From Acidobacteriota bacterium (GTDB taxonomy: Bacteria > Acidobacteriota > UBA6911 > RPQK01 > JAJDTT01), in assembly GCA_965217775.1 (NCBI GenBank), contig CBDCJH010000002.1:288001-352000 (forward strand): DNA of 64,000 nt. The letters run 5' to 3'. Both the position numbers and the translations under genes were made by a program. Positions 1 through 64,000 of the stretch are shown in pieces (positions within the stretch are counted from its first letter, which is position 1; each line of letters starts with the position of its first letter). The notes beneath the pieces were generated by a model. It was not told the origin of the DNA. It was given only the letters and a program-made list of their open reading frames with translations, and did not search any database.

Positions 1-426
1 GGAGACACGCGGACGCCGGTGCGGAGCAGTCTGATCGCCGTCGCCACGAATCTGGCCGTGAACCTGCTCCTGATCTGGCTGCTTCCCCCCGCCCACAAGT
101 ATCTGGGTCTGGCTCTGGGGACGGCCGTTTCGGTCTGGGTGAATCTGGCTCTCCTGATCCGTGCCTTCGGTCGCAGAGTGGGCTCGTCGGCGTCGCATCG
201 AGTGGCTTCCACCGTGGCCAAGAACCTGGGGGCGTCGATCCTCATGGGGATCCTGGTCGTATTGCTGGGGAGCTATTTCCAACTGGATGTGGCTCGAAGC
301 ACGTGGCTGGGGGACGCGGCGGCGCTCTTCGGATGCATCGGCGCCGGAGCTCTCTTCTATTTTGCCTGTTGCCGCCTCCTGGGTGTCGAGGAGGTCGGAC
401 ACCTTTTTGCCCGACTGAGAAAATGA
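1..426 (+). CDS. murJ: Lipid II flippase MurJ/MviN, C-terminal part (gene starts before the window)
   Basis: Frame 1 reads GDTRTPVRSSLIAVATNLAVNLLL...LGLALGTAVSVWVN, matching the MurJ DT(K/R)TP and GLALA motifs; several TM helices; stop overlaps the xerD start (ATGA). Confidence 0.85.
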   Translation, partial: GDTRTPVRSSLIAVATNLAVNLLLIWLLPPAHKYLGLALGTAVSVWVNLALLIRAFGRRVGSSASHRVASTVAKNLGASILMGILVVLLGSYFQLDVARSTWLGDAAALFGCIGAGALFYFACCRLLGVEEVGHLFARLRK

Positions 427-1322
427 AGGACGAAACGCGCCGGCGGGCCTTCGAGAGCTATATCAACTACCTGGTCGTGGAGCGGGGGCTCTCCCCCAAC
501 ACGGTCGAAGCCTATCGCCGGGATCTTCTGGAGTTCCTCGCTTTCCTGGAGGAACGTGAGCTGGAGTTGAACCAGGCGGAAAGACAGGATCTGTTCAATT
601 TTGTGCGCCGCCTGCACCAAAGGCTCTCGGTCTCCTCCATCATGCGTAAGATCGTCAGTCTTCGATCCTTCTACCGTTTTTTGCTTTTGGACAGGTACGT
701 GGAGAAGGATCCCACCGAGACCCTGGAATCGCCCAAGCTCTGGAGAAGACTGCCGATCTATCTGGAGCCGGACGAGGTCGAACGTCTTCTGGAGGGTCCG
801 GATCTCTCCACTCCATACGGCCTGCGGGACCGCACCATGCTGGAGGTTCTCTATGCCACCGGTCTGCGGGTCACGGAACTGGTCCAGGTCCGGGTCCGCG
901 AGGTGAGTCTGGAGGCGCGTTTCTTGCGGACCATGGGCAAAGGAAGCAAGGAGCGATTGGTTCCGCTGGGGGACGAGGCCGCGGAGTTCGTGGACGCCTA
1001 TCAGCGGGAGGCAAGGCCCTATTTTCTCCACCAGCGTTTCTCGAGTCCGTTCCTCTTTCTGACCCGGCGGGGCGGACCCATGACCCGCCAGAATTTCTGG
1101 AAATTGACCCGGAACTACGGCAGGAGGGCGGGAATCGACGGAAAGCTGAGTCCCCACGTGCTGCGTCACAGCTTTGCCACTCACCTGCTGGAAAATGGAG
1201 CCGACTTGAGGGCGGTCCAGGTGATGCTGGGGCATGCCGACATCTCCACCACCCAGATCTATACCCACGTCAGCCGGGAGCGCCTGAAGAAGGTCTACAA
1301 CAAGTTCCACCCCCGGGCGTGA
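423..1322 (+). CDS. xerD: Tyrosine recombinase XerD
   Basis: ERGLSPNTVEAYRRDL, LRDRTMLEVLYATGLRVTEL, GKGSKERLVP, SPHVLRHSFATHLLENGADLRAVQVMLGHADISTTQIYTHV, C-terminal FHPRA. Confidence 0.95.
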   Translation: MKDETRRRAFESYINYLVVERGLSPNTVEAYRRDLLEFLAFLEERELELNQAERQDLFNFVRRLHQRLSVSSIMRKIVSLRSFYRFLLLDRYVEKDPTETLESPKLWRRLPIYLEPDEVERLLEGPDLSTPYGLRDRTMLEVLYATGLRVTELVQVRVREVSLEARFLRTMGKGSKERLVPLGDEAAEFVDAYQREARPYFLHQRFSSPFLFLTRRGGPMTRQNFWKLTRNYGRRAGIDGKLSPHVLRHSFATHLLENGADLRAVQVMLGHADISTTQIYTHVSRERLKKVYNKFHPRA

Positions 1323-1387
1323 ACCCGGTTCACGCACCACGTACCATGGCGGGACCACGGAATCTCGGCGCGAAAGGAATCTGATCC

Positions 1388-1909
1388 ATGCGAACTCTCT
1401 GCTGCCAGCTCTTGAACAGCTCTCTGGGCACCTTTCTCCTGGCCGCCTCCGATCAGGGGCTCTGCCGGTTGCTCCTCCCCGGCGAAGCGGACTGTTCCGG
1501 ATGGTTCGACAGGCATTTCGGGGGGCCGGCAGCTCCGGGATGGAACCCGGTTCTGCGGCGTGCAACGGCGCAGTTGGGGCAGTTCCTGGCGGGGGAAAGA
1601 CGAGAGTTCGATCTGGAGCTGGATCTGAGGGGGACGCCGTTCCAGATTGAGGTCTGGACCCGGCTGCGATCGATCCCCTTCGGCCAGACGCGAAGCTATG
1701 GCGAGGTGGCGGCCGGGATCGGGCGTCCCGGCTCCTCGCGCGCGGTGGGTGCGGCAACGGGCCGCAACCCACTACCCTTGGTGGTTCCCTGCCACCGGGT
1801 CATCGGTTCCAATGGACGCCTGGTGGGTTATGCGGGCGGTCTGGACCTGAAGCGGCAGTTGCTGGAGTTGGAAGGCGTCACCGTTCCGGGTCCGGCTGCC
1901 GCCAGATAG
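1388..1909 (+). CDS. ogt: Methylated-DNA--protein-cysteine methyltransferase
   Basis: GTPFQ..VW..L..IPFG.T.SYGEVA, RAVG.A...NP, active-site PCHRV, GYAGG. Confidence 0.93.
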   Translation: MRTLCCQLLNSSLGTFLLAASDQGLCRLLLPGEADCSGWFDRHFGGPAAPGWNPVLRRATAQLGQFLAGERREFDLELDLRGTPFQIEVWTRLRSIPFGQTRSYGEVAAGIGRPGSSRAVGAATGRNPLPLVVPCHRVIGSNGRLVGYAGGLDLKRQLLELEGVTVPGPAAAR

Positions 1910-1980
1910 GAGACTCTGGACCCGGAGGGCAACTCTCGTCGCCGATGGACTCGGAAGAACTTCCCCAGGCACTCCTCAAA
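1863..1980. repeat. Direct repeat copy A: ogt 3' end plus last codons of the methyltransferase at 61363-62763
   Basis: Ungapped alignment to 57810-57927 (24 mismatches in 118 nt by hand count; 61/68 in the distal part). Minus strand reads FEECLGKFFRVHRRRELPSGSRV. Confidence 0.85.
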
Positions 1981-1987
1981 TTCCGCG

Positions 1988-3370
1988 CTATCGCTCCTCA
2001 ACTTCCTGCTCTGGCGCCGGCACCGCCGGGTCATCGGTCAAACGCCCCAACATCTCATAGATTCGAATGATGCAATGATCCACGATCCGTTCGCCGGCGC
2101 CCGGTTCGATTCGAGCCCAGATATTCTTGGCACCGTGGCCGCCTTCGGTGGCCGCACGAATGGTCGGAAAGTAGCTGAAGAATCCGTTCGCGTAACCCAG
2201 GAAGAAACTATCGGAGACAGGAGACCGCTCGCGCCAGTTCATCTGGAACTCAATAAACGGCTCGCCCGGCATTCCCATGAATGCAATTTGCTTGTTGATC
2301 AGAATGGTGGTGACGGGAACTCGCTTTTCCGGCTTGATTTCGGGCAGATAGTACTGGCGGAGTTCGGGTTCCACACTCTTCTCAAAGGCTTTCATGTACT
2401 TTTCCAGGTCCCAGCGAAAACCGAACGTCAGCCAATCTTCGGAGAAATCGAGGCTCGCTTCAGGGGACGGTTCGGTCCGGATCTTCTTGGCCACGCGAAC
2501 GGCTTCCTCGCCTAGCGTTTCCCCGCTCCACTCCATTCTTGCGACCGGGTCTTCTGCAAGAGGCACGCCCGTGTAATAGGTGTCGATGTCGCCGGCGCCG
2601 CCGTTCAGGAAGAACCCCATGGTCTGAGGGCCGAAAGCCTCTTCCACGGTATTGCACATGACTCCGGGGAAATCGGCCGAATACTGCTTGAGGTTCGCCA
2701 TCACCACCACCGGGTGGCAGGCGTAGTTCACGAGAATGGCCAATGGCTTTCGGTTTTCGGTGTCTATGCGCAGGACTGCCACCGTGGGATCGAAGGGGGC
2801 GGTAGGAATCCTGGTCGGGTTCCTGAACATCATGGTCACGGTGCCGTCCGGGTTCAGTTTTCTCCGGTTGTGGCCGATGTAGGCCATTCCGTAACCTGTA
2901 CCCAGCCACGCCTCCGCCGCCCGCCCGTGAGCTTTTTCAGTGGCTTTTGCGATTTTCGCGACGGCGTCCTCCTGCCAGGCCACCATGCCGGTCAAGGGAA
3001 AATTTTCATTGATGGGAATAATGGGAGCGGAGTGAGTGTGGGTCGCGACCATGAGCACAAAGGAGATTCCGCTTGATTCCTTGACTTGTTGGCGCAGACG
3101 CTCCATCAAGGGTTCCTGAAAGACCCGGCAGAGATCGACCGTGATCAGTGCCAGCCGTGTTTGATCAACCTCCAGCACCAGGACGCGCGCGTACAGTGGG
3201 TCATGGGCTCCGGTGGCCAGCGTCGTCCCGGAACCGAGCATGTATTTGCCCGGAGCCGGAGTAATATCAACCTTGGCCACCCCGGCTCTCAGGTTGGAAC
3301 CATGCACCCACGGGCTCACCGTCAGGCCCAACAGACAAATACCAAAGCCAACCTTTTTCAGATCCGTCAT
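1988..3370 (-). CDS. Neutral/alkaline non-lysosomal ceramidase N-terminal domain family protein, secreted
   Basis: Signal peptide, LRAGVAKVDITP, HDPLYARVLVL, ATHTHSAP, NYACHP, SADFPG, PGEPF, GYANG...YFPT; start taken at MTDLKK after a GGAGA RBS. Confidence 0.8.
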   Translation of the reverse strand: MTDLKKVGFGICLLGLTVSPWVHGSNLRAGVAKVDITPAPGKYMLGSGTTLATGAHDPLYARVLVLEVDQTRLALITVDLCRVFQEPLMERLRQQVKESSGISFVLMVATHTHSAPIIPINENFPLTGMVAWQEDAVAKIAKATEKAHGRAAEAWLGTGYGMAYIGHNRRKLNPDGTVTMMFRNPTRIPTAPFDPTVAVLRIDTENRKPLAILVNYACHPVVVMANLKQYSADFPGVMCNTVEEAFGPQTMGFFLNGGAGDIDTYYTGVPLAEDPVARMEWSGETLGEEAVRVAKKIRTEPSPEASLDFSEDWLTFGFRWDLEKYMKAFEKSVEPELRQYYLPEIKPEKRVPVTTILINKQIAFMGMPGEPFIEFQMNWRERSPVSDSFFLGYANGFFSYFPTIRAATEGGHGAKNIWARIEPGAGERIVDHCIIRIYEMLGRLTDDPAVPAPEQEVEER

Positions 3371-3499
3371 TGGATTCTCCTCGATTGTAAGAAGTTGCTG
3401 AAGACACTTCGCCTCAGACCCGTTGGCAGTGTATTCGACGCCTGAAAAAAAGAACGGCAAGACGTGAGTCTGCCTGTTTCCCCAACGGCGAACTGACGA

Positions 3500-4651
3500 T
3501 TATTGAGGCTTTTCTTGAAGACCACTCTCGATGGCGAGATGTTTTTCCCGCCTCATTTTCTGTTGAATCGCCTGAAAGCGCTGAAGTTCCTCCAGGGCTT
3601 TTCCCACGTTTCCCAATTTCTTATGGATCTGGGCCAATTGATAGTGGGGAGCAGGTTCATCGGGGTCCAGGGCGATGGCCCGTTCTACGGCTGCTGCTGC
3701 CTCCTCCCAACGCCCCTTGCCGGCATACGCCTTCGAGAGTTCCAAAAATGCTTGGGGGAGCCGGTCGTTGGCACGCAACACTATGTTGAGATGCAGAATC
3801 GCCTCGTCAAACTCCTGCTCCATATTCTTGATGACAGCCAGGTTCAGACGTGCGATCGGAAGATCCGATTCCAATTCGAGCGCCTTCTCCAGATAGGGCC
3901 GGCCGTCTTCGTACAGCCCCTTCTCCAGGTATAGAATCCCCACAGCCTGGTTGAGTCCAGCCAGATTCGGGTCAAGGGCAAGTGCTTTGTGGTATTCGCT
4001 CAGGGCCTCCTCCGGACGGCCCTGAAAAACGTACGCCTCAGCCCGTACCTGATGGGTTCGGGAGGAGCCGGAGTCGAGCTTACGGAGCCGTTCGTAAATT
4101 TGCTCGAACTCGACAAACTTTCTGGTGTTGAGGTAGGCCTGCGCCAGCATGTGAAGGACCGGGACATGGCCGGGATCTCTTCGGGTCACCTCCTGGAGCA
4201 AATCGATCGCCTCACCGAAACGGTTCAGCGCCAAATAAGATCCAGCCAGGCACAACTGAAGGCTGATGTCCCCGGGACGAGCGGCGATAGCCCGCCCAAG
4301 AGGACCGAGTGCTTTCTCGTATTCGTAAAGAAGATAGTAATCGAGCCCCAGAAAAAGGTTCGCCTCGATCATGTCGGGATCGAGCTGCAATGTTTTTTGG
4401 AAGGCTCCTGTGGCCGCTTCATATTTCCCCTGGAAGTGACGGGCAAGACCCAGCCCATAATTGGCATCGGCGCTTTCGGGAGACAGCCTCAATATGGCCA
4501 GGTAGGTCTGCTCGGCTGAAACCCAATCTTGTCGTTTTGCCGCCTCGGAAGCCTGTTGGTAGTATTGCCCGAGCTGTTGCCGCTGGGGTGGAGTCTGAAG
4601 ACCTGAAAGCAGGAGCCCCGAGAGCAAGAGACCGACCAGCATTGCAGGCAA
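3500..4651 (-). CDS. Tetratricopeptide repeat protein
   Basis: Hydrophobic N-terminus followed by many TPR-like repeats (ANYGLGLA, ANLFLGLDY, ALDP); exact start uncertain. Confidence 0.8.
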   Translation of the reverse strand: MPAMLVGLLLSGLLLSGLQTPPQRQQLGQYYQQASEAAKRQDWVSAEQTYLAILRLSPESADANYGLGLARHFQGKYEAATGAFQKTLQLDPDMIEANLFLGLDYYLLYEYEKALGPLGRAIAARPGDISLQLCLAGSYLALNRFGEAIDLLQEVTRRDPGHVPVLHMLAQAYLNTRKFVEFEQIYERLRKLDSGSSRTHQVRAEAYVFQGRPEEALSEYHKALALDPNLAGLNQAVGILYLEKGLYEDGRPYLEKALELESDLPIARLNLAVIKNMEQEFDEAILHLNIVLRANDRLPQAFLELSKAYAGKGRWEEAAAAVERAIALDPDEPAPHYQLAQIHKKLGNVGKALEELQRFQAIQQKMRREKHLAIESGLQEKPQ

Positions 4652-4721
4652 AACCTACCAAGGCCGGCAGTCGGCATTCAAGTTCGGGTCAGGAGAGAAG
4701 CACGGTTTAGGAGGTCCCTCC

Positions 4722-6770
4722 ATGGTGCGAGCAAATTCACGGAGCGGGGACCGCTCCCACCTTCAATACCAGGTGAAAATCCTCTACACGCGCGTGCCGA
4801 TGCGCGACGGAGTGGAGCTGGGAGTGAAGATAACGCGGCCGGACGCGGAAGGCCGATTCCCGGCGGTAATGGAATACAACCCTTATCGCCGCATCAGAAA
4901 ACCCTTGGCCGACTATCGAGAGGAGTACCCCCCAGTCGTTCCCTACCTGGCCGGGCGCGGATATGTCATTGCCCAATTCGACGTGCGTGGTACGGGCAAT
5001 TCGAGTGGATGGAGCAAGGACATCTACTCTGCGGACGAGCGGCAGGACGGGTACGACATGGTGGAATGGATCGCCGCCCAATCCTGGTGCAACGGCAACG
5101 TGGGGATGATCGGCAAGTCCTACAGTGCAGTGGTGCAGTGGCAAGTCGCGGTGCAGGCGCCCCCCCATCTGAAAGCCATCATTGTGCGCTCGGCCAATGA
5201 CAACGTCTATACCGAGTGGACCTATCCGGGGGGTGTCCTTCGTCCCTACATGTTCGACAGTTACTCCGCTCTGATGAACGCCTACAATTTCTCGCCTCCC
5301 GACCCGGAGATCGTGGGAGAGAAGTGGAGCGAGATCTGGCAACAGCGCCTGGAAAACAGCCAACCTTGGGGCATCGGTTACATTTCGAATCAACTGGATG
5401 GGCCCTATTGGCAAGACCGGTCGCTGTCGACGGACTACGGCGCGGTCCAATGTGCCGTTTTCGTAATTGCCGGCTGGTCGGACTGCTATCCCACGGCGCT
5501 GTTGCGTGCCTTCTCAAAACTGAAGGTTCCCCACAAGCGGGCCTTGGTGGGTCCCTGGGGGCACTGGTACGGCGAAGAAGAATGCGCCGTGCCCGGCCCC
5601 AGGATCGATACCCGTCCGCTGTACCTGAACTGGTTCGACCACTGGCTCAAAGGGATCGACAACGGGGTGATGGACGAGCCGCCGGTCACTTTCTTCGTCA
5701 AGCGGTACAGTCCGCCTTCCGCACGGATGCCCCTCGAAGAAAAGGGTTTCTGGCGATCGGAGCGAGAGTGGCCGATCGCCCGGACCCGGCGCACGCCCCT
5801 CTACTTTCATTCCCACGGGAAGCTGAGCCCGGAGCCCTGTGGCACGGTCGTTGAAGAGCGGGACGAATACCCTTACAACCCTGGCGTGGGAATCACCTCC
5901 GGGATTCACTGGGGGGGAGGCATACTGCCCTGGGGAACGCCCATCGACCAGCGCTGGGACGAGGCGTATTCGGTGACCTATACAACGCCTCCACTGGAAG
6001 AAGATCTGGAGGTGACGGGAACCCCCACGGCCGTCATCTACGTCTCCTCCACGGCCGAGGTGGCCTACTTTCGGGTCAAGCTCATCGATGTGGCGCCGGA
6101 CGGCACTTCCAAACTGGTTCGCTATGGAGGCTTGAATGCCACCCACCGCGACTCCCACTTCGATCCCGAGCCTCTTACACCCGGGCAAGTGTATGAACTC
6201 AAGATCGACCTGAAAACGATGTCCTATATTTTCGGGACCGGGCACCGGATTCGCGTGGCCATTGCCAGTGCCGACATCCAGAATGCCTGGCCCACAGCCG
6301 AACCTGCCATCAATACGATCCATCGAGGCAGCCGCTATCCGTCACATATCGTCTTGCCCGTGATCCCCGGGCAGAATGCAGAGCTGCCCCAGCCCGATCT
6401 GGTGCGATTGTCCAATGCCGACCCACAAGACTTGTCCACACCGGAGGAATACTCGATCACCCACGACCTTGTGAATCAGAAGACCATATTTCGCATTGCT
6501 CCGGTGCACGTGCCCGAATCGGCCGGTTTTGACCTGCAACAGCATTCCAGCCTCACCGTCTCCACTGTCAATCCTGCCGAGGCGGTACTGAAGGCCTATT
6601 GCGCCTACACTCTCAAGCAGTTGGGTTCAGACATACGGATAGAGGCCAATGAACTGACCACCAGTGATGAGACGGCTTTTCGCCACCTGGTGCAGTTGAC
6701 GATAACGGTCGATGGGAAGCTTCACTTCAACAAGAGCTGGTCTCGTACGGTGCCCCGACTCTTGAACTGA
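4722..6770 (+). CDS. CocE/NonD family hydrolase
   Basis: VPMRDGVEL, YNPY, DVRGTGNSSG, nucleophile GKSYSA, GWSD, GPWGH, C-terminal PepX domain (LEVTGTP, GHRIRVAI); AGGAGG RBS. Confidence 0.9.
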   Translation: MVRANSRSGDRSHLQYQVKILYTRVPMRDGVELGVKITRPDAEGRFPAVMEYNPYRRIRKPLADYREEYPPVVPYLAGRGYVIAQFDVRGTGNSSGWSKDIYSADERQDGYDMVEWIAAQSWCNGNVGMIGKSYSAVVQWQVAVQAPPHLKAIIVRSANDNVYTEWTYPGGVLRPYMFDSYSALMNAYNFSPPDPEIVGEKWSEIWQQRLENSQPWGIGYISNQLDGPYWQDRSLSTDYGAVQCAVFVIAGWSDCYPTALLRAFSKLKVPHKRALVGPWGHWYGEEECAVPGPRIDTRPLYLNWFDHWLKGIDNGVMDEPPVTFFVKRYSPPSARMPLEEKGFWRSEREWPIARTRRTPLYFHSHGKLSPEPCGTVVEERDEYPYNPGVGITSGIHWGGGILPWGTPIDQRWDEAYSVTYTTPPLEEDLEVTGTPTAVIYVSSTAEVAYFRVKLIDVAPDGTSKLVRYGGLNATHRDSHFDPEPLTPGQVYELKIDLKTMSYIFGTGHRIRVAIASADIQNAWPTAEPAINTIHRGSRYPSHIVLPVIPGQNAELPQPDLVRLSNADPQDLSTPEEYSITHDLVNQKTIFRIAPVHVPESAGFDLQQHSSLTVSTVNPAEAVLKAYCAYTLKQLGSDIRIEANELTTSDETAFRHLVQLTITVDGKLHFNKSWSRTVPRLLN

Positions 6771-6836
6771 TTACGCTTTTTCAGGCCGGACTCGAAGGGA
6801 AGCACGGAAAAAGGGCCAGTAACTTTGTCGCCTTTT

Positions 6837-7757
6837 TCAAAATTCCTTGGAATGGCGAATGGCCCAAATCCAGGTCGCTCCCTCTTTTCCTCCCACCAGC
6901 CCATCCCAGGTGGAGTTCAGGTACAGAGTCCGGCCGTCGTAGCCCAGCCAGGGGCAGGTGTCGGTTCCGGGAGTGTTGATCCGCGGACCCATGTTCTGCA
7001 AGGGAGTCCATTGACCGTTGACTCTTCTGCTGATGTAGAGATCCACACTATCGCTTAGCGAATCATTCCTCCGCAGTGGAAGGATGATCGTGGTTTCGTC
7101 GGGATTGACGGCCACGTCGTTTTCGTCGCCGGCGCCGTTGACGACCGGGCCCAGGTTGACGGGCTCTCCCCACCGGTCCCAGCCGGAGCCGATGCGATCA
7201 CTGGTGTAGACGTCGAATCCGCCCTGTCCTCCCGGCCGATTGCTGGAGAAGTACAGTCTTCTCAGGTCCTTGGAGAGCAAGGCTCCGAATTGGACCGTAT
7301 CCGGAAGACTGACGGGAGGACCCAACAATTCGGCTGTGGACCAGGAGCCGTCACGGAAATGGGAGATATAGACGCGCGAGGATTTGCTGAAATCGTCGCT
7401 GCGCAGGAAAACCATGATGCTCCCGTCAGCCGAGAGTTTGGCATCGGCTTCGTGGGACCCGGTGTTGACCTGCGGGCCCGCATTGAAGGGTACGGACCAA
7501 CGCCCGTTCTCCAGGCGGGAGAACCAGATATCGAGCTTTCCCCGACCCTCCGGATGGTCTATTTGAAAGGCCAGAAGCCTCCCGTCTTCGGTCTCACTGG
7601 CACAAAAAGGTTTGGCGTCTTTCTCAAGCGGGATCGAAAGCCTGGATATGGCCAACTCTTCATTCTGGCCGTGAACGGCTGTTTCCAGGCTCAGCACCTG
7701 GAAAGCGACCAATCCCGATGTGATCGCGGCCGAGCAAAGCAATCGCAAATACGGCAT
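6837..7757 (-). CDS. PD40/TolB-like beta-propeller secreted protein
   Basis: Repeated WSxPxNxGPxVNT and LYFSSNRPGGQGGFDVY motifs. Confidence 0.8.
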   Translation of the reverse strand: MPYLRLLCSAAITSGLVAFQVLSLETAVHGQNEELAISRLSIPLEKDAKPFCASETEDGRLLAFQIDHPEGRGKLDIWFSRLENGRWSVPFNAGPQVNTGSHEADAKLSADGSIMVFLRSDDFSKSSRVYISHFRDGSWSTAELLGPPVSLPDTVQFGALLSKDLRRLYFSSNRPGGQGGFDVYTSDRIGSGWDRWGEPVNLGPVVNGAGDENDVAVNPDETTIILPLRRNDSLSDSVDLYISRRVNGQWTPLQNMGPRINTPGTDTCPWLGYDGRTLYLNSTWDGLVGGKEGATWIWAIRHSKEF

Positions 7758-7807
7758 CCGATGGTCCCCCCTTTTCGGCCCGAGGATTTTTCTCCTGTTT
7801 CAACGCC

Positions 7808-9475
7808 TTAGGGACGTGAATACTTGGCCTTTGCCTTGAGTTCTTGGAATCTCCTGAGATGATCTTCTGCCTTCTGGTGCTGCTGGAGCCTCTTGTAGAG
7901 GAGCCCGAGACGATAGTGGACTTCCTCCTCGAGCGGTTGGAGCTTGGAGCTCAGCTCGTATTCCCGGCTTGCCTCCTCCAGTCTTCCGTGCCTTTCCAGC
8001 ACCTTTCCCAGGATGAAACGGCAGGCGGCATCGTTGGCATCGACTGCGATGCCCCGCTGAGCCATCAGGAGCGCCGGCTCAAGCTGGTTGTGGCGTTCCA
8101 GAGCCGTGGCATAGACGTAATAGAGGAAAGGGTCTCTTGAATTAAGACTCAGGGCCTGCACATAGGCCTCCACCGCCTCGTCATAGGCGCCCAACTCCAG
8201 TTGGCTGTTCCCCAGGGCAAGATATGCGGCATAGAAATCGGGTCTGTTTTTCACCGCCGACGCCGAGGCGTCCCGGGCCTCCTCGAAACGATTTGCGGCA
8301 TGATGACTTCGGGCCTGGGTCAGAAGCAGATCCGGATCGTCCGGGAATCGGACAATTGCATATCCGAGAAGATCCCTGGCCAGCGGAAACAGGTTCTCCT
8401 TCAGCAGCTCCATTGAAATATCGAAGAGAAACTTCGGTTCGCTGGCCGTCGCAGGCATTCCCCGCTTGAGGGTATTGGAAGCCTCCGCCTCTTTCCCCTG
8501 CTTCAGGTGAGCGACGCTCAAGAGTCCATAAAGTTTCAGGGGCATTTTCGCGCCGCCGCGGGTGTACGGTTCCAGCAGCAGCACGACTCGTAAATAGTCC
8601 GCCTCCAGGTAGCAGGCATAGGCCAGCCAATAGTTCACCGGGAACGAGGACTCTCGCCTCCGGACCAGTTCGAACTCGGCGATGGCTTCGGAAGCCAGAC
8701 CGCGTTCGAGCATCCACTTGCCCACGCGCGTATGGATGACGGTATCGGCAGGCAGGATCCGTCTGAGCCGAGTAGCCAGGGGAACGGCCTCACGTGTCCG
8801 TCCCAGGTCGAGGTAGATTTCGACCAGGTAGACGAGTATCGCAGGGTCTCCCGGTCGCAGATGATGAGCACGCTCGAGAGCCGCCAGGGCGCGGGGCAAG
8901 TTGGCCTTCTTGAGATAGAGCAGGCCCAGGTTGTAGAAGGCGGCGGCCCGGTCAGGGTCCAGCTTGGTCACCTGCTCGAACTGCTCGATCGCCTTCTCCT
9001 GGTTGTCCAGACGCAGGTAGGTGACGCCCAGGTCGTTGTAGGCTCTCAAATCTCCGGGTTTCAACTCGAGAACACGCTCGAATTCGTGCACGGCTTCGGC
9101 ATAGCGCTTCATTCTCGAATAGACCATGCCCAAGCCACCGTGCAGGGAGGGTTCATCGGGGTACCTGTCGAGCAGAGCCCGGAAGGCTTTTTCGGCGTCT
9201 GCGAGTTTGCCTTCCTGGAGCAGGCGAAAAGCCTGCTGCGGATTCTGCCCGGCAACCTCGCCCTGCAGGAAAAGACCCACCAGCAGGATGGTCAGTAGGC
9301 GAGAACCCGGGATGTAGCGGGCCTGGCGGAAAGTGCCCTTCTGCTTCAGCCTCAAGGTGCCGGCCTCAGTTTTTCTCAGCCTCAATCCCGATGCCTTCCC
9401 TGATGGTGAGGAACTGATTGGCTGCGACCCCGGCGAATTTTTCCACCGACCCATCGGGCCATCGGACTTCCACAT
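7808..9475 (-). CDS. Tetratricopeptide repeat protein
   Basis: Many TPR repeats (AYNDLGVTY, AFYNLGLLY, AYLALGNSQ, VHYRLGLLY). True start is probably nearer 9330-9370 because of overlap with the upstream gene. Confidence 0.78.
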   Translation of the reverse strand: MWKSDGPMGRWKNSPGSQPISSSPSGKASGLRLRKTEAGTLRLKQKGTFRQARYIPGSRLLTILLVGLFLQGEVAGQNPQQAFRLLQEGKLADAEKAFRALLDRYPDEPSLHGGLGMVYSRMKRYAEAVHEFERVLELKPGDLRAYNDLGVTYLRLDNQEKAIEQFEQVTKLDPDRAAAFYNLGLLYLKKANLPRALAALERAHHLRPGDPAILVYLVEIYLDLGRTREAVPLATRLRRILPADTVIHTRVGKWMLERGLASEAIAEFELVRRRESSFPVNYWLAYACYLEADYLRVVLLLEPYTRGGAKMPLKLYGLLSVAHLKQGKEAEASNTLKRGMPATASEPKFLFDISMELLKENLFPLARDLLGYAIVRFPDDPDLLLTQARSHHAANRFEEARDASASAVKNRPDFYAAYLALGNSQLELGAYDEAVEAYVQALSLNSRDPFLYYVYATALERHNQLEPALLMAQRGIAVDANDAACRFILGKVLERHGRLEEASREYELSSKLQPLEEEVHYRLGLLYKRLQQHQKAEDHLRRFQELKAKAKYSRP

Positions 9476-11081
9476 CCGTCTTGCTTGCGGTCCCCAAACC
9501 GAAATGCAGTCTCAGGTCGCTTTGTGAAGCGTAAGTCCCGCCACTGCGCACTTCCTTGATCAGTCGTCGGCCTCCGCCCGCGACCACTGAAATTCGCGTG
9601 CCGATCGCACTCCGGTTCGAGCGGTTGCCAATGGCCGACAATACGATCCAATTCCCATGTGGTCCGAAGTTCTTATAGAGGCTGGGCCTCCCGTTCTCGT
9701 TGTTCACCAGGATTTCGAGCGTCCCATCGTTGTCGAAGTCTCCGAGAGCAATGCCCCGGCTGGTCTGTGGCTGCAGTAAATCCGCTCCGGATGACGCGGT
9801 GACGTCTACAAAAGTGCTCCTGCCCGTGTTCCGGTAAAGGACTTTCCGCTGCCTGTACCGGGACCGAAATCCGTGGCCGTCGATTTCCGGGTAGACGTGA
9901 CCATTGGCGATGAAGATGTCGTCGAAACCATCCTGATCGTAATCAAGAAAGCCGACTCCCCAGCCCAGATATGCCAGATTCACTCCCAACCCGGCTTCAA
10001 ACGTAGCGTCACTGAAGGTGCCGTCGCCATGGTTCTTGTATAGACTCGATTTGTCGTCGGAAAAATTCGTCTTCACGATGTCCAGATCACCGTCGTTGTC
10101 GTAATCACCGGCATCGACGCCCATGCCGGCCTGCTCTTTTCCATCGCCGCTGTAGGCCACTCCTGCCAGCAGACCCATCTCGGAGAAGGTTCCGTCACGA
10201 TCGTTGCGAAACAGAAGATTGGGTGTCGAGTCGCAAGCGACGTAGACGTCGGGCCAGCCGTCGTTGTCATAATCCGCCACCAAAACCCCTAGTCCGTATC
10301 TTTCACCGGCGGCGGTGATCCCGGCCGGTTCGCTCACATCGGTAAATGTCCCATCGCCTTCGTTCCGATAGAGATTCGAGGGCAGGCCCTTCAGACCTCG
10401 AGGACCGCACATGACGGGAATCCCCTTCCACAGGCAGTTGGAATTCTCTCCGGGACGGGGAGCGGACTCCGGATCGAAATCGATGTAGTTGGTGACGAAA
10501 AGGTCGAGGTCCGAATCCCGGTCGTAGTCCAGGAACGAGCAACTCACGCCCCACAATCTGTGCTTTGTGTACAGCCCCGCCTTCCGCGTGACATCCAGAA
10601 AGGAGCCCTCTCCGGTGTTGCGGTAAAGCACATTATGTCCGTAGTAAGTCAGGTAGAGATCGATCCAGCCGTCATTGTCGTAGTCTCCGGCGCACACTCC
10701 CTGGCCCCAGCCTGATCGCACCAGTCCTGCCTGGCCGGTGACGTCGCTGAACCGGCCATTGCCGTCATTCCGATACAAGCGGTTGGAAGGCTCGGCGCTC
10801 CCCGCGAACCCCTCGCTGCGGCTGGCCGTCATCAGGAAAATGTCGAGGTCGCCGTCGTTGTCGTAATCCAGAAAGGCACAGCCCGCTCCGGTCGTTTCCA
10901 GAATGGTTTCTTTCCGCTCTATTCCTCCCGAATAACAGACGAAATCACCCAGTCCGGCCTCGGCTGCAATATCCACAAAACGGGCCCCGGGAGGGCTTGA
11001 ACCGGACTCTTTTTGCCCCCAGGCGGAGACCCATAGGAAGCAAAGAACCATCGGGATATGGATCGTCTTTTCAAAGCTCAT
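9366..11081 (-). CDS. CRTAC1 family protein (FG-GAP/VCBS repeats + ASPIC/UnbV domain)
   Basis: Repeated DYDNDGxxD motifs, GMGVDAGDYDNDG, SRGIALGDFDNDG, NRSAIG, SQSDLRLHFGLG, VEVRWPDG. Confidence 0.9.
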   Translation of the reverse strand: MSFEKTIHIPMVLCFLWVSAWGQKESGSSPPGARFVDIAAEAGLGDFVCYSGGIERKETILETTGAGCAFLDYDNDGDLDIFLMTASRSEGFAGSAEPSNRLYRNDGNGRFSDVTGQAGLVRSGWGQGVCAGDYDNDGWIDLYLTYYGHNVLYRNTGEGSFLDVTRKAGLYTKHRLWGVSCSFLDYDRDSDLDLFVTNYIDFDPESAPRPGENSNCLWKGIPVMCGPRGLKGLPSNLYRNEGDGTFTDVSEPAGITAAGERYGLGVLVADYDNDGWPDVYVACDSTPNLLFRNDRDGTFSEMGLLAGVAYSGDGKEQAGMGVDAGDYDNDGDLDIVKTNFSDDKSSLYKNHGDGTFSDATFEAGLGVNLAYLGWGVGFLDYDQDGFDDIFIANGHVYPEIDGHGFRSRYRQRKVLYRNTGRSTFVDVTASSGADLLQPQTSRGIALGDFDNDGTLEILVNNENGRPSLYKNFGPHGNWIVLSAIGNRSNRSAIGTRISVVAGGGRRLIKEVRSGGTYASQSDLRLHFGLGTASKTDVEVRWPDGSVEKFAGVAANQFLTIREGIGIEAEKN

Positions 11082-11257
11082 GCGGGGCGAGCCGATCCAA
11101 TGGCTTGAAAATCCAAGGTACATGCAAGCGTAGCACAGCACCCGAGGTGGTCCTCGGCATTTTTCTTGACCCTTGCCGACGGATTCGTGTACGTTTGTCT
11201 ACGACTGTTGGAATTTTAATTCCACGCCCCCCCGACCCGCCTGTCAAGGAGGACGCG

Positions 11258-14200
11258 ATGATGCAGACTTCTCTCTTTTCTGCCAAGAAAACCCTTCTGC
11301 TTTTTGTTCTGCTGGTGTTTGCCACCGCCGGTGCCCAAGGCCAGGTCAAGAGCACCATCTCGGGGACGATCAAGGATGACACCGGCGGGGTGGTGCCCGG
11401 CGTCGACGTAACAGCCACCCATCTGGGGACCAATATCACCCGTTCGGTGGTTACGGGCGATACGGGTGGTTACGAAATTCCTTTTTTGGATCCTGGAATC
11501 TATCGAGTTTCGGCTGAGATGGCCGGATTCAAGACGGCTGTCGAACCGGGTGCCGAACTGGACCTTGCCACCAAGCTTCGCGTCGATTTGACGCTGCAGG
11601 TGGGTGAGATCGGGGAGGAGGTGGAAGTCCGGGCCGCGGTGCCGCTGGTCGAGACCGAGCACTCGGAAGTTGGGGGGACGATCAAAGAAGAGCAGATGCG
11701 CCAGTTGCCGCTGTTGACCCGCAACTACCAGGCATTGGCGACCTTGTTGCCCACCGCTGTCACTCCCGTTCCCAGTGCCACCGGTTACATACCCAACCAG
11801 AACCGCGGTAATTATTATCAGCTTGCCGGTCAGCGGGGAGCTTATACCTCCTACACCATCGACGGAATCGACTCGAATACGGTTTGGATTCAAACCCAGT
11901 CGGCCACTCCGTCCTTGGATTCGCTGCAGGAATTCAAAGTCAAGAGCCATAATTTTTCGGCTGAACAGGGTCGGGGATCGGTCCAGTTCATAACCACGAC
12001 AAAAAGCGGCACCAACGAATTGCGTGGCGCGATCTACAACTACAATCGAAACGACGTCTTCAACGCCAACAGCTTTTTCAGCAATCGCGCCGGGGCGGAT
12101 AAAAACGCATTCAACTACAACCAGTTCGGCGCCAACGTCGGGGGACCCATTCGGGTGCCGGGCTATGATGGCCGAGACCAGACCTTCTTCTTTTTCGCCT
12201 ACGAAGGAACCCGTTTTCGCCAGAGTGCAACCAGCTTCGGGAGATTTCCCGACCCCAGGTGGCTCCAAGGGGATTTCTCCACTCTGGGGAAGACCATTTA
12301 CGATCCCTGGACGACTGTCGAGGATGCAAGTGCGCCGGCGGGATACACCCGGCAGCCCTTCCCGGGAAACCAGATTCCCAGCAACCGTATCAATCCTCAG
12401 GCCAAGACCCTGATCGGTCTAGATCTGATTCCGAGCCCCAACCACGAGGAAGGGACGACGCTGCCTGGAAACAGCAATTTCCTCGGAGCCACGTCGAGCC
12501 CGGAGGATATCAACTTCTGGACCGTGCGCATCGATCACGTCATCTCCGACAGCGATCAGATCTACGGGCGCTACATGGAGTCGATCGACCGCAAGCGAAG
12601 AGGCAACCTGGTGCCTCTCTCCGGCACCAATAACGACAACAACATGCACAATGCGATGATGTCGGAGATCCATACGTTTTCGCCCACCACCGTCAATGAG
12701 CTGCGCGTCGGCTACAACCGGGGAAACTGGTTCGGAGGACAGGACGGATCGGGGGATGTGGACTATTCGTCAGAAGTTTTTGGATTCAAGAACATCGGCG
12801 GCTCTCCGCTCGGTTTTGGACTGCCCAGCTTCGGCTGGAGCAACTACACCCGCGTCGGGCCAACCCCGGACGCACCTTTCGGTGCTCTGAACAACACCTA
12901 CCAGATCTCCGACAACCTGATGACAAGGTATGGGAATCACTCGATCAAACTCGGCTTCGATATCCGGGAGATTCGCATGCGCTGGCTGGCTCAGGCCGGC
13001 ATCCGGGGGAACTTCACCTTCAACGGGATTTTCTCGCAATTCCCGGGAGACACTGCGACGGGAAGTCCGTTCGCGGATTTCATGATGGGACAGGCACAAG
13101 AAACCTGGGGATTAGCCGGCAACGGCACCGGTTACTTCAATCAGAAGCTGTGGGGGTTCTACCTGCAGGATGACTGGAGAGTCTCTTCTGAGCTAACCGT
13201 GAACCTGGGTCTGCGCTACGAGTACTATGAGCCTTGGAATGCGATACGGGGAGATTACTCGGTATTCGATTTTGTGGCTCCTCCGGGAAGCTGTTTTCGG
13301 GATACGACTCCCTGCCCACCCACTCCCCTGGACGCTGCCGAGCCGGGCGAGAGTTACTACAATGCCGACAGAAACAACTGGGGTCCAAGAGTCGGTCTTG
13401 CGTACTCCCCCTTCGGAGACAACAGGACGGTCATTCGCGCCTCGTATGGCATCTTCTACTCTCCTCCCGATGCCACCGACCAGGTCAATGGGGCCCTGAA
13501 TCCGCCTTCCAACGTCCTGCGGTTCATCAACCCCGCGACCTTGTATACCGATCTGGACACCAATGACTTGTCCAAATTGTTCCCGGTTGCCGATATCACT
13601 CGTGCAGATTTTCCCCAGATCACCGGACCCACCTGGCATCCCTCCCTGGCCGGCGCCACCCTGCATTCGGTAACCCGGAAGTTCGACGATGCCATCATCC
13701 AACACTGGCAGTTGACGGTGCAGCGGGAAGTCGTCAGAAACCTGCTGGTTGAAGTGGGTTACGTGGGTTCACACGGATACCATGGCCAGCGCCGCATCAA
13801 TTACAATCAGGCGCACCTGGATCCCCCGGGAGTCACGACATCCTTTCGATCTCGGCTGCCTTATCCGGACCTGTCGAATTTCACCTTCATCATGGAGCAC
13901 AGTGCTCAGAACAATTACAACGCGGGTCTGATGCGCGTGGAACGGAGGTTCGACCGGGGCCTCTCGTTCATCTCCTCTTACACCTTTGCCAGAACGCTTG
14001 ATGATTACGGCAACCTCAACGATGCCACCGGATTCTGGGCCCAAAATTCGTATGACAAGAAGGCCGAGAAGGGCTTATCCCAGTTCCACGCCAAACACCG
14101 GCTGAGCGTCGGGTACATCTGGGAACTTCCGGTGGGTCGCGGCAAACGCTTCGGATCCGGTATGCACCCGGTGATCAATGGAATCTTCGGCGGCTGGCAG

Positions 14201-14644
14201 CTCAGCGGAATCACCACATTCCAGTCCGGGAGCCCCAGGATCATTCGACCGTACCCTCGCGATTTCAGTAACACGGGTCAGTTCTGGTGGGCAACCAGGC
14301 CGAACAAGGTCCGGACGGGCAAGGTGAAAACCTTGAATCCTCGTGCCAACAACTTGCGCTGGTTCGACACAAACTACTTTGCGAATCCGGAGGTGGGAAC
14401 GTTCGGAAATACGGGCCGCGGTGAGGTCTTGGAGCCGGGAATCCGCAACTGGGATCTCAACGTGTCCAAGAGTTTCTACATCGGAGAAACGGCCAGGATA
14501 CAATTCCGTGCCGAATTCTATAACGCCTTCAACCGCGCCCAGTTCTTCGGTTTCGGCAACTCTGTGGGATCGAGCAATTTCGGAATCATCTCCGCAACGC
14601 GTCCGCCGAGGAACATCCAGTTGGGACTTCGCCTGGAATTCTAA
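11258..14644 (+). CDS. TonB-dependent receptor with N-terminal carboxypeptidase regulatory-like domain (Oar-like)
   Basis: AAGGAGG RBS, signal peptide, ISGTIKDDTGGVVPGV, LPLLTRNY, TKSGTNELRG, QDDWRV...LTVNLGLRYE, NNWGPRVGLAY, QFRAEFYNAFN, C-terminal RNIQLGLRLEF. Confidence 0.92.
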   Translation: MMQTSLFSAKKTLLLFVLLVFATAGAQGQVKSTISGTIKDDTGGVVPGVDVTATHLGTNITRSVVTGDTGGYEIPFLDPGIYRVSAEMAGFKTAVEPGAELDLATKLRVDLTLQVGEIGEEVEVRAAVPLVETEHSEVGGTIKEEQMRQLPLLTRNYQALATLLPTAVTPVPSATGYIPNQNRGNYYQLAGQRGAYTSYTIDGIDSNTVWIQTQSATPSLDSLQEFKVKSHNFSAEQGRGSVQFITTTKSGTNELRGAIYNYNRNDVFNANSFFSNRAGADKNAFNYNQFGANVGGPIRVPGYDGRDQTFFFFAYEGTRFRQSATSFGRFPDPRWLQGDFSTLGKTIYDPWTTVEDASAPAGYTRQPFPGNQIPSNRINPQAKTLIGLDLIPSPNHEEGTTLPGNSNFLGATSSPEDINFWTVRIDHVISDSDQIYGRYMESIDRKRRGNLVPLSGTNNDNNMHNAMMSEIHTFSPTTVNELRVGYNRGNWFGGQDGSGDVDYSSEVFGFKNIGGSPLGFGLPSFGWSNYTRVGPTPDAPFGALNNTYQISDNLMTRYGNHSIKLGFDIREIRMRWLAQAGIRGNFTFNGIFSQFPGDTATGSPFADFMMGQAQETWGLAGNGTGYFNQKLWGFYLQDDWRVSSELTVNLGLRYEYYEPWNAIRGDYSVFDFVAPPGSCFRDTTPCPPTPLDAAEPGESYYNADRNNWGPRVGLAYSPFGDNRTVIRASYGIFYSPPDATDQVNGALNPPSNVLRFINPATLYTDLDTNDLSKLFPVADITRADFPQITGPTWHPSLAGATLHSVTRKFDDAIIQHWQLTVQREVVRNLLVEVGYVGSHGYHGQRRINYNQAHLDPPGVTTSFRSRLPYPDLSNFTFIMEHSAQNNYNAGLMRVERRFDRGLSFISSYTFARTLDDYGNLNDATGFWAQNSYDKKAEKGLSQFHAKHRLSVGYIWELPVGRGKRFGSGMHPVINGIFGGWQLSGITTFQSGSPRIIRPYPRDFSNTGQFWWATRPNKVRTGKVKTLNPRANNLRWFDTNYFANPEVGTFGNTGRGEVLEPGIRNWDLNVSKSFYIGETARIQFRAEFYNAFNRAQFFGFGNSVGSSNFGIISATRPPRNIQLGLRLEF

Positions 14645-14666
14645 CCCCACGGAGAGCACTGGGAAT

Positions 14667-14698
14667 GAAAAAAGGGGCGGTCTTCCGCCCCTTTTTTC
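14667..14698. terminator. Bidirectional rho-independent terminator
   Basis: GAAAAAAGGGGCGG-TCTT-CCGCCCCTTTTTTC hairpin with A and T tracts between convergent genes. Confidence 0.88.
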
Positions 14699-14713
14699 GT
14701 GGTCCGCCGGACA

Positions 14714-16351
14714 CTACCAGAGGACCACAAATACAATGTAGCCCGAAGTGCCCAGTACCGCGGCGGCCCAGAGGGCGGGGGATGCCCACCAGGGAACGCC
14801 GCCCTGAAACGGTGACAGGGCAATCTCCCTGACCGTTCCTTGGGAGCGCGCCAGCCAACCGGAGGGCCGAGTTGTCATTGGGGCCGTGCGCTGACCAGGC
14901 GACGGAGACACGACGCCCAGGATCATCGACGCGCACAACATCGCGGCGGCAGTCACGCCGGTCGTCCAAAGGTAAGCCACGAATTTGTCCGTCAACCACA
15001 GCGGAAGGTGCGCTTCGAGCGCGACTACCGACAGTCGGAAGGCGGGTCCGGCGATCAGGCCGACAAGGCCGGCGCGCCTGTCCACTCTTGTCGTTGAGCC
15101 CACCAGGTACACGGTCATCAGAGGGGTCACGAAGACACTGGTGATGCCGACGAAGAACTCCACGATGTTCTGAGCGCGAAGGATAAAGGGTACGTAGAGA
15201 AACGTAATAGCCACGATGAACACGGTGGCCATCCGGCTGACAATCACGTAGTGACGATCGTCCCTGTCGGGTACGAGCAGACGAGCGTAGATGTCACGGG
15301 TGAAGAGCGCAGACAGGGCGACTCCAATTCCTTCGAAGGTACTGACGGCGGACGCGATCATTCCGGCGACGACGATGCCCTTCAGTCCGGAGACGAGGTA
15401 TTGATCGACCAGCCGTGGATAGATCAGGTCCGGGTTGGACAGGCCGGGAACCAGTGCCCGCCCAAGCAGTCCCAGCGAGCTGCTGAAGTAACCCGAGAGA
15501 ATGATCAGCGCGGTGCCCGCGACGACGGACATCTTCAGATCCCACAGGGACCGGGCGCCGAACATCTTCATTGTCTGAGTGTGGTTCACCACAAAATAGC
15601 CGGTGGCAATCAGGCACCATCCGATCACCACCACAACCGGATGACTGCTCGCATCACCCCCGCTTCCAATATGCAGCAACGTCTGTGCTTCTCGCTCACC
15701 GAGCTGCCCGATCAGCGCGGCCTGGGTGCCGGCCCAACCCCCGGCTTCCTGCCAAATGACGGACCAGAGCACCAGAGTCGAGAAAAGCATGAGGGCGCCG
15801 AGCAGAACGTCTGCGGCGGCAACCGTTTTCAATCCGCCCCAGGCGGCGTAAAGAGTCGTTGCCGCGGTCAGCCCGACAATCAGAATCCAAGCGCTGTGGG
15901 AAGGGAGGGCGACCACTTCGGTCAGCATGAGATGCAAGGCCACGGCTATGGTTGCCAGGGTGGCCGTCCGGTACTGGATCTGAACCAGAACGCTGATGAT
16001 CCTCGCCGAGATGCCGAACCGGTGCTCGAGGTATTCCGCGTTGGTGAACAGCCCCGCCCGGTACATGCCCGGCATAACGACGAAGGCAGCAATCATGCCC
16101 CCGACACCGACTCCGAACACAACCCCCGTGAACATCACCAGACCATCCTGGTAGGTCGCGCCGTTGACGGCGACGTATTCGCCGCCGTCAACCGAGGTAG
16201 CGAACATCGAGAGGCCGATCAGCCAGAAGGGCAGGCTGCGTCCGCCCAGAAACCAGTCCACATCTGATCGTGTCTTGAGCGACCGGATGGAGGCGTACCC
16301 GAAGATCAGGAGATTGAGCGCGATCACTATGAACCAGTCGATTCCTGCCAT
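14714..16351 (-). CDS. Sodium:solute symporter family transporter
   Basis: FLGGRSLPFWLIGLSMFATS, EYLEHRFG, YAAWGGLKTV, GLKGIVVAGMIAS, LFTRDIY; about 13 TM segments. Confidence 0.9.
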   Translation of the reverse strand: MAGIDWFIVIALNLLIFGYASIRSLKTRSDVDWFLGGRSLPFWLIGLSMFATSVDGGEYVAVNGATYQDGLVMFTGVVFGVGVGGMIAAFVVMPGMYRAGLFTNAEYLEHRFGISARIISVLVQIQYRTATLATIAVALHLMLTEVVALPSHSAWILIVGLTAATTLYAAWGGLKTVAAADVLLGALMLFSTLVLWSVIWQEAGGWAGTQAALIGQLGEREAQTLLHIGSGGDASSHPVVVVIGWCLIATGYFVVNHTQTMKMFGARSLWDLKMSVVAGTALIILSGYFSSSLGLLGRALVPGLSNPDLIYPRLVDQYLVSGLKGIVVAGMIASAVSTFEGIGVALSALFTRDIYARLLVPDRDDRHYVIVSRMATVFIVAITFLYVPFILRAQNIVEFFVGITSVFVTPLMTVYLVGSTTRVDRRAGLVGLIAGPAFRLSVVALEAHLPLWLTDKFVAYLWTTGVTAAAMLCASMILGVVSPSPGQRTAPMTTRPSGWLARSQGTVREIALSPFQGGVPWWASPALWAAAVLGTSGYIVFVVLW

Positions 16352-16480
16352 GTCCCGTCCGTCTCGAACTCGCCGGCCGCGGCGAGGAGATCACGAATTC
16401 GAAGTCAGTATGGGTGTGGTATAAATCTATTTCAAAGCCTTCCAACCTCTGACTGTGACACGGCGAGACATTTTCCAACC

Positions 16481-17791
16481 ATGAAATCTTTTCGTTGTTT
16501 CAAATTCTTCGTACTTATCCTGATCATGGCCGTTTCGGGAACTCTTCCCGGAGGAGCCGCCGGAGACTTTCGGGCCTCCTCCGTGAAGGTGGATATCACC
16601 CCGGAAGAATCTCTCTGGCTATTGGGCTATGGCCCGAGGAAATCCGAGGGTGTGCACGACCGCATCTACCATCGAATCGCTGCCATGGATGACGGGGAGA
16701 TGCAGTTTTTTCTCGTCTCCTCGGATCTGGCCGCCATTTCGCCCGCCTTCTACGAGCAGTTTTGCAGAGAATTGGAGCAGGAGACGGGTATCCGGTCCGA
16801 GCAGGTGTGGTGGACTCTGACTCACACCCACTCGGCTCCCGAGGTGGGCTCGCCGGGCCTCATCATGAGCATGCAGCCTGAGAGGTTCTCGCACGAGCCC
16901 AATCCTGAGTATTCCGAGTCGGTTAAAGCCAGATTGATCGAGGGCATTCGGGAGGCCCGGTCAAGGCTGGAACCGGCGCGGCTGGGAGTGACGACCGGTC
17001 ACTCGATGGCGAACATCAACCGGCGCGCCATCGATGTTGACGGGCGTGCCTCCTATGGGATGAACCCGGAGGGAGCGGTGGACCGCCAGATCGGTCTGAT
17101 TCGGCTGGACCGGTTGGACGGGTCGCCGCTGGGCCTGATTGCCGTTTATGCCATGCACGGGACCGTTCTCGGGGCCGAAAACCTCCTGATCAGCGGAGAT
17201 GCTCAAGGGATTGTGGCCGAGTACGTCGAGGAGAAGGTGGGTGCGCCGATGCTGCACATCAACGGTGCAGCCGGGAACATATCCCCTCTCTACAGTACCT
17301 ATCCGGATTTCAAGAAAGGTCACATTACCCAGTTCAACGTCTTGTTGGGGGATCGAATCCTGCAGGCGAACCGTTCCCTGAAGACCGGCACTTCAAAGGT
17401 CGTCTTGTGGACTGGAGAAAAGGTCATCGAGACTCCCCGCAAGGCCGGCTTCGGCTGGGTCGAGGAACTGGCACACTACCTTCGAGAGACGGAAACCGGA
17501 GTGAGCCTGATTCGCGTACCGGTCCGCTTCCTGAAGATCAACGATGATCTCGTCCTGTGGACGGCGCCGGTCGAGCTGTTCTGCGAGATCGCCATCAACG
17601 TACGCAACCATTCTCCCTTTCCCTACACGTTCTTTGCCGGCTACACGAATGGTTTTCTGGGGTATTTGCCCACCCGGCAGGCGTTCGCCGAAGGCGGTTA
17701 CGAACCCGGCCGCGTCTCACCCTTCACCGAGCAGGTCGAAGACGATTTCACCCAGGGGGTGAGCACCTATCTGCAGGGGATGCCTCGGTAG
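16481..17791 (+). CDS. Neutral/alkaline ceramidase N-terminal domain family protein, secreted
   Basis: Signal peptide, KVDITP, GVHDRIY, THTHSAP, NINRR, YAMHGT, GYTNG..GYLPT...F.EGGYE. Confidence 0.8.
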   Translation: MKSFRCFKFFVLILIMAVSGTLPGGAAGDFRASSVKVDITPEESLWLLGYGPRKSEGVHDRIYHRIAAMDDGEMQFFLVSSDLAAISPAFYEQFCRELEQETGIRSEQVWWTLTHTHSAPEVGSPGLIMSMQPERFSHEPNPEYSESVKARLIEGIREARSRLEPARLGVTTGHSMANINRRAIDVDGRASYGMNPEGAVDRQIGLIRLDRLDGSPLGLIAVYAMHGTVLGAENLLISGDAQGIVAEYVEEKVGAPMLHINGAAGNISPLYSTYPDFKKGHITQFNVLLGDRILQANRSLKTGTSKVVLWTGEKVIETPRKAGFGWVEELAHYLRETETGVSLIRVPVRFLKINDDLVLWTAPVELFCEIAINVRNHSPFPYTFFAGYTNGFLGYLPTRQAFAEGGYEPGRVSPFTEQVEDDFTQGVSTYLQGMPR

Positions 17792-17808
17792 CGACTCTTT
17801 CGGTCAAC

Positions 17809-18900
17809 ATGATGATTGTCGACACTCACGCTCATGTCTGGCCGCATCCTGGCCGTGATGAACATGGAACGGTCGAGGAGCGGATGCGATTTCAACAGCG
17901 GCATATGCTCTGGCACATGCAGGGGATTCGCCGTCTTTCCGACCAACATCCGGTGAACAGGCGAACACTGGATGACGGCCGGGGCACCGGCCTGAGCAAC
18001 ATGTTCGATGTGAACTTCCGCCCGGGAGAGCATGGCCGTCTGGTCTGGACCCATGAGGGCGAGGACTACTTCGTTCAATGGATGCCCGCCGCATTACAGG
18101 CATTCGAGGCGCCGGCCGAATTGATGATCGCTCAGATGGACGGGCTCGGTGTCGACGTCGGCGTCATTTCGCGGGCCCACATCTACGGCCGCCTCAATGA
18201 CCTGGTGGCGGACGCGATGAAACGGTTTCCCGGCCGCTTCGTGGGCGCAGCCGAAATCGACGAATGGCGGGCCTATGAAGACAGCCAGATCGCGGAATTG
18301 ACCCGATGCGTGGAAAGCCTCGGGATGCGGGCGCTGTATTTCGACGGCACCGAGTCATTCTTCATGGTCGATTACAAGACGTTCTATGACCAACCCGAAT
18401 TCAGGACGTTTTGGCAACAAGTCGCCAGGCTGCAGATTCCGATCCTATGGCACCTGCGGTGCCGCAACGAACTCAGTCCGGCTGATTTTGCCAATGAGTT
18501 GCAGGTTTTCAGGGCATTTGTCGAAAAATGGCCGAACATCAACTTCGTCATCACGCACTGTTTCGAGATGAACCACTTCGAGAACGACAGGCTCAGCAGC
18601 CTCGTACTGGAGATCTGCCGCCTTCCCAATATCCATCTGGAACTGCTGTTCCCGATCATGAACGGTGCACGTTGGGAGTATCCGTATCCCCAGGCGCAGG
18701 AAATCATCAAGCAACTCTATGCTGAAATCGGCGCCGGTAAGATCATGTGGGGATCGGATATGCCGGCAGTCGAGCGCGTTTGCACCTACCGCCAGTCGTT
18801 GGACTATCTACGCTGCCACTGCGGCTTCATCGCCCCGGACGACATGGAAAAGATCCTGGGCGGCAACGCGGTGAAGCTGTTCGGTATCGACGGACCGTAA
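17809..18900 (+). CDS. Amidohydrolase_2 family protein
   Basis: IVDTHAHVW metal motif, FPGRFVG, KIMWGSDMP, ILGGNAVKLF. Confidence 0.85.
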   Translation: MMIVDTHAHVWPHPGRDEHGTVEERMRFQQRHMLWHMQGIRRLSDQHPVNRRTLDDGRGTGLSNMFDVNFRPGEHGRLVWTHEGEDYFVQWMPAALQAFEAPAELMIAQMDGLGVDVGVISRAHIYGRLNDLVADAMKRFPGRFVGAAEIDEWRAYEDSQIAELTRCVESLGMRALYFDGTESFFMVDYKTFYDQPEFRTFWQQVARLQIPILWHLRCRNELSPADFANELQVFRAFVEKWPNINFVITHCFEMNHFENDRLSSLVLEICRLPNIHLELLFPIMNGARWEYPYPQAQEIIKQLYAEIGAGKIMWGSDMPAVERVCTYRQSLDYLRCHCGFIAPDDMEKILGGNAVKLFGIDGP

Positions 18901-18939
18901 ATCGACGCCGTATCCAGGCCGCTGCAGAGCCCCGCTCTA

Positions 18940-19100
18940 GGAGCCTGCGCCGCAGAAATTGATCTACTGCGAAAGCGGTAGAATCGGTCCAGATTTCCCC
19001 GATTTCTCGGCGAATAGAACAACTATGCACCTCCAAATCGAGAAAATCTGGCCTCGATTCCCCACTTTCTCGCTACGATCATTTCTACGGCGCAGACTCC
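18940..19100. mobile_element. 161-bp palindromic MITE-like element
   Basis: Terminal inverted repeats GGAGCCTGCGCCGCAGAAATTGATC / GATCATTTCTACGGCGCAGACTCC plus nested inner stems (GAATCG..CCAGATTT / AAATCTGG..CGATTC); lies between convergent genes. Confidence 0.7.
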
Positions 19101-19107
19101 AACAGAC

Positions 19108-20322
19108 TCAGTTGGGTTCTCCACTCGCAGTGTTCCCGATCAGACCCAGTTTCTCCCATTCCTGCAACTGCTGTCTGATCGGTTCCACCATCTTCGGATT
19201 GCGATTCACCTGCAAGAACTGACGAAACTCACTGGCAGCCGCGGCAACATCCCCTTTCTTGACCATGATCATTCCAAGAAGGTAATGAGCCACGGGGTAG
19301 TTGGCGGCCTCACTACTCTGCCTTACATGACGAATTCTCTCTTCCGCCAATTCGAACTGTCCCAATGAAACACCCGCCACGGCGTTAAAGTAATAAGCTT
19401 GTGTCATATCGGGGCTGAGCTCGATGACTCGACTCGTAAGCTGGGCCACATCCTCCCACTCCTGTCTTCTCACCTGGATCTTGGCAAGCGTGAGATAGGG
19501 AGTGATGTAGTTCGGCTCCTCGGCCACCGAGCGCCGGAATGCCTCACGGGCTCCGGACCCATCCCGAAGCGCCAGTCGGACTTCCCCCAGAAGGTTCCAG
19601 GCCTCTGCAAACTGGGGATACCGTTGTACGGCTCGTTCCAGACTCCGTGCCGCCTTCGAATAGTCGGTCTTTTTTTTCCTGAGTTCTTTCACTGCCTTGT
19701 CAAAGGCTCGTCTCGCCTTTTTCGGAGCTTGCAGAGTGCTCCTGCTGACGACTGTCCCGTAACCGCTGTCGAGTCGATACAGAACGATCAGCCCCACGTC
19801 CGGATTGTCCAACGACTTGCGGACTCCCAGCGGAACGATTTCGGATCGAAACCCCGGCAAATTGGCTTGCAACTCGCACGTCGCCAGGTTGAGCGAATCA
19901 AAGCTCAACGGATGACCACCGCCAAAGTTCTGTTCCTTGGCGCTGATCTTTCTGGCATTGGAGCCGAAGAGATTGGACGGAGCTGTCGAAACACTGGCGT
20001 CCATGGAGGCTGTCGGAACAACCTGCCTTGAAGTTCCTATTTCGAAACTGAAAGCACCGCTGGCCGAGGTGTAGCTTTGCCGGTACACGGAGCCGTTGCA
20101 AACCAAGTCGACGAGAACTTGCTCGGTCGGCACGATTCCATCATCCGTAACGACTTTTCCCTGAATATAGACCGGTCTTTGGCGGCGACCCTGATCAATG
20201 GTCTGCCCCTCCCTGCGGAACTCAGGCGGTTTCTTTTCGGACGGTTCTCCCTGTTGCTGAGCTGCGCCAGACGCCACCAGGAAAGGGAGTAGGCAAACGG
20301 CAATAAGGGATATCTTGAGCAT
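19108..20322 (-). CDS. Secreted TPR protein with N-terminal carboxypeptidase-regulatory-like domain
   Basis: Signal peptide, IQGKVVTDDG, APKKARRAFDKA, YPQFAEAWNLLG and further TPRs. Confidence 0.75.
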   Translation of the reverse strand: MLKISLIAVCLLPFLVASGAAQQQGEPSEKKPPEFRREGQTIDQGRRQRPVYIQGKVVTDDGIVPTEQVLVDLVCNGSVYRQSYTSASGAFSFEIGTSRQVVPTASMDASVSTAPSNLFGSNARKISAKEQNFGGGHPLSFDSLNLATCELQANLPGFRSEIVPLGVRKSLDNPDVGLIVLYRLDSGYGTVVSRSTLQAPKKARRAFDKAVKELRKKKTDYSKAARSLERAVQRYPQFAEAWNLLGEVRLALRDGSGAREAFRRSVAEEPNYITPYLTLAKIQVRRQEWEDVAQLTSRVIELSPDMTQAYYFNAVAGVSLGQFELAEERIRHVRQSSEAANYPVAHYLLGMIMVKKGDVAAAASEFRQFLQVNRNPKMVEPIRQQLQEWEKLGLIGNTASGEPN

Positions 20323-20551
20323 CGACGACCTACCTTCGTGGATGTGCTTCAGAAGGCCAAGACCGTATCGCGCTAGTAGGATACTACTCCTCATGCCGCC
20401 ACGATGGGAAGGAGAAAATCGGAGAAACCACGGTGGGCAGAGGGTCAGGTCAAGCGGTATTGTCTGGGCGGTCCTTTGCCATTTGGGATACCAGTGACGG
20501 CCGACACCTGAAAGGTTTTAGGTCCGGCCATCGAATATTTTGGGAATTATA

Positions 20552-22210
20552 TAGTTCCCATCCGGAAAGCCGTAAGTTATTGGGAAATAAAGAGTAAGGA
20601 GGTATTTTCAAGCCCCGGTTTTGTCATAGTCATTTGTTATTCTATTGGTCCCAAACGCAAGAAACCAAAAGACTTACACAAAACCGAGGGCTTGAACAAT
20701 GCGTCGAAAACGGCAACCCCAGCGTCCGCTTTCCGGCCTCTGGCCCGATCACCGACTCGCCCAGGAACTGAGAGCCGTTTCCAAGATCTTGGACGACAAC
20801 CCTTCGATCCTGGAGCTGGTTCTACACGATCTGTGTGACACCGGCAGTTCCGGCCAGGGGGCTCCGGGATTCTCCGCAGAGCAGGTGCTGCGCTCGGCCA
20901 TCCTCAAAAACTGGCATCAGCTGTCCTACGCCAAGTTGGCGTTTCTCTTGAGCGACTCCCAAAGTTTTCGTCGCTTCGCCCGCCTGCCCTGGCACTGGTC
21001 CCCCAGCGCCTCCTGCCTCCAAGAGAACATCAGCCGCATCCAAGCCTCCACCTGGGGACAGATCAACCGGCTCCTGGTCGGTTGGGCCGACCGCCAGGGA
21101 CTGGAACGGGGCCGCAAGATTCGAGCCGATGCCACCGCGGTGGAAAGTCACATCCCCTATCCGACCGATTCCCAGTTGCTGTCCGACGCGATTCGGGTCA
21201 TCACTCGAACCCTTCGCCGGTTGTCCCGGCGTCACAAGATCGTTTTCCATGATCACCAGCTCCGGGCCAAGCGTCGCTGTATGAACATCCGAAACCACCG
21301 AGGGGCGCGGCGCCGGCGAGCGTACCGGGATCTGTTGAAGGTCGCTCGCAAGACCACTCATTACACCCGGATGGCGCTGCAGCAAGCTCACCTGTGGACG
21401 GATCCCCGCAGCCAGGTCAGGGCCGGGAAACTGCGCCATTACTTGGACTTGATGACGCGGATCATCGATCAGACCGAGCGCCGTGTCCTGCACGGGGAGT
21501 CGGTTCCGGCCCAGGAAAAGGTCCTCTCTCTGTTTGAGGAGCACACCGACATCATCAAGAAGAAACGGCGGGAAACGGTCTTCGGGCACAAGCTGTACCT
21601 GACCGGTGGCGTCTCCGGCCTGATTCTGGATTTCGAGGTCGTGCGGGGGAACCCCAACGATGCCGCTCAGTTCCAGCCCTGGCTCAAGCGTCAGTACGAC
21701 CTTTACGGCCGCTGGCCTCGACAGGCCAGCTTCGATGGGTGCTTCGCCTCCAAGGCCAACCTGCAGTGGGCGAAGGACCAGGGCATCCGGGACGTCGCCT
21801 TCGCCAAGAAACGCGGGTTGAAGGTTCGCAAGATGGTGCGCTCGAGTTGGGTCTACCGGCAACTGCGACGCTTTCGGGCCGGGATCGAAGGTTGCATCTC
21901 GATGCTCAAGCGAGTCTTCGGTCTCCGACGCTGCAACTGGAAAGGCTGGGCCCACTTTCAGCAGTACGTGGGCCTCTCGATCACCAGCTTCAACTTGCTG
22001 GTCCTGGCCCGCCTGCTGCTCTGAGCGCAGCCTTGTAATCGATTGCCAGACGGCGGCTTTCAGGGACCCGTGTGTCCAATAATCCGTGCCGCCCCCCAGA
22101 GGAGTCGACATTCTTGCTGCCGACCCCAGTCGGTCCCACTTTATTGCGGCTTCTACACCTTGCCTCACCCTATCCAATCCCTGAAAATCGGACTTTCCGG
22201 GTGAGAACTA
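20552..22210 (+). mobile_element. ISNCY/IS5-like insertion sequence
   Basis: TIRs TAGTTCCCATCCGGAAAG / CTTTCCGGGTGAGAACTA (16/18) around an intact transposase; ends could shift by 2 nt if TA is the target duplication. Confidence 0.75.
20699..22024 (+). CDS. ISNCY family DDE transposase
   Basis: IRADATAVESHIPYPTDSQLL, EKVLSLFEEHTDII, FGHKL, GNPND, SFDGCF, FRAGIEGCISMLKRVFGLRRC. Confidence 0.88.
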   Translation: MRRKRQPQRPLSGLWPDHRLAQELRAVSKILDDNPSILELVLHDLCDTGSSGQGAPGFSAEQVLRSAILKNWHQLSYAKLAFLLSDSQSFRRFARLPWHWSPSASCLQENISRIQASTWGQINRLLVGWADRQGLERGRKIRADATAVESHIPYPTDSQLLSDAIRVITRTLRRLSRRHKIVFHDHQLRAKRRCMNIRNHRGARRRRAYRDLLKVARKTTHYTRMALQQAHLWTDPRSQVRAGKLRHYLDLMTRIIDQTERRVLHGESVPAQEKVLSLFEEHTDIIKKKRRETVFGHKLYLTGGVSGLILDFEVVRGNPNDAAQFQPWLKRQYDLYGRWPRQASFDGCFASKANLQWAKDQGIRDVAFAKKRGLKVRKMVRSSWVYRQLRRFRAGIEGCISMLKRVFGLRRCNWKGWAHFQQYVGLSITSFNLLVLARLLL

Positions 22211-22454
22211 ACTAGTTCTTGGAATTGGGCTTCCATAGAATCAGTCTACTCGTCGGGGACCCACACTCTTAGCGGGCCAAAGTTTCCCGATTTTTGGAAA
22301 CATTCGACCCATTCCACTTGTCAAATCGTCTTACTCTCCTATTCTCAATCGCTTGCATTAATGACGCCCCGAAATTTGGTGAAACTCCTGGGGCAAAAGA
22401 GCCAAGCTGGCGATCTTGGCCGAACACATCGAGCAGGCGGCGAAACGCATCTAG

Positions 22455-23929
22455 CAGCCCGTGGCAAAAGGCCTGATTTCTCCGGCTATTGTTCTTTCTG
22501 CAAGCTGACGCGGAGATGGTTTATTGATGGGTCCGAGAAGCTAAAACTGCAAATCGAGCCGGATCGCCGCGCAAAAGCGCTCCCAGAGCCGATTCCAGCC
22601 GATCCAGTGGCCCATTTTCGCCGAAAAATGCGTAAAAAGCCGGCCCCGGATGCGGCCCTGGAGACTTCGAGGCGTACCCACCCCCGTCAGGTGGCGCATC
22701 AGCAATCCCAGATTGAATCCACACACATGGATCAGCAGTCGCTTGCGCACGTTCGCGTGGCCCCGGACGAAGATCCGACGCAACCCTCCCGTGCCGAACT
22801 GGTGCGCGAACGGTCGCTCCACCAACTCGCTCCGCTGCCGTTGCAACCGTCGCCCCCGCCTCCCCCGGATTCGTCTCCGAGCGCGCGTACACCGGCGCCT
22901 GGTACTTCCGGTTCTTCCCCTTCCAGTTCCGCCGGCCCCGATCCGTTTCCGACAGATACCCCCGCAGCCCCTGCTCCTTCAACCCCAGAACCGTCTCGTT
23001 GCTGTGGTAGCCCTTGTCGGCCACCACTTCCCGGACCTCCGCTCCCGACCCGACCGCATTCACCTCCTCTTTCGCCATCCGGAGCGTTCCACCCATCGTC
23101 TGAGTGTCCCCCAACTCCTCCGGCGCCGTCACCGCCACCACCGCCCCCGTCTCCAGGTCCACCGCCTCTTCCACCTTGTGTCCCAATCGGGTCCGCCCGT
23201 CCTTCAGCTTCGTGATCTTCGCGTCCGGATCGTGCGGATTCACCCATTCCTTGTTGCTCGTCTTCTTCTTGCGCTTGCGGTCGAATCGAACCAGTTCCTC
23301 CCGGGTCGGTGTCGGGACCCCCGAGGCTTCCGCCAATCCCCTCACGAACGTCTCATAGTCTTTCCCCGTGTCCCGGCGCACCAGGCTGCGCATCGCCGCG
23401 TTCGCTTCCAATGTCGTCGCGTCGATCCCGATCGTCTTCCCCTGCACCAGTCCCGCGTCCGACAACTGCTTCAGCACCCAGCGGAACACCTCCCCGTGTG
23501 TCTCCACGTCGATCCGCCGCCGCGTCCGCGACAAGGTGGAGTGATTCGGGGGCGTCTCCTCCGGATCCAAGTCCAGAAACGCCCGCACACTCATCGAATC
23601 CGCCACTCGCCACGCCATGGCCCGTTCCGAGTTCAGCCCTTCGAAGTACCCCACCAGCAGCATCCGGAAATACCGTCCGGGGCGCAGACTCGGCCGCCCG
23701 ATCCCGTCGGCGTAAAACCGCGCACACAGTCCTTCCACGAAGGCGTCGAACCCCACTGTCTCCAGCACTTTGTTCAATCGCTCGTAGAAGGGATGCCCCG
23801 GACTCCGAGGCAGTTTCTGGGTCGCGACCCACATCCCTCGCTGCCGCCCTCCAGACGGTTTCTTCCCCATGGCCATAATGTCATTTTATGTCAGAAATCT
23901 GACTTTTCCCGGACTTTTGCCACGGGCTG
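22455..23929 (-). mobile_element. IS1182-family element, copy 1 (1475 bp)
   Basis: TIRs CAGCCCGTGGCAAAAG / CTTTTGCCACGGGCTG, CTAG on both sides (22451-22454, 23930-23933). Confidence 0.88.
22541..23876 (-). pseudogene. IS1182-family transposase, frameshifted near 22880
   Basis: GRPSLRPG..FRMLLVGYFEG, IDATTLEANAA, DPDA, VADKGY in one frame; RSELVERPFAH...GGLRR in another frame. Confidence 0.8.
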
Positions 23930-24376
23930 CTAGGGGGATTCCCAATTTCCGTTTCTACGCGATTGCCGATGGGATCAAGCATTTCTTGTTTGGCCGGGCC
24001 ACTGGGGTCGGTCCGCCTCGACTCGATCCTTGCGCGAACCTGCTTCCCTTGTTCTCCTGGACCTCCAGAAAAATGGGGAAAGTCCGGCGACCCAGGTATT
24101 GACAACTTGGTACGAAGCAAGTAAGAATAACTGCACATTTGTGGTTACTGGCCACTATCCTCGGAGCCTCGTCGCAAATTGGCTAATATTCCTCCAAGAT
24201 ACCGCGCACGATCCCGGAAAATCCTTTTCTCCCAAAGAACCCATGGCGATCCGGGACGGACGGAGTTTGCAGGCTGCAGGATCTCGACTTATGCCAAATT
24301 GCAGGTTCTAGTTCATTTGCCATCAGCGACAAACATACATTGAACGCCGGATTAAAAAGGGTAAGGAGTACGGAAG

Positions 24377-24964
24377 ATGGGTGAAAATACACCAGCACGA
24401 CACAAGAGTAAGTTTTGGAATCAACCAATTGTCATCGGGATAACGGGCGCTATTGGAGGCGCACTGCTCACAAGTGTGATCGTCACAATTGTTACAGTAG
24501 TTACGTCGAAGGGCGAATTAGTGCTCACACACAGCGATATTGACGTCAAGGCATCTACAATCAAGAAACTTGTAGATGAACATGAAAAGGCAATTAAAAT
24601 ATTTGAAGAAACTGTACAAGCCGTGACGAAAGAGCTGGACGCTGCTCGCCGCCAGTTGTTAGAGCAGAGAGCTACTGGAAAAGCCACCCGCAATATGGAA
24701 GGCCAGCGGATTGGGAGGAATTTAATTTACATTAACCCGTACAGTGATGCTCGGCGCTTCGGGATTAATGAGACCGTCAACATCTCAAGTCAAGGAAAGA
24801 CCGTGCGTGCCGTGGTCGCAGGAACGATCGACAATGCAGCAGATCCGACCAATGTTTGCAAGTTGAATGTCGATACGGCCGAAGAGTTGGGTGTTACTAA
24901 ATCGGACGGGATTGCACTAGTGACGATCGGCCACGTTTTAAGCGAAAAACCGGACGAAAAATAA
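24377..24964 (+). CDS. Hypothetical membrane-anchored protein (TM + coiled coil + possible RlpA-like double-psi beta barrel)
   Basis: AT-richer ORF with AAGGAG RBS; one TM helix, heptad segment, C-terminal KTVRAVV...CKLNVDTAEELGV...GIALVTI resembling a DPBB pattern. Confidence 0.6.
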   Translation: MGENTPARHKSKFWNQPIVIGITGAIGGALLTSVIVTIVTVVTSKGELVLTHSDIDVKASTIKKLVDEHEKAIKIFEETVQAVTKELDAARRQLLEQRATGKATRNMEGQRIGRNLIYINPYSDARRFGINETVNISSQGKTVRAVVAGTIDNAADPTNVCKLNVDTAEELGVTKSDGIALVTIGHVLSEKPDEK

Positions 24965-25018
24965 ATTAGTGGCACCCTTATTTTGGGGATTATATGCGAA
25001 AGTGCCGAAACCTGAGCA

Positions 25019-25201
25019 TTAACGCCGGTTCCGTGGCCGGTCTATCCATCTGATATTCACGGGCTGGACCAATGCACGGGCCAGCTCCTCGAAGTCTGCT
25101 TCCACGCGCATATCCGGTTCCAGTTCGGCCTTGGTCGGTTGGTAGGAATCCTTGACCAGTTCGATGGTGGGATGTTGGGGATTGTGTCTGGGTTTCTTCA
25201 T
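25019..25201 (-). CDS. Small conserved IS1595-associated protein (ELVKxxYQPTKAE), 60 aa
   Basis: Clear homologue at 38055-38249; ATGA overlap with the upstream gene; ends just inside the TIR. Confidence 0.75.
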   Translation of the reverse strand: MKKPRHNPQHPTIELVKDSYQPTKAELEPDMRVEADFEELARALVQPVNIRWIDRPRNRR

Positions 25202-25700
25202 GCGGCCCTCGGCATCCTAGGTTGCTTCCCCTCAAAGGAGTCTTCCGGCGTGATTTGAATCTTGGGCAGGTCCATGAAGCGTCCGGCGTTGACGGCGGCA
25301 TTTCTCATGCCGTTGGTCACTCGGTCTCGAAAGCAGGTGAAGATGCCGAGATCAGCTCCGGCCTGTTGACGTGCGCCGTTGAAGGCTTGGACGTGTCCGG
25401 GATTGGTAGAGGCGCCTTTGACCTGAGAAACGATGTCAATGAACCGGCCCTGGCGGATCGGGAGCCGTCCCACGCCGTCAATTCCGCCATGCCGTCTCTA
25501 GATTCGGTTCGGCTCCATACCGTCCACCAGAGCAGCAGCCCACCTCTCAAACCGGAATTTATCGATGCTGGCAAGCTCCTGAGCGTGTGTGATGGTAGGG
25601 GGAAGGCCAATGTATTGGGTGTGTTCCCAACGGATTCGTCCGGGACATCCTCCCGCATGACTTCAAGGTTGTCTCCAAAGCTCAGTCGATTTTCGTTCAA
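25198..25700 (-). pseudogene. Internally deleted DNA methyltransferase / Mrr-like endonuclease fusion
   Basis: N-terminus MNENRLSFGDNLEVMREDVPDESV (amino-MTase start) joined out of frame to IGLP...AQELASIDKFRFERWAAALV...*..GGIDG...SQVKG (D...QxK Mrr-type motif) with an in-frame stop. Confidence 0.72.
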
Positions 25701-26648
25701 CCCACCAAATCCTTGTAACGCAGCCGCTTTCCCACCATCCGGTCAGCGACCAGGGCCATTTGATCCAACGTGTCCATGCGCCTTAGGTTGTGACGTGCGG
25801 CAAACTCTCCAACGTATCGGTCGCTGTGCTGTTCCGAGAAGTGGTGAAAGGTTCCGTGGTAACTCCGCTTCAACATGGACCAGAACGATTCGGCTCCGTT
25901 GGTGTGGCAGTGGCCTTTGACGTACTCCTGAAGAGAATGTCTGACCGTCTCGTGATTGACAAGCCGACCGTAAGAGGTTGAATCGTCCGTGTAGATCTTG
26001 GCATCTTCTCCCACGTGCTCCAAGACGAAACGGGAGAGGGTTTCAGACTTGGTGTCAGGGACGACTCGGGCCGACACTTGGTTGGAGGGGCGATCTTTGA
26101 CGGCAGCCACGGCCGTCTTTCCAACGGCTCCACGTCCCTCCAGTTTGGCGCGTTTGGCCTTCGGCATATTCTTCCGCTTTCCGCCGAGATACGCTTCGTC
26201 AGCCTCGACCGGGCCGGAGAACAGGGCCATTCCAGTCAGGTTCAGACCTTTCCGTATCCGGTGAGCAAGGTGCCAAGCCGTCTTCTGTGTGTACGTCCAG
26301 GTCACGATGCAGCTTCATGGAAGAAACGCTCTTGAGGCTGGTAGTAAGGAGGTAGGTCGCAAGCAACCAAGTCTGATAGCCGAGTTTGGAGGACTGCATA
26401 ACCGTCCCGACCCGGACGCTGAACCGCTTGCCGCAATCGCGGCAACGATACGGCATGGAAGGATGCTTGGCTCCGGTCTGGACGTTGGTGGAGCCGCAAT
26501 GGACGCAACAGACTTCCTCCGGCCACCGCCGCTTTATGAACCATTCCTCAGCGGCTTTATCGTCGGGAAATCTCTTGAAGAATCCGCGCAGTGAAAGTCC
26601 CTCTCGGAACGCCTTTCCGGGTGCCTTGTTCCGTGTCTCGTAACTCAT
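25697..26648 (-). pseudogene. IS1595-family (ISXO2-like) transposase, frameshift near 26290
   Basis: Zn ribbon CVHCGS..YRCRDCGKRFSV, SSMKLHRDL, then other frame TQKTAWHLAHRIR, VEADEAY, IYTDD, HTNGAESFWSMLKR, YVGEFAARHN. Confidence 0.85.
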
Positions 26649-26673
26649 TGCATCCTCCTGACTTACAAGACAT

Positions 26674-26702
26674 ATTCTATAGGAAAGTACCGGGGTTGTC
26701 AA
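26674..26702 (-). promoter_or_regulatory. Sigma70-type promoter of IS1595 element 1 operon
   Basis: Minus strand TTGACA-17 nt-TAGAAT, followed by AGGAGG RBS and ATG at 26648. Confidence 0.8.
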
Positions 26703-26757
26703 CCCCTACGGGCAACCTTTTCGGAACTTTCGTATATAATCCCCCTTATTTTCGATG

Positions 26758-26770
26758 GGGGATTACTAAC
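26758..26770 (+). repeat. Orphan IS1595-type terminal repeat GGGGATTACTAAC
   Basis: Identical to the first 13 nt of the TIR at 33834 and complementary to 38270-38282; immediately followed by the IS1380 insertion. Confidence 0.6.
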
Positions 26771-26775
26771 TTAAC

Positions 26776-28771
26776 CCCAGATTATTCATCACGCAAACAT
26801 AAAATGAGCAACCGTTCCCGCCATGTCGAGTCGGATCAGAGGGTTACAGGATACCCACAGAAAACAGCTGAGACCCGACCTGGGTGAAACGCTATCTTTG
26901 TTTTCAACGTCGGTTTAAACCCAGGATTCAAGTGGGTCCGAAACCCAAGCATTTCCACGGTTTGCGTCCCCTCCAAGGGCGGCAAGAAGAGGTGGCGTGC
27001 CCGTCATTTGTGGTATGATTATGGTGCTAAGAAACAACCACAAAGAACGGAGCACACCATGCCTGAGACGATACCGCAGATCCGGCCCTCATTCAACCGA
27101 TCCCTCCGCCTCGAGACCCGCCCCGAGTTGCTCAGTGCGGACACGGGAGCCCTGGTGCAGCGGGAGATGATGGATCGCAGCGGCCTCATCGATTGGTTGA
27201 CCGAGCGGTTGCACGATCCGCGACACCCGAGTTCGATCCGCTATCCGCTGTCGGATCTGCTGCGGACTCGACTCCTGCTGCTGGGGCAGGGCTGGCGCGA
27301 CCAGTCCGACGCCGACCGCCTGCGTCAGGATCCGAGCTTGCGGGTGGCGAGCCAGAGCCGTCGGGGCACGGCGGCCTTGGAGGAGGGCCACGGGCTGGCG
27401 TCACAGCCGACCTTGTCCCGACTGTTGGACACGCTCAGCCGGGAGGAGAACCTTCCGGTCCTGCACCAGGCGGTGACCGAGCTGGCGTGCCGTCGGATCG
27501 AGATGATCGAAGGCCGGCGGCGAAAACGGGGGAAAAAGACCCCACGGAAGAAGAGACGGAAAAAGACGATGTACCTGGACGTGGACGGTCTCCCGGTGGA
27601 GGTCCATGGGCATCCCCTGGGAAGCGAGTGGAACGGATACTATCGCCAGCGGATGTACCACGGGTTGGTGGCGAGTTGTGCCGAGACGGGGGACCTGATC
27701 GACGGGGAGATTTTTCCGGGAGCCAGCTACCTGGGAAAGAAGGCGCTGAAGTTGACGCTCCGGGTGGTGGACCACTGTCGGGGGCGTCTGTGCGGCTCAA
27801 TGATCGTGCGGATGGATGCGGGGTTCCCGGAGCCGGGGCTGCTGAAGGGGCTGGAGTCGAGAAGCGTGCCCTATATCGCTCGAATCCGCAAGAATGAGGT
27901 CCTGAACCGGATGGCGAAGCCCTACTTGACCCAACCGGCGGGGCGATCCCCGAAAGCACCGCCGAGGCTCTGGTTCCATGAGCTGACCTATCAGGCGGAG
28001 AGTTGGGATCGGGCGCGCCGGGTGGTGCTGGTGGTGCGGGAGCGACCGGGGGAGTTGTATCCGGATCATTTCTGGTTGCTGACGAGCCTGAGTCGGAAGC
28101 GATACGAGGCGGAAGCATTGCTGGCAAAGTATCGCAAGCGGGGGAAGGCGGAAGGGCACATGGGGGAGTTGATGGACGTGCTCGATCCGGCCTTGTCCTC
28201 CGCGAGCCGGCCCAAGACACACTATCGGGGCAAACCACTGAAGCCGGGAGCCAAGCCGGAAGCGACGACGGAGGCCGGGGTTCGACCCCACAACGAAGTC
28301 TTGTTCCTGCTGAATCTGCTGGGGTACGAGATCCTGCACCTGGGTCGGGTGCTGATGGAGCAGGCGACGCGTCGGGGCTGGAGTCTGCGTCGTTTTCGCG
28401 AGCGGGTGTTGCGAGTGGCGTCTCGGGCGTTGCGTCAGGGGAGGCGATTGATTTTCGTCATCAGTCAAGGGGCGACGGACTGGAAGCGGTTGTGGAAGAG
28501 CCTGGCGCGGGTGTCCTGGGCGCCGGGATAGTGGACGGAGGAGGAATCGGGCCCGTGGAAGGGACCGAAACGGTGGGAATTTCTCACCGGAAAGTCAACC
28601 TGTCGGCGGGTGACGGTCCCTCTGGCCGGAAAACGGTTTATGACAGGTTCAACAGTCCTGTTTTTGAGCCGATTCAGTCGAATCGACAGAGGTTCAACAG
28701 AAACCGGGCTCCGACTGCACGAAAACGCCGGGTTGGAAGCCCTTATCAACATGTCCCATGAATAATCTGGG
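26776..28771 (+). mobile_element. IS1380-family element
   Basis: Perfect 14-bp TIRs CCCAGATTATTCAT / ATGAATAATCTGGG and 5-bp target duplication TTAAC (26771-26775, 28772-28776). Confidence 0.92.
27059..28531 (+). CDS. IS1380-family transposase
   Basis: LSADTGAL, DADRLRQDP, LASQPTLSRL, LDVDG...VHG, VRMDAGF, YQAESWDRARRVV, YRKRGKAEGHMGELM. Confidence 0.9.
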   Translation: MPETIPQIRPSFNRSLRLETRPELLSADTGALVQREMMDRSGLIDWLTERLHDPRHPSSIRYPLSDLLRTRLLLLGQGWRDQSDADRLRQDPSLRVASQSRRGTAALEEGHGLASQPTLSRLLDTLSREENLPVLHQAVTELACRRIEMIEGRRRKRGKKTPRKKRRKKTMYLDVDGLPVEVHGHPLGSEWNGYYRQRMYHGLVASCAETGDLIDGEIFPGASYLGKKALKLTLRVVDHCRGRLCGSMIVRMDAGFPEPGLLKGLESRSVPYIARIRKNEVLNRMAKPYLTQPAGRSPKAPPRLWFHELTYQAESWDRARRVVLVVRERPGELYPDHFWLLTSLSRKRYEAEALLAKYRKRGKAEGHMGELMDVLDPALSSASRPKTHYRGKPLKPGAKPEATTEAGVRPHNEVLFLLNLLGYEILHLGRVLMEQATRRGWSLRRFRERVLRVASRALRQGRRLIFVISQGATDWKRLWKSLARVSWAPG

Positions 28772-28891
28772 TTAACTTGACAAACCGCATACTAACCCCA
28801 CCCCATTGGAGGTCCAATACTCCGACACTGTGCTCAGGATTTTCTTGAATCAGAAGGGATTGCCAAGACGGCAGACCTGCTGGGCATTTAG

Positions 28892-30366
28892 CAGCCCGTG
28901 GCAAAAGGCCTGATTTCTCCGGCTATTGTTCTTTCTGCAAGCTGACGCGGAGATGGTTTATTGATGGGTCCGAGAAGCTAAAACTGCAAATCGAGCCGGA
29001 TCGCCGCGCAAAAGCGCTCCCAGAGCCGATTCCAGCCGATCCAGTGGCCCATTTTCGCCGAAAAATGCGTAAAAAGCCGGCCCCGGATGCGGCCCTGGAG
29101 ACTTCGAGGCGTACCCACCCCCGTCAGGTGGCGCATCAGCAATCCCAGATTGAATCCACACACATGGATCAGCAGTCGCTTGCGCACGTTCGCGTGGCCC
29201 CGGACGAAGATCCGACGCAACCCTCCCGTGCCGAACTGGTGCGCGAACGGTCGCTCCACCAACTCGCTCCGCTGCCGTTGCAACCGTCGCCCCCGCCTCC
29301 CCCGGATTCGTCTCCGAGCGCGCGTACACCGGCGCCTGGTACTTCCGGTTCTTCCCCTTCCAGTTCCGCCGGCCCCGATCCGTTTCCGACAGATACCCCC
29401 GCAGCCCCTGCTCCTTCAACCCCAGAACCGTCTCGTTGCTGTGGTAGCCCTTGTCGGCCACCACTTCCCGGACCTCCGCTCCCGACCCGACCGCATTCAC
29501 CTCCTCTTTCGCCATCCGGAGCGTTCCACCCATCGTCTGAGTGTCCCCCAACTCCTCCGGCGCCGTCACCGCCACCACCGCCCCCGTCTCCAGGTCCACC
29601 GCCTCTTCCACCTTGTGTCCCAATCGGGTCCGCCCGTCCTTCAGCTTCGTGATCTTCGCGTCCGGATCGTGCGGATTCACCCATTCCTTGTTGCTCGTCT
29701 TCTTCTTGCGCTTGCGGTCGAATCGAACCAGTTCCTCCCGGGTCGGTGTCGGGACCCCCGAGGCTTCCGCCAATCCCCTCACGAACGTCTCATAGTCTTT
29801 CCCCGTGTCCCGGCGCACCAGGCTGCGCATCGCCGCGTTCGCTTCCAATGTCGTCGCGTCGATCCCGATCGTCTTCCCCTGCACCAGTCCCGCGTCCGAC
29901 AACTGCTTCAGCACCCAGCGGAACACCTCCCCGTGTGTCTCCACGTCGATCCGCCGCCGCGTCCGCGACAAGGTGGAGTGATTCGGGGGCGTCTCCTCCG
30001 GATCCAAGTCCAGAAACGCCCGCACACTCATCGAATCCGCCACTCGCCACGCCATGGCCCGTTCCGAGTTCAGCCCTTCGAAGTACCCCACCAGCAGCAT
30101 CCGGAAATACCGTCCGGGGCGCAGACTCGGCCGCCCGATCCCGTCGGCGTAAAACCGCGCACACAGTCCTTCCACGAAGGCGTCGAACCCCACTGTCTCC
30201 AGCACTTTGTTCAATCGCTCGTAGAAGGGATGCCCCGGACTCCGAGGCAGTTTCTGGGTCGCGACCCACATCCCTCGCTGCCGCCCTCCAGACGGTTTCT
30301 TCCCCATGGCCATAATGTCATTTTATGTCAGAAATCTGACTTTTCCCGGACTTTTGCCACGGGCTG
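28892..30366 (-). mobile_element. IS1182-family element, copy 2 (apparently identical to copy 1)
   Basis: Same TIRs, same length and identical ORF translations at offset 6437; flanks TTAG / CTAG. Confidence 0.88.
28978..30313 (-). pseudogene. IS1182-family transposase, frameshifted (same lesion as copy 1)
   Basis: ORF track gives the same 451-aa and 101-aa products as at 22521-23876 and 22541-22846. Confidence 0.8.
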
Positions 30367-30597
30367 CTAGTAGGCTGGACCGAACAATTGGAAGGGAAAA
30401 CTCCCAAGGCGATAATTATCAACGTGGGGAAGAAGCCTCCTCCAGATTGACCCTTCACCCGTGCCATAATCCCCGACCAAGCTCCTGACCCGGAGCAACT
30501 AGGCCCCGCTACTGTCAAGCTGCGCCCACCATGACGACCCGGACGCGGTCGTGGCGGGGCCTTCCACAAAAACTCTAGCTCGGAAAGGATCAATGCG

Positions 30598-30732
30598 ATG
30601 CCCCCACAAACCTACCACTTTCCGTTCACCCGCACGGTTATTTCCGTCGTCATCGGCCTCATCGTCTACGACTTGCTCACGCTGGTAGTCACCGCGTTGG
30701 TAACGGTGATCACGAACTTCGTGATAGGCTGA
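30598..30732 (+). CDS. 44-aa hydrophobic peptide (not in the ORF track)
   Basis: MPPQTYHFPFTRTVISVVIGLIVYDLLTLVVTALVTVITNFVIG*, preceded by GAAAGGA and abutting the next ORF. Confidence 0.45.
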   Translation: MPPQTYHFPFTRTVISVVIGLIVYDLLTLVVTALVTVITNFVIG

Positions 30733-30930
30733 GTGATGCAAAACGTAGACTTCTGGATGAAGAATGACAGGGGTCGTTTCCACCTCCACCTTGAAGGCGA
30801 AGGCCCATCGAAACTCAACATGAAGGTGGGGTGGAAGGATCAGAACTGCAATGCGGCGTTGAGTAGGCGTGAGGCCAGGGCGTTGGCCTGGATGCTGCTA
30901 TATCTATCGGAGGACATAAGCTGGCGTTGA
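30733..30930 (+). CDS. Hypothetical 65-aa protein
   Basis: Starts directly after the previous stop; LSRREARALAWML helix of the kind seen in small mobile-element proteins. Confidence 0.4.
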   Translation: MMQNVDFWMKNDRGRFHLHLEGEGPSKLNMKVGWKDQNCNAALSRREARALAWMLLYLSEDISWR

Positions 30931-31052
30931 GCAGGTGGTAGAATGAACGATGGCAGGATAGCACAATGGCAATGCGCCAGCTTGAGGAGTTGCGGCCTCT
31001 CTCGTGGAGATGTGGGCTCGATTCCCATTTGGATCAACGGATGGAGGAATTA

Positions 31053-33821
31053 ATGAACTACGCTTACTGGAGGAAATGTGATTTTCAAGTGCATAGTCCT
31101 AGAGATCCAAACTGGACGGGGCCGAGTTTGGCAGGTGATGCTGAACGATTGCAATGGGCTAGAGAGTTCATTGACCAATGCGTTTCTAAACAACTAAAGG
31201 CAGTAGCACTCACGGATCATAACGACATGGTTATGGCGCCCTTTGTACAGAAAGCTATCGAGGAGCGAAAGGGGAATGATCCCGAGTTCGATCTTTGGTT
31301 CTTTCCTGGAATGGAGATTACGGCAAGGGGAAGGAAGCAATGTATCATCATCTTTGACACCGATCTCTCAGAAGAACGTCGTGAACAAGTCCAAGGAAAG
31401 CTAGGAATTTTATATCCCGATAGTCAAGAGGATCAGGTTGCTCCATCCCCGGTAAGACAACTGGAGGTTAGCTATCCACAGATTGCTTCCCTACTTGATG
31501 AACTGGAAGGCTTGCGCGGTAAGTACATTGTCCTGCCTAATGTCTCACAGGGCGGCAGCCATACGGTCTTAACTCACGGTGAACATAAGGATTTTCTTAG
31601 TATGCCCTATTTCGGGGGCTATCTCGACGGAGGGCAGACCATAGAAACACTCGGACAGCGAAACCGCCGTCGACTGTCGGGCAATAATTCGACGTGGTCC
31701 CGCAGGTTTATTTATCCACTCCCAACTTCAGATAGCCGATCGGCAGACTTTAGTACGCTCGGAACAAATGATACTTGGATTAAAGTTGCCGAGCCAACTG
31801 CCGAGGCAATAAGACAGGCATTTCTTGCCCATCAGTCCAGAATTCGGATCGAAAAACCGAATCTCCCATCTTCTGTAATCACTAAAGTAAGGGTTGAGTC
31901 CTCGACGATATTAGACACAACGGTTCTGGAACTCAGTCCCGAGTTCAACGCAATTATCGGTGGCCGAGGGAGCGGAAAGAGTACTTTTTTGGAGTACGTA
32001 GCATTTGTGCTAGGCAGAAGCAGTTCCGACATGCCTCGTGACCACTACGCAGGAACTAAACGTATGCGCACTTTGATCGACTTGTTCCGATTGAAAAATG
32101 GGTGCGTATCTCTAGAGTTCAAATTGGATAATTCCCTGTTTCGTATTGTTCGGGAACCGGGGACCTCATATCGACCCAAAATCATCTATGAGGACAAGAC
32201 GGAACGAATCGTGTCGGATCAGGAGTTGCGTCGTCTATTTCCGGCAGTTGTCTACAGCCAGGGCGAACTAGCAGACGTCGGCGGACGAAATGGCAGCAAA
32301 ACTCAACTGTCTGATCTTCTGCAATTTGTTGACCCCAATTACAAGCGTAAGGATGACCAGTCTCGTTCAGCTATCAAATCCGCTAAGGGTGCAGTTAGGT
32401 CGGCAATCCGAATGGTTGTCCAACATTGGGAATTGCTGTCGCGTCGTCGCCAACTACAAACTAAGACTGCCTCCCTGATCCAACGTGCCGAGGCTTTGGA
32501 GAAGACTCTTCCAAAGAGATCCGAAGAGGATAATGCCATTCTTACACACTACGACGCTGCAACGAAATTCAACGTGAAGGTTACTCAAGCATCGCAACAC
32601 ATTGATAAACTACTACAGCGTCTTAGTGTCGTTGATTCGGAGTTGCGATCTGAACGTGATCTGACAACATCTCTGGACGGCATCGCCACCACGATACAGG
32701 AGAGATATCGTGACTTTTACATGGCGTTCAAGTCAGGTATGACGAGAATGTTGGATAGGCTAAGGTCGAAACGCACTGCTTTCAAGACACTTGAAGATAA
32801 GTGGAAGTTGGGTTATAAGGACGTGTCGAAACGGCGAAAAAGTGTGCTGGAGAAGTTCGGAAACCAACAGGCCGTCACAAGTCAAATCATCAAGCTTCGC
32901 GATGAGATTACCCAACTCCAGAACCAGATCACGAACTTTGAGGAGAAAATAAAGGTTAGTGATAATCCCTTGAATCGTTTGAGGTCGAGCATCGACGAGC
33001 TTCGGAGGATTAGTGATGAGCGGGATCGCCGTACTCAGGAATGGGCGGCAACAATCGAAAGCCTGTCTAGCGGGAAGATCAAGGCAACAGTCACACTCGC
33101 GGATGATATTGAGGAAATCCGAGAGGCAATAGATATCGTTGCAGCTAAGACACGTTCATATGAGTCAATCCGTCGACGTAATTTGGATCAGGCTCTCAAG
33201 GGTCGAAGTGCATCAAAATTAATCGATGATCTCCGGCAAGACTGTTTAAATCTACTCGAGTGGCGTCAGATGGGGGAGCCGTACGGTGAAAATCGACCGA
33301 AGTGCTCAAACCTTATGAGTCTCCTAGGTGAGACAAAGAACATTCGTGATTTGGTGACTAAACTCATGGACCCAGAAAGGGCGGGGGCAATCGCAACGGC
33401 TATTGCAAAGCCGGGAATTGCCCTTCACTTCTGCGACGGGAATCGCGAGATCTCTTTCGATAATGCATCCGATGGACAGCGTGCGGCAGCTTTACTATTC
33501 ATGTTGTTGGAACAGTCGAGCGGGCCGCTAATCATTGACCAGCCCGAAGGAGATCTCGACAATAGAATCATTACGGAACTTACTGAGAAGCTGCATTTTT
33601 CGAAGGAGAAACGCCAACTTTTATTTTCAAGCCACAATGCGAATCTTATCGTTAACGGATCGGCGGAAATTGTCGGGCAACTTGATGTAACTGACGCTGG
33701 GGGGCGTCAGTTTGCGTGTATTGGAGCCATTGATCGCCCAGACGTGTGTAAGGTCATTACATCTACGATGGAAGGAGGTGAGAAGGCGTTCAGGGATCGA
33801 AAGGAGAAATACGGGTTCTAG
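31053..33821 (+). CDS. PHP-domain + SMC/ABC-type ATPase (TrlF/Ppl-like putative defence protein)
   Basis: GGAGGA RBS; WRKCDFQVHSP, ALTDHN, PGMEIT, TSDSR (PHP); Walker A GGRGSGKST, long coiled coil, signature ASDGQR, Walker B IIDQPEGDLDN, SSHNAN, MEGGEKAF; AT-richer than host. Confidence 0.85.
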   Translation: MNYAYWRKCDFQVHSPRDPNWTGPSLAGDAERLQWAREFIDQCVSKQLKAVALTDHNDMVMAPFVQKAIEERKGNDPEFDLWFFPGMEITARGRKQCIIIFDTDLSEERREQVQGKLGILYPDSQEDQVAPSPVRQLEVSYPQIASLLDELEGLRGKYIVLPNVSQGGSHTVLTHGEHKDFLSMPYFGGYLDGGQTIETLGQRNRRRLSGNNSTWSRRFIYPLPTSDSRSADFSTLGTNDTWIKVAEPTAEAIRQAFLAHQSRIRIEKPNLPSSVITKVRVESSTILDTTVLELSPEFNAIIGGRGSGKSTFLEYVAFVLGRSSSDMPRDHYAGTKRMRTLIDLFRLKNGCVSLEFKLDNSLFRIVREPGTSYRPKIIYEDKTERIVSDQELRRLFPAVVYSQGELADVGGRNGSKTQLSDLLQFVDPNYKRKDDQSRSAIKSAKGAVRSAIRMVVQHWELLSRRRQLQTKTASLIQRAEALEKTLPKRSEEDNAILTHYDAATKFNVKVTQASQHIDKLLQRLSVVDSELRSERDLTTSLDGIATTIQERYRDFYMAFKSGMTRMLDRLRSKRTAFKTLEDKWKLGYKDVSKRRKSVLEKFGNQQAVTSQIIKLRDEITQLQNQITNFEEKIKVSDNPLNRLRSSIDELRRISDERDRRTQEWAATIESLSSGKIKATVTLADDIEEIREAIDIVAAKTRSYESIRRRNLDQALKGRSASKLIDDLRQDCLNLLEWRQMGEPYGENRPKCSNLMSLLGETKNIRDLVTKLMDPERAGAIATAIAKPGIALHFCDGNREISFDNASDGQRAAALLFMLLEQSSGPLIIDQPEGDLDNRIITELTEKLHFSKEKRQLLFSSHNANLIVNGSAEIVGQLDVTDAGGRQFACIGAIDRPDVCKVITSTMEGGEKAFRDRKEKYGF

Positions 33822-33862
33822 TACGGTTATTTTGGGGATTACTAACAATAGTGCCCATGCGG

Positions 33863-34204
33863 TTATGGAATGCCGCCAATCTTCTCAAACTTGACATACA
33901 CGTCATGACCTCCAACGCACAGTTGATAGGAGGTGTCACCGCCGAAGTCGATTGGCAAGTGGGCTGTGACCGGGATGGAATCTCCAGCGTTCAGACAATT
34001 TCCAGTAACAAGTGGCACAGGGTCGTGGGCAGTCATCGTCCCATTCAAGTACAGAGATTCTTCTCTCTGGGTGTAGGTGCCGGAATATCGGACGTTTCCG
34101 CCATCAACACCGAGTACGACGCCTTGGCCGATGTATAGCACTCCAACGCCGTTGGCCACGGGAATAGGGGGATTCTCAAAACGCATGATATACAAAGCAC
34201 TCAT
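33863..34204 (-). CDS. Small all-beta protein, GrlR-like
   Basis: AAGGAGG RBS then MSALYIMRF...GVGVLYIGQGVVLGVDGGNVRYSGTY; pattern resembles the GrlR family; stop 6 nt inside the TIR. Confidence 0.55.
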   Translation of the reverse strand: MSALYIMRFENPPIPVANGVGVLYIGQGVVLGVDGGNVRYSGTYTQREESLYLNGTMTAHDPVPLVTGNCLNAGDSIPVTAHLPIDFGGDTSYQLCVGGHDVYVKFEKIGGIP

Positions 34205-34289
34205 ATTTCCCTCCTTGCAGTGAAAACATACCTCTCCCCCAAAAACGCGCATGATCGGCGTGGCACGCACACCCCGTCAATCATGTAAC

Positions 34290-34540
34290 TGACCAGGAGT
34301 GCGCCCAGGCGCCATGGTTGCTCCTGGTTGCCGGTTGGGGGAAGATCGGAAGCGGAAGCGGACAAGTGGACGCTTTCTTTTCGGTGTTTTTATACCCGTT
34401 CCTAAAACTGTCCCGACCGACGGCTCGTACCCTGCCTTGTTCCCGGTTCGACCGTGGACGTACAGCAAAATGCGCCGCATCCTCCGGGATGTGTGTCGGC
34501 TCTCCGAAGGTCGCCGCTTCCGCTTCACTCACCCCCAATG
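34290..34540 (+). ncRNA. Candidate IS110 bridge RNA (structured non-coding left end)
   Basis: Hairpin ACCAGGAG/CTCCTGGT, long-range stems TTGGGGG/CCCCCAA and GAAGCGGAAGCGG/CCGCTTCCGCTTC (34349-34361 with 34514-34526) upstream of the IS110 ORF. Confidence 0.5.
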
Positions 34541-34555
34541 GAAGGAGGAGATCTG

Positions 34556-35810
34556 ATGGTACACACCGATACGATGCATGTCATCCATGCTCGCGCCGCC
34601 GGGCTGGATGTCCACAAGATGGAGATCACCGCGACCGTGCGCCGGGCTCGTCCCGGCACCGAAGCGGACGTGTTCACCGAGGCGTTCAGCGCCTTGCCGA
34701 GCGGATTGAAGGCCCTGGTGGCGTGGTTGCGACACCATCAGGTCAGCGCCGCGCTGATGGAAGGGACCGGGGTCTACTGGGAGGTAGTGTATACGGCACT
34801 GGAGCAGGCGGGCCTGGGCCCGTTGCTGGTCCATGCGCAGCACGTCAAGCAGGTCAAGGGCCGCAAGACCGATGTCGCCGACAGCCTGCGGCTGGCGCGC
34901 GTCTGCCAGTTCGGTCTCTGTTCCCCCAGTCTGGTGCCCCCGGCTTCGTTCCGGGCCCTGCGCAAGGTCTCGCGCCTGCGCCGCCAAGTGGTGCGCGAAC
35001 GGGCGCGGGTGCGCAACCGCATCCACAAGATCCTCGATGCGGCGGGGCTGCGCATCGGCGGGATCCTCTCGAACCTGTTCGGCGTCAATGGCCTGCGCCT
35101 GCTCGACGGTCTGCTCGCGGGACGAACCAAGGAGGACCTGCTCGCTTCGCTCTCGCACCATGTCCGGCGCCATCTGGGAGCCCTATGTGACGCCTTGTCC
35201 ACGAACTTGGATCCGGACGGGCGTTTCCTCCTGCGCGACCAATTGCGGGCATTCCACGACACCAACGCGCGCCTCGCCGACTACGACCGGCGCCTTGAGG
35301 ACGGACTTGCCGAATTCCGCGACCGGATCCATCTGCTGATGACCATTCCCGGGGTCGACCGCGCCAGCGCCAACGCGATCCTCGTCGAACTCGGCCCCGA
35401 CATCGGCGTGTTCGGGTCATCTCGCCATTGTGCCGCCTGGGCCGGCGTGTGTCCGAGCAACAACCAGAGCGCCGGCAAACGCCGGCACGGCCGCACCCGC
35501 CGGGGCAACCTCACCCTGCGCGAAGTCCTCATCGAATGCGCCCACGCCGCCGCCAGAACCCACCACTGCCAGTTCCGAGCTACCACAAGGCGCTCACCGT
35601 GCGCCGCGGCAATAAACGCGCGACCGTTGCCACCGCGCACAAGCTGCTTCGGGTCATCTACGCTGTCCTGACGGCCAACCTCCCCTACCGGGACCCGGAA
35701 ATGGACTATGAGGCGCAACTGGTCAAACGCAATGCGCTGCGCTGGATCCGAATGCTGCGGAAATATCACATCGATCCCGCCACCGGGGAGGTGACCAGGA
35801 CCGCCGCCTG
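34556..35810 (+). pseudogene. IS110-family recombinase, frameshift near 35580
   Basis: AAGLDVHK, MEGTGVYW, GRKTDVADS, LMTIPGV, AAWAGVCPSNNQSAGK; tail YHKALTVRRGNKRATVATAHKLLRVIY in another frame; 3' end uncertain. Confidence 0.82.
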
Positions 35811-35983
35811 GCCCGAACCCAGGCGCTACGGCGGCTCGAGGGGGCCGCCACGGAGGCCGGATGCAGGGACGCCTCCTCACCGGTCCTCACCGCCGCTACG
35901 CAACACTGACTCGATCTGTATTGGAGGGCTCAGCGCCCTTCCGAGGTGCCCGTCCGTCTACGTCCCAAGAGAGTTACACAGCA

Positions 35984-36571
35984 AAGTCAGCGTGGTTCAT
36001 GGCACACCGGCTCCGGCAAGCCTGGAACACCCAGCCGGAAAATCGGTTTAAGGGTCCGGTAGAACCGGATGAGACCTACATGGGCGGCAAGCGCAAGAAC
36101 ATGAGCAAGGCCCGGAGAAAGAAGATCACGGGTAGCGGACCTGTCGGAAAGACCGCCGTGGTCGCCATGAAGGATCGGCTCTCCAACGAGGTTCGAACCA
36201 AGGTCGTCCCCAACACCAAGGCCGAGACTCTGCGCGGATTCGTCCTGGACAATACCGAGCCGGAAGCGAAGATCTACACGGACGAAGCTCTGGCGTACAA
36301 GGCACTCCCGAATCGGGAAGCCGTCAGGCACGCCAATTTCGAGTACGTCAGAGGTCAGGTGCATACTGACGGGGTTAAATCCTTCTGGAGCTTGCTGAAA
36401 CGGGCGCACGTCGGAACGTTCCGCAAGCTCTCTCGGCGTCATTTGGATAGGTATGTCGCCGAGTTCGCCGGTCGCCACAACATGAGGGACAAAGACACCC
36501 TTGCGCAGATATCCGAGATCGCTTCCCGCATGGTGGGCAAACGGCTCCGTTACCGGGAGTTGGTAGGGTGA
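35984..36571 (+). pseudogene. IS1595-family transposase, C-terminal part only
   Basis: KSAWFMAHRLR, VEPDETYMGG, GKTAV, IYTDE, HTDGVKSFWSLLKR, YVAEFAGRHN; N-terminal Zn ribbon not found on the other side of IS110. Confidence 0.82.
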
Positions 36572-37449
36572 GCCAAGCCGCGTACGCGCCACGGCTGACG
36601 CGATACCGCTTCCTCCACGGAGACTCGTTCGACTGGCTCTCAAACGCAGACCGCTGTTCGATTCACGCAGTTGTCACTGACCCTCCTTTTGGTCTGATTG
36701 AGTACTCACCCAAAGAACTGAAAAAACGCCGGAACGGGAACGGCGGGGTATGGAGAATCCCCCCGGCATTTGATGGGTGCAAGCGTAGACCTGTCCCCAG
36801 GTTTACCGTCTTGAAAAACAAGGATCGGGTTGCCATCCGGGAGTTTTTCAGTCAGCTTTCTTCACTGCTTCTGCCTGTCCTGGTTCCTGGTGCTCACGTC
36901 TTCATTGCATCGAATCCGTTGCTGTCTCACTTAGTGTTTGAGCCCTTCGTGTCGGCAGGATTCGAGAAGCGGGGAGAATTGATTCGGATCGTCCACACTC
37001 TTCGCGGGGGAGACCGGCCAAAGAACGCCCACAAGGAATTCTCCGATGTGACGGTCATGCCGAAATCCTGCTTTGAACCATGGGGCATCTTCAGAAAGCC
37101 GTGCGAAGGCCGGGTCCAAGACAACCTTAGAAAGTGGGGAACTGGTGGACTGCGGCGACTGTCAGAACAAAAACCGTTCTGCGACTTGGTGCAGTCATCA
37201 CCGGCCCGAGGCTATGAGCGGAAGATCGCTCCTCACCCATCGTTAAAGCCACAGGCGTTTCTAAGACACGTCGTGCGTGCTAGCCTCCCGTTGGGAAAAG
37301 GGATCGTTCTGGACCCGTTTGCCGGATCAGGGTCCACAATGGCAGCGGCCGAAGCGTGCGGGCTTTCAAGTATTGGACTGGAGCACAATTCGGAATACTA
37401 CGAAATGGGACTCGAAGCCATCCCAATGCTTGCCGCATTAGAGGTCTGA
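36568..37449 (+). CDS. Beta-class N4/N6 DNA methyltransferase
   Basis: HGDS, VVTDPPF, HPSLKP, VLDPFAGSGST in beta order; GTGA overlap with transposase stop. Confidence 0.9.
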   Translation: MSQAAYAPRLTRYRFLHGDSFDWLSNADRCSIHAVVTDPPFGLIEYSPKELKKRRNGNGGVWRIPPAFDGCKRRPVPRFTVLKNKDRVAIREFFSQLSSLLLPVLVPGAHVFIASNPLLSHLVFEPFVSAGFEKRGELIRIVHTLRGGDRPKNAHKEFSDVTVMPKSCFEPWGIFRKPCEGRVQDNLRKWGTGGLRRLSEQKPFCDLVQSSPARGYERKIAPHPSLKPQAFLRHVVRASLPLGKGIVLDPFAGSGSTMAAAEACGLSSIGLEHNSEYYEMGLEAIPMLAALEV

Positions 37450-37452
37450 AAA

Positions 37453-38058
37453 ATGGCCTTCGACCGAGACGTTGCACTCCCCGCGGGTCTGGAACTATCG
37501 GCTATCAGGAAGGCTATTCTCTACATCGAGAAGGAATTGGGGGACCAGCACTTCATTGATCTGTATCTCGAACAGGCCAACATCTTTAGTGCCCTTGTCA
37601 GCATGTTTGGGACCAAGGCGCTAGATAGCGTCAGCAATTACGAGAAGCACAAGCACAGTGATACCTCTCAGCAAAGATTCCCTGACCTGCGTCGAAGGGG
37701 GTCTCCTCTTCCCACACCTCCAGCTGACGCACTGGAGAGCAAAGGGAGCAAGAGGCCGTGGTCGATCCAGTCCCACTACAATCATGAAGGCTGGTACATC
37801 GTATGGCGTTATCTGGTCGATTTGACAGCCACTATCGAGCCCGGACGAAAACTCGTCGTTTGGAGAGTTGATGTCGTCTACCTTCGAGAAGATGATTGGA
37901 AGTACGAATCCAGCCGAGCGCGGTCCGGGAAAGGTGGAAGGACTCACACATTCGGCGTGAAGCGTCCGGCGACTAGGTTGAGAGGTTGTGCGGTATTCAA
38001 GCGTCCCGACATCATCATACGACAGGGAAAGCCGGTCCCGATCAACGGAGAATCATGA
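37453..38058 (+). CDS. Putative type II restriction endonuclease (PD-(D/E)xK)
   Basis: RFPDL...ALESKG motif; directly downstream of the methyltransferase. Confidence 0.68.
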   Translation: MAFDRDVALPAGLELSAIRKAILYIEKELGDQHFIDLYLEQANIFSALVSMFGTKALDSVSNYEKHKHSDTSQQRFPDLRRRGSPLPTPPADALESKGSKRPWSIQSHYNHEGWYIVWRYLVDLTATIEPGRKLVVWRVDVVYLREDDWKYESSRARSGKGGRTHTFGVKRPATRLRGCAVFKRPDIIIRQGKPVPINGES

Positions 38059-38249
38059 AGCGAAAACCCAGACCTTGGCCCGTAGAACTCGTCAAATCCA
38101 CCTACCAGCCTACCAAGGCCGAGAAGGAAGAAGAGATCAGCCTGGATATCCCTGGCCGCACAATAGCGGACCGAATGTCACGCCTCGCCAAATCCGTGAA
38201 AGGGCCGATCAAGCCCCGGTGGATCAACCGGCCTCGAAGCCGCCGCTAG
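38055..38249 (+). CDS. Small conserved IS1595-associated protein (ELVKxxYQPTKAE), 64 aa
   Basis: GGAG RBS, ATGA overlap; homologous to 25019-25201; ends 10 nt inside the TIR. Confidence 0.75.
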   Translation: MKRKPRPWPVELVKSTYQPTKAEKEEEISLDIPGRTIADRMSRLAKSVKGPIKPRWINRPRSRR

Positions 38250-38320
38250 GTTGCGGCTTGGGCACTATTGTTAGTAATCCCCAATATTTTCAATCCGGGG
38301 GCACGGGACAATGGCTGCCC

Positions 38321-40421
38321 CAGGGCCATCTCATGCTAACAATTCAGAAATGTGCCGGGAGGGCTGGCTATTTCGTGCTGGGTCTGTTATCAAGCCGGCA
38401 TGGGAAAATCGGACATCACCCTGCCTCCCTCGGTCAAGGACGTCACGGTCCGGCTGGCGCGCCCCGACGAGCGCCGCCGCTGGGATGCCACCATGGCCGA
38501 GCAGCACTATCTGGGATTCCAGCGATTTGCGGGTCGAGGTCTGCGCTATGTGGCGGAATACGAGCGTGAATGGCTGGCGCTGATCGGCTGGCAATCGGGT
38601 GCCTTCAAGTGCCGGCCGCGCGACCGTTGGATCGGCTGGCGTCCGCGAGAACAGTTCCCCCGCTTGCGGCTGATTGCCAACAACACTCGCCTGCTGGTGT
38701 TGGGCCCGCCGGGGGCCCTCCCCAATCTGGCCACGTGTGTGATGGCGGCCAATCTGCGGCGCTTGAGCCGGGACTGGCAGGAGGCTTACGGCCACCCGCT
38801 GGAGTTGGCCGAGGCCTTCGTCGACCCGAAGCATTTCCTGGGCACCCTGTATCGGGCCGGAAACTGGAGGGACGTGGGGCGCACGCGCGGCTTTTCGCGC
38901 AGCAACGGGCGCTACACCGAGCCCCACGGCCGGCTCAAGAGGATGTACGTCTATCCGTTGCGACGAGGGGCCCGAAGACGGCTGCGCTCTCCCGAGCCCT
39001 GCCCCTCCTGGGAGCCGGAGCGCACCGACCCGATGCGTCCCGAAGCACTCGCCTTGCCCTCGTTGCTGCAAGAGTTCGCGTCGATCCCGGATCATCGCCG
39101 CGCCCAGGGCCGCAAGTTCCAGCTCCCGACCCTGCTGGCGATCTGGGCGCTGGTGCGACTCTCCGGGTACCGCGGAGTCGACGCCACCTGGCGTTATGCG
39201 TGCGCTCTGAACCAGGAGGAGTTGCGCCTCCTCGGCGCTTGGCGCCACCCCGGGACCGGTCGCTACCACCCCCCGTCGCGAGCCACCCTGCACCGAGCCC
39301 TGACCGAGACCGACCCGGAGGCCTTTCAAGCGGCCGTGAACCGTTGGGTGGCGCGGCGACAGCCGTCGAAAACCGCGCTGGCGACCGACGGCAAACGTCT
39401 GCGCGGCGCCAACCGCCAAGGGGAGGCGCATTACGAAACCGTCTCCCTGGTCAGCCACGCCGACGCCATGCCCATCGCCAGCCGGGTCTATACCGAGGAG
39501 GGAGGCGAGACCGCGGCGGTCCTCGCTCTGCTGGAGGATGTCGATGTCCGAGGCTCGGTGATCACTCTGGACGCCCTGCACACGATCCGCAATACCGCCC
39601 TCGCTATCCGGCGCCGCCACGGCGCCCACTACCTGTTCACGGTCAAGGGCAACGCTCCGGAAACCTTCCAGACCCTGGAGACCATCGACTGGGACCGGGA
39701 CGCCACGGCACGCTTCTCGGAAAACGACCAGAAGGCTCATGGTCGCATCGACCGGCGTCAGATTCAGGTCCTGAAACCCCTTCGGGGTCTGATCAACTAT
39801 CCTCACGTCCGACAGATCTTCCGCGTGACCCGCAAGCGAACTCAAGTCAAAACCGACGAAGAATCCCTCGAGGTGGCCTATGGCATGACCTCATTGGGGC
39901 CGGAGCAAGCGGATGCCGAGCGGCTGTTGGCGCTCAACCGCGGTCATTGGGTGGTCGAGAACCGGAACCACCGTCCCCGGGACACCACTTTCGGTGAAGA
40001 CGCCTGTCTGATGCACACCGGCCACGGACCGTCCAACAACGCGATCGTCAACCAGACGGTGCTGGCGATCATCTTCCATCGCGGCTTCACCCAGGTCCAA
40101 GCCGCCGTTCAGCACTTTGCCATGGACCGGGACCAAGCGATCCGCGCTCTCACCGAGTCGGGCTGACCCAGCCGTCGGCGCCGTCTCCTGTCCTCACTCC
40201 ACGCAGCGGCCCTCGATCTGGGGATCCTCAGGCTTATTCTCCGTCATTGCGGCTCCATCGGGACCCCAAACCGGTCCCTTCCGGCCGGACTGGCCTCCTT
40301 TTCCATAACCAGCTACCCCTGCTCCCCCGACCGCTTGGTGCAAGGACCCCGAAGCACCTGTCTCCCCCTCCCCTCACGTCGTGGAGAGCACTCCACTATT
40401 GAACAGAGTGAGATGACCGTC
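38321..40421 (+). mobile_element. ISAs1-family element
   Basis: Degenerate TIRs CAGGGCCATCTCA / TGAGATGACCGTC with partly matching flanks (..GCTGCCC); boundaries tentative. Confidence 0.55.
38400..40166 (+). CDS. ISAs1-family transposase with N-terminal DUF4338 (DruA-like) domain
   Basis: N-part HYLG..GRGLRY, RDRWIGW, IANNTRLLVL, AFVDP..F.GTLYRAGNW; C-part IPDHRRAQG, DGKRLRG, ITLDALHT, VKGN, RGHWVVENRNH..RDTTFGED. Confidence 0.88.
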   Translation: MGKSDITLPPSVKDVTVRLARPDERRRWDATMAEQHYLGFQRFAGRGLRYVAEYEREWLALIGWQSGAFKCRPRDRWIGWRPREQFPRLRLIANNTRLLVLGPPGALPNLATCVMAANLRRLSRDWQEAYGHPLELAEAFVDPKHFLGTLYRAGNWRDVGRTRGFSRSNGRYTEPHGRLKRMYVYPLRRGARRRLRSPEPCPSWEPERTDPMRPEALALPSLLQEFASIPDHRRAQGRKFQLPTLLAIWALVRLSGYRGVDATWRYACALNQEELRLLGAWRHPGTGRYHPPSRATLHRALTETDPEAFQAAVNRWVARRQPSKTALATDGKRLRGANRQGEAHYETVSLVSHADAMPIASRVYTEEGGETAAVLALLEDVDVRGSVITLDALHTIRNTALAIRRRHGAHYLFTVKGNAPETFQTLETIDWDRDATARFSENDQKAHGRIDRRQIQVLKPLRGLINYPHVRQIFRVTRKRTQVKTDEESLEVAYGMTSLGPEQADAERLLALNRGHWVVENRNHRPRDTTFGEDACLMHTGHGPSNNAIVNQTVLAIIFHRGFTQVQAAVQHFAMDRDQAIRALTESG

Positions 40422-40502
40422 CACAGCTGCCCGATGGCCGTTGACAGCCCGGAAAATAGTGGATAGGATTGCGCCCAAATTAGACTCTAAGTCGTTTTCT
40501 CC

Positions 40503-42146
40503 ATGAGAGTTATCTGCCTGACAGCGTTGGTGGCCTACTTCCTGCTGTCTCTTGGTTTTTCGGGTGGTCTTGTACCTGTTCAGAGTAAGAAGGAGCAGGA
40601 AAGGCAAGCGCGTGAAGAGCGGCAAGACCATTTCGAGCGGTGGCTGAACGAGGATGTCGTTCACATCATCCTGGAAGAAGAGAGGACTGTTTTTGAGAAG
40701 CTGACGACCCCGGAGGAAAGAGAACAATTTATTGAGCAGTTCTGGCTGCGCCGCGATGCGGACCGGACCACGGCCGAGAATGAATTCAAGGAAGAACATT
40801 ATCGTCGAATCGCCTATGCAAACGACAATTTCTCAAGTGGCATACCGGGGTGGAAGGTCGACCGGGGCCGTATCTATATCATCCATGGGCCGCCCGCCGA
40901 GATAGAACGTTATCCGTCGGGGGGAGTTTACCAGCGCCCCTTTTATGAAGGGGGAGGCACCACCAGCACCTTCCCCTTTGAAATCTGGCGCTATCGCCAT
41001 ATTGAAGGGATTGGAAACGACGTCGAGTTGGAGTTCGTCGACAGCAGCCTCACGGGCGAATACCGGCTGACCATGGTCCCGGACGAAAAGGACGCTTTTC
41101 TGCGCGTCCCCGGAGCCGGAAAGACGGTCGCCGAACAGATGCGGTTGGCCACCAAAAAGGATCGTCCCTACTTCACTCCCGGGAATTCGCAGCGCTATCC
41201 CTTCATGAACCAGCGTGCCAAGGACAACCCTTTCGTCCGTTATGAGACGTACGCGAGGGTACAACGGCCCCTGCAGATCAAATACAAGGACCTACAGGAA
41301 CTGGTGAAAGTCGGTATCTCTTACGAAACGCTTCCCTTGGAGACTCGTCACGACTACTTCAGGCTGAACCAACAAAAGGTTCTGGTGCCGGTCACAATTC
41401 AGGTGGAGAACAAGAACCTGACCTTCAAGCAGGAAGCGGGCGGCTACGTTGCAGAGGTGGCGGTTTACGGCCTGGTCACCAGTATTGCCAACCAGGTTGT
41501 CGCGGAGTTTGAAAATGACCTGGTCATTTCCTACCCGCCGGAAGTCTTTCAGCAGGCCCTTCAGACCCATTCCCTGTATCAGAAGCACCTCATCCTGGAC
41601 CCCAGGATGCGCTACAAGATCGATCTGGTGGTCAAGGATCTCCGGAGCACGAAGGTCGGCGCCGTCCGCCGGGCCATCGTTTCGCCGTCCTTTCCCAAGG
41701 AGAAGCTCGTCGGCAGTTCGTTGATTCTGTCCCAGTTCATCCGGCGGCTCGGCGAAATCCCCAAGGACGACCAGATGTTCGTACTGGGAGATGTCTGGAT
41801 TCATCCCAGCCTGAAGAAGGTTTTTTCCAGCGACGGTCGTCTGGGAGTTTACCTGCAGATTTACAATGCGGCGCTGGATCAGACGGACCAAGCGCCCTCC
41901 CTCGAGATCAGTTACAAGATCTCGTCCCAGAACGGCGAGATCTTTACGGAAACTCTGGATCAGAATGGACAATCGATCCAGTTTTTTTCCTCTCGGCGAG
42001 TGGTGCTGATCAAAGGGCTGCCTCTGAGACACCTGAAGACCGGCAAGTACCGAGTCCAGGTCCTGGTTCAGGATCGCATCAGTGACGAGACGGTGATTGC
42101 GGAAGAATCGTTTGAAGTCGTGAAGAGCCCCCAGGCCAGCTCCTAG
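40503..42146 (+). CDS. GWxTD domain-containing protein
   Basis: WLNEDV..II..EER..F, EREQFIEQFWLRRD, NEFKEEHYRRIAYAN, GWKVDRGRIYIIHGPP, PFEIWRYR. Confidence 0.9.
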   Translation: MRVICLTALVAYFLLSLGFSGGLVPVQSKKEQERQAREERQDHFERWLNEDVVHIILEEERTVFEKLTTPEEREQFIEQFWLRRDADRTTAENEFKEEHYRRIAYANDNFSSGIPGWKVDRGRIYIIHGPPAEIERYPSGGVYQRPFYEGGGTTSTFPFEIWRYRHIEGIGNDVELEFVDSSLTGEYRLTMVPDEKDAFLRVPGAGKTVAEQMRLATKKDRPYFTPGNSQRYPFMNQRAKDNPFVRYETYARVQRPLQIKYKDLQELVKVGISYETLPLETRHDYFRLNQQKVLVPVTIQVENKNLTFKQEAGGYVAEVAVYGLVTSIANQVVAEFENDLVISYPPEVFQQALQTHSLYQKHLILDPRMRYKIDLVVKDLRSTKVGAVRRAIVSPSFPKEKLVGSSLILSQFIRRLGEIPKDDQMFVLGDVWIHPSLKKVFSSDGRLGVYLQIYNAALDQTDQAPSLEISYKISSQNGEIFTETLDQNGQSIQFFSSRRVVLIKGLPLRHLKTGKYRVQVLVQDRISDETVIAEESFEVVKSPQASS

Positions 42147-42267
42147 TTCGAGAATCGCGCCCCTTCCAGGTTTCCAACCTTCGTGACCTCCGGCATTTGC
42201 CGGAAGATCCAATGTACAATCCGGCGAAGTGATCAGAGCCCGCTACGGAAGCGGTCGGGAGGATACT

Positions 42268-42435
42268 TTGAAGTCGACTGACAACGACATTCAAACCGGC
42301 TCGGGACCCGAGGAATTGACGAAAGCCCTGGACGAGGCTCCGGTCCCGCGCCTGAACCCTATCCTCACGCTCCTGGTCCTGCAGCTGCTGGGCGTGGCAT
42401 GGCTCTTCCTGGTTTCAATGGCACTCGGCGGGTGA
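42268..42435 (+). CDS. Small single-TM protein upstream of SSS transporter
   Basis: GGAGGA RBS + TTG; acidic N-terminus, C-terminal hydrophobic helix. Confidence 0.55.
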   Translation: MKSTDNDIQTGSGPEELTKALDEAPVPRLNPILTLLVLQLLGVAWLFLVSMALGG

Positions 42436-42462
42436 CCGAAAATCACGCCGGTAGCAACTGAA

Positions 42463-43920
42463 ATGCTTCTCTGGTCTCTTGTACTCCTCTACATCGCAGG
42501 CCTCATGGTTCTCGGGGCTGTCCTGTCCAGAAGGATCCGTGGCGTGGAGGATTTCCTGGTCGCGGGCCGGAGGGCGAACCGGTGGATGATCAGCCTCTCC
42601 ATTCTGGCCACCTGGGTCGGTGTCGGTACCTTTGTCGGCGGCACGGGCGGCGCCTACGACCTCGGTATCTCATTCTATTGGATCCATTTTTCCTATATGG
42701 GAGCCACCGCTTGGCTTGGCCTCTATGTCATCCCCAAGGTCCGGCGGACCGGTGTTTTGACCCTGCCACAGCTCATAGACAGGCTCTTTGGCACCAGACA
42801 CAAGCTGGTGACGTTGATATTGGTGTTCATCGGGGATATGGGTGCGATTGCCGGAACCATCCTTGCCAGCGTGATCCTGATTACTTTCTTTCTGGGTATT
42901 GGCTTTGTTCCGGCACTGATGATGGTCCTGGGGGTCACGATCGTCTATGTCTTGCTGGGTGGTCAGTGGGCGGTGCTTTGGACCGACTCCATCCAGGCCG
43001 TGATGCTGACGGCGACGGGCATTTCGATCTTCGTCATCGGAGCGACAAAGCTGGGTGGATGGACCGGGTTCGTGGGGCGGCTTCCCGCAGAGATGGTCTC
43101 AGTCACCGGGACGCTTGAATTAGGAACGATGGCCGGCTGGGTCGTCGAGGGAATCGTGATCGCGATGGTCTACCACGCGCTGTTCGTCCGTGGTCTGTCG
43201 GCCAGGAGCACCCGGGAGGCACAGCTTGGCTTCTTGTACGGCGGCATTCTGTGCACCTTCTTCTACATCCTTCCCCACGCTTTGGGCCTCCTGGGAAGGG
43301 CTACGTTTGGAGTCGGAACGGAGCCCAACCACGTTTTCTTCCGTCTCATGTCGGAGGGACTGCCCGTCTTGCTGGTGAGCTTCGTGCTCGCCGGCGCCAT
43401 CGCCGGCGCCATGTCCACGCTGGACAGCGCCCTGATGTCGGTAGCCTCCTATCTGACCGTCGACCTTTACCAACGCCATATCAAGCCGGCCGCAACTCAG
43501 GGCGAAATGGTGACGGCGGCGCGCGTCGCGGTGGCGGGAAGCGCGATCCTGGGGGGCCTGTTCGCCTATGCCCTGCCCATGACCCTCGAAGTCTTCCTGG
43601 TGGGCCAGCGAGTTCTGGGTTCGGCGCTTGCTCCCGTCCTGGTCGGCTTGATCTTCCACCGGCCGCTGCGGCGAATGCCCGCGACGGTGCTGTCCGCCAT
43701 GGTCGCCGGTGCGGGTGTGACCATTCTGTTCACCTGGTTGGGCCAGCATAGCGCCGGCGAGATCAAGGGGATCGCTTACGTCTGGCAATGGCATCCTTGT
43801 ATCCCCGGAACGGCGGCGACGGTGCTTAGCCTGTTGGTTGGTGCAAGGATGGAGAGGCCTCCCGCTCAACTTGGGAAGCCACCTGAAAGAGCAGGCTCTC
43901 GCGAAAACGCCGGCCGATGA
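42463..43920 (+). CDS. Sodium:solute symporter family transporter
   Basis: DFLVAGR, LATWVG, TLPQLIDRLFG, LGGQWAVLWTDSIQ, AMSTLDS, LTVDLY. Confidence 0.9.
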   Translation: MLLWSLVLLYIAGLMVLGAVLSRRIRGVEDFLVAGRRANRWMISLSILATWVGVGTFVGGTGGAYDLGISFYWIHFSYMGATAWLGLYVIPKVRRTGVLTLPQLIDRLFGTRHKLVTLILVFIGDMGAIAGTILASVILITFFLGIGFVPALMMVLGVTIVYVLLGGQWAVLWTDSIQAVMLTATGISIFVIGATKLGGWTGFVGRLPAEMVSVTGTLELGTMAGWVVEGIVIAMVYHALFVRGLSARSTREAQLGFLYGGILCTFFYILPHALGLLGRATFGVGTEPNHVFFRLMSEGLPVLLVSFVLAGAIAGAMSTLDSALMSVASYLTVDLYQRHIKPAATQGEMVTAARVAVAGSAILGGLFAYALPMTLEVFLVGQRVLGSALAPVLVGLIFHRPLRRMPATVLSAMVAGAGVTILFTWLGQHSAGEIKGIAYVWQWHPCIPGTAATVLSLLVGARMERPPAQLGKPPERAGSRENAGR

Positions 43921-45385
43921 GCTGCATGCCGATCGGCAGACCGTTGCCGCCAAAGCCGCAGGGAACCGACAAAGCCGGAAAGCCCGTGACGTTGAGAGGG
44001 CAGGTGTTGCGGTTCATTTCAATCGAACCTCTTCCTTCCCAGGACCCTGCCCGGCTCGACTCGGTCAACTTGATGGCCTTCAAGGGCGTGGTGGGAGTGA
44101 TCAGGAGGTCATAGGCTTCAAACATCTCGTCCAGTTTCTGCGTCATGGCATGCCTGAGGTTCTGGGCTCTGGAGAAATAGACGCTGCAATACTCGCGCCT
44201 GAGATATTTGCCCATGACCATCCAGACTTTGAGGAGGGGAGGGAATCCGTCGCTGCCGGCTCTGCGGGCCCTGCCAAACGCCTCCTGCCAATCCGGGTCG
44301 CACATGCCCCCCCTCCAATAGCCTTCCAGATCCGACTCGACCATGGCCGCGAGCGAATGCCCGATGATCGACAACAGAACCGGCCAGGCGTCCGGCCACC
44401 AAGGGATGGAGACTTCTTTTACCGAGGCGCCGCAGGCTTGCAGTTTTCTCGCTGCTTCCCAAACCGCTTGGCCGACGTCATGCTCGGATTGATCCCATTC
44501 CATCGACTCTTTGACGACCCCCAGCCGGAGACCGGAGACATCCTCTTGGAGGGCCTTGGTGTAGCTCTCGACTTGAATGGGCCCCCGAACCCACTGCGGG
44601 TCTTTGGGATCCTCTCCCGCTATGGCTTCCAGGGTCAGCGCCACCTCCTGCACCGACCTGGCCATGGGGCAGACCTCATCCAGGGTGTGGTCAAGATAGG
44701 AAAGACCGAAGGCCGGAACCAGTCCATGGGTGGGCTTGATGCTGACGACGCCGCACCAGGACGCCGGAATACGCGCACTGCCTCCCTCGTCGACGCCCAA
44801 GGCAATGTCGACCTCGTCGGCCGCCAGCGCCGCCCCGCTACCGCCCGAAGAACCGCCGGCGGAGTACTCGATGTTGTGGGGGTTGCGGACCGGGCCGAAG
44901 TCGCTGGTCTCGTTGGTGCCGCCCATGCCGAAGCTATCCATGTTCAACTTGCCGACGATGGTGGCACCGGCATCCAAAAGGCGCTCGGTGACCGTGGCGT
45001 CGACGCTGGGGACGTACTCGGCAAGGAGGCGCGAGCCGTTGGTCATGGGAACACCGGCCACCCTGATGTTGTCTTTGAGCCCAACCGTCTTTCCGGCCAG
45101 CTTCCCCGTTGGCGCACCGTTCACCCGGCATTTTCGAATGAAGACGTTGCAGGGGTCCTCCTCCGGTGGCGGGCGGTAGCCTCGGTCCCGATACCTGTAT
45201 CTGACCTGCACAGGGGCAACCGGCAGATCATCGAGGCGCTCCACGTCCACAAGCATTCCATCCATGAGAGACCTGAGGTCGGCAGCCTCTTGCTCGGACA
45301 GGTTGATGTATTCCCTGACGGCCAGCGAGCGTATTTCTTCCAACGAAGGTCTTCTGATTTGTCCGGACGGTCTGGCACTTGGCAT
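43826..45385 (-). CDS. Amidase signature family enzyme
   Basis: GLKDNI, AGATIVGKLNM, GGSSGGSGAA, GVDEGGSARIPASWCG, KPTHGLVP, GLPIGMQLIG. Confidence 0.92.
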   Translation of the reverse strand: MPSARPSGQIRRPSLEEIRSLAVREYINLSEQEAADLRSLMDGMLVDVERLDDLPVAPVQVRYRYRDRGYRPPPEEDPCNVFIRKCRVNGAPTGKLAGKTVGLKDNIRVAGVPMTNGSRLLAEYVPSVDATVTERLLDAGATIVGKLNMDSFGMGGTNETSDFGPVRNPHNIEYSAGGSSGGSGAALAADEVDIALGVDEGGSARIPASWCGVVSIKPTHGLVPAFGLSYLDHTLDEVCPMARSVQEVALTLEAIAGEDPKDPQWVRGPIQVESYTKALQEDVSGLRLGVVKESMEWDQSEHDVGQAVWEAARKLQACGASVKEVSIPWWPDAWPVLLSIIGHSLAAMVESDLEGYWRGGMCDPDWQEAFGRARRAGSDGFPPLLKVWMVMGKYLRREYCSVYFSRAQNLRHAMTQKLDEMFEAYDLLITPTTPLKAIKLTESSRAGSWEGRGSIEMNRNTCPLNVTGFPALSVPCGFGGNGLPIGMQLIGRRFRESLLFQVASQVEREASPSLHQPTG

Positions 45386-45489
45386 TGAACAATCCTCTTG
45401 CATTCTTCCCGAGTGTGGGAAGGCCTTCCATCGCCCGACTCCCATCGCGGCACGGAAGCGGCTCCCACACTGGGTTTGCAGTTGGGGGA

Positions 45490-48400
45490 CTATTGAATCG
45501 GAGGAACCGCCGAGGTGGTGAGAAAACTCAGCAGATGGGCCATTTCCTGGACGCTGATCTCCTCCTCCAGACCTTCCGGCATGCCCGAAACCGTCGACGA
45601 ATACATCCGTCGAATATTCTCTCTGGCAATCACGGCCTCGGTGTCATCTTCACGCAGCAAGGTCACGGACACAGGAGTTTGCGAGCCAATGACTCCCTCC
45701 TGCAGAACCCGATTGTTCATCTCGACCACGTAAAGCTCGTAATTGTCCGAGATCGATTGGCTGGGCAACATGATGTTGGTGAGCAATTCCTCCCGCGACC
45801 GATTCCGAACCGTCCCAAGATCAGGGCCGAAGCGGCCTCCCACACCCTCGATCTGATGGCACTTGTCACAGTTTTTCTTGAACACCTGAGCTCCCCGGAC
45901 TGCATCCCCGGAAAGACTCAGGGCCGCCCGGTAGCGTTCCAGAACTCGGAGTCGTTCCCCCTCCAGCTTGCGCAAAAGCTCATGGACGCGGAACCGTATG
46001 GAGGCATCTTGCTGCATGACAAGGCGAATCTTGTGACCTTGATTGATCGTCCAAAATGGGACCTCATCATTTTCGATCCCACTCACCAACAGCTCTACGT
46101 GCTCCGGCCGGGATAGAAGAGCTACGGTGGCCGCCAGACGGACCGGAGGAGTCAGTTCCCTCCATTTGGAGATGAACAAGCGGCCAGACTCCATCCCCTC
46201 GATCTGGCCCAAAGCGCGGACCGCCGCGGTCTGCACCTCCGGGGGCTCCTGTGGGTCGAGCAGTGAGTTCAGCAGGGCGAATCTCGAGTTCACACCGAAG
46301 AGGGCCAGAAGGCGCACCGAGTCGGCTCTCAGATCCGGGACTGCCGCCCGATCCTCGATCCTGTCCAGGAGGTCCCTTATGAGCGGTTCCGGAGCTGGAC
46401 TCAGGGGTTTCTCCATGAGCTCCAGCAACTGCAGCGTTGCCCTTTGCACCGGTGGGGTCGATGCCTGGTACAAGCGGAGGAGTTGGTTTGATGAAAGCCC
46501 TTTCGTGACGCTTTTCGAGCCTTGTCCGATTCCCTGGGCCAGCCCTTCCAGAGCGGCCGCACGCCACCAATCGGATCCTGGTTTCCTGGCATTCGCTACC
46601 TTGCGCAGGAGTTGTCTGACCCCCGACGGGTCGGAACCGGCCGCGACCATGGCAGCGATCCGGCGAAAGAATGCGATTCTCTCCTTCGACGCTTCGTTAC
46701 CAAACTCGGCCACGCCAGTGTCGAACAGATTGAGCGGCCGGACGTCAGAGGCGCTGAGAGCCGCCATTTGCATCCATTCGTCGTCAATGTCCCGCATCAG
46801 CAATTGGCGGCGAGCATTGCGGGCGCCGGGCGAGTCCACCCACCCCAGCGTGCAAAGGAGTTGAAAGCGCACTCTGGGATGAGCATCCTCGGTCATTGCC
46901 AGCAACTTATCTGCCAGTTCGGGAGCCTTCGCCAATCGCGATTCAGCCAGCCGGATCGCGTTCTCCCGGACGCCTGGTTCCGGATCTCCCAGGGCTTTCC
47001 GGATGAGAGAGGCGTCAAGTTTTCCCAGGCCTTCCAGAGTCCACAAAGCATGGACCCGCGCCTCGGGCCTGCGCCCGCCGGCGGCGATCTCGATCAGACG
47101 GTCGATTGCGCGTACGTTCTCTCGGCCAACGAGGAGTCGCTGCGCGTGCATCCTCCACCACAGGTTTGGATGGTTCAGATATTCGACCAGGTCCGGATCC
47201 GAGGCCTTACCGAGCGGAAAGTTCCGCACCAATGGAACCGGCTCCTCGGAAACAGGAGTGATTCGGTAGATTCGGCCCTGTTGACTACCTTCGTAAAGAA
47301 CTTGAGGCCCGCGGTCCTGGCTGTGGAACTCGTCGGACATCCACTCCGGATGCTCGACAATCCGGCGATAGTAATCCACGACGTAAAGGGCTCCGTCCGG
47401 TCCGACATACAAATTGACCGGTCGGAACCAACTGTCCGTGGAGGCCAGGAATTCCGTCTCTTCGCTACTTCGACTGGCCTGCAGGGTGACCCCGTTTTCT
47501 TTCAGAACATCGCAGTGAACCAGGTTGTGGGCCGGTTCGGCTACAAAAGAGACTTGGCTGAATGGAGGAGGGAAGAGTCCTCCCAAGTAGATCGAAATCC
47601 CGCAAGCAGACGTAAAGCTGCCCGGACCTGTGAGAATTCGGTGCTCCGGGTTCCGGGTGATGGGATAGACGCGGGTGGTGTGATCTGAAATGTCTGCTAC
47701 CGGGGAAGCGGCGCGCAAGGACGGGTTGCGCCTCAGGTAGGCAGCCGCGATGACCTCTTGGCGGATATGTCGACCGTTGGTGACAAGGATTTGGCGTCCC
47801 CATCGATCAAAGCTCAGTCCGAATTGAGAGATGCCGGAAAGAGCCTCCAGCTCGAAAGTGTCCGGGCGAAAGCGGAGATTGCCGGTCGAACTGTCCAGTT
47901 GGGGCCCGTCGTTGCGGTCGGGAAACCGCTTCTTGGAACCTGGATCGCCGAACTTGTCTTTGAAGACAATTGCCTTGATCGCCGGCTCATGGGCGAGATA
48001 GATCCAGTTGTCCAGTCCAAAAAGAGGACTGCTGACCGTGTGCTGAGGGTTGGAGAGGGCGAATCCGGTCAGCACGGCCTTTCGGAGGTCGGCACGGTTG
48101 TCGCCGTCCGTGTCTTCGAAGTACCAGACGTTGGGCGCATCGGTAACCAGAATGCCTTGCTTCCATCGCAGAACCCCCGTGGGAAGCACGAGTCCGTCTA
48201 CGAATACCGTAGCCCGATCGGGAAAACCGTCCTGGTTGGTGTCTTCCAGCAGCTTCACGCGCCCGGTCGCCCCAACGTCCAAGGGATAGCCCGGCATCTC
48301 GACTACAAACACGCGGCCATGCTCATCGAATTCCATCGCTACCGGGTCGAGGATCATCGGTTCGGAGGCGAAGACCTCGATTCGAAAGCCCTCTTCGATG

Positions 48401-48642
48401 GTGAAGGTTGTCAGAGCCTCTGCAGGCGTGTAAGGCGGGACCGGCTGCCCGCAGCTCACGACCCAGAAAAGACAAAGCGGAAAAACAGATAAAAGAGAGG
48501 ACCTGGGGCTCAACAAGGTTACGAGATTGATACTATCAAGCCGACGAGCGGTCAAGTGCCCCCGGCTCCACTTGCGAAAAAATTGAAACGGTGTTTCTGC
48601 ACAGAAAACAGTAGGGAATGCAAATAGACATGACCTTGTCAT
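45490..48642 (-). CDS. PVC-type heme-binding CxxCH protein (membrane-bound dehydrogenase-like)
   Basis: FASEPMILDPVAMEFD, LEDTNQDG, GLDNWIY, WFRPVN..VGPDGALYVVD, HEAT-like middle, CDKCH..GPDL, SGMPEGLE; true start probably about 48520. Confidence 0.88.
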   Translation of the reverse strand: MTRSCLFAFPTVFCAETPFQFFRKWSRGHLTARRLDSINLVTLLSPRSSLLSVFPLCLFWVVSCGQPVPPYTPAEALTTFTIEEGFRIEVFASEPMILDPVAMEFDEHGRVFVVEMPGYPLDVGATGRVKLLEDTNQDGFPDRATVFVDGLVLPTGVLRWKQGILVTDAPNVWYFEDTDGDNRADLRKAVLTGFALSNPQHTVSSPLFGLDNWIYLAHEPAIKAIVFKDKFGDPGSKKRFPDRNDGPQLDSSTGNLRFRPDTFELEALSGISQFGLSFDRWGRQILVTNGRHIRQEVIAAAYLRRNPSLRAASPVADISDHTTRVYPITRNPEHRILTGPGSFTSACGISIYLGGLFPPPFSQVSFVAEPAHNLVHCDVLKENGVTLQASRSSEETEFLASTDSWFRPVNLYVGPDGALYVVDYYRRIVEHPEWMSDEFHSQDRGPQVLYEGSQQGRIYRITPVSEEPVPLVRNFPLGKASDPDLVEYLNHPNLWWRMHAQRLLVGRENVRAIDRLIEIAAGGRRPEARVHALWTLEGLGKLDASLIRKALGDPEPGVRENAIRLAESRLAKAPELADKLLAMTEDAHPRVRFQLLCTLGWVDSPGARNARRQLLMRDIDDEWMQMAALSASDVRPLNLFDTGVAEFGNEASKERIAFFRRIAAMVAAGSDPSGVRQLLRKVANARKPGSDWWRAAALEGLAQGIGQGSKSVTKGLSSNQLLRLYQASTPPVQRATLQLLELMEKPLSPAPEPLIRDLLDRIEDRAAVPDLRADSVRLLALFGVNSRFALLNSLLDPQEPPEVQTAAVRALGQIEGMESGRLFISKWRELTPPVRLAATVALLSRPEHVELLVSGIENDEVPFWTINQGHKIRLVMQQDASIRFRVHELLRKLEGERLRVLERYRAALSLSGDAVRGAQVFKKNCDKCHQIEGVGGRFGPDLGTVRNRSREELLTNIMLPSQSISDNYELYVVEMNNRVLQEGVIGSQTPVSVTLLREDDTEAVIARENIRRMYSSTVSGMPEGLEEEISVQEMAHLLSFLTTSAVPPIQ

Positions 48643-50327
48643 TGCGGATACTGCTCACCGGAGTTCTGCTGCTCTCAGGATCCAGCGTCCGAGCCATTTC
48701 TCAGGACTTCCAGGTGAGTTTCGAAGACGTGACCGAGGCAGCCGGACTGAATGTAACCACCACTTGTGGAACTATTGAAAAAAAGTTCATTGTGGAGGGA
48801 AACGGTAGTGGTTGTGCCTGGATCGACTACAATAACGACGGGTGGATGGACCTTTACATTATCAATGGGATCTCACTCGAGAATCTCTTCAACGGTGAGG
48901 CGGATACTTCCCGGGCTCCCAATTTCCTGTTCCAAAACAACGCAGACGGCACCTTTACCGAGGTCACTCAAAAGGCCGGGATTCTTGGATCGGGCCTTGG
49001 GAACGGGGTGGTGGCCGCCGATTACGACAACGACGGTTTTATTGACCTGTTCGTTACCAATTACGGTGAAGACCTCCTTTATCGAAATAATGGCAATGGA
49101 ACATTCACTAATGTAGCCGGGAGCGCCAACGTCGGTGGAGGCGGATGGTGGAGCACGGGAGCGACTTTCGGCGATTATGATCGCGACGGCTGGGTCGATC
49201 TTTATGTCAGCCGCTATCTCGATTTCGATCTCCAAAATCCTCCCACCGGCGGAGCGTCCTGCAATTACCGTGGGCTGCCGGTCATGTGTGGCCCCCTGGG
49301 CCTGAAGGGAGCTCCCGATGTGCTCTATCGGAACCTGGGGAACGGGACCTTTCGTGAGGTGACGGCAGCGGCCGGCGTCGAGGACAAGCAATTGGGGTAT
49401 GGGTTTTCCGCCGTCTTCGAGGACCTGGACAATGACGGGTTTCCTGAGCTCTTCGTCACCAACGACGCTGGACAGAATTATCTCTATCAGAACCGGAAGG
49501 ACGGGACCTTCCAGGAGCTTGCTCTGCTGGCTGGCGTCGCCTACAACCGCGAAGGCCGGGCTCAGGCCAACATGGGCGTGGCTCTGGGAGACCTGGGAAA
49601 TGACGGATTCACCGATTTATTCGTGACGACGTTCTCCGAAGACTACTACCCCTTGTTTCGAAGTTTCGGGAACTTCAATTTCGAAGAGATCTCGTTTCAA
49701 GCCAAGCTGGGGAAAATCACCATCCCCTACCTGGGCTGGGCCGCCATTTTTGGTGACTTTGACAACGACGGCGCCTTGGATCTCTTCATGGCCAACGGGC
49801 ACCTCTATCCGCAGGCCGCGGAAATCGAGAGTCTCAACTACAAGCAACAGGATCTTTTGTTTCGTGGCGCCGGGGGCTTCCGGTTTGAAGACGTTTCCGC
49901 GGCGGCCGAGCTCACGCGTCTGTCTCCCAAATCGAGTCGCGGGGCTGCGGTTTGTGATTATGACAACGATGGAGACCTCGATTTAGTGGTCCTGGCCATT
50001 GACGACACTCCTACCCTCTTGCGAAACCATGGAGGAAATCGTCGACAATGGCTCCAGCTTCGTCTGGTTGGCCGACCCGGGAACCGTTCGGCAATTGGTG
50101 CGACAGCAAGGGTGGTGACGGGCGAAGGGGTCCGGAATCGGCGAATACGGGGCGGGGGAAACTATCTGTCCCACAACGACCTTCGTTTGCATTTTGGGCT
50201 GGGGAAGAGCGAGCAGGTGGATCGAATCGAGATCAACTGGCCCAATGGTGGGCGGGAAACCCTGGAAAAAATCAACGCCGGCCGGATTCTGACGATCATC
50301 GAGGGTGAATCGACAGGCAGCCGCTGA
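48630..50327 (+). CDS. CRTAC1 family protein (FG-GAP repeats + ASPIC/UnbV)
   Basis: DYNNDG/DYDNDG repeats, MCGPLGLKG, SSRGAAVCDYDNDG, NRSAIGA, LHFGLG, IEINWPNG. Confidence 0.9.
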   Translation: MTLSLRILLTGVLLLSGSSVRAISQDFQVSFEDVTEAAGLNVTTTCGTIEKKFIVEGNGSGCAWIDYNNDGWMDLYIINGISLENLFNGEADTSRAPNFLFQNNADGTFTEVTQKAGILGSGLGNGVVAADYDNDGFIDLFVTNYGEDLLYRNNGNGTFTNVAGSANVGGGGWWSTGATFGDYDRDGWVDLYVSRYLDFDLQNPPTGGASCNYRGLPVMCGPLGLKGAPDVLYRNLGNGTFREVTAAAGVEDKQLGYGFSAVFEDLDNDGFPELFVTNDAGQNYLYQNRKDGTFQELALLAGVAYNREGRAQANMGVALGDLGNDGFTDLFVTTFSEDYYPLFRSFGNFNFEEISFQAKLGKITIPYLGWAAIFGDFDNDGALDLFMANGHLYPQAAEIESLNYKQQDLLFRGAGGFRFEDVSAAAELTRLSPKSSRGAAVCDYDNDGDLDLVVLAIDDTPTLLRNHGGNRRQWLQLRLVGRPGNRSAIGATARVVTGEGVRNRRIRGGGNYLSHNDLRLHFGLGKSEQVDRIEINWPNGGRETLEKINAGRILTIIEGESTGSR

Positions 50328-50407
50328 ATGCAATGGCAGGCTTATGCCTTGTCATTCTGTTGGTGCAGGATTCAAGAAATCGCACCGGACAAAACGGTGA
50401 AGCCTGG

Positions 50408-51430
50408 TCAGCTCCCTGTCCAGGAACGTCTCCACTCCCGATATCTTTCGTAGACCTGCGCCATTCTCTGTTCATGGGTTCCCTGCAGTTGGGTAATCCA
50501 CACGGCGGCGCGGGCATGGACCTTTTGCCCCGATTCCAAGACAGACCAGCCCCAAGTGAAGTCATGGGCCGTGTCATGGTCGTGGGGTTGGCCCAAAAGA
50601 GCGGTGCAGTTGTCATCCACGAAATGGACGGCCGTCAAACCGCTGGAGTCCTCAATGCCGACCAGAATGGGGTCAGCGAAGAACCAGTCCGGATCAAAGG
50701 CCAGGCTCCAGTCTACTTCCTTGGCATCCGCCACACGCCCGTCGCGACGCCAGAGGTGGGTTTGCGGTGAGGAGGAAATGAAATAAGAACTCTTCCAGGG
50801 CTCGCCCCGGGTGACCGGCTGCCACGAAATCCCACTCTCCGACCGGGAGGGTACGAAGGTGGCATTGAGTCTGTTCGGGAGGTAGGACGCAAAGAGGAGC
50901 TCCAGATCATTTTGCCTGCGGATGGCTTCGATGTGACCATCCAGGAGAATCACGTCATCCACGACCCGGTATTCCAGCGTTATACGCAAACCCTGGTCTG
51001 CCAGCTCTTCATCGGGGTAGGAGAGGCGAACTCCGTCCGGGATCGGCTCCGGTCTGACCGAACTGGCGAGCCGCCACGGTGTGATATCCCTGGGCCCGCC
51101 GGGCCTGAGGATCCATTCCGGCATCAGCAGAGCATTCGGGCGTGTCGCATTCACCAGGGAAGCGTTCAGCGGCGCAAAGACGCATTGCCCCACGCCCGGA
51201 AAATCACTCCTCCCCGGTTTCCCCCCGTCCCCGAAGCGGAAGTGACCCCTCAAGATGCCGGTGTCAAACGCAATCAGAGAATGCTCTGAGGGAATGGCGT
51301 CCTGAGTGGAGGGTTGCTCTGGTTTTGACGCGGACGGTCTCAATTCTTCAGAATCTCGACAATCGAGGCACGGGAGCAGGAAAGCAGCCAGGAATATGCT
51401 CAAAAAAGAGTTGTTCTTGACGTACATCAT
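50408..51430 (-). CDS. Hypothetical exported protein, possible lipoprotein
   Basis: GGAGGTG RBS, MMYVKNNSFLSIFLAAFLLPCLDC signal with Cys; no family recognised. Confidence 0.6.
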   Translation of the reverse strand: MMYVKNNSFLSIFLAAFLLPCLDCRDSEELRPSASKPEQPSTQDAIPSEHSLIAFDTGILRGHFRFGDGGKPGRSDFPGVGQCVFAPLNASLVNATRPNALLMPEWILRPGGPRDITPWRLASSVRPEPIPDGVRLSYPDEELADQGLRITLEYRVVDDVILLDGHIEAIRRQNDLELLFASYLPNRLNATFVPSRSESGISWQPVTRGEPWKSSYFISSSPQTHLWRRDGRVADAKEVDWSLAFDPDWFFADPILVGIEDSSGLTAVHFVDDNCTALLGQPHDHDTAHDFTWGWSVLESGQKVHARAAVWITQLQGTHEQRMAQVYERYREWRRSWTGS

Positions 51431-51551
51431 CACCTCCAGGATCGATGAGTGCCCCTGGTTGATCTCTCGAGGGCGGAGGCCGCGACAATAGAAGCTCTTC
51501 AGGATGGTACAGAGATCACGCTCCGATTGGGTCACCTGTAATTCGAGCCGT

Positions 51552-53279
51552 TCAAAGGGACCCGCGACGCGACCGCAACTGATCCGTTTCAGCCGGTTCA
51601 ATCGAGCCGTCAGGGGCGATCGCGACTCCGTATCGCTCGCTGGCTCGCTGCCGGCTGATCTTCCCCTCCCTGACATCCCGCAGGACGAGTTCCGCGTCGC
51701 GGGCCAAGGGAGGTCCGTAGCCCCCACCTCCACAGGTCTCGATGCGGGCGGTTTCCCCCGCTGCAAGGTGCACCGTGGCTTTTGATGAGAATTTTCGTTC
51801 CTGCCCATCGGAAATCACGAGATAGCGAGCCAGTTTGCCTGCCTCTCCCCCGAAGAGTCCGTGCGGCGCGAACCTGGCCCGGTCGGAGAGCGAGGTGAAG
51901 ACCGCTTTGTGGTCGGGAAAGAGATATTCGCGACACAGCCCCAGGCCGCCCCGGAACTGGCCCGGACCCTCCGAATCGGGGATCAGGCTGTACCGAGTGA
52001 TGCGAACCGGGTAGTTGAGCTCCGTCTCCTCGATAGGGGCGTTCTGGGTGTTCTGCATGTGGGTCTGCACGGCGTCCGGTCCGTCCGAACCAACGCGGCC
52101 GCCGTATCCTCCCGCCAGACTCTCGTAATAGGTGTAGTATTCGCCGCTTTTCGGATCTCTACCCCCGAAACCGACCTGGCACATCATGCCCTTGGTTCCG
52201 GCAGGTACCGCATTGGGCAGAACTTGGGAGAGCGCTTGGAACAGAATCTCGCAAAGGCGGACGGAGACTTCCCAGCCGCCGACGATGGCTGCCGGATGCC
52301 GGGAGTTCACGACCGAACCTTTCGGGGCAATCACCCGGATCGGCCGGTAAAAACCGTCGTTGACCGGAATGTCCGGATCCACCAGGCATTTCAACACGTA
52401 GACACAGGCCGTGAAGGTCTGAGTCAAATTGCTGTTCATGGGTGCCCAGCGCTGCTCGTCCGAGCCGGTGAAGTCAAAGCTGATGGTTTCCCCGTCCAGG
52501 GTCGCCCGCGCCTTCAAATGCACCGGCTGGTCGGTGATCCCGTCGTCGTCCAGCCATCCTTCGGCCTCGTAACTTCCCTGCGGCAGCTTCTCCAATTCGC
52601 TACGCGTGCGCTGCTCGGTGTATTCGAGCAGCCTGTCCATATAGAGCTTGAGCTTCTCGATTCCATAGTGGTCCACCAGAGCCGCCAAGCGGCGCATGCC
52701 CATCCTGTTGGCCGCGATCTGCGCCCGCAGGTCACCGGACACCTCCCGTGCCGCCCGCACATTGGCCAGCACCATCTTCCAGATTTCGGGATCGACTTCT
52801 TCCCGGGAGACCAGCTTGACCACGGGCAGAATGATCCCCTCCTGGTAGATCTCCCGGAAAGCGCCGATACTGGCCGGAGCCCCTCCTCCGACGTCGACGT
52901 GGTGGCAGGTATTCGTGACGTAACCCAAGAGTTCTCCGGCGTGGAAAAATGGGGCGATCAGAAAAATGTCGTTGAGGTGACTGGCCTGCCGATGGGGATC
53001 GTTCACCACCAGCATGTCGCCGGGCTGGAGGTTCTCCGCTCCGTACTCGGCCACGGCCCGCGGCACCAGCCTGCCGATGGTCACCAAATGAGCGGGCTGG
53101 CAGAAAGCCTGGGCCACCATTCTTCCTCTGCGGTCCACGAAAGCGCAGGAATAATCGAGCCGGGTCTTGATATTGGTCGAATAGGCGGTCCGTTGCAGGG
53201 AGACCGACATCTCTTCGGTCGCCTCGACCAGGGCGTTGCGGATCACCTCAAAAAGGATGGGATCGACTTTTTCCGACAC
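51552..53279 (-). CDS. Hydantoinase B / oxoprolinase family protein
   Basis: DPILFEVIRNAL...EEM, RTAYSTNIK..LDYSC, NDPH..SHLND, HHVDVGG, EIYQEG, DFTGS, DSEGPGQFRGG, GGGGYGPP; start uncertain. Confidence 0.9.
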   Translation of the reverse strand: MSEKVDPILFEVIRNALVEATEEMSVSLQRTAYSTNIKTRLDYSCAFVDRRGRMVAQAFCQPAHLVTIGRLVPRAVAEYGAENLQPGDMLVVNDPHRQASHLNDIFLIAPFFHAGELLGYVTNTCHHVDVGGGAPASIGAFREIYQEGIILPVVKLVSREEVDPEIWKMVLANVRAAREVSGDLRAQIAANRMGMRRLAALVDHYGIEKLKLYMDRLLEYTEQRTRSELEKLPQGSYEAEGWLDDDGITDQPVHLKARATLDGETISFDFTGSDEQRWAPMNSNLTQTFTACVYVLKCLVDPDIPVNDGFYRPIRVIAPKGSVVNSRHPAAIVGGWEVSVRLCEILFQALSQVLPNAVPAGTKGMMCQVGFGGRDPKSGEYYTYYESLAGGYGGRVGSDGPDAVQTHMQNTQNAPIEETELNYPVRITRYSLIPDSEGPGQFRGGLGLCREYLFPDHKAVFTSLSDRARFAPHGLFGGEAGKLARYLVISDGQERKFSSKATVHLAAGETARIETCGGGGYGPPLARDAELVLRDVREGKISRQRASERYGVAIAPDGSIEPAETDQLRSRRGSL

Positions 53280-53478
53280 CTGGTTTCGCAAGAACTGTCT
53301 GCTGATGTCGGAACACGATATCATGAAGGGTGGCCTCCCCAGAGTCGTCAACGGTTTCGTGTCGCTGCCCATGGTCCCGGGATCGGGGTCGATCTGGTCA
53401 GAGAGACGAGTTCCTGTGCAGGCCGCGGAGTGCCAGAAGACCTCACAGAAATATGACACCCATGATGTAGCTCTCTCT

Positions 53479-53643
53479 ATGGACCATTCCGGGAACGACC
53501 AACACTCCTTCGACGATTGGACTCAACTCGATCAAAATGAACCCTCCTGGCAAAGCGCCCTGATCGGTTTCGTCGTTATTTTCCTCTCGGTCGGTCTTTT
53601 CTTTCTCCTGTGGGTGGGACTGTTTCGGTATTCCTCCCCATGA
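53479..53643 (+). CDS. Small single-TM protein upstream of SSS transporter
   Basis: MDHSGNDQHSFDDW...ALIGFVVIFLSVGLFFLLWVGLF; ATGA overlap with the SSS gene. Confidence 0.55.
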   Translation: MDHSGNDQHSFDDWTQLDQNEPSWQSALIGFVVIFLSVGLFFLLWVGLFRYSSP

Positions 53644-55055
53644 ACGCAATTCTCTGGCCCCTGGTCGCCGTCTACCTCGTCGTGCTCATTGGAATCGGGG
53701 TCTGGAGCGCCCGGAAGCGCGTCGTAACGTATGAAGATATGACCGTCGCCGGCCGGGGCGTCGGACCCTTCCTGATTGCGTGTTCGGTGGCAGCCACGTG
53801 GATCAACGGGGTGACTCTGATCACCGTGACCGGCTTTGGGAAGAGCTTCGGTTTGAGCGGCTACTGGCACATGGGCGCGGTGGGAATTGGGACCCTTTGG
53901 GCCGGGATCTATCTCGTCCCCCGGATGTGGAAGCTCCAGGTCATCACGACCCCCCAGATCCTGGAACGCTTCTTCGGCCCGACTCATCGCGTGGTGGCTT
54001 TGATGCTGGCAATGCTGCGCGATTTCGCGGCTACGGCAGGGACCATCGGAGCGACCGCTATCGTGGCCTCGTCCGCACTCGGAATCAGCATTTTCGAGGC
54101 TCTGGTTCTGACCTACTTCGTGACCGTGCTCTATGTCACGCTGGGTGGAATGTGGGCCGTCCTGGTCACCGACACGATTCAGTTCTTCATCATTGTGCTG
54201 GGTACGGTGCTGCTGCTCATTTTTTCGATTCAAGGCGCGGGGGGCTTTGGCGGGATCTTCGAGAAAGTGAACGATCCGACCTTTTTTTCGCCGACCGGAA
54301 ACTTCGAAGCTCTTGAGATCATGGGATGGTTTTCAGTGGCATTCTTTCTGTCCAGCGGCTACCAGACTCTGGCCCAGAGGGCGTTTGCCGCACGCAGCCG
54401 GGAAGCGGCACGCCACGGTTTCATCTACGGAGGGCTCTTCTGTGTTTTCTGGTACATCACTCCCGCCCTGTTGGGACTGACCGGAATCGCCTTCTTCGGG
54501 AAGGAGGTGGAGGCCGACCAGGTCTTCATCAACCTGACCAACGAGGTGGCCGGCCCCTTCCTCGGAAGCATCATCTTTGTGTCCCTCATGAGCGCCAACA
54601 TGTCCACCTTGAGTTCAACCATCGGCACCATGGGATCCAACGTCACGGTCGACATCTATCAGCGGTTCATCGATCCGGACGCCGGTTCCGGCAGGATGCT
54701 CTGGATCTCACGCGTCAGCATCCTTTTGACCTCGGTCCTGGCCTGCGTCACCTATTACTACATCCCCTTCCTCATGGAGCTTTTCCTGATCGGGGGCCGC
54801 ATTGTCGGCGGCTCGCTCGCACCTGTCCTGATTGCGATCCTCCTGTTTCCGTCCATGCGCAGAAAGGGCCGCACCGTGTTGGCGTCCATGACCATCAGCG
54901 GTGTGGCTGTCATCCTGTGTCAGATCCTGAGTCCCCGGGAGCTCAAAGCGGGGACCAGCTTCTTTGTCTGGGGGTTTATGGATCCGGTCCTGGTCGGGGT
55001 GCTGATTTCACTGGTCGTGCTGGTGGTGGGCAGCCGCTGGGAAGGCAGGAAGTGA
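53640..55055 (+). CDS. Sodium:solute symporter family transporter
   Basis: VAGR, AATWING, TTPQILERFFG, LGGMWAVLVTDTIQ, QRAFAARS, ANMSTLSS, VTVDIY; paralogue of 42463-43920. Confidence 0.9.
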   Translation: MNAILWPLVAVYLVVLIGIGVWSARKRVVTYEDMTVAGRGVGPFLIACSVAATWINGVTLITVTGFGKSFGLSGYWHMGAVGIGTLWAGIYLVPRMWKLQVITTPQILERFFGPTHRVVALMLAMLRDFAATAGTIGATAIVASSALGISIFEALVLTYFVTVLYVTLGGMWAVLVTDTIQFFIIVLGTVLLLIFSIQGAGGFGGIFEKVNDPTFFSPTGNFEALEIMGWFSVAFFLSSGYQTLAQRAFAARSREAARHGFIYGGLFCVFWYITPALLGLTGIAFFGKEVEADQVFINLTNEVAGPFLGSIIFVSLMSANMSTLSSTIGTMGSNVTVDIYQRFIDPDAGSGRMLWISRVSILLTSVLACVTYYYIPFLMELFLIGGRIVGGSLAPVLIAILLFPSMRRKGRTVLASMTISGVAVILCQILSPRELKAGTSFFVWGFMDPVLVGVLISLVVLVVGSRWEGRK

Positions 55056-55089
55056 CCGCGTTTCCCCGGCTATGGGCAGGAGACCGGCG

Positions 55090-56886
55090 CTACGGAATGA
55101 CCGGCAGCACCAGGCGGGACGGGTAGCGCTTGCTGTGATGGATGGTCTGGCGGGCCTTCAAGATCTCGGCACTCATCCCCGACCGGTTCCCTGTGTTCAG
55201 ATTCCGGGCGTAGCGGGGAAAGTCGCTGCTCGAGACCTCGAGGCGAATCCGGTGACCCGCCTTGAAGACGTTGCTGGTTTCCCACAGGTTGATCGAGTAC
55301 TCATAGACTTTCCCGGGTTCGATGGGAGTCGGATGCTCCAGTGACGCCCGAAAGCTGGCCCTCCGAATTCCCTCACAGATGAGAATGGCTCGGCCGTCCG
55401 GGTAGACATCGGTCAGCGCCGCAGTGAAATCCGTGTCCACGGCACTCGACGCGGCATACAATTTGAGTTCGACGGGCCCGGTGACTTCCAGGTCCTCCTC
55501 CAGGGGCTCCGAAGTGTAGACGAGAATATCCTGGCGCTCCTGCAGCGCTCGCCGATCCCGAGGGCCTTGCAACTCGGGATTCGTGGAAATACGCCCGCCC
55601 AAGGTGGGGACGGGATTTTCCGGATCGTAAACAAAGCCGTCCGCAGGAACGTTCGGTCCGAGTTCTGCGGTCGTCAAGGATCCGTCCCCCTGGAGCGAAT
55701 TGGCCTTTCCGTCGCTGTCCAGATAGAAGGGGGTGAATCGGGTTCGCTCCAGAGGCCATTCATTCTCGAAGCGCCACTGGTTCGCTCCCATCACGAAGAT
55801 CTTGATGGGCGGCTCCTCGCCAATGCCGTTTTTCATCCCCTTGAGCCAAAAGTCATACCAGCGCACGTGAAAATCAAGACTGTCGTAGGTTGCGTTCTCG
55901 CCGAAGTCGACGGGCCAGTCCGGGTCCACGCGATTTACCGCGTGGGTCCAGGGCCCGACGATGATCTTGGTGCCCTCCCGGGCGGCGGCAGATCCACCCT
56001 GTAGGCGAAACCCGTTCAGGTTTCTCCAGCCTTCGAGGAGAAGATTGCCGTACCAGCCGTTGACGAAGAAGGCAGGGGCCTGGATGAGATGGTATTTGTC
56101 CTTGATTCCGTGCGCCTTCCAGTACTCGTCATAGGTGGAATGCTCGATCCATTTCTTGACGTTGGGCAAATCCACAATGTCATCCAGGGCCGTGATCAAC
56201 GGCAATCGCCGATAGATCTCGTCATAGTCGAGAAAGGGATCGCCCGAATAGACACCGGCGATGGTGGGCTGCAACACTCTTCCGGAACCGAATAGACCGG
56301 CCGTAATCACCACGTTGAGCTGGAGCACGCCATCGTTGTAGATGTGTCCGAAATTGGTCTGCTGGCAGGAACTGGGGATCATGCACAGCACATGGGGACT
56401 CTGCAAGGGAGCCGGCATCAGTTGGGTGAAGCCGTTGTAGGAATGGCCGAAGAGGCCGATTTTTCCATTGCACCAGCTCTGTTTCCCCACCCACTGCTGG
56501 GTATCGTAGCCGTCCTCCGGTTCGTACACATAGAACTCGAATTCTCCGTCGGAATCGTAGCGTCCTCGGACGTCCACCATGACGACTGCATAGCCCCTGC
56601 GGGCGAAGTACAGGGCCATCTTCATATACCCCTGCGTCCCGTGATAGCTGCGCAGGAGCAGTGTCGGAAATTTTCCGGGTGCGTCAGGACGAAAGACATC
56701 GGCCGCCAGATTTACCCCGTCGCGCATGGGAACCTTCAGGTTGATCTGAGTCCTGATGCGATACTCGGGCTGGGACCTGGGTTCCTCTGCGCCCTGGGGC
56801 GCAATGCCTGCCGCCAGCGCGGCGCCGGCGAGCAGGAGGATGGTCAGCGGGATCGGGAGGGATGGCAATCGGCACTGGTTCGGCAT
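55090..56886 (-). CDS. CocE/NonD family hydrolase, secreted
   Basis: Signal peptide, VPMRDGVNLAAD, DVRGRYDSDG, GHSYNG, VGPWTH, YDPENPVPT, GHRIRLEVSSSDFPR. Confidence 0.9.
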   Translation of the reverse strand: MPNQCRLPSLPIPLTILLLAGAALAAGIAPQGAEEPRSQPEYRIRTQINLKVPMRDGVNLAADVFRPDAPGKFPTLLLRSYHGTQGYMKMALYFARRGYAVVMVDVRGRYDSDGEFEFYVYEPEDGYDTQQWVGKQSWCNGKIGLFGHSYNGFTQLMPAPLQSPHVLCMIPSSCQQTNFGHIYNDGVLQLNVVITAGLFGSGRVLQPTIAGVYSGDPFLDYDEIYRRLPLITALDDIVDLPNVKKWIEHSTYDEYWKAHGIKDKYHLIQAPAFFVNGWYGNLLLEGWRNLNGFRLQGGSAAAREGTKIIVGPWTHAVNRVDPDWPVDFGENATYDSLDFHVRWYDFWLKGMKNGIGEEPPIKIFVMGANQWRFENEWPLERTRFTPFYLDSDGKANSLQGDGSLTTAELGPNVPADGFVYDPENPVPTLGGRISTNPELQGPRDRRALQERQDILVYTSEPLEEDLEVTGPVELKLYAASSAVDTDFTAALTDVYPDGRAILICEGIRRASFRASLEHPTPIEPGKVYEYSINLWETSNVFKAGHRIRLEVSSSDFPRYARNLNTGNRSGMSAEILKARQTIHHSKRYPSRLVLPVIP

Positions 56887-57084
56887 GGGCTACTCCTGAG
56901 CAGTAGGGAAGCAAACGATTTCACCTCATTCTAGCCTGTTCACATGCCACCCGGAAACCAGTCGGGTATTGGAAAATCGGAGGCACCAGCCAAACCCGAA
57001 GGCCCGATAGGCGCAACGACCGGAAGAGACCCGCCCCACTTCCTGTTCTCGAACAGCCTCTTGGCAATGGATTCCTTCTTTCAA

Positions 57085-57119
57085 CCCTGGTATAACTACA
57101 ATTTGTAGTTATACCAGGG
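57085..57119. promoter_or_regulatory. Perfect 35-bp palindrome, likely BrnA operator
   Basis: CCCTGGTATAACTACAA-T-TTGTAGTTATACCAGGG directly upstream of the brnT ATG. Confidence 0.75.
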
Positions 57120-57121
57120 CA

Positions 57122-57397
57122 ATGGAATTTGAGTGGGACGAGGCCAAGAATCAAGCGAACATCCGGAAGCATGGTGTCAGTTTCGAGACCGCCAGACGCA
57201 TCTTCGAGAGCTTCGTCCTGACGTGGCTCGACGATCGCCGGGACTACGGCGAGGACCGCTACATCAGCATCGGCCGGATAGGGCGGGCGGCACGGATCGT
57301 GGTCGCTCATACCAACAGAGACGGTCGCACTCGGTTGATCTCCGCCCGTCCGGCGTCCCGCAAGGAAAGGCAGGCTTACCATGAGCGAATACGATAG
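57122..57397 (+). CDS. brnT: BrnT family toxin
   Basis: FEWDEAKNQANIRKHGVSFE, DYGEDRY..IG, RLISARPASRKER. Confidence 0.93.
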   Translation: MEFEWDEAKNQANIRKHGVSFETARRIFESFVLTWLDDRRDYGEDRYISIGRIGRAARIVVAHTNRDGRTRLISARPASRKERQAYHERIR

Positions 57398-57641
57398 CCC
57401 CCTTACCCCCGCGCAGATCGCGGCCACAAAGGACGAGAATATCGACTTCAGCGAAATCCCCGAGTTGGACGAAACCTTCTGGCAGCATGCGAAACTCATT
57501 GAGCCTGATCTTACGGAGCAGATCACCTTACGCGTTAAACGTTCGGTGTTGACCTATTTCAGAGCTTCGGGCAAGGGCTACCAAACACGGATCAACCGTG
57601 TGCTGGAAAGTTACGTGCGGGCACAGAGAGAGCCCAGATAG
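57381..57641 (+). CDS. brnA: BrnA family antitoxin
   Basis: IDFSEIPELDETFW, QITLRV...VL.YFRASGKGYQTRINRVL; overlaps brnT. Confidence 0.92.
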   Translation: MSEYDSPLTPAQIAATKDENIDFSEIPELDETFWQHAKLIEPDLTEQITLRVKRSVLTYFRASGKGYQTRINRVLESYVRAQREPR

Positions 57642-58074
57642 CATGGTTTCAACGCGCTATTGCCGTCCGCACAGATAGCTGGCTGCGCCGCCGCGTGGGG
57701 CACCTACTTGGCTTCGCTGGCGCACTGTCCCCAGAAAGCATCCACGACGCAGGTGTTCGGCCAGTCGGTCTCTACGCGTCTGGGCCCCTTTTTTATGGAC
57801 GCCGCCGGTTGGAGTTGGAATGCTTCGCCGTCCCCGGTTACGCCTCCGCGAAGCAGAGCACTCTGGACCCGGAGGGCAGCTCCTGGCGCCGGTGGACTCG
57901 GAAGCACTTCCCCAGGCACTCCTCGAAGTAGTCCATCCGGTAGTCGGTGTACTGGTCTTCCTTGTTTCGCAGCAGCATCCGGACCATGGGGTTGTCCCGC
58001 CGCACGAATTCGATGACCAGAGAGTCGCCCCACCCCGAGAGCCATTCGACGAACTCGTCCAGTGGGTGTTGTCG
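57559..58074. repeat. Direct repeat copy B: brnA 3' end + spacer + ogt tail + methyltransferase 3' end
   Basis: 57559-57644 matches 61197-61282 at 84/86; 57822-58074 matches 61347-61600; 57810-57927 matches 1863-1980. Confidence 0.9.
57838..58070 (-). pseudogene. Orphan 3' fragment of the 61363-62763 methyltransferase
   Basis: Reads FVEWLSGWGDSLVIEFVRRDNPMVRMLLRNKEDQYTDYRMDYFEECLGKCFRVHRRQELPSGSRVLCFAEA*; no start. Confidence 0.85.
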
Positions 58075-58142
58075 GAAGCCTCTGGCGAGGTGTCCGATGG
58101 TCGGTGCTCCGGATTGCGAAGCCGTGAACGCACCTCTTAGTC

Positions 58143-58194
58143 AACCATATGATCGTCTAGATGACTTGAATTCGAAAACGAAAAACCATATGAT
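58143..58194 (+). promoter_or_regulatory. Sigma70-type promoter with repeated operator-like boxes for the toxin cassette
   Basis: TTGAAT-17 nt-TATGAT (58166-58194); AACCATATGAT occurs twice (58143, 58184), the second covering the -10 box. Confidence 0.6.
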
Positions 58195-58230
58195 AGAAGT
58201 TGGTCAGGATTCACCGGTACGCTGAAACCG

Positions 58231-58743
58231 ATGGCTCCTCTTGACAAAGGGATAAGGCGCGAACTGGCGGTCCTTGCGAGACGGAGACAAGCTCGCGTGA
58301 CTGAGTTCAGGCTCAATCGTCCCACTGACTGGCGGCCTGGACAGGTGCGCAACCCCGCTGGAGTTCTTGATACCCACTTTACGGACGCTGCGGCATGGGA
58401 ACTGATCGCATTCAAGCTTGACAGTCCGTGGTGAAAGTCGCGCGAGCACCGAGACCGTTCCTGCGCCCGCCGGACAAGGCGCGATGAGGGAGCATACCGG
58501 GAGTATGTGACCGAGTCGCAACGCAGTCCGCCGGGATGCAGGGACGGTCGAATGCCGTGACGACTTTTGCCACGGGCTGTTGAGGGCGGCCACCCGGTGG
58601 AGATCATCGAATTACACCATCCCCCGGGCCGCACTGGGTACGTCATGATGATTGATATTGAGCCCGGTCAACCCCAACTTTACGTGAAACTCCAACTGGG
58701 TTCCGGGAAGATAATCGGACGGAGCTTTCACTACTCCGAATAG
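58231..58743 (+). pseudogene. MqsR/RelE-superfamily-like toxin interrupted by a MITE
   Basis: Removing 58422-58583 restores a 116-aa ORF ending ...TGYVMMIDIEPGQPQLYVKLQLGSGKIIGRSFHYSE*, with the YxK...SFH tail typical of MqsR-like toxins. Confidence 0.72.
58422..58579. mobile_element. 158-bp MITE with IS1182-type ends
   Basis: Ends CAGTCCGTGGTGAAAGTC / GACTTTTGCCACGGGCTG (right end identical to the IS1182 copies), TTGA target duplication (58418-58421, 58580-58583), internal stems. Confidence 0.88.
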
Positions 58744-58764
58744 AAAGATTGAGGGAGTTGGAAA

Positions 58765-59325
58765 ATGAAATCTCGAAGCTCTACAACTCGGTTGCGGGAT
58801 ACACGGAAAGAGGTCGCCTGTCCGCAATGCGGGGATTTTGGGATAACTACCTCGCGGCATCGCCAGACATTCGCATACGGGTCCGGCGATTCTGTAGTCG
58901 AGTTGGCTGCAGACGTTCCGGTACGCTGCTGCGGCGCGTGCGAGTTCCAATACCTGGACGAAGAGTCCGAGCGCATCAGGCACGAGGCTGTCTGCAAACA
59001 CCTTGGTGTTTTGTCACCCGCCGAGATTCGACGCATCAGAGCAAGTCATCAAATGACACGCACGAAATTCGCTGGCATCACAGGGCTCGGCGAAGCTTCA
59101 TTGAATCGTTGGGAGAACGGGCTGACAGTTCAGACCCGCGCGAACGATCGCTACATCAGGCTTCTGGCGCGACCTGCGATCATGCAGCTTCTCAACAACC
59201 TCGTGGATGCCAGAGAGTCGCCGAGACCTGTGTTGAGGACTGGCGGGAATCGTTTCCGGACGCTGGAAGTTACCGACGCTATGTGTAAGAAGCAAGGGGA
59301 TTTCCAATTGCGACGGGTTGCGTGA
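58765..59325 (+). CDS. MqsA-like antitoxin (Zn ribbon + XRE HTH + C-terminal extension)
   Basis: CPQCG...VPVRCCGACEFQY, LSPAEIRRIR...MTRTKFAGITGLGEASLNRWENG..VQTRAND. Confidence 0.85.
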   Translation: MKSRSSTTRLRDTRKEVACPQCGDFGITTSRHRQTFAYGSGDSVVELAADVPVRCCGACEFQYLDEESERIRHEAVCKHLGVLSPAEIRRIRASHQMTRTKFAGITGLGEASLNRWENGLTVQTRANDRYIRLLARPAIMQLLNNLVDARESPRPVLRTGGNRFRTLEVTDAMCKKQGDFQLRRVA

Positions 59326-59329
59326 CGAT

Positions 59330-61153
59330 ATGTACGTTACGACTTTCTACTCATTCAAGGGCGGCGTCGGCCGAACGATGGCCCTGGTCAATGCGGCCGT
59401 CGAACTCACCAAGAGAGGCCGTCGCGTACTTGCGGTGGACTTTGATCTGGAGGCACCTGGGCTCGATACTTTCGACGTAATGCGACCTCGGAATTCTGTC
59501 CCTGGGGTCATCGACTTCGTAAGTGAGTACCTGGCTTCGGGACAAGCACCGGAGGCCAGTAGATTCATCAGCAAAGCCTCTGGAATCACTGACCACGATG
59601 GCAGACTATGGATAATGCCGTCAGGTAGAGACGAGACGTACGCCAAGAATTTCAATCAGATTGACTGGGGGGTGCTGTACGAAAGACATGACGGCTTTCT
59701 CCTATTCGAAGATCTCAAAGCACAATGGAATCGAGTAGTGAATCCGGATTATGTTTTGATTGATTCACGGACGGGACATACCGATACTGGTGGTATCTGT
59801 ACCCGCCAGCTTCCAGATGCCGTAGCGATTCTGTTTTTTCCGAACGAACAAAACCTGCGCGGTTTGACCAAGGTCGTTCGGGATATTCGATCCGAGGCCC
59901 TCGAACCACGCAAAAAACCCATCCAGCTCCATTTCGTGATGTCCAACGTGCCGGACCTGGACGACGAAGACAGGATTCTCAGCGAACAGATCAAAGCTTT
60001 TCAGACGCAACTTGGCTTCAGGACAGATCCGATGGTCGTGCACAGATACGATAGTCTTTCGCTACTGAACCAAGTCGTGTTTGCAAAGGATCGACCGAGA
60101 AGCCGACTTGCAAGGGAATATAGACGGATAGTTCGTGAGATATCGGGGCGCAACTGGGCTGATCGGGACGGCGCCCTGGATTATATCAGTCGTGCAGCGA
60201 AACGCTGGCGGGGGAACGCGGATGAATCGATACAGGCACGAGAAGGCATGCTCGAAAAGATTGAAGATGCTCACTCGAGGGACGGGGAGGTATTGTTCCG
60301 TCTTGGTGAACTAAGGGATAGTGTTCGACAACCGGAATGGGCCGTGTCCTTGTACAATCGAGCGATTGATGCGGGATACGATAGACCTGAGGCCTACTTG
60401 AAACGGGCTCGTATTCGCGCAGAGAATGGCGATCGTGCAGGTGCGTCTGAGGACGCATTGCACGTATTGGAGTTCGATGAAGTGTCACCGCCAATGGTGC
60501 GGGATGCAATCCTGCGGACAGTCTCCCTTACTCCCGCAGAAATTGCCGCCTCAAACGCTGTTACGTCGCTGGATTTGGATGACAAAATTTGGCTTGCAAG
60601 TACATTCGACCGTTCTCCGGCCGAGATACGGATCGCTTTGCCTATTTGGAAACGTATCAATAGCGATAATCTGCCGGCAGAAAAGCTTCAGATGGTAAGA
60701 CACCACTTGGGATTGTCGTATATTGGAATTGGAAGGTGTTCTGATGCTGTAACGGTGCTCCGCCAGGGTGCGCGAAGTTACGGCGATATGGCTATTGCCG
60801 ATGCGTTCGATTGTGCCATGGCGATGTGGGGCGAGTCTGGAACTCCTGACGCTGAGGCGTTCCTACGGGTTGTCGAACTCAATCAGTCGAACTCACAGAA
60901 GCACGAAGGACCGAATTACCTTCAATGCATGGCGATTGCATACTGGGCATCGGGCAATACAGAGATGGCGATCGAGTACGTGGACCGGGCACAACAGGCA
61001 ATACGAACGACCCGTAGAGCGACGGTGTTCAGTTGTTGGTGTTACTGCCGCGTAAATGCAGGCACTTTCGTGGCTGATCTGGATGCAATTCGCACATTGA
61101 TCGATGGCGAGACGTCACTGATGCCCCGATTCATGGCTGCATCCGAGAAGTGA
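59330..61153 (+). CDS. KGGVGR-motif ParA/MinD-type ATPase with C-terminal TPR-like region
   Basis: TFYSFKGGVGRTMALVN, VDFDLEAPGL, DYVLIDSRTG, PNEQNL.G; helical TPR-like C-terminal half. Confidence 0.85.
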   Translation: MYVTTFYSFKGGVGRTMALVNAAVELTKRGRRVLAVDFDLEAPGLDTFDVMRPRNSVPGVIDFVSEYLASGQAPEASRFISKASGITDHDGRLWIMPSGRDETYAKNFNQIDWGVLYERHDGFLLFEDLKAQWNRVVNPDYVLIDSRTGHTDTGGICTRQLPDAVAILFFPNEQNLRGLTKVVRDIRSEALEPRKKPIQLHFVMSNVPDLDDEDRILSEQIKAFQTQLGFRTDPMVVHRYDSLSLLNQVVFAKDRPRSRLAREYRRIVREISGRNWADRDGALDYISRAAKRWRGNADESIQAREGMLEKIEDAHSRDGEVLFRLGELRDSVRQPEWAVSLYNRAIDAGYDRPEAYLKRARIRAENGDRAGASEDALHVLEFDEVSPPMVRDAILRTVSLTPAEIAASNAVTSLDLDDKIWLASTFDRSPAEIRIALPIWKRINSDNLPAEKLQMVRHHLGLSYIGIGRCSDAVTVLRQGARSYGDMAIADAFDCAMAMWGESGTPDAEAFLRVVELNQSNSQKHEGPNYLQCMAIAYWASGNTEMAIEYVDRAQQAIRTTRRATVFSCWCYCRVNAGTFVADLDAIRTLIDGETSLMPRFMAASEK

Positions 61154-61196
61154 GCACCGAAACGCGACGTGAAGGATGAGCGGAACGAACAAGAAA

Positions 61197-61600
61197 TCAG
61201 AGCATCGGGCAAGGGCTACCAGACACGGATCAACCGTGTGCTGGAAAGTTACGTGCGGGCACAGAGAGAGCCCAGATAGCATTGTTCGACGCGCTGTGGC
61301 CGGTCCGAGTAGGTCGGGCCACGACGCCGCGTGAGGCGTCTCCGTGGCTTCGCCGTCCCAGGTCACGCTTCCGCAAAGTAGAGGACTCTGGACCCGGAGG
61401 GCAGCTCCTGGCGCCGGTGGACCCGGAAGCACTTCCCCAGGCAATCCTCGAAGTAGTCCATCCGGTAGTCGGTGTACTGGTCTTCCTTGTTCCGCAGCAG
61501 CATCTTGACCATGGGGTCGTCCCGCCGCACGAATTCGATGACCAGAGAGCCGCCCAGCCCCGAGAGCCATTCCACGAACTCGGCCAGGGGGATGTTGGCG
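61197..61600. repeat. Direct repeat copy C: brnA 3' fragment + spacer + intact methyltransferase 3' end
   Basis: Matches copy B except for a 111-bp segment between two GCTTCGC microhomologies (57711, 57822). Confidence 0.9.
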
Positions 61601-62763
61601 TCGATGACCATGTGGTGAATCAGCGCCAGGCAGAGGATCAATTCAGGGGATCCTCGCCGGGTCAGGGAGGTCCGCTCGCGGCAGCGCCACCCCAGTGACG
61701 GCGAGGGGTCGGCCAAGTTGACCACCAGCGGCAGTATGTTCTCGGGGCCCTCACGCTCCAGGGTGCGGTAGAGGAGGTCCACGGCGGCCGAGTCTTGCTC
61801 CATGGCCAGGACGTACTCGGAGCCGGCAGCGGCCAGACGCGAGTAGTCACCCGTGTTGGCCCCCAGGTCCCAGGCCGTCTTCCATCGCTTACGACCCACT
61901 GCCCAGCGAACGAATTCCCGTTTGGCGTCCCGGTCGGGCCCGGAATAGGTGTTGTCTCCGGCGTATCCGGTCCAATGGGAGGCGGAAGGCGTCCATCTCA
62001 GTCGTGAAACCAGCCGGGTCAGGCGGCTGACATTGGAGAGAATCGCCTTCCGGTTGAAGCCGGCGTCCTTGAGCAACTGGCTCGTACTCTCTTTACGGGC
62101 ACCGTATTTTTCCTGGAAACGGCTCTGGAGCCAGACATGGAGGAGGACTCCGGAGCGGAACAGATCCCGGCCCGAAAGCAGGTCGCGGCATTCCCGGGGA
62201 GAGATTCCTTCCAGACTTCCTCTCAGCCACGGTTGGAACGGGAGATTTCGATAGGCCTGCAACATCAGCGGGTACAAGAAGAGACTGCAGAACTGCCGGT
62301 AACCGGTCCAGGCGCCCCCCGGGGGCAAGGGCTCAAAGGAAGGAATGTCGATGAAGACGGGCCGGATCCCGTTCCATTGAACGTTGTACGGGGTGGCGTC
62401 CTTGAGGATCATCCCTTCGGCCAGGGACTCGGAAACAAGGCGCAGTTGCAGCAGGGCCGCGTCCTGCAGCATTTGGAACGACCACTCGTAGGGATAGGAG
62501 ACGTAGGGGATGGTCTCGTGGCGCAAAATGCCCGCCCAGTCTCCGGGCAGCGCTTTCGAGGACGCCAACCCGGCGGCGTCCGCCAGACCGGTCTTGACGA
62601 TCAGACCCTCCTCCACCAGTCGGGGAAAGAATCGGGTCTTCTCCAGTGTGTGCCAAGCCGTAAGGGAATGACGGCTGAGGGCGCGGTAGACGGCGCCGTC
62701 CTTGTAGAAGACGCGGCCGTGGCGATCGCGGAACGATCCGGGCTCGCTTCGAATTTCAGACAT
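61363..62763 (-). CDS. Class I SAM-dependent methyltransferase, NoeA-like
   Basis: GSFRDRHGRV, SYPYEWSF..L.DAA, LKDATPYNVQW, PVFIDIPSF, SAM motif WDLGANTG, LALIHH. Confidence 0.82.
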   Translation of the reverse strand: MSEIRSEPGSFRDRHGRVFYKDGAVYRALSRHSLTAWHTLEKTRFFPRLVEEGLIVKTGLADAAGLASSKALPGDWAGILRHETIPYVSYPYEWSFQMLQDAALLQLRLVSESLAEGMILKDATPYNVQWNGIRPVFIDIPSFEPLPPGGAWTGYRQFCSLFLYPLMLQAYRNLPFQPWLRGSLEGISPRECRDLLSGRDLFRSGVLLHVWLQSRFQEKYGARKESTSQLLKDAGFNRKAILSNVSRLTRLVSRLRWTPSASHWTGYAGDNTYSGPDRDAKREFVRWAVGRKRWKTAWDLGANTGDYSRLAAAGSEYVLAMEQDSAAVDLLYRTLEREGPENILPLVVNLADPSPSLGWRCRERTSLTRRGSPELILCLALIHHMVIDANIPLAEFVEWLSGLGGSLVIEFVRRDDPMVKMLLRNKEDQYTDYRMDYFEDCLGKCFRVHRRQELPSGSRVLYFAEA

Positions 62764-62806
62764 GGCAAGGGAACATTGGGCGTCAGACCGGAGGTGCCGG
62801 AAGCCG

Positions 62807-63004
62807 TTATTTCTGCTTCCGGTCGGCCTTCTGCAGGGAAGCCGCGTTCCTTTGCGGGGAGCCGGACCGGATTCCCAAGGCCGAGACGATCCGCTGCCAG
62901 AGGAGTTTGCCCAACACGGCCACCCCCGCGATGCCTCCTAACAGCAGTTGAAGAAAGAGACTCCCCGATCCGGGGTCGAGATAGGCCAGAGGTGTCCAGA
63001 TCAT
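62807..63004 (-). CDS. Small membrane protein with AYLDPGSGS motif, 65 aa
   Basis: MIWTPLAYLDPGSGSLFLQLLLGGIAGVAVLGKLLW..., basic tail; directly upstream of the methyltransferase. Confidence 0.7.
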   Translation of the reverse strand: MIWTPLAYLDPGSGSLFLQLLLGGIAGVAVLGKLLWQRIVSALGIRSGSPQRNAASLQKADRKQK

Positions 63005-63194
63005 GATCTTGCCCTGTGCCCGACCGTCCAACTGGTTCCGGGCAAATTGCCGATTCGCGCGATTGTAGCAGAGGGCGAAGAGAAAATGAGGAAAGAGTAA
63101 AGAGGAAATAGGGACAGCATGGCTCTCCGGCCGGTGGCCGGGTGGGTCAGGCGCCACGGCGAGTTTCGGCATGGGCTGCTAAAATACGTTCGTC

Positions 63195-64000
63195 ATGGAG
63201 ACGCCTGAGAGCATCTTGGACAGGGTGTATCGGGGAAAGCGGCTGGAGCCGTCCGACGCTCTCGTTCTGTTGAAGTCCGGTGAACTTCAGCAGTTGGGTC
63301 AGGCCGCCGACTGGATGCGCCGCCGGCTTCATCCGGACGGGGTGGTCTCCTTCCTGGTGGACCGGAACATCAACTACACCAATGTCTGCGTCGCCCGTTG
63401 CACCTTCTGCAACTTCTACCGGCGGCCCGGTCACGACCAGGGCTATGTCCTGTCCAATGAGACCATCTTCAGGAAGATCGAGGAGACCCTGGCGCTCGGC
63501 GGGACCGGAATCTTGATGCAGGGGGGCATGCACCCTGAACTCAAGATCGACTACTACGAGGAACTGCTCGGCTCCATTCGGGAACGCTACCCTGCCATCC
63601 ACCTGCACTGCTTTTCGCCACCGGAGATCGTCGTCCTGGCCCGGCTCAGCCGGCTCTCGCTCCGGGAGTCGATTCAAAGGCTGAAGGCGGCGGGACTCCA
63701 ATCCATACCAGGCGGCGGCGCGGAGATCCTGACCGAGAGGATGCGCCGGGATATCAGTCCCGGCAAGTGTACCGCCCGGCAGTGGTTGGAGGTGATGCGC
63801 ATCGGCCACGACGAGGGCCTGCCCACCACCGCCACCATGATGATCGGAAGTGGCGAAAGCTTCCAAGAGCGGATCGAACATCTGGAGGCCATCCGCAGTC
63901 TTCAGGATGAGACCGGAGGGTTCGTGGCCTTCATCCCTTGGAACGTCCAACTGGACGGGACCCCCATGCAGGAGTCCATCCGGCGGGAGGTTCCGGCGGT
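63195..64000 (+). CDS. mqnC: Cyclic dehypoxanthinyl futalosine synthase (radical SAM), truncated by the window end
   Basis: DRNINYTNVCVARCTFCNFYR, ILMQGGMHP, HCFSPPEI, SIPGGGAEIL, PTTATMM, GGFVAFIPW. Confidence 0.88.
   Translation, partial: METPESILDRVYRGKRLEPSDALVLLKSGELQQLGQAADWMRRRLHPDGVVSFLVDRNINYTNVCVARCTFCNFYRRPGHDQGYVLSNETIFRKIEETLALGGTGILMQGGMHPELKIDYYEELLGSIRERYPAIHLHCFSPPEIVVLARLSRLSLRESIQRLKAAGLQSIPGGGAEILTERMRRDISPGKCTARQWLEVMRIGHDEGLPTTATMMIGSGESFQERIEHLEAIRSLQDETGGFVAFIPWNVQLDGTPMQESIRREVPA

Follow-up and report, generated by a model that had tools for sequence, protein, structure and literature searches.

We analysed a 64,000-nucleotide stretch of an Acidobacteriota genome (the window), in which ogt and a second methyltransferase gene (MT) are separated by 59,453 nt. 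At the left end is xerD (303-1322, plus strand, in a frame open from base 3), a housekeeping tyrosine recombinase gene whose product scored 383 bits against the XerD equivalog TIGR02225 (cut-off 329.6). It is followed by an intact ogt, encoding a methylated-DNA-protein-cysteine methyltransferase (1388-1909, plus strand; Pfam DNA_binding_1, 1.5e-34; TIGR00589, 1.6e-32). MT is also intact (61363-62763, minus strand, 466 aa). Its product had no match in Pfam or NCBIfam even at E ≤ 10, and there were 6294 relatives at E ≤ 1e-3 among 8000 sequences scored. The predicted structure (pLDDT 84, pTM 0.87) matches class-I SAM methyltransferases in the PDB, including NodS (3ofj; E 3.4e-8, TM on target 0.73), so the product is predicted to have that fold. 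To the right are a small membrane-like ORF (62807-63172, minus strand) and mqnC (63195 to the window end at 64000, plus strand; TIGR03699 MqnC, 2.5e-107 on the truncated ORF).

The window was compared with 20 loci, among them eight close Acidobacteriota relatives (L001 to L008). The loci have flanks of about 10 kb, and ogt is visible in L004, L006 and L008. All eight close relatives keep the frame mqnC-MT ... ogt-xerD, with the right flank containing mqnC syntenic in each. The xerD gene adjoins the region in 6 of the 20 loci, and it is syntenic even in relatives at 60% identity.

The DNA between ogt and MT begins with shared, apparently old interval genes (1988-20418) that have Pfam matches to ceramidase-like (two), TPR (three), S15 peptidase, PD40, ASPIC/FG-GAP, OMP beta-barrel, SSF symporter and amidohydrolase families. 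Similar shared genes occupy 42210-57023: SSF2, an amidase, a DUF7133-cytochrome c gene, ASPIC2, two hypotheticals, hydantoinase B, SSF3 and S15 peptidase b. Between these two blocks lies a core rich in insertion sequences (IS) and defence genes (20419-42209). It contains eight ORFs with transposase domains (8 of the 60 ORFs chosen for analysis), two IS copies that are 99.9% identical by self-BLAST of the window (22447-23933 and 28884-30370), a TrlF/Ppl-like ATPase gene of low GC content (30966-33821), a type II DNA methylase gene (36568-37449), a DruA-DDE fusion and a GWxTD protein. The GC content is 0.48-0.53 at 30-34 kb, compared to 0.584 overall. The IS load had not been mentioned in the initial annotation. 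An intact toxin-antitoxin pair, brnT (57122-57397) and brnA (57381-57641), follows on the plus strand (Pfam BrnT_toxin, 2.1e-25; BrnA_antitoxin, 1.1e-12); it is present in six of the eight close relatives, absent from L001 and out of reach in L005.

There is no island integrase in the window. Phage_integrase matched one of the 60 chosen ORFs, namely xerD, and none of another 149 frames, and neither set had a match to a serine-recombinase (resolvase) family. No tRNA was found in the window. The initial annotation had described the locus in the same way, with the housekeeping xerD as its only tyrosine recombinase.

Diverged copies of the MT and ogt 3' ends

Self-BLAST of the window gave four repeat pairs, three of which connect diverged copies of the MT and ogt 3' ends (A, B and C). 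Copy A (1863-1980) consists of the last 16 codons of ogt itself (1863-1909) and, overlapping them, an orphaned MT tail of 29 codons read on the minus strand without a frameshift (1894-1980; translation FEECLGKFFRVHRRRELPSGSRVSYLAAA). It ends 8 nt from the stop of the next gene (1988). Copy B (57810-58083, minus strand) consists of an ogt-tail stub and the orphaned last 78 codons of MT (57838-58074) with the stop codon retained; homology to MT fades over 58075-58083. Copy C (61346-61600, minus strand) is the last 78 codons of the intact MT with an ogt-tail stub.

B matches A over 118 nt without gaps (57810-57927 and 1863-1980; 79.66% identity, 24 mismatches, offset 55947, E 5.6e-22), the same figures as were initially reported. 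C matches A over 107 nt (61346-61452 and 1874-1980; 80.4%, E 7.9e-20) and B over 254 nt (61347-61600 and 57822-58074; 92.1%, E 4.9e-83). The 11-mer TGGAGTTGGAA is found at both 1863-1873 and 57810-57820, and a block of 19 nt is identical in A, B and C. Read on the plus strand in the ogt frame, all three copies have an ogt-like tail, ending in LELEGVTVPGPAAAR and a stop in A, reading LELECFAVPGYASAKQ in B, and reading GFAVPGHASAK and a stop in C.

With a profile made from 14 copies of the repeat, A, B and C were the sole matches in the window (E 2.5e-40 to 3.2e-46), the next-best hit having E 1.7. Across some 390 kb of related loci, the same profile picked up MT tails and the three ogt tails within reach, and nothing else. 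Because the matches are confined to these tails, the repeat is not a dispersed one within the window and the related loci. No Rfam family reached its gathering score in the window.

The ogt-MT interval in related genomes

In all eight close relatives, the sequence immediately beyond the MT stop codon shows homology to the true ogt tail, and every MT flank can be aligned with positions 1800-2000 around copy A, the alignment beginning 17-32 nt past the stop. Conversely, in each of the three visible ogt genes (L004, L006 and L008), MT-tail sequence follows the true ogt tail. These reciprocal stubs support the proposal, already made in the initial annotation, that ogt and MT were ancestrally tail to tail; it is from the stubs only that the adjacency is read. 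The annotation had also suggested looking for an empty ogt-MT junction in relatives; there was none in any of the 20 loci, and the nearest outgroups, the relatives at 60% identity, have the order MT-rmuC-xerD and no ogt.

ogt and MT lie about 4.0 kb (L004), 4.3 kb (L008) or 9.8 kb (L006) apart, and more than 10 kb apart in L001, L002, L003 and L007. With 59.5 kb in the window, the interval is a hotspot of variable content, as had been suspected. Between A and B, the window and its relatives have collinear genes with 85-95% nucleotide identity; for 42210-57023 the identity to L001, L002, L003 and L007 is 88-95.5%. SSF2 and the amidase gene are also present in L004, L006 and L008, and L006 has S15a, SSF1 and stubs of TPR1 and TPR3 at 82-91%. 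The short intervals of L004, L008 and L006 contain stubs of window genes, namely the first 33 codons of an S15 peptidase gene and the 5' ends of two TPR genes, which indicates that these intervals are deletion derivatives of a long one. Together with the collinearity, this argues against the original view that the 56 kb arrived in one event bounded by A and B. Judged from these comparisons, most of the DNA between A and B appears to be old and shared by the clade rather than one recent island. The one part that resembles late cargo is the IS/defence core at 20.4-42.2 kb, which is absent from L006, L004 and L008.

The breakpoints of L004, L008 and L006 are marked by the stubs of window genes, and an AbiE-like module that is intact in L002 is eroded in L003, L005, L006 and L007. 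Both observations indicate that turnover here proceeds through illegitimate breaks and deletions. L004/L008 and L006 share one break point, to the nucleotide, on the ogt side (after GGAC), beyond which they continue into unrelated fillers. This position is in the middle of the 19-nt block common to the three copies. Because illegitimate joints should scatter, the shared break point hints at a site-preferring step.

Such a step could be the action of a site-specific recombinase on an att-like core in the MT 3' end, with islands accreting there in tandem. The recombinase would since have been lost, would come from the host, as with the E. coli H47 island, or would be Xer itself, xerD being two genes away. 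PMC3191183 describes islands with extensive imperfect direct repeats that excise and integrate although they lack a recombinase of their own, and PMC4405046 describes islands whose target is a site inside a gene of which they carry a divergent copy. We nevertheless consider this explanation quite improbable, given that xerD, the only recombinase gene matched, is a conserved syntenic core gene. In addition, ATAA-N6-TTAT, which we take to be the minimal dif-like pattern, occurs once in the window, at 26736, outside all of the repeats. The MT alleles of relatives do not conserve the 19-nt block, which also bears no relation to the boundaries of B and C (58075-58083 and 61196/61197) or to a haplotype switch near 61835 (see below). 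On the MT side, the ends of the ogt stub are spread over about 25 nt.

The brnA junction, Module Z and an imported-looking tract

Between B and C is a discrete cassette, Module Z (58140-61196, plus strand). It contains a putative toxin-partner ORF (about 58192-58743) that has no family match and is split by a 160-nt MITE (58421-58579), a gene for an MqsA-like antitoxin (58765-59325; Pfam MqsA_antitoxin, 1.5e-8), and a gene for a KGGVGR-motif ATPase with TPR (59318-61153; NF047398, 1.3e-49; PADLOC PDC-M28B, 3.1e-30). L003 has an intact, 131-aa form of the split ORF. The ends of Module Z are identical in the window and in L003, next to four different neighbours, and in L003 there are no duplicated tails. 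Module Z may move by a mechanism of its own.

To the right of Module Z we found a second block shared by B and C that had not been noted initially. An orphaned brnA tail of about 27 codons (stop at 61275-61277) and the spacer after it (C-left; 61197-61360, plus strand) match the resident brnA tail and spacer (B-left; 57559-57724, plus strand) over 167 nt at 84.4% identity (E 9.5e-39). C-left continues into the MT tail as a single uninterrupted match of 434 nt, 94.2% identical to L004, where brnA directly adjoins MT, and 93.3% identical to L008, compared to only 84% for C-left and the window's own brnA tail. B has 111 nt that are missing from C, between 7-nt direct repeats of GCTTCGC (57711-57717 and 57822-57828). 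The B-only segment (57718-57821), whose right end is the ogt-tail stub (from 57810), is missing from L004 and L008 as well, and its deletion through microhomology would explain the form of the junction in C, L004 and L008.

The similarity to L004 and L008 does not end with the repeat. Informative sites supporting the L004/L008 type against the L001 type number 15 to 0 at 61340-61600 and 13 to 4 at 61601-61836 (a small sample of 17 sites), and then 3 to 16 at 61837-62019 and 7 to 50 at 62401-62763. These counts, together with sliding identity, place a haplotype switch inside MT. The imported-looking tract of L004/L008 type, 640 nt long, covers 61197 to about 61835, comprising C-left, copy C and a further 235 nt or so of MT, which fits a crossover inside MT that was not confined to the repeat. 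The tract could also be an unrelated gene-conversion event. The 3-kb module is a real, separate import, as was originally suggested.

There were 16 differences between B and C in 225 nt. Eleven of the B states occur in other live alleles and five are unique to B, four of them non-synonymous, at residues conserved in the other nine sequences, and one synonymous. C has a single unique state. The synonymous distance between B and C is 0.163, within the range of live alleles (0.09-0.36). By these measures, B appears to be a distinct, barely decayed allele and not a decayed duplicate of C. Outside the ogt ORF, copy A has eight differences from the allele consensus, a small sample, six of them synonymous and two not (binomial P 0.005 if it were decaying neutrally), a pattern that likewise identifies it as an allele. 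The initial impression that the repeats resemble alleles of related strains agrees with this.

The direct repeats on both sides of inserted DNA, and the non-functional state of B with its unique non-synonymous changes, would also be expected if the junction had been duplicated in tandem in situ, with cargo inserted between the copies and slow divergence afterwards. This seems extremely improbable, because 11 of the 16 differences segregate in alleles of other species, C has only one unique state and C-left is closer to L004 than to its own brnA tail. By a rough estimate, neutral decay predicts about 15 non-synonymous changes on the branch to B, of which 4 are seen.

By sliding identity, the whole flank is a mosaic of L004/L008-, L001- and L002-like tracts. 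The relatives are metagenome-assembled genomes, and a consensus that mixed co-occurring strains could produce both a haplotype switch and a duplicated junction, a caveat that the initial annotation had raised too. We regard an assembly artefact as very unlikely. At the left joint, from MT codon -78 to Module Z, an assembler would find no shared sequence on which to change from one strain to another; B has substitutions of its own; and similar orphaned stubs are present in eight independent assemblies. Mosaic flanks are also expected at real hotspots, according to passages of PMC5635113.

Displacement of 3' ends as a candidate mechanism

On balance, we lean toward reading the repeats as scars of 3'-end displacement, in which homology-facilitated illegitimate recombination acts behind MT, a gene that borders a hotspot of gene exchange. 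In the ancestor, ogt and MT would have converged with an overlap of about 18 nt. DNA of related lineages would then have come in at least twice, with one end of the incoming piece pairing by homologous recombination inside MT and the other end joined illegitimately slightly further downstream. Each event would install a new MT 3' end and the donor DNA behind it, pushing the resident tail downstream, where it would be dead. Copy A would be the oldest displaced tail, still joined to ogt, copy B the tail displaced in the latest event, and copy C the working tail brought by that event. The latest import would be about 3.7 kb (roughly 58.1-61.8 kb), comprising the toxin-antitoxin/ATPase cassette, a 27-codon stub of donor brnA and about 470 nt of donor MT. 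The 56 kb between A and B would be an old interval of the clade that was remodelled later: deletions occurred in other lineages, addiction modules landed beside MT, and IS and defence genes flowed into its middle. The order of these events is our inference, as are the linear-fragment mechanism and the way in which the DNA entered. Counting against this reading are the break point shared by L004/L008 and L006, the fixed ends of Module Z in L003, and the lack of an empty ogt-MT junction in the 20 loci.

The explanation closest to that of the initial annotation is a Campbell-type addition, a model put forward for rhs by Jackson et al. In this model, a circle with cargo and a junction of neighbour-gene tail and MT tail would integrate by one homologous crossover in the junction, doubling it on both sides of the cargo, and the repeats could later excise the cargo as a circle that enters relatives. 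One step would yield both the truncated MT tail to the left of Module Z (B) and the truncated brnA tail to its right (C-left), and would likewise account for the pair formed by A and the ogt stub. It requires no recombinase, which fits the integrase scans, Module Z has fixed ends in two contexts, and passages of PMC2935791 propose such additions for strings of orphaned 3' fragments. However, a crossover within the shared segment of about 420 bp cannot extend the donor tract past 61600, and the L004/L008 type reaches about 61835. Module Z is also present in L003 without a duplicated junction, and the origin of the first circle is left unexplained. We therefore think it unlikely that the repeats arose in this way. 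Of the integrase-free, homology-driven additive insertion first suggested, the integrase-free character stood, and the single 56-kb insertion between A and B did not.

Like rhs and type VI secretion (T6SS) effector loci, the window has orphaned 3' ends behind an intact gene, and passages of PMC5361080 and PMC2935791 describe both such strings and their mechanism for those loci. Hotspots that have no mobile-element genes and diversify by recombination in flanking core genes are, according to passages of PMC5635113, general. The phenomenon at the ogt-MT junction is real and is of a kind that is already known.

Three copies of one gene end

Self-BLAST of the window recovered three diverged copies of one gene-end sequence, A (1863-1980), B (57810-58074) and C (61346-61600), and the repeat was recognisable by eye at all three sites. 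A and B aligned without gaps over 118 nt (1863-1980 with 57810-57927; offset 55947) with 24 mismatches (79.66% identity, E 5.6e-22), exactly the figures in the initial annotation. A and C aligned over 107 nt (1874-1980 with 61346-61452; 80.4%, E 7.9e-20), and B and C over 254 nt (57822-58074 with 61347-61600; 92.1%, E 4.9e-83). A second block shared by B and C, absent from that annotation, pairs 57559-57724 with 61197-61360 (167 nt, 84.4%, E 9.5e-39) and consists of the end of a brnA antitoxin gene and a spacer. Compared with C, B has an extra 111 nt between two 7-nt direct repeats (GCTTCGC). We infer that loss of such a stretch, still present in B, between these repeats gave the junction form seen in C and in two related loci, L004 and L008.

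A 14-copy profile of the repeat matched only A, B and C in the window (next E 1.7) and only methyltransferase tails and true ogt tails in ~390 kb of related loci, which rules out a dispersed repeat within that DNA. The repeat is real, far beyond chance, and dispersed nowhere else within the DNA examined. The window yielded no tRNA and no Rfam match at a family's gathering score, and on these grounds we rejected the idea that the repeats hold an RNA gene or a structured element.

Read on the minus strand, B corresponds to the final 78 codons, stop codon included, of the methyltransferase gene (MT, 61363-62763, minus strand), and A to 29 frameshift-free codons of that tail. Both orphan tails lie downstream of MT and in its orientation, B at 3.3 kb and A at 59.5 kb. 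In the plus-strand frame of ogt (1388-1909), each of the three copies reads as the C-terminus of ogt, and the aligned ogt stop codon terminates A and C.

The MT protein (466 aa) had no Pfam or NCBIfam match even at E<=10 and no PADLOC match, and some sources label its relatives as SAM-dependent methyltransferases. Its structure model was confident (pLDDT 84, pTM 0.87) and had at least 500 PDB matches at E<=0.001; among the matches listed, most were SAM methyltransferases and the top one was NodS (3ofj, E 3.4e-8). The sequence carries the motif DLGANTGDYS. The modelled fold is that of a class-I SAM-dependent methyltransferase, so that the label first given to the gene holds at the level of the predicted fold.

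The copies resemble alleles. The tails in B and C differ at 7 of 76 residues and at 16 positions in 225 nt, and 11 of the 16 differences are states also found in live alleles of other species. Five states occur in B alone: one is synonymous, and the other four alter amino acids at residues that the remaining nine sequences conserve. C has a single state of its own. Outside the ogt ORF, A differs from the allele consensus at 8 positions, 6 synonymous and 2 not (P 0.005 under neutrality); site counts are small for this allele test and for the haplotype test described below. These patterns agree with the allele-like character first ascribed to the repeats, and by its sequence states B is another allele and not a decayed copy of C.

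We compared the MT protein with a collection of species-representative genomes in one scan and retrieved 20 loci with 10-kb flanks: eight from Acidobacteriota at 88-93% amino-acid identity (L001-L008, the close relatives), six at ~60% and six more distant. All eight close relatives carry, immediately beyond the MT stop, sequence homologous to the tail of the true ogt. The stretch around A (1800-2000) aligns to every one of these MT flanks, from 17-32 nt past the MT stop, and a LELEG-coding motif is discernible in five of the eight and in B. Reciprocally, the true ogt genes of L004, L006 and L008, the only ones visible, are each followed by the last codons of MT. Because each gene retains a stub of the other, the tail-to-tail ancestor proposed in the initial annotation is supported; judged from these stubs, ogt and MT must once have been convergent, overlapping by ~18 nt. 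An empty ogt/MT junction was found at 0 of the 20 loci in this one scan of one collection. We also asked whether more of MT lies hidden behind ogt in L004, L008 and L006, and rejected this: local alignment scores of 9-10 fell within the range of 300 shuffles (means 11-12), whereas copy A scored 41 in the same test.

The interval between ogt and the methyltransferase

The left flank of the interval carries xerD (303-1322, plus strand; above the XerD equivalog cut-off) and ogt, and an intact brnT-brnA pair, without a PADLOC match, adjoins B. Between them lie genes for peptidases, SSF symporters, TPR and FG-GAP/ASPIC proteins, an outer-membrane barrel, an amidase and a hydantoinase B, and the interval resembles an assemblage of modules for using peptides and amino acids. 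It has several sets of distant paralogues: S15 peptidases (4722-6770 and 55090-56886; 31% amino-acid identity), ASPIC/FG-GAP proteins (9366-11141 and 48618-50327; 42% amino-acid identity, inverted, 58% nucleotide identity over 1.5 kb), three SSF symporters (14714-16351, 42463-43920 and 53610-55055) and two ceramidase-like proteins (1988-3460 and 16481-17791).

The middle of the interval (20.4-42.2 kb) differs in content, with eight ORFs with transposase domains, two IS copies, a TrlF/Ppl-like ATPase, a type II DNA methylase and a DruA-transposase fusion. The IS copies (22447-23933 and 28884-30370) are direct, 99.9% identical over 1487 nt, end in CTAGCAGCCCGTGGCAAAAG and bracket ~5 kb with other transposase genes. 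In both, the DUF772 and DDE_Tnp_1_6 domains are in different frames, so that the duplicated IS is frameshifted, through either a programmed or an inactivating shift. The 951-aa TrlF-family, Ppl-like SMC-type ATPase (30966-33821; NCBIfam 4.9e-129, PADLOC Ppl 1.8e-44) lies in the window's lowest-GC patch, 0.48 (0.48-0.53) vs 0.584 overall, and is probably a recently acquired defence gene. Within 36568-38058, the type II DNA methylase (PADLOC MTase_II 3.1e-116), whose start is overlapped by an IS1595 transposase, is followed by a 201-aa ORF without a family match, possibly its restriction partner. A 604-aa ORF (38352-40166) combines a DruA (Druantia) domain with DDE_Tnp_1_assoc and DDE transposase domains and had no PADLOC match.

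No integrase accompanies this content, as first noted. Phage_integrase was found in one of 60 chosen ORFs, xerD, which lies outside the repeats, and was absent from a further 149 frames, each running from stop to stop over at least 110 codons (155 in total, with six alternative frames over xerD left out). The serine-recombinase (resolvase) families had no match among the same 60 ORFs and 149 frames. Xer-dependent integrated elements (IMEX or dif modules) would have dif-like XerC/XerD sites at their borders, the minimal pattern being ATAA-N6-TTAT. This general pattern, which may not be the dif of this phylum, occurs once in the window (26736) and in no repeat. With xerD as the sole tyrosine recombinase and no tRNA, the description of the locus as an integrase-free hotspot holds.

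Comparison with relatives places the hotspot between conserved genes. The order mqnC-small ORF-MT is kept in all eight close relatives. On the other side, ogt was within reach in 3 of the 20 loci (L004, L006 and L008), each time on the side and strand expected, and in L004 and L008 xerD follows farther out. The ogt-to-MT distance is ~4.0 kb in L004, 4.3 kb in L008, 9.8 kb in L006 and 59,453 nt in the window; in the most similar relatives (L001, L002, L003 and L007) it exceeds 10 kb and the ogt side lies beyond the retrieved flank. The ~60% relatives have the order MT-rmuC-xerD-murJ, without ogt. Their rmuC (Pfam RmuC 2.2e-97 in L014) lies between MT and xerD, at ~11450-12890 in L010 and L014 and also in L009 and L011, in the position that ogt and the hotspot occupy in the closer clade. 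The seven close relatives with enough flank have seven different architectures and the window has an eighth (the L005 contig ends too early). Thus the same conserved flanking genes enclose accessory content that differs between genomes.

The flank itself is a mosaic. Along the MT-mqnC side the closest relative changes from L004/L008 to L001 to L002 within 2.8 kb, so that recombination there is elevated, relative only to the clonal expectation. A stretch comprising the small ORF and the start of mqnC (62760-63350) is 93-100% identical to L002, with ~85-92% in adjacent stretches; from these identities it looks like a recent recombination tract with a relative other than the one that matches copy C.

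Alignment of the whole window to the relatives showed the same genes in the same order at 85-95.5% nucleotide identity, with some blocks missing. L004 and L008 match the S15 peptidase gene (55090-56886) for its first 33 codons, the signal peptide, and break at window position 56788; of two TPR genes (3500-4651 and 19108-20394), L006 keeps the 5' ends. These stubs of window genes at the breakpoints of L004, L008 and L006 indicate that their short intervals are deletions in those lineages; the polarity of gain and loss is read from the stubs, the flanks being recombination mosaics. So read, each deletion spares the promoter side of the divergent neighbour. Collinearity and stubs together exclude a single 56-kb island bounded by A and B. 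The initial annotation had proposed one accretion of ~56 kb and regarded almost the whole window as cargo; neither a single accretion nor recent cargo throughout is supported, since most of the interval is shared and collinear with relatives. The core (20419-42209) is absent from all three relatives that reach across (L004, L006 and L008) and could be late cargo; it has no connection with the repeats.

The short fillers at the relatives' breakpoints had no match in the window at E<=0.01 and were rejected as relics of window genes; several match an AbiE-like module of L002. This module, an AbiEi/AbiEii-like pair beside MT (Pfam weak, E 4.3e-5 and 4.7e-4; no PADLOC match), is intact only in L002 and cut to pieces in L003, L005, L006 and L007, and has left no trace in the window. 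It lies between brnA and MT (L002 11786-13524, L007 11500-12606, L003 14262-14907, L006 11414-11921, and at the contig end in L005). In L005, L006 and L007 the AbiEii-like gene is cut after ~29 codons, directly against the ogt stub. Separately, alignment of L004 (11698-12071) with the window (56788-57426) showed loss of the equivalent of 57162-57425, where brnT ends and brnA begins; the brnT-brnA pair is thus broken in L004, and it is intact in L008.

Module Z and a proposed route of the latest import

Module Z, the cassette between B and C (58140-61196), encodes an MqsA-like antitoxin and a KGGVGR-motif ATPase with TPR (PADLOC candidate PDC-M28B), with an upstream ORF split by a MITE. The terminal inverted repeats of this 160-nt MITE (58421-58579), CCGTGGTGAAAGTCG ... 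CGACTTTTGCCACGG, match those ends found on the duplicated IS, and the MITE occurs elsewhere near the SSF3 gene (L001 13425-13584, L003 19336-19457; 93-94% identity). The 131-aa ORF upstream of the MqsA-like gene had no significant Pfam match at E<=1 (best DUF3482, E 0.33) and is, by position only, a putative toxin partner. Two copies of AACCATATGAT lie upstream of the module's first ORF in the window. Two minus-strand ORFs (58137-58646 and 58612-59001) were rejected as spurious, having no family matches and overlapping a plus-strand ORF conserved in L003.

The right edge of module Z coincides with a change of haplotype. The orphan brnA tail and spacer that follow it (61197-61360) form, together with the MT tail, a contiguous 434-nt match to L004 (94.2%) and L008 (93.3%), in which brnA and MT are adjacent; identity to the window's own brnA tail is only 84%. 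We counted informative sites, at which L004 and L008 agree and both differ from L001. The window sided with L004/L008 at 15 sites and with L001 at none in 61340-61600, and at 13 and 4 in 61601-61836. The balance was 3 to 16 in 61837-62019 and 7 to 50 in 62401-62763. The haplotype match and the site counts together point to a foreign tract of ~640 nt that starts exactly at the right end of module Z, and the foreign haplotype ends inside MT, ~235 nt past the repeat. A separate addition of a 3-kb module, proposed in the initial annotation, is borne out by the position of C inside this tract abutting module Z.

The simplest account of these patterns is homology-facilitated illegitimate recombination of a linear fragment. 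An incoming linear piece of a relative's chromosome, carrying module Z, a 27-codon brnA stub and ~470 nt of MT, would have recombined homologously inside MT near 61835, and its other end would have been joined illegitimately at 58075-58083, within the resident MT tail. The outcome would be a new working tail, C, with the old tail, B, displaced downstream. An earlier event of the same kind would have separated ogt from MT and left A behind.

We rank second a circular intermediate as in Jackson et al., which is close to what was first proposed for this locus. It would explain the paired stubs in one step; the donor-type sequence that continues beyond the repeat is not among its predictions. There is a small chance that the assembly is chimeric between strains. 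Two observations sit awkwardly with the linear-fragment account and would allow a site-preferring or cassette-specific step, for which the recombinase-less H47 island offers a parallel in the parts of its description used here (PMC3191183). Behind ogt, L004/L008 and L006 break after the same nucleotide (GGAC; L004 ~15398, L008 ~15664, L006 ~21181; equivalent to window 1921/1922) and continue into unrelated fillers, and this breakpoint is the centre of a 19-nt block, ACTCTGGACCCGGAGGGCA, identical in A, B and C. That would suit a preferred site, but the block varies among the relatives' MT alleles, and the B/C boundaries and the haplotype switch lie outside it. As to a cassette-specific step, module Z ends at the same positions in the window and in L003 (11415-14261), although the four neighbouring sequences all differ, and L003 carries the module without duplicated tails.

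A more far-reaching reading makes the junction repeats a portable homology cassette. Cargo would exit as a circle and re-enter relatives through the conserved MT tail, giving a self-propagating, integrase-free island dependent on host recombination, with exchange perhaps focused on the 19-nt block as in H47 and with module Z a passenger. We consider this improbable.

Known systems and the history of the locus

Integrase-borne islands target the 3' ends of tRNA or protein genes, restore the gene with their own copy and sometimes form tandem arrays. One example, as far as the part of the report cited here describes it, lies in recA (PMC4405046). The locus is like them in that gene-end direct repeats bound inserted DNA and the target gene is intact. 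Unlike such islands, it has no integrase and no recombinase inside the supposed island, its repeats are unequal in length (118 to >400 nt) and diverged, its breakpoints do not seem to share one core, and no empty single-att site was seen in relatives (0 of 20 loci).

The locus also resembles the hotspots of horizontal gene transfer of Oliveira, Touchon and Rocha (2017; PMC5635113), which, in the sections considered here, lie between conserved core genes, are without mobile-element genes and diversify as their flanks recombine homologously. The interval likewise lies between conserved syntenic genes (mqnC-MT and ogt-xerD), differs in content in nearly every genome, shows enrichment for defence, toxin-antitoxin and IS genes, contains neither an integrase nor a tRNA, and has flanking genes that are recombination mosaics. 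The model in those sections invokes double crossovers in both flanks, without scars. At least two events in the window, by contrast, left duplicated gene ends, which implies that one side was joined illegitimately; the comparison here is also with species-level relatives, not with strains of one species.

Orphaned 3' ends are familiar from rhs C-terminal displacement (Jackson et al. 2009; PMC2935791) and from the orphan-immunity arrays of the V. cholerae T6SS, attributed to homology-facilitated illegitimate recombination (PMC5361080). As in the parts of those accounts relevant here, fragments of the gene's own 3' end lie downstream of an intact gene and match alleles circulating in relatives, no integrase is present, and recombination is anchored where the gene is conserved. 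Polymorphic-toxin 3' ends, as these sources describe them, differ in function and travel with immunity genes, so that displacement changes the weapon. The MT tails, in contrast, encode near-identical proteins with a plain class-I fold and not different tips with cognate immunity genes, and there are only two orphans. The locus works like a 3'-end displacement array of the rhs, CDI or T6SS-effector type and is not a polymorphic-toxin locus; displacement of the MT tail is a by-product of bringing in downstream cargo.

Homology-facilitated illegitimate recombination is known from transformable bacteria and from E. coli conjugation (de Vries & Wackernagel 2002, Prudhomme et al. 2002 and Meier & Wackernagel 2003, as cited in PMC5361080; PMC3240628). 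The portions of this work used here share with the locus one homologous anchor and one illegitimate joint beside a conserved gene; they concern laboratory events, and the mechanism here is proposed from sequence. Like the locus, the H47 island of E. coli (Azpiroz et al. 2011, PMC3191183; PMC5426353) lacks its own recombinase gene, and extensive, imperfect direct repeats enclose its cargo. In the parts of PMC3191183 used here, it recombines at short identical blocks inside the repeats, and its mobility was demonstrated by experiment and did not need homologous recombination, whereas mobility of the present cargo would be hypothetical. Unlike those of H47, the repeats here are gene ends and not dedicated sites.

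The repeats open no new class of system and belong to an already-known kind of process. For island callers, the locus illustrates that gene-end direct repeats 56 kb apart do not delimit a single island; A and B bracket DNA older than the species split. According to the gene stubs, the size differences between relatives reflect deletion as well as gain, and the orphaned tails distinguish the resident allele from the imported one. The locus provides a clean, dated example, from the Acidobacteriota, an uncultured soil and sediment phylum, of how a hotspot grows and shrinks without dedicated mobile-element machinery.

Follow-up and report, generated by a model that had tools for sequence, protein, structure and literature searches.

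We describe a three-gene cassette, at 58143..61153 of a 64,000-nucleotide stretch of Acidobacteriota DNA (the window). The cassette is common to many bacteria and has the look of a regulated self-poisoning or anti-virus module of a kind not described so far. On the plus strand, from 5′ to 3′, it consists of a promoter with two conserved palindromic boxes and of genes for a toxin (116 aa), an antitoxin (186 aa) and an ATPase (607 aa), and every element that an earlier note had listed for this cassette was found where that note had placed it. With a probability that we put at roughly 55%, it is a tripartite toxin-antitoxin (TA) operon resembling the toxin-antitoxin-chaperone (TAC) systems, with an ATPase carrying arginine in its P-loop in place of SecB. 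Literature searches found no description of a toxin-antitoxin-ATPase cassette.

As judged by gene order in the loci compared, the three genes form one conserved unit in a fixed order, whichever of them is taken as the query. Whether they recur in this order across genomes had been proposed earlier as a check, and they do. A search with the ATPase gave 27 loci, 24 of them with the order toxin-antitoxin-ATPase and the remaining three being ATPase fragments. Among the best 80 of 120 antitoxin relatives the same order was present in 74 (64 full three-gene loci and 10 with toxin, antitoxin and only the N-terminal domain of the ATPase), the other 6 being without ATPase. In a wider ATPase alignment, a toxin and an MqsA-type gene lie upstream in 79 of the 80 examined of 551 relatives, a set that includes cultured strains as well as plasmids from Rhizobium phaseoli and from Massilia forsythiae. 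The toxin family occurs in 9 genomes of a 401-genome sample of the window's phylum, which are exactly the 9 with an orthologous ATPase. In 53 of 56 loci the ATPase start lies -1 to 7 nt from the antitoxin stop, and all three genes are present at full HMM coverage in 96 of 143 non-redundant loci. The majority of copies are carried by chromosomes of 3-8 Mb. The neighbourhoods of 23 loci hold mainly housekeeping genes, and only about 9 to 11 of these loci adjoin transposase, integrase, methylase, Wadjet, KAP or similar genes; no homologue was found in 50,697 phage records.

In the window, a transposable element, and not a set of point mutations, disrupts the toxin gene, and the disruption is recent. 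The gene (58231-58743, plus strand) is a single reading frame with two in-frame TGA codons, both carried by a 158-bp MITE (58422..58579, plus strand). Upstream of the element lies the 5′ part (58231..58417, plus strand; codons 1-62 and the first base of codon 63), which the toxin-family HMM matches over positions 5-63; downstream lies the 3′ part (58580..58743, plus strand), with the conserved Y-x-K and GRSFH motifs and the stop TAG at 58741-58743. Alignment to an intact homologue (L001) places an insertion of 162 nt at 58418-58579, equal to the MITE plus a 4-bp TTGA target duplication (58418-58421 and 58580-58583). The element has imperfect 19-bp terminal inverted repeats and 40 further full-length matches in its own genome, at 96-100% identity; terminal repeats with 4-bp target duplications are present in eight of nine further copies inspected, as they are at the toxin insertion. 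An uninterrupted allele is provided by a contig of the public run X6, which joins 58417 to 58580 and skips exactly these 162 nt, and the toxin minus the insertion is 116 aa long. Because the MITE has broken the toxin gene, the module in this window cannot act as a TA pair, and present function is therefore not demonstrated by the window itself; the antitoxin and ATPase frames are still open.

The toxin is MqsR-like by its predicted fold, of the MqsR/RelE type, and not by sequence family. For a homologue modelled with middling confidence (mean pLDDT 66.9), the best structural match in a VIA-align search of 48,161 chains was E. coli MqsR (3hi2_D; Z 8.1, rmsd 2.9, 87 of 91 residues aligned), the second-best match having a Z of 4.9; Foldseek with the toxin model gave no match at E ≤ 0.001. 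By sequence, the toxin matches no Pfam family. The Pfam MqsR model (PF15723) matched none of 20 intact toxin homologues at E up to 10, nor the fragments in the window, and the hhalign probabilities of the toxin profile were weak, at 0.4% with E. coli MqsR and 6.7% with an alignment of 26 MqsR sequences. Of the reconstructable 116-aa MqsR-like toxin claimed earlier, the length (after removal of the MITE) and the predicted fold hold, though not membership of the MqsR sequence family. A statistically weak profile alignment of 20 columns sets Y98, K100, S112, F113 and H114 onto MqsR Y81, K83, S94, F95 and K96; Y98 is invariant in the toxin family and the other four residues are conserved. We infer that the product of gene 1 is toxic; it would be an mRNA-cleaving toxin in which the conserved Tyr-x-Lys and Ser-Phe-His fall on the catalytic strands of MqsR. 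That gene 1 instead encodes a harmless accessory protein, in an operon that is a transcription-factor and ATPase signalling unit, seems to us scarcely probable: the want of a sequence-family match would suit it, but MqsR is the best match of the predicted fold, gene 2 belongs to the MqsA family, and the residues aligned with the catalytic strands are conserved. Moreover, of the 136 non-redundant loci with an ATPase match, 17 have only part of gene 1 or none of it, and in the window a MITE breaks it, which is the usual pattern of toxin genes.

The cassette shares with E. coli MqsR/MqsA the toxin-first order, palindromic operators that overlap the promoter, an antitoxin with a CxxC...CxxC zinc ribbon and HTH that reaches the Pfam MqsA threshold, and the fold match of the toxin homologue. 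It differs in a toxin that lacks the Pfam MqsR match and has a conserved RPTDWRPxQVRNP insert and a histidine at the position of MqsR Lys96, in its TCATATGA-like operator, and in having an extra antitoxin tail and a third gene.

The operator is conserved across loci, and the promoter with repeated boxes that the earlier note had ascribed to the operon was borne out. In the promoter/operator region (58143..58198, plus strand), delimited by sequence, box statistics and a promoter scan, the boxes AACCATATGATCG and AACCATATGATAG have their cores at 58146-58152 (distal) and 58187-58193 (proximal). The scan (9/12) places a -35 element TTGAAT at 58166-58171 and, after a 17-nt spacer, a -10 element TATGAT at 58189-58194; the promoter elements thus lie between and over the boxes, the proximal core overlapping the -10. 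Of 69 loci, 65 have one or more copies of CA[AT]ATGA within 131 nt upstream of the toxin, where shuffles lead one to expect 1.7, and 44 have two or more, against an expected 0.01. Box-to-box spacings in these upstream regions group at 40-42, 51-53, 62 and 71-74 nt, in helical phase.

The second gene (58765..59325, plus strand) encodes an MqsA-family antitoxin and putative autorepressor of 186 aa. Pfam MqsA_antitoxin (PF15731) matches residues 18-136 at 35.3 bits (cut-off 30), while NCBIfam TIGR03830 scores 61.5 bits, barely below its cut-off of 61.8. The zinc-ribbon cysteines C19, C22, C56 and C59 are invariant in alignments of 23 and of 55 sequences, and the HTH lies at about residues 84-136. 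Since the Pfam match ends at residue 136, about 50 extra C-terminal residues follow it, in agreement with the earlier description of an MqsA-like antitoxin extended beyond its HTH. In the alignment this extension consists of a flexible, variable linker and a short conserved motif at its end: identity is 21% in the linker (residues 137-161; 59173-59247, plus strand) versus 43% in the tail (residues 162-186; 59248-59322, plus strand), which follows the motif RFRxLxVTDxxRKxQxxFxLRx[AV]A-COOH. Position 164 is F or W in 55/55 sequences, F180 is kept in 54, L182 in all 55 and R183 in 46, and most of them end in [AV]-A at positions 185-186.

The ATPase gene begins with an ATG at 59330, 4 nt past the antitoxin stop, and its 607-aa product is, as described earlier, a KGGVGR ATPase with TPR-like repeats, reaching the cut-offs of both NF047398 and TPR_14. 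The N-terminal domain (residues 1-285; 59330..60184, plus strand) is a KGGVGR variant of the ParA/MinD-like P-loop type, with Walker A K10-G-G-V-G-R15-T16 at 59357-59377 (plus strand), and scores 168.7 bits against the NF047398 model of KGGVGR-motif ATPases (cut-off 90). K10, G11-G14, R15, D37, D39 and D145-G149 are invariant in 55 ATPase sequences, the P-loop lysine always being arginine. Residues 4-224 also match PDC-M28B, component B of the PADLOC candidate system PDC-M28 (E 4.6e-30), but the match spans only positions 131-356 of this 438-position model; PDC-M28A matched neither the toxin fragments nor the antitoxin nor any other cassette gene, and a full-text literature search found no paper on PDC-M28 by name. 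In the C-terminal half, of TPR-like helical repeats (residues 286-607 and stop; 60185..61153, plus strand), Pfam TPR_14 reaches 26.2 bits (cut-off 23.5) with other TPR models slightly below their cut-offs, and a 55-sequence profile of this half matches chains of an engineered TPR (1.1e-5) and of the LapB TPR (9.8e-5). It is the fastest-evolving part of the cassette, with a mean pairwise identity of 40% versus 71% for the N-terminal domain.

Immune-type domains accompany twelve KGGVGR paralogues of this phylum, either as fusions or as neighbours: TIR (four loci), nSTAND1, NB-ARC/NACHT and SLATT. The ATPase has in common with other NF047398 proteins, of the FxsT type and from other conflict systems, the domain family, the P-loop arginine, fusion to repeats and conflict-type contexts, whereas its partners here are a TA pair and not TIR, STAND, vWA-MoxR or peptide-modification genes. 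The domain appears to be the one treated in passages of Kaur et al. 2020 (PMC7159879) on MinD/ParA-like domains, predicted to be inactive, in conflict systems; with an Arg-for-Lys P-loop thus predicted inactive, a switch driven by ATP hydrolysis is uncertain.

The ParA/MinD-like domain would also suit a partition or stability module, in which gene 3 segregates DNA, the antitoxin acts through its Arg-rich tail as adaptor to a centromere formed by the boxes, and the toxin provides post-segregational killing. In type Ib partition pairs (such as ParF/ParG or delta/omega of pSM19035), a small DNA-binding protein stimulates ParA via a flexible Arg-containing tail; this partner is autoregulatory, with repeated sites upstream, and that of pSM19035 also regulates a TA pair. 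The cassette likewise has a ParA-like protein beside a small putative autoregulator with a flexible Arg-containing tail and repeated upstream sites, their spacings are near whole helical turns, and some copies are on plasmids. We nevertheless hold a partition function to be highly unlikely. Most copies are chromosomal, and the one small plasmid examined, of 23 kb from Massilia, has a separate, bona fide ParA of 234 aa and a partitioning determinant. A score of 24.7 bits falls short of the cut-off of 180 of the ParA_partition model (NF041546), an invariant arginine stands where the P-loop lysine would be, and the ATPase is fused to TPR-like repeats. The gene order is toxin-antitoxin-ATPase, not parA-parB, and the paralogues of the domain adjoin TIR, STAND and SLATT immune domains, not partition genes.

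The distribution of the antitoxin tail speaks for a TA operon with the ATPase as third component. In MqsA-type loci without ATPase the tail is missing in all seven, from about six independent events, and in two of them (L087 and L161) the toxin and antitoxin frames are intact. A second, unrelated partner pair, of a 76-aa protein and a 221-aa HTH protein, ends in KFYTRRKI...GFDLRR in both loci where the ATPase follows and lacks this ending in both loci without it. Alternatively, the ATPase-TPR protein may work on its own in conflict or regulation and have no more than the operon in common with the pair; the tail would then be a degron for a protease, or a DNA-looping element, with no bearing on the ATPase. 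Antitoxins are commonly protease substrates, the [AV]-A ending of most sequences has an Ala-Ala form that we take to resemble ssrA-type ClpX signals, and the tail-less two-gene forms have intact frames. We consider this unlikely, given that loss of the ATPase is always accompanied by loss of the tail, in each of two unrelated partner families, that the antitoxin-ATPase junction is tightly coupled, and that toxin family and ATPase orthologue share exactly the same 9 of 401 genomes; a degron role would, besides, be compatible with shielding of the tail by the ATPase. The tail-coding DNA abuts the ATPase gene, and deletions of the latter could therefore clip the tail by geometry alone.

As to which part of the ATPase would meet the tail, eight loci from at least three lineages (a group of five, a single locus and a pair) encode ATPases of 281-284 aa that end precisely at the domain boundary, without the TPR half; their junctions measure -1 to 5 nt and their tail motif is intact. 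Since these TPR-less ATPases keep the antitoxin tail, it probably goes with the ATPase domain and not with the TPR half, which is dispensable for retention of the tail and the ATPase domain. C-terminal peptides are ligands of TPR domains, and the EEVD peptides of Hsp70/Hsp90 are held in TPR clamps. A comparable clamping of the antitoxin's extreme C-terminus by the TPR half, with the ATPase domain only powering or gating it, would accord with the TPR-like repeats and with the conserved L-R-x-[AV]-A end of the tail. It is, in our view, improbable: the eight loci keep both tail and tight junction in the absence of this half, and the TPR half is the least conserved part while key tail residues are nearly invariant. 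The earlier note's inference that the TPR region binds the tail is not supported by these loci; its reading is otherwise supported in part, by the conserved unit, the conserved tail and the co-occurrence of this tail with the ATPase.

Under the preferred reading of a tripartite TA operon, the zinc ribbon of the antitoxin would neutralise the toxin and its HTH would repress the operon by binding at the two TCATATGA-type boxes that straddle the promoter, and gene 3, starting 4 nt downstream, would be translationally coupled to the antitoxin. The ATPase domain, in a contact suggested by its co-occurrence with the tail, would dock the tail and control the stability or availability of the antitoxin, a nucleotide-dependent dimer switch replacing SecB in the TAC logic. 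The TPR-like half may act as the input sensor, possibly for a phage protein; release of the tail would lead to loss of the antitoxin and set the toxin free. We infer the direction of control, the trigger and the biological role that this scheme gives the cassette, for which a putative role in defence is plausible.

The likeness to TAC systems of the MqsRA-SecB type concerns features presented in passages of Bordes et al. 2016 (PMC5105189), with the TAC precedent also appearing in parts of PMC11980606. In both, a TA pair and an accessory gene behind it make up one conserved operon, and the antitoxin has an extension of about 40-50 residues after the HTH, which as the ChAD of the Vibrio cholerae TAC MqsA comprises residues 136-176 and here residues 137-186. 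This extension is missing from two-gene relatives (here 7/7 of the MqsA type and 2/2 of the second family), and one accessory protein serves more than one antitoxin scaffold. According to passages of the same paper (PMC5105189), a tail-deleted TAC antitoxin is fully active without its chaperone. The cassette differs in that its third gene encodes a KGGVGR ParA/MinD-like P-loop domain with TPR-like repeats and has no SecB match, and in that its tail is a conserved motif (RFR...FxLRxAA), whereas the ChAD regions are described there as having no significant similarity to one another (PMC5105189). More broadly, and as a tentative possibility short of even odds, KGGVGR ATPases of the ParA/MinD-like type may be a general and portable third component that makes two-gene TA modules into sensor-controlled immune switches, in which the antitoxin gains a short tail for docking or degradation, of the form KF[RY]...FxLR...COOH, this is held by the ATPase domain, the fast-evolving TPR part senses the invader and release unleashes the toxin. 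If true, this would be a nucleotide-switch analogue of the SecB-based TAC systems and the first function assigned to a domain family otherwise fused to TIR, STAND and SLATT immune modules.

The cassette is flanked by direct repeats, as had been noted earlier of a repeat-bounded module. One of them, of 90 nt (97% identical), is the 3′ end of brnA at 57559-57648 (plus strand), the BrnA Pfam match covering 57381-57641, and recurs downstream of the cassette as a truncated duplicate at 61197-61286 (plus strand), where a 36-aa ORF (61169-61279) repeats the BrnA C-terminus. The other, of 245 nt (93% identical), has its full copy at 61347-61591, at the 3′ end of a 466-aa gene (61363-62763), and a truncated duplicate at 57822-58066 (minus strand), whose 55-aa ORF (57838-58005) matches the C-terminus of the 466-aa protein.

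Toxin, tailed MqsA-family antitoxin and KGGVGR ATPase make up one unit, and three independent entry points agree on this. A search with the ATPase returned 27 loci, of which 24 carry toxin, antitoxin and ATPase in this order, the toxin being one continuous frame in 21 of the 24; the remaining three hold ATPase fragments, at a contig end or decayed. Starting from the antitoxin gave 120 relatives, and among the best 80 of these all three genes are present in 64, toxin and antitoxin with only the ATPase N-domain (residues 1-285) in 10, toxin and antitoxin only in four and the antitoxin only in one, while one more antitoxin lies beside an unrelated canonical ParA. A broader ATPase alignment, over a collection of one genome per species for 185,579 species, yielded at least 551 relatives, and 79 of the 80 examined have a toxin-family gene and an MqsA-type gene upstream. 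The order of genes on which the earlier note had built its proposal thus recurs across genomes. The junction is tight as well: at 53 of 56 loci the ATPase starts -1 to 7 nt after the antitoxin stop. All three genes reach full HMM coverage in 96 of 143 non-redundant loci, the partial matches including contig ends and divergent forms. Within a 401-genome sample of the window's phylum, the KGGVGR domain exceeds its cut-off in 21 genomes; the toxin-antitoxin pair stands upstream of all eight ATPase orthologues (at least 61% N-domain identity) and upstream of none of 12 KGGVGR paralogues (29-38% identity). The toxin family is found in nine of these 401 genomes, the window's own among them, and they are exactly the holders of the orthologous ATPase; of 401 genomes sampled around a proteobacterial carrier, three have the toxin family, counting the carrier itself.

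In the window, promoter and three genes form a compact operon on the forward strand (58143-61153). A promoter scan places a sigma-70-like promoter, TTGAAT-17 nt-TATGAT, at 58166-58194, bracketed by two AACCATATGAT copies with cores at 58146-58152 and 58187-58193, the second of which overlaps the -10 element. The toxin reading frame, from ATG at 58231 to TAG at 58743, contains two in-frame TGA codons; it is followed by the antitoxin of 186 aa (58765-59325) and the ATPase of 607 aa, whose ATG at 59330 lies four bases past the antitoxin stop and whose frame ends at 61153. Both this layout and the promoter with repeated boxes had been described before and are present as described, and the boxes recur in relatives: TCATATGA-type boxes, CA[AT]ATGA, were counted in 69 regions, each the 131 nt before the toxin start; 65 have at least one, where shuffles would lead one to expect 1.7, and 44 have at least two (0.01 expected). 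Their spacing from box to box is 40-42, 51-53, 62 or 71-74 nt, that is, near whole helical turns, and a promoter of the form TTGAnn-N16-18-YATDAT is present in 42 of the 69 regions. Such a pattern fits autoregulation by the HTH antitoxin, for which the boxes would be the operator. Small contigs over 58235-58421 and 60881-61069, together with pieces of the insertion element discussed next, appear in metatranscriptome run X12, DNA carry-over being a possible source.

A MITE has recently inactivated the toxin of the window genome. Aligned to its closest intact homologue, in L001, a syntenic Acidobacteriota MAG record, the gene shows a 162-nt insertion at 58418-58579, and excising it gives a 116-aa gene, in agreement with the earlier claim that the toxin can be reconstructed. 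The element itself spans 158 bp (58422-58579); its 19-bp terminal inverted repeats are imperfect (CAGYCCGTGG..AAAGTCG), and the duplicated target is TTGA. At least 40 further full-length matches are present in the same genome (40 scored among 306 first-look candidates), and perfect 4-bp target duplications accompany eight of nine further copies inspected; because the copies are 96-100% identical, the family has been active recently. A 964-nt contig from sequencing run X6, about 98% identical either side of the joint and with a side of 255, passes straight from 58417 to 58580, and therefore an uninterrupted toxin allele exists in a near-identical population. Joints over the same site in runs X1 and X5 have sides of only 26 and 28 letters, too short to count. 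In metagenome runs, MITE-bearing contigs are very abundant, with a summed word depth of 43,000-73,000 over the element versus 10-40 on the flanks.

To characterize the intact toxin we used natural homologues rather than the repaired window sequence. Twenty intact homologues gave no Pfam match at E up to 10, and nothing significant was found among PDB sequence profiles. The AlphaFold2 model of one homologue (mean pLDDT 66.9, pTM 0.64) has a helix-helix-four-strand topology; Foldseek returned no match to it in the PDB, and exhaustive VIA-align comparison with 48,161 chains ranked E. coli MqsR first (3hi2_D; Z 8.1, rmsd 2.9, 87 residues aligned), the second-ranked match having a Z of 4.9. Profile-profile comparison of the toxin family with a 26-sequence MqsR alignment was weak (probability 6.7%) and set toxin YIKLQ...GRSFH on MqsR YLKLT...VSFK, which corresponds to MqsR Y81, K83, S94 and K96. 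Since a sequence-family match is lacking but the modelled structure matches MqsR, we call the toxin a new sequence family with a predicted MqsR-like fold; the earlier description of it as MqsR-like is apt for the fold and does not extend to the sequence family. Searched against 1.84 billion proteins, the toxin profile recovers 475 cluster representatives at E <= 0.001.

The other two proteins fall into known families. The antitoxin exceeds the Pfam MqsA threshold over residues 18-136 (35.3 bits versus 30), is marginally below the TIGR03830 cut-off (61.5 versus 61.8), and keeps its four zinc-ribbon cysteines invariant. The ATPase N-domain belongs clearly to NCBIfam NF047398, 'KGGVGR-motif variant AAA ATPase' (168.7 bits versus 90), and K10-G-G-V-G-R15, D37, D39 and D145-S-R-T-G149 are invariant in 55 ATPase sequences; from these columns, the ParA/MinD signature lysine and acidic residues are retained and the P-loop lysine is always an arginine. 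The C-terminal half (residues 286-607) has TPR matches. The ATPase domain also matches the PADLOC candidate PDC-M28B, a system for which the term 'PDC-M28' was not found in the full-text literature, and the Atlas neighbours of an ATPase homologue (P0011, Atlas model) are KGGVGR, TPR and TIR-bearing clusters. In an uncultured Pseudohongiella record (L012:4001-6847 and L075) the ATPase frame extends to 949 aa, perhaps because its stop codon was lost or because a downstream domain has become part of the protein.

How the ATPase is coupled to the pair is suggested by the end of the antitoxin. After the HTH comes a variable linker (21% mean pairwise identity) and then a conserved 25-residue end (43%), in which position F164 is F or W in 55/55 sequences and L182 is kept in 55/55, F180 in 54/55, Q177 in 49/55, R165 in 47/55 and R183 in 46/55, the final two residues being mostly [AV]-A. 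In all seven MqsA-type loci that have no ATPase (L084, L087, L092, L094, L110, L114 and L161), the antitoxin ends within or just past the linker and has no such tail. The tail-less two-gene form seems viable, as the toxin and antitoxin frames are both unbroken in L087 and L161, and L161 has an antitoxin similar in sequence to that of the three-gene locus L162. The tail also recurs on a second partner family: genes for a 76-aa protein and a 221-aa HTH protein, both without a Pfam or NCBIfam match, precede the same ATPase-TPR gene on a Polymorphobacter megasporae plasmid (L165:2091-3001) and in a Sphingomonas MAG (L247), and the C-terminus of the 221-aa protein, KFYTRRKI...GFDLRR, is the same two-part motif. 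Two relatives (L248 and L249) have no ATPase after the 221-aa-protein gene and no such ending.

The tail had been proposed to bind the TPR region. This pairing is probably wrong, since eight loci in at least three lineages (L050/L056/L059/L060/L064; L053; L116/L119) encode ATPases of 281-284 aa that end at the domain boundary, and all eight retain the tail motif and the tight gene junction. Conservation within the cassette is moreover highest in the N-domain (71% identity) and lowest in the TPR half (40%). Because the TPR-less loci keep the tail, and given this difference in conservation, the tail's partner is probably the ATPase domain and not the TPR half; the same comparison argues for the TPR half as a variable, dispensable input module. 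Several of the TPR-less loci have intact toxin and tailed-antitoxin frames. At L139:95-1491, an HTH_37 (antidote-like) gene and two small ORFs with no assigned family lie ahead of a KGGVGR paralogue (34% identical), and this may be a further small module coupled to this type of ATPase.

This arrangement resembles that of toxin-antitoxin-chaperone (TAC) systems. According to PMC5105189, HigA, MqsA and HicB antitoxins are served by SecB-type chaperones by way of ChAD extensions at their C-termini, and an antitoxin becomes chaperone-independent once its extension is deleted; a review (PMC11980606) describes tripartite systems with a SecB chaperone as a case in which a phage protein pulls the third partner off the antitoxin and so activates the toxin. 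Here too, one third gene goes with C-terminal tails on more than one antitoxin scaffold. By this analogy we rate the cassette as a putative tripartite toxin-antitoxin system with an accessory guardian and TAC-like logic. The interpretation in the earlier note stands as to the conserved tripartite module and, in outline, the TAC-like logic; its choice of tail partner gives way, probably, to the ATPase domain. The same three genes occur on plasmids of Rhizobium phaseoli N831 (pRphaN831c) and Massilia forsythiae GN2-R2 (23 kb), where the toxin is unannotated in the plasmid tables, and RefSeq-derived tables label the antitoxin and ATPase merely 'MqsA family antitoxin' and 'ParA family protein'. 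A ParA-related ATPase could point to a partition module, a role that we rate low and that is weakened by the Massilia plasmid, which has a separate ordinary ParA and partitioning determinant.

If the guardian reading is true, the cassette would add a second, unrelated class of third partner to the architecture of SecB-based systems, 'tail plus guardian' would be a general way of wiring a toxin to a sensor, and the KGGVGR ParA/MinD-like domain, recurrent in predicted immune proteins, would gain a first functional handle. The cassette is common, as the relatives from the one-genome-per-species collection attest, and its carriers include cultured strains (Martelella radicis, Pyxidicoccus fallax DSM 14698, Colwellia marinimaniae MTCD1, Bradyrhizobium sp. 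STM 3557, Paraburkholderia sp. and Paludibacillus litoralis) as well as plasmids; the idea is therefore directly testable.

An immune or conflict role is supported by association only, through domain contexts. The 12 paralogous KGGVGR loci include fusions to nSTAND1 and TPR, to TIR and NB-ARC/NACHT, to pentapeptide repeats and TIR, and to HEAT repeats; paralogous loci adjoin TIR genes and a SLATT gene, TIR being present in 4 of the 12. Kaur et al. 2020 (PMC7159879) place MinD/ParA-like domains that are predicted to be inactive within NTP-dependent conflict systems, and we infer that their domain is the KGGVGR domain. An argument from defence islands was set aside: transposases, an integrase fragment, a DNA methylase, Wadjet JetC/JetD, a KAP NTPase or similar genes lie beside about 9-11 of 23 loci, but the 130 neighbouring ORFs of these loci are mostly metabolic and transport genes, and the neighbourhood is for this reason not used to support defence. 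Beside the cassette on Rhizobium phaseoli pRphaN831c, on the opposite strand (L163:5908-9851), are genes for an SbcC-like AAA ATPase, a metallophosphoesterase 'DNA repair exonuclease' and a very large DUF3320 protein, which may be another defence-type cluster. The phage collection of 50,697 records contained no ATPase homologue, and we found no description of the cassette in full-text searches of the literature; operons of this type may be listed in the supplements of PMC7159879 and PMC10440598.

The titles of carrier records (L001-L119 and L166-L245) name Acidobacteriota, Candidatus Binatia, Alpha-, Beta- and Gammaproteobacteria, Spirochaetia, Latescibacterota, Planctomycetota, Bacteroidetes and Myxococcota, and many point to sponge-associated MAGs. 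ATPase identity in the 27-locus search ranges over 52-89% and does not visibly follow the taxon that the title names, a pattern suggestive of horizontal spread. In the window, a BrnT/BrnA toxin-antitoxin pair (57122-57641; Pfam E 2.1e-25 and 1.1e-12) lies directly upstream of the cassette, and direct repeats on both sides bear out the repeat-bounded module described earlier: the 3' end of brnA (57559-57648) recurs at 61197-61286 with 97% identity, and the 3' end of a convergent 466-aa gene (57822-58066) at 61347-61591 with 93%. Altogether, a stretch of about 0.5 kb, from the brnA 3' end across the intergenic region to the 3' end of the 466-aa gene, stands in duplicate on either side of the cassette (57559-58066 and 61197-61591), a pattern that suggests entry of the cassette through recombination of a circle on which the brnA/466-aa-gene junction lay. 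In the same-genus relative L001 the cassette occupies this site too; the duplication is lacking there, and an extra 155-aa ORF lies upstream.
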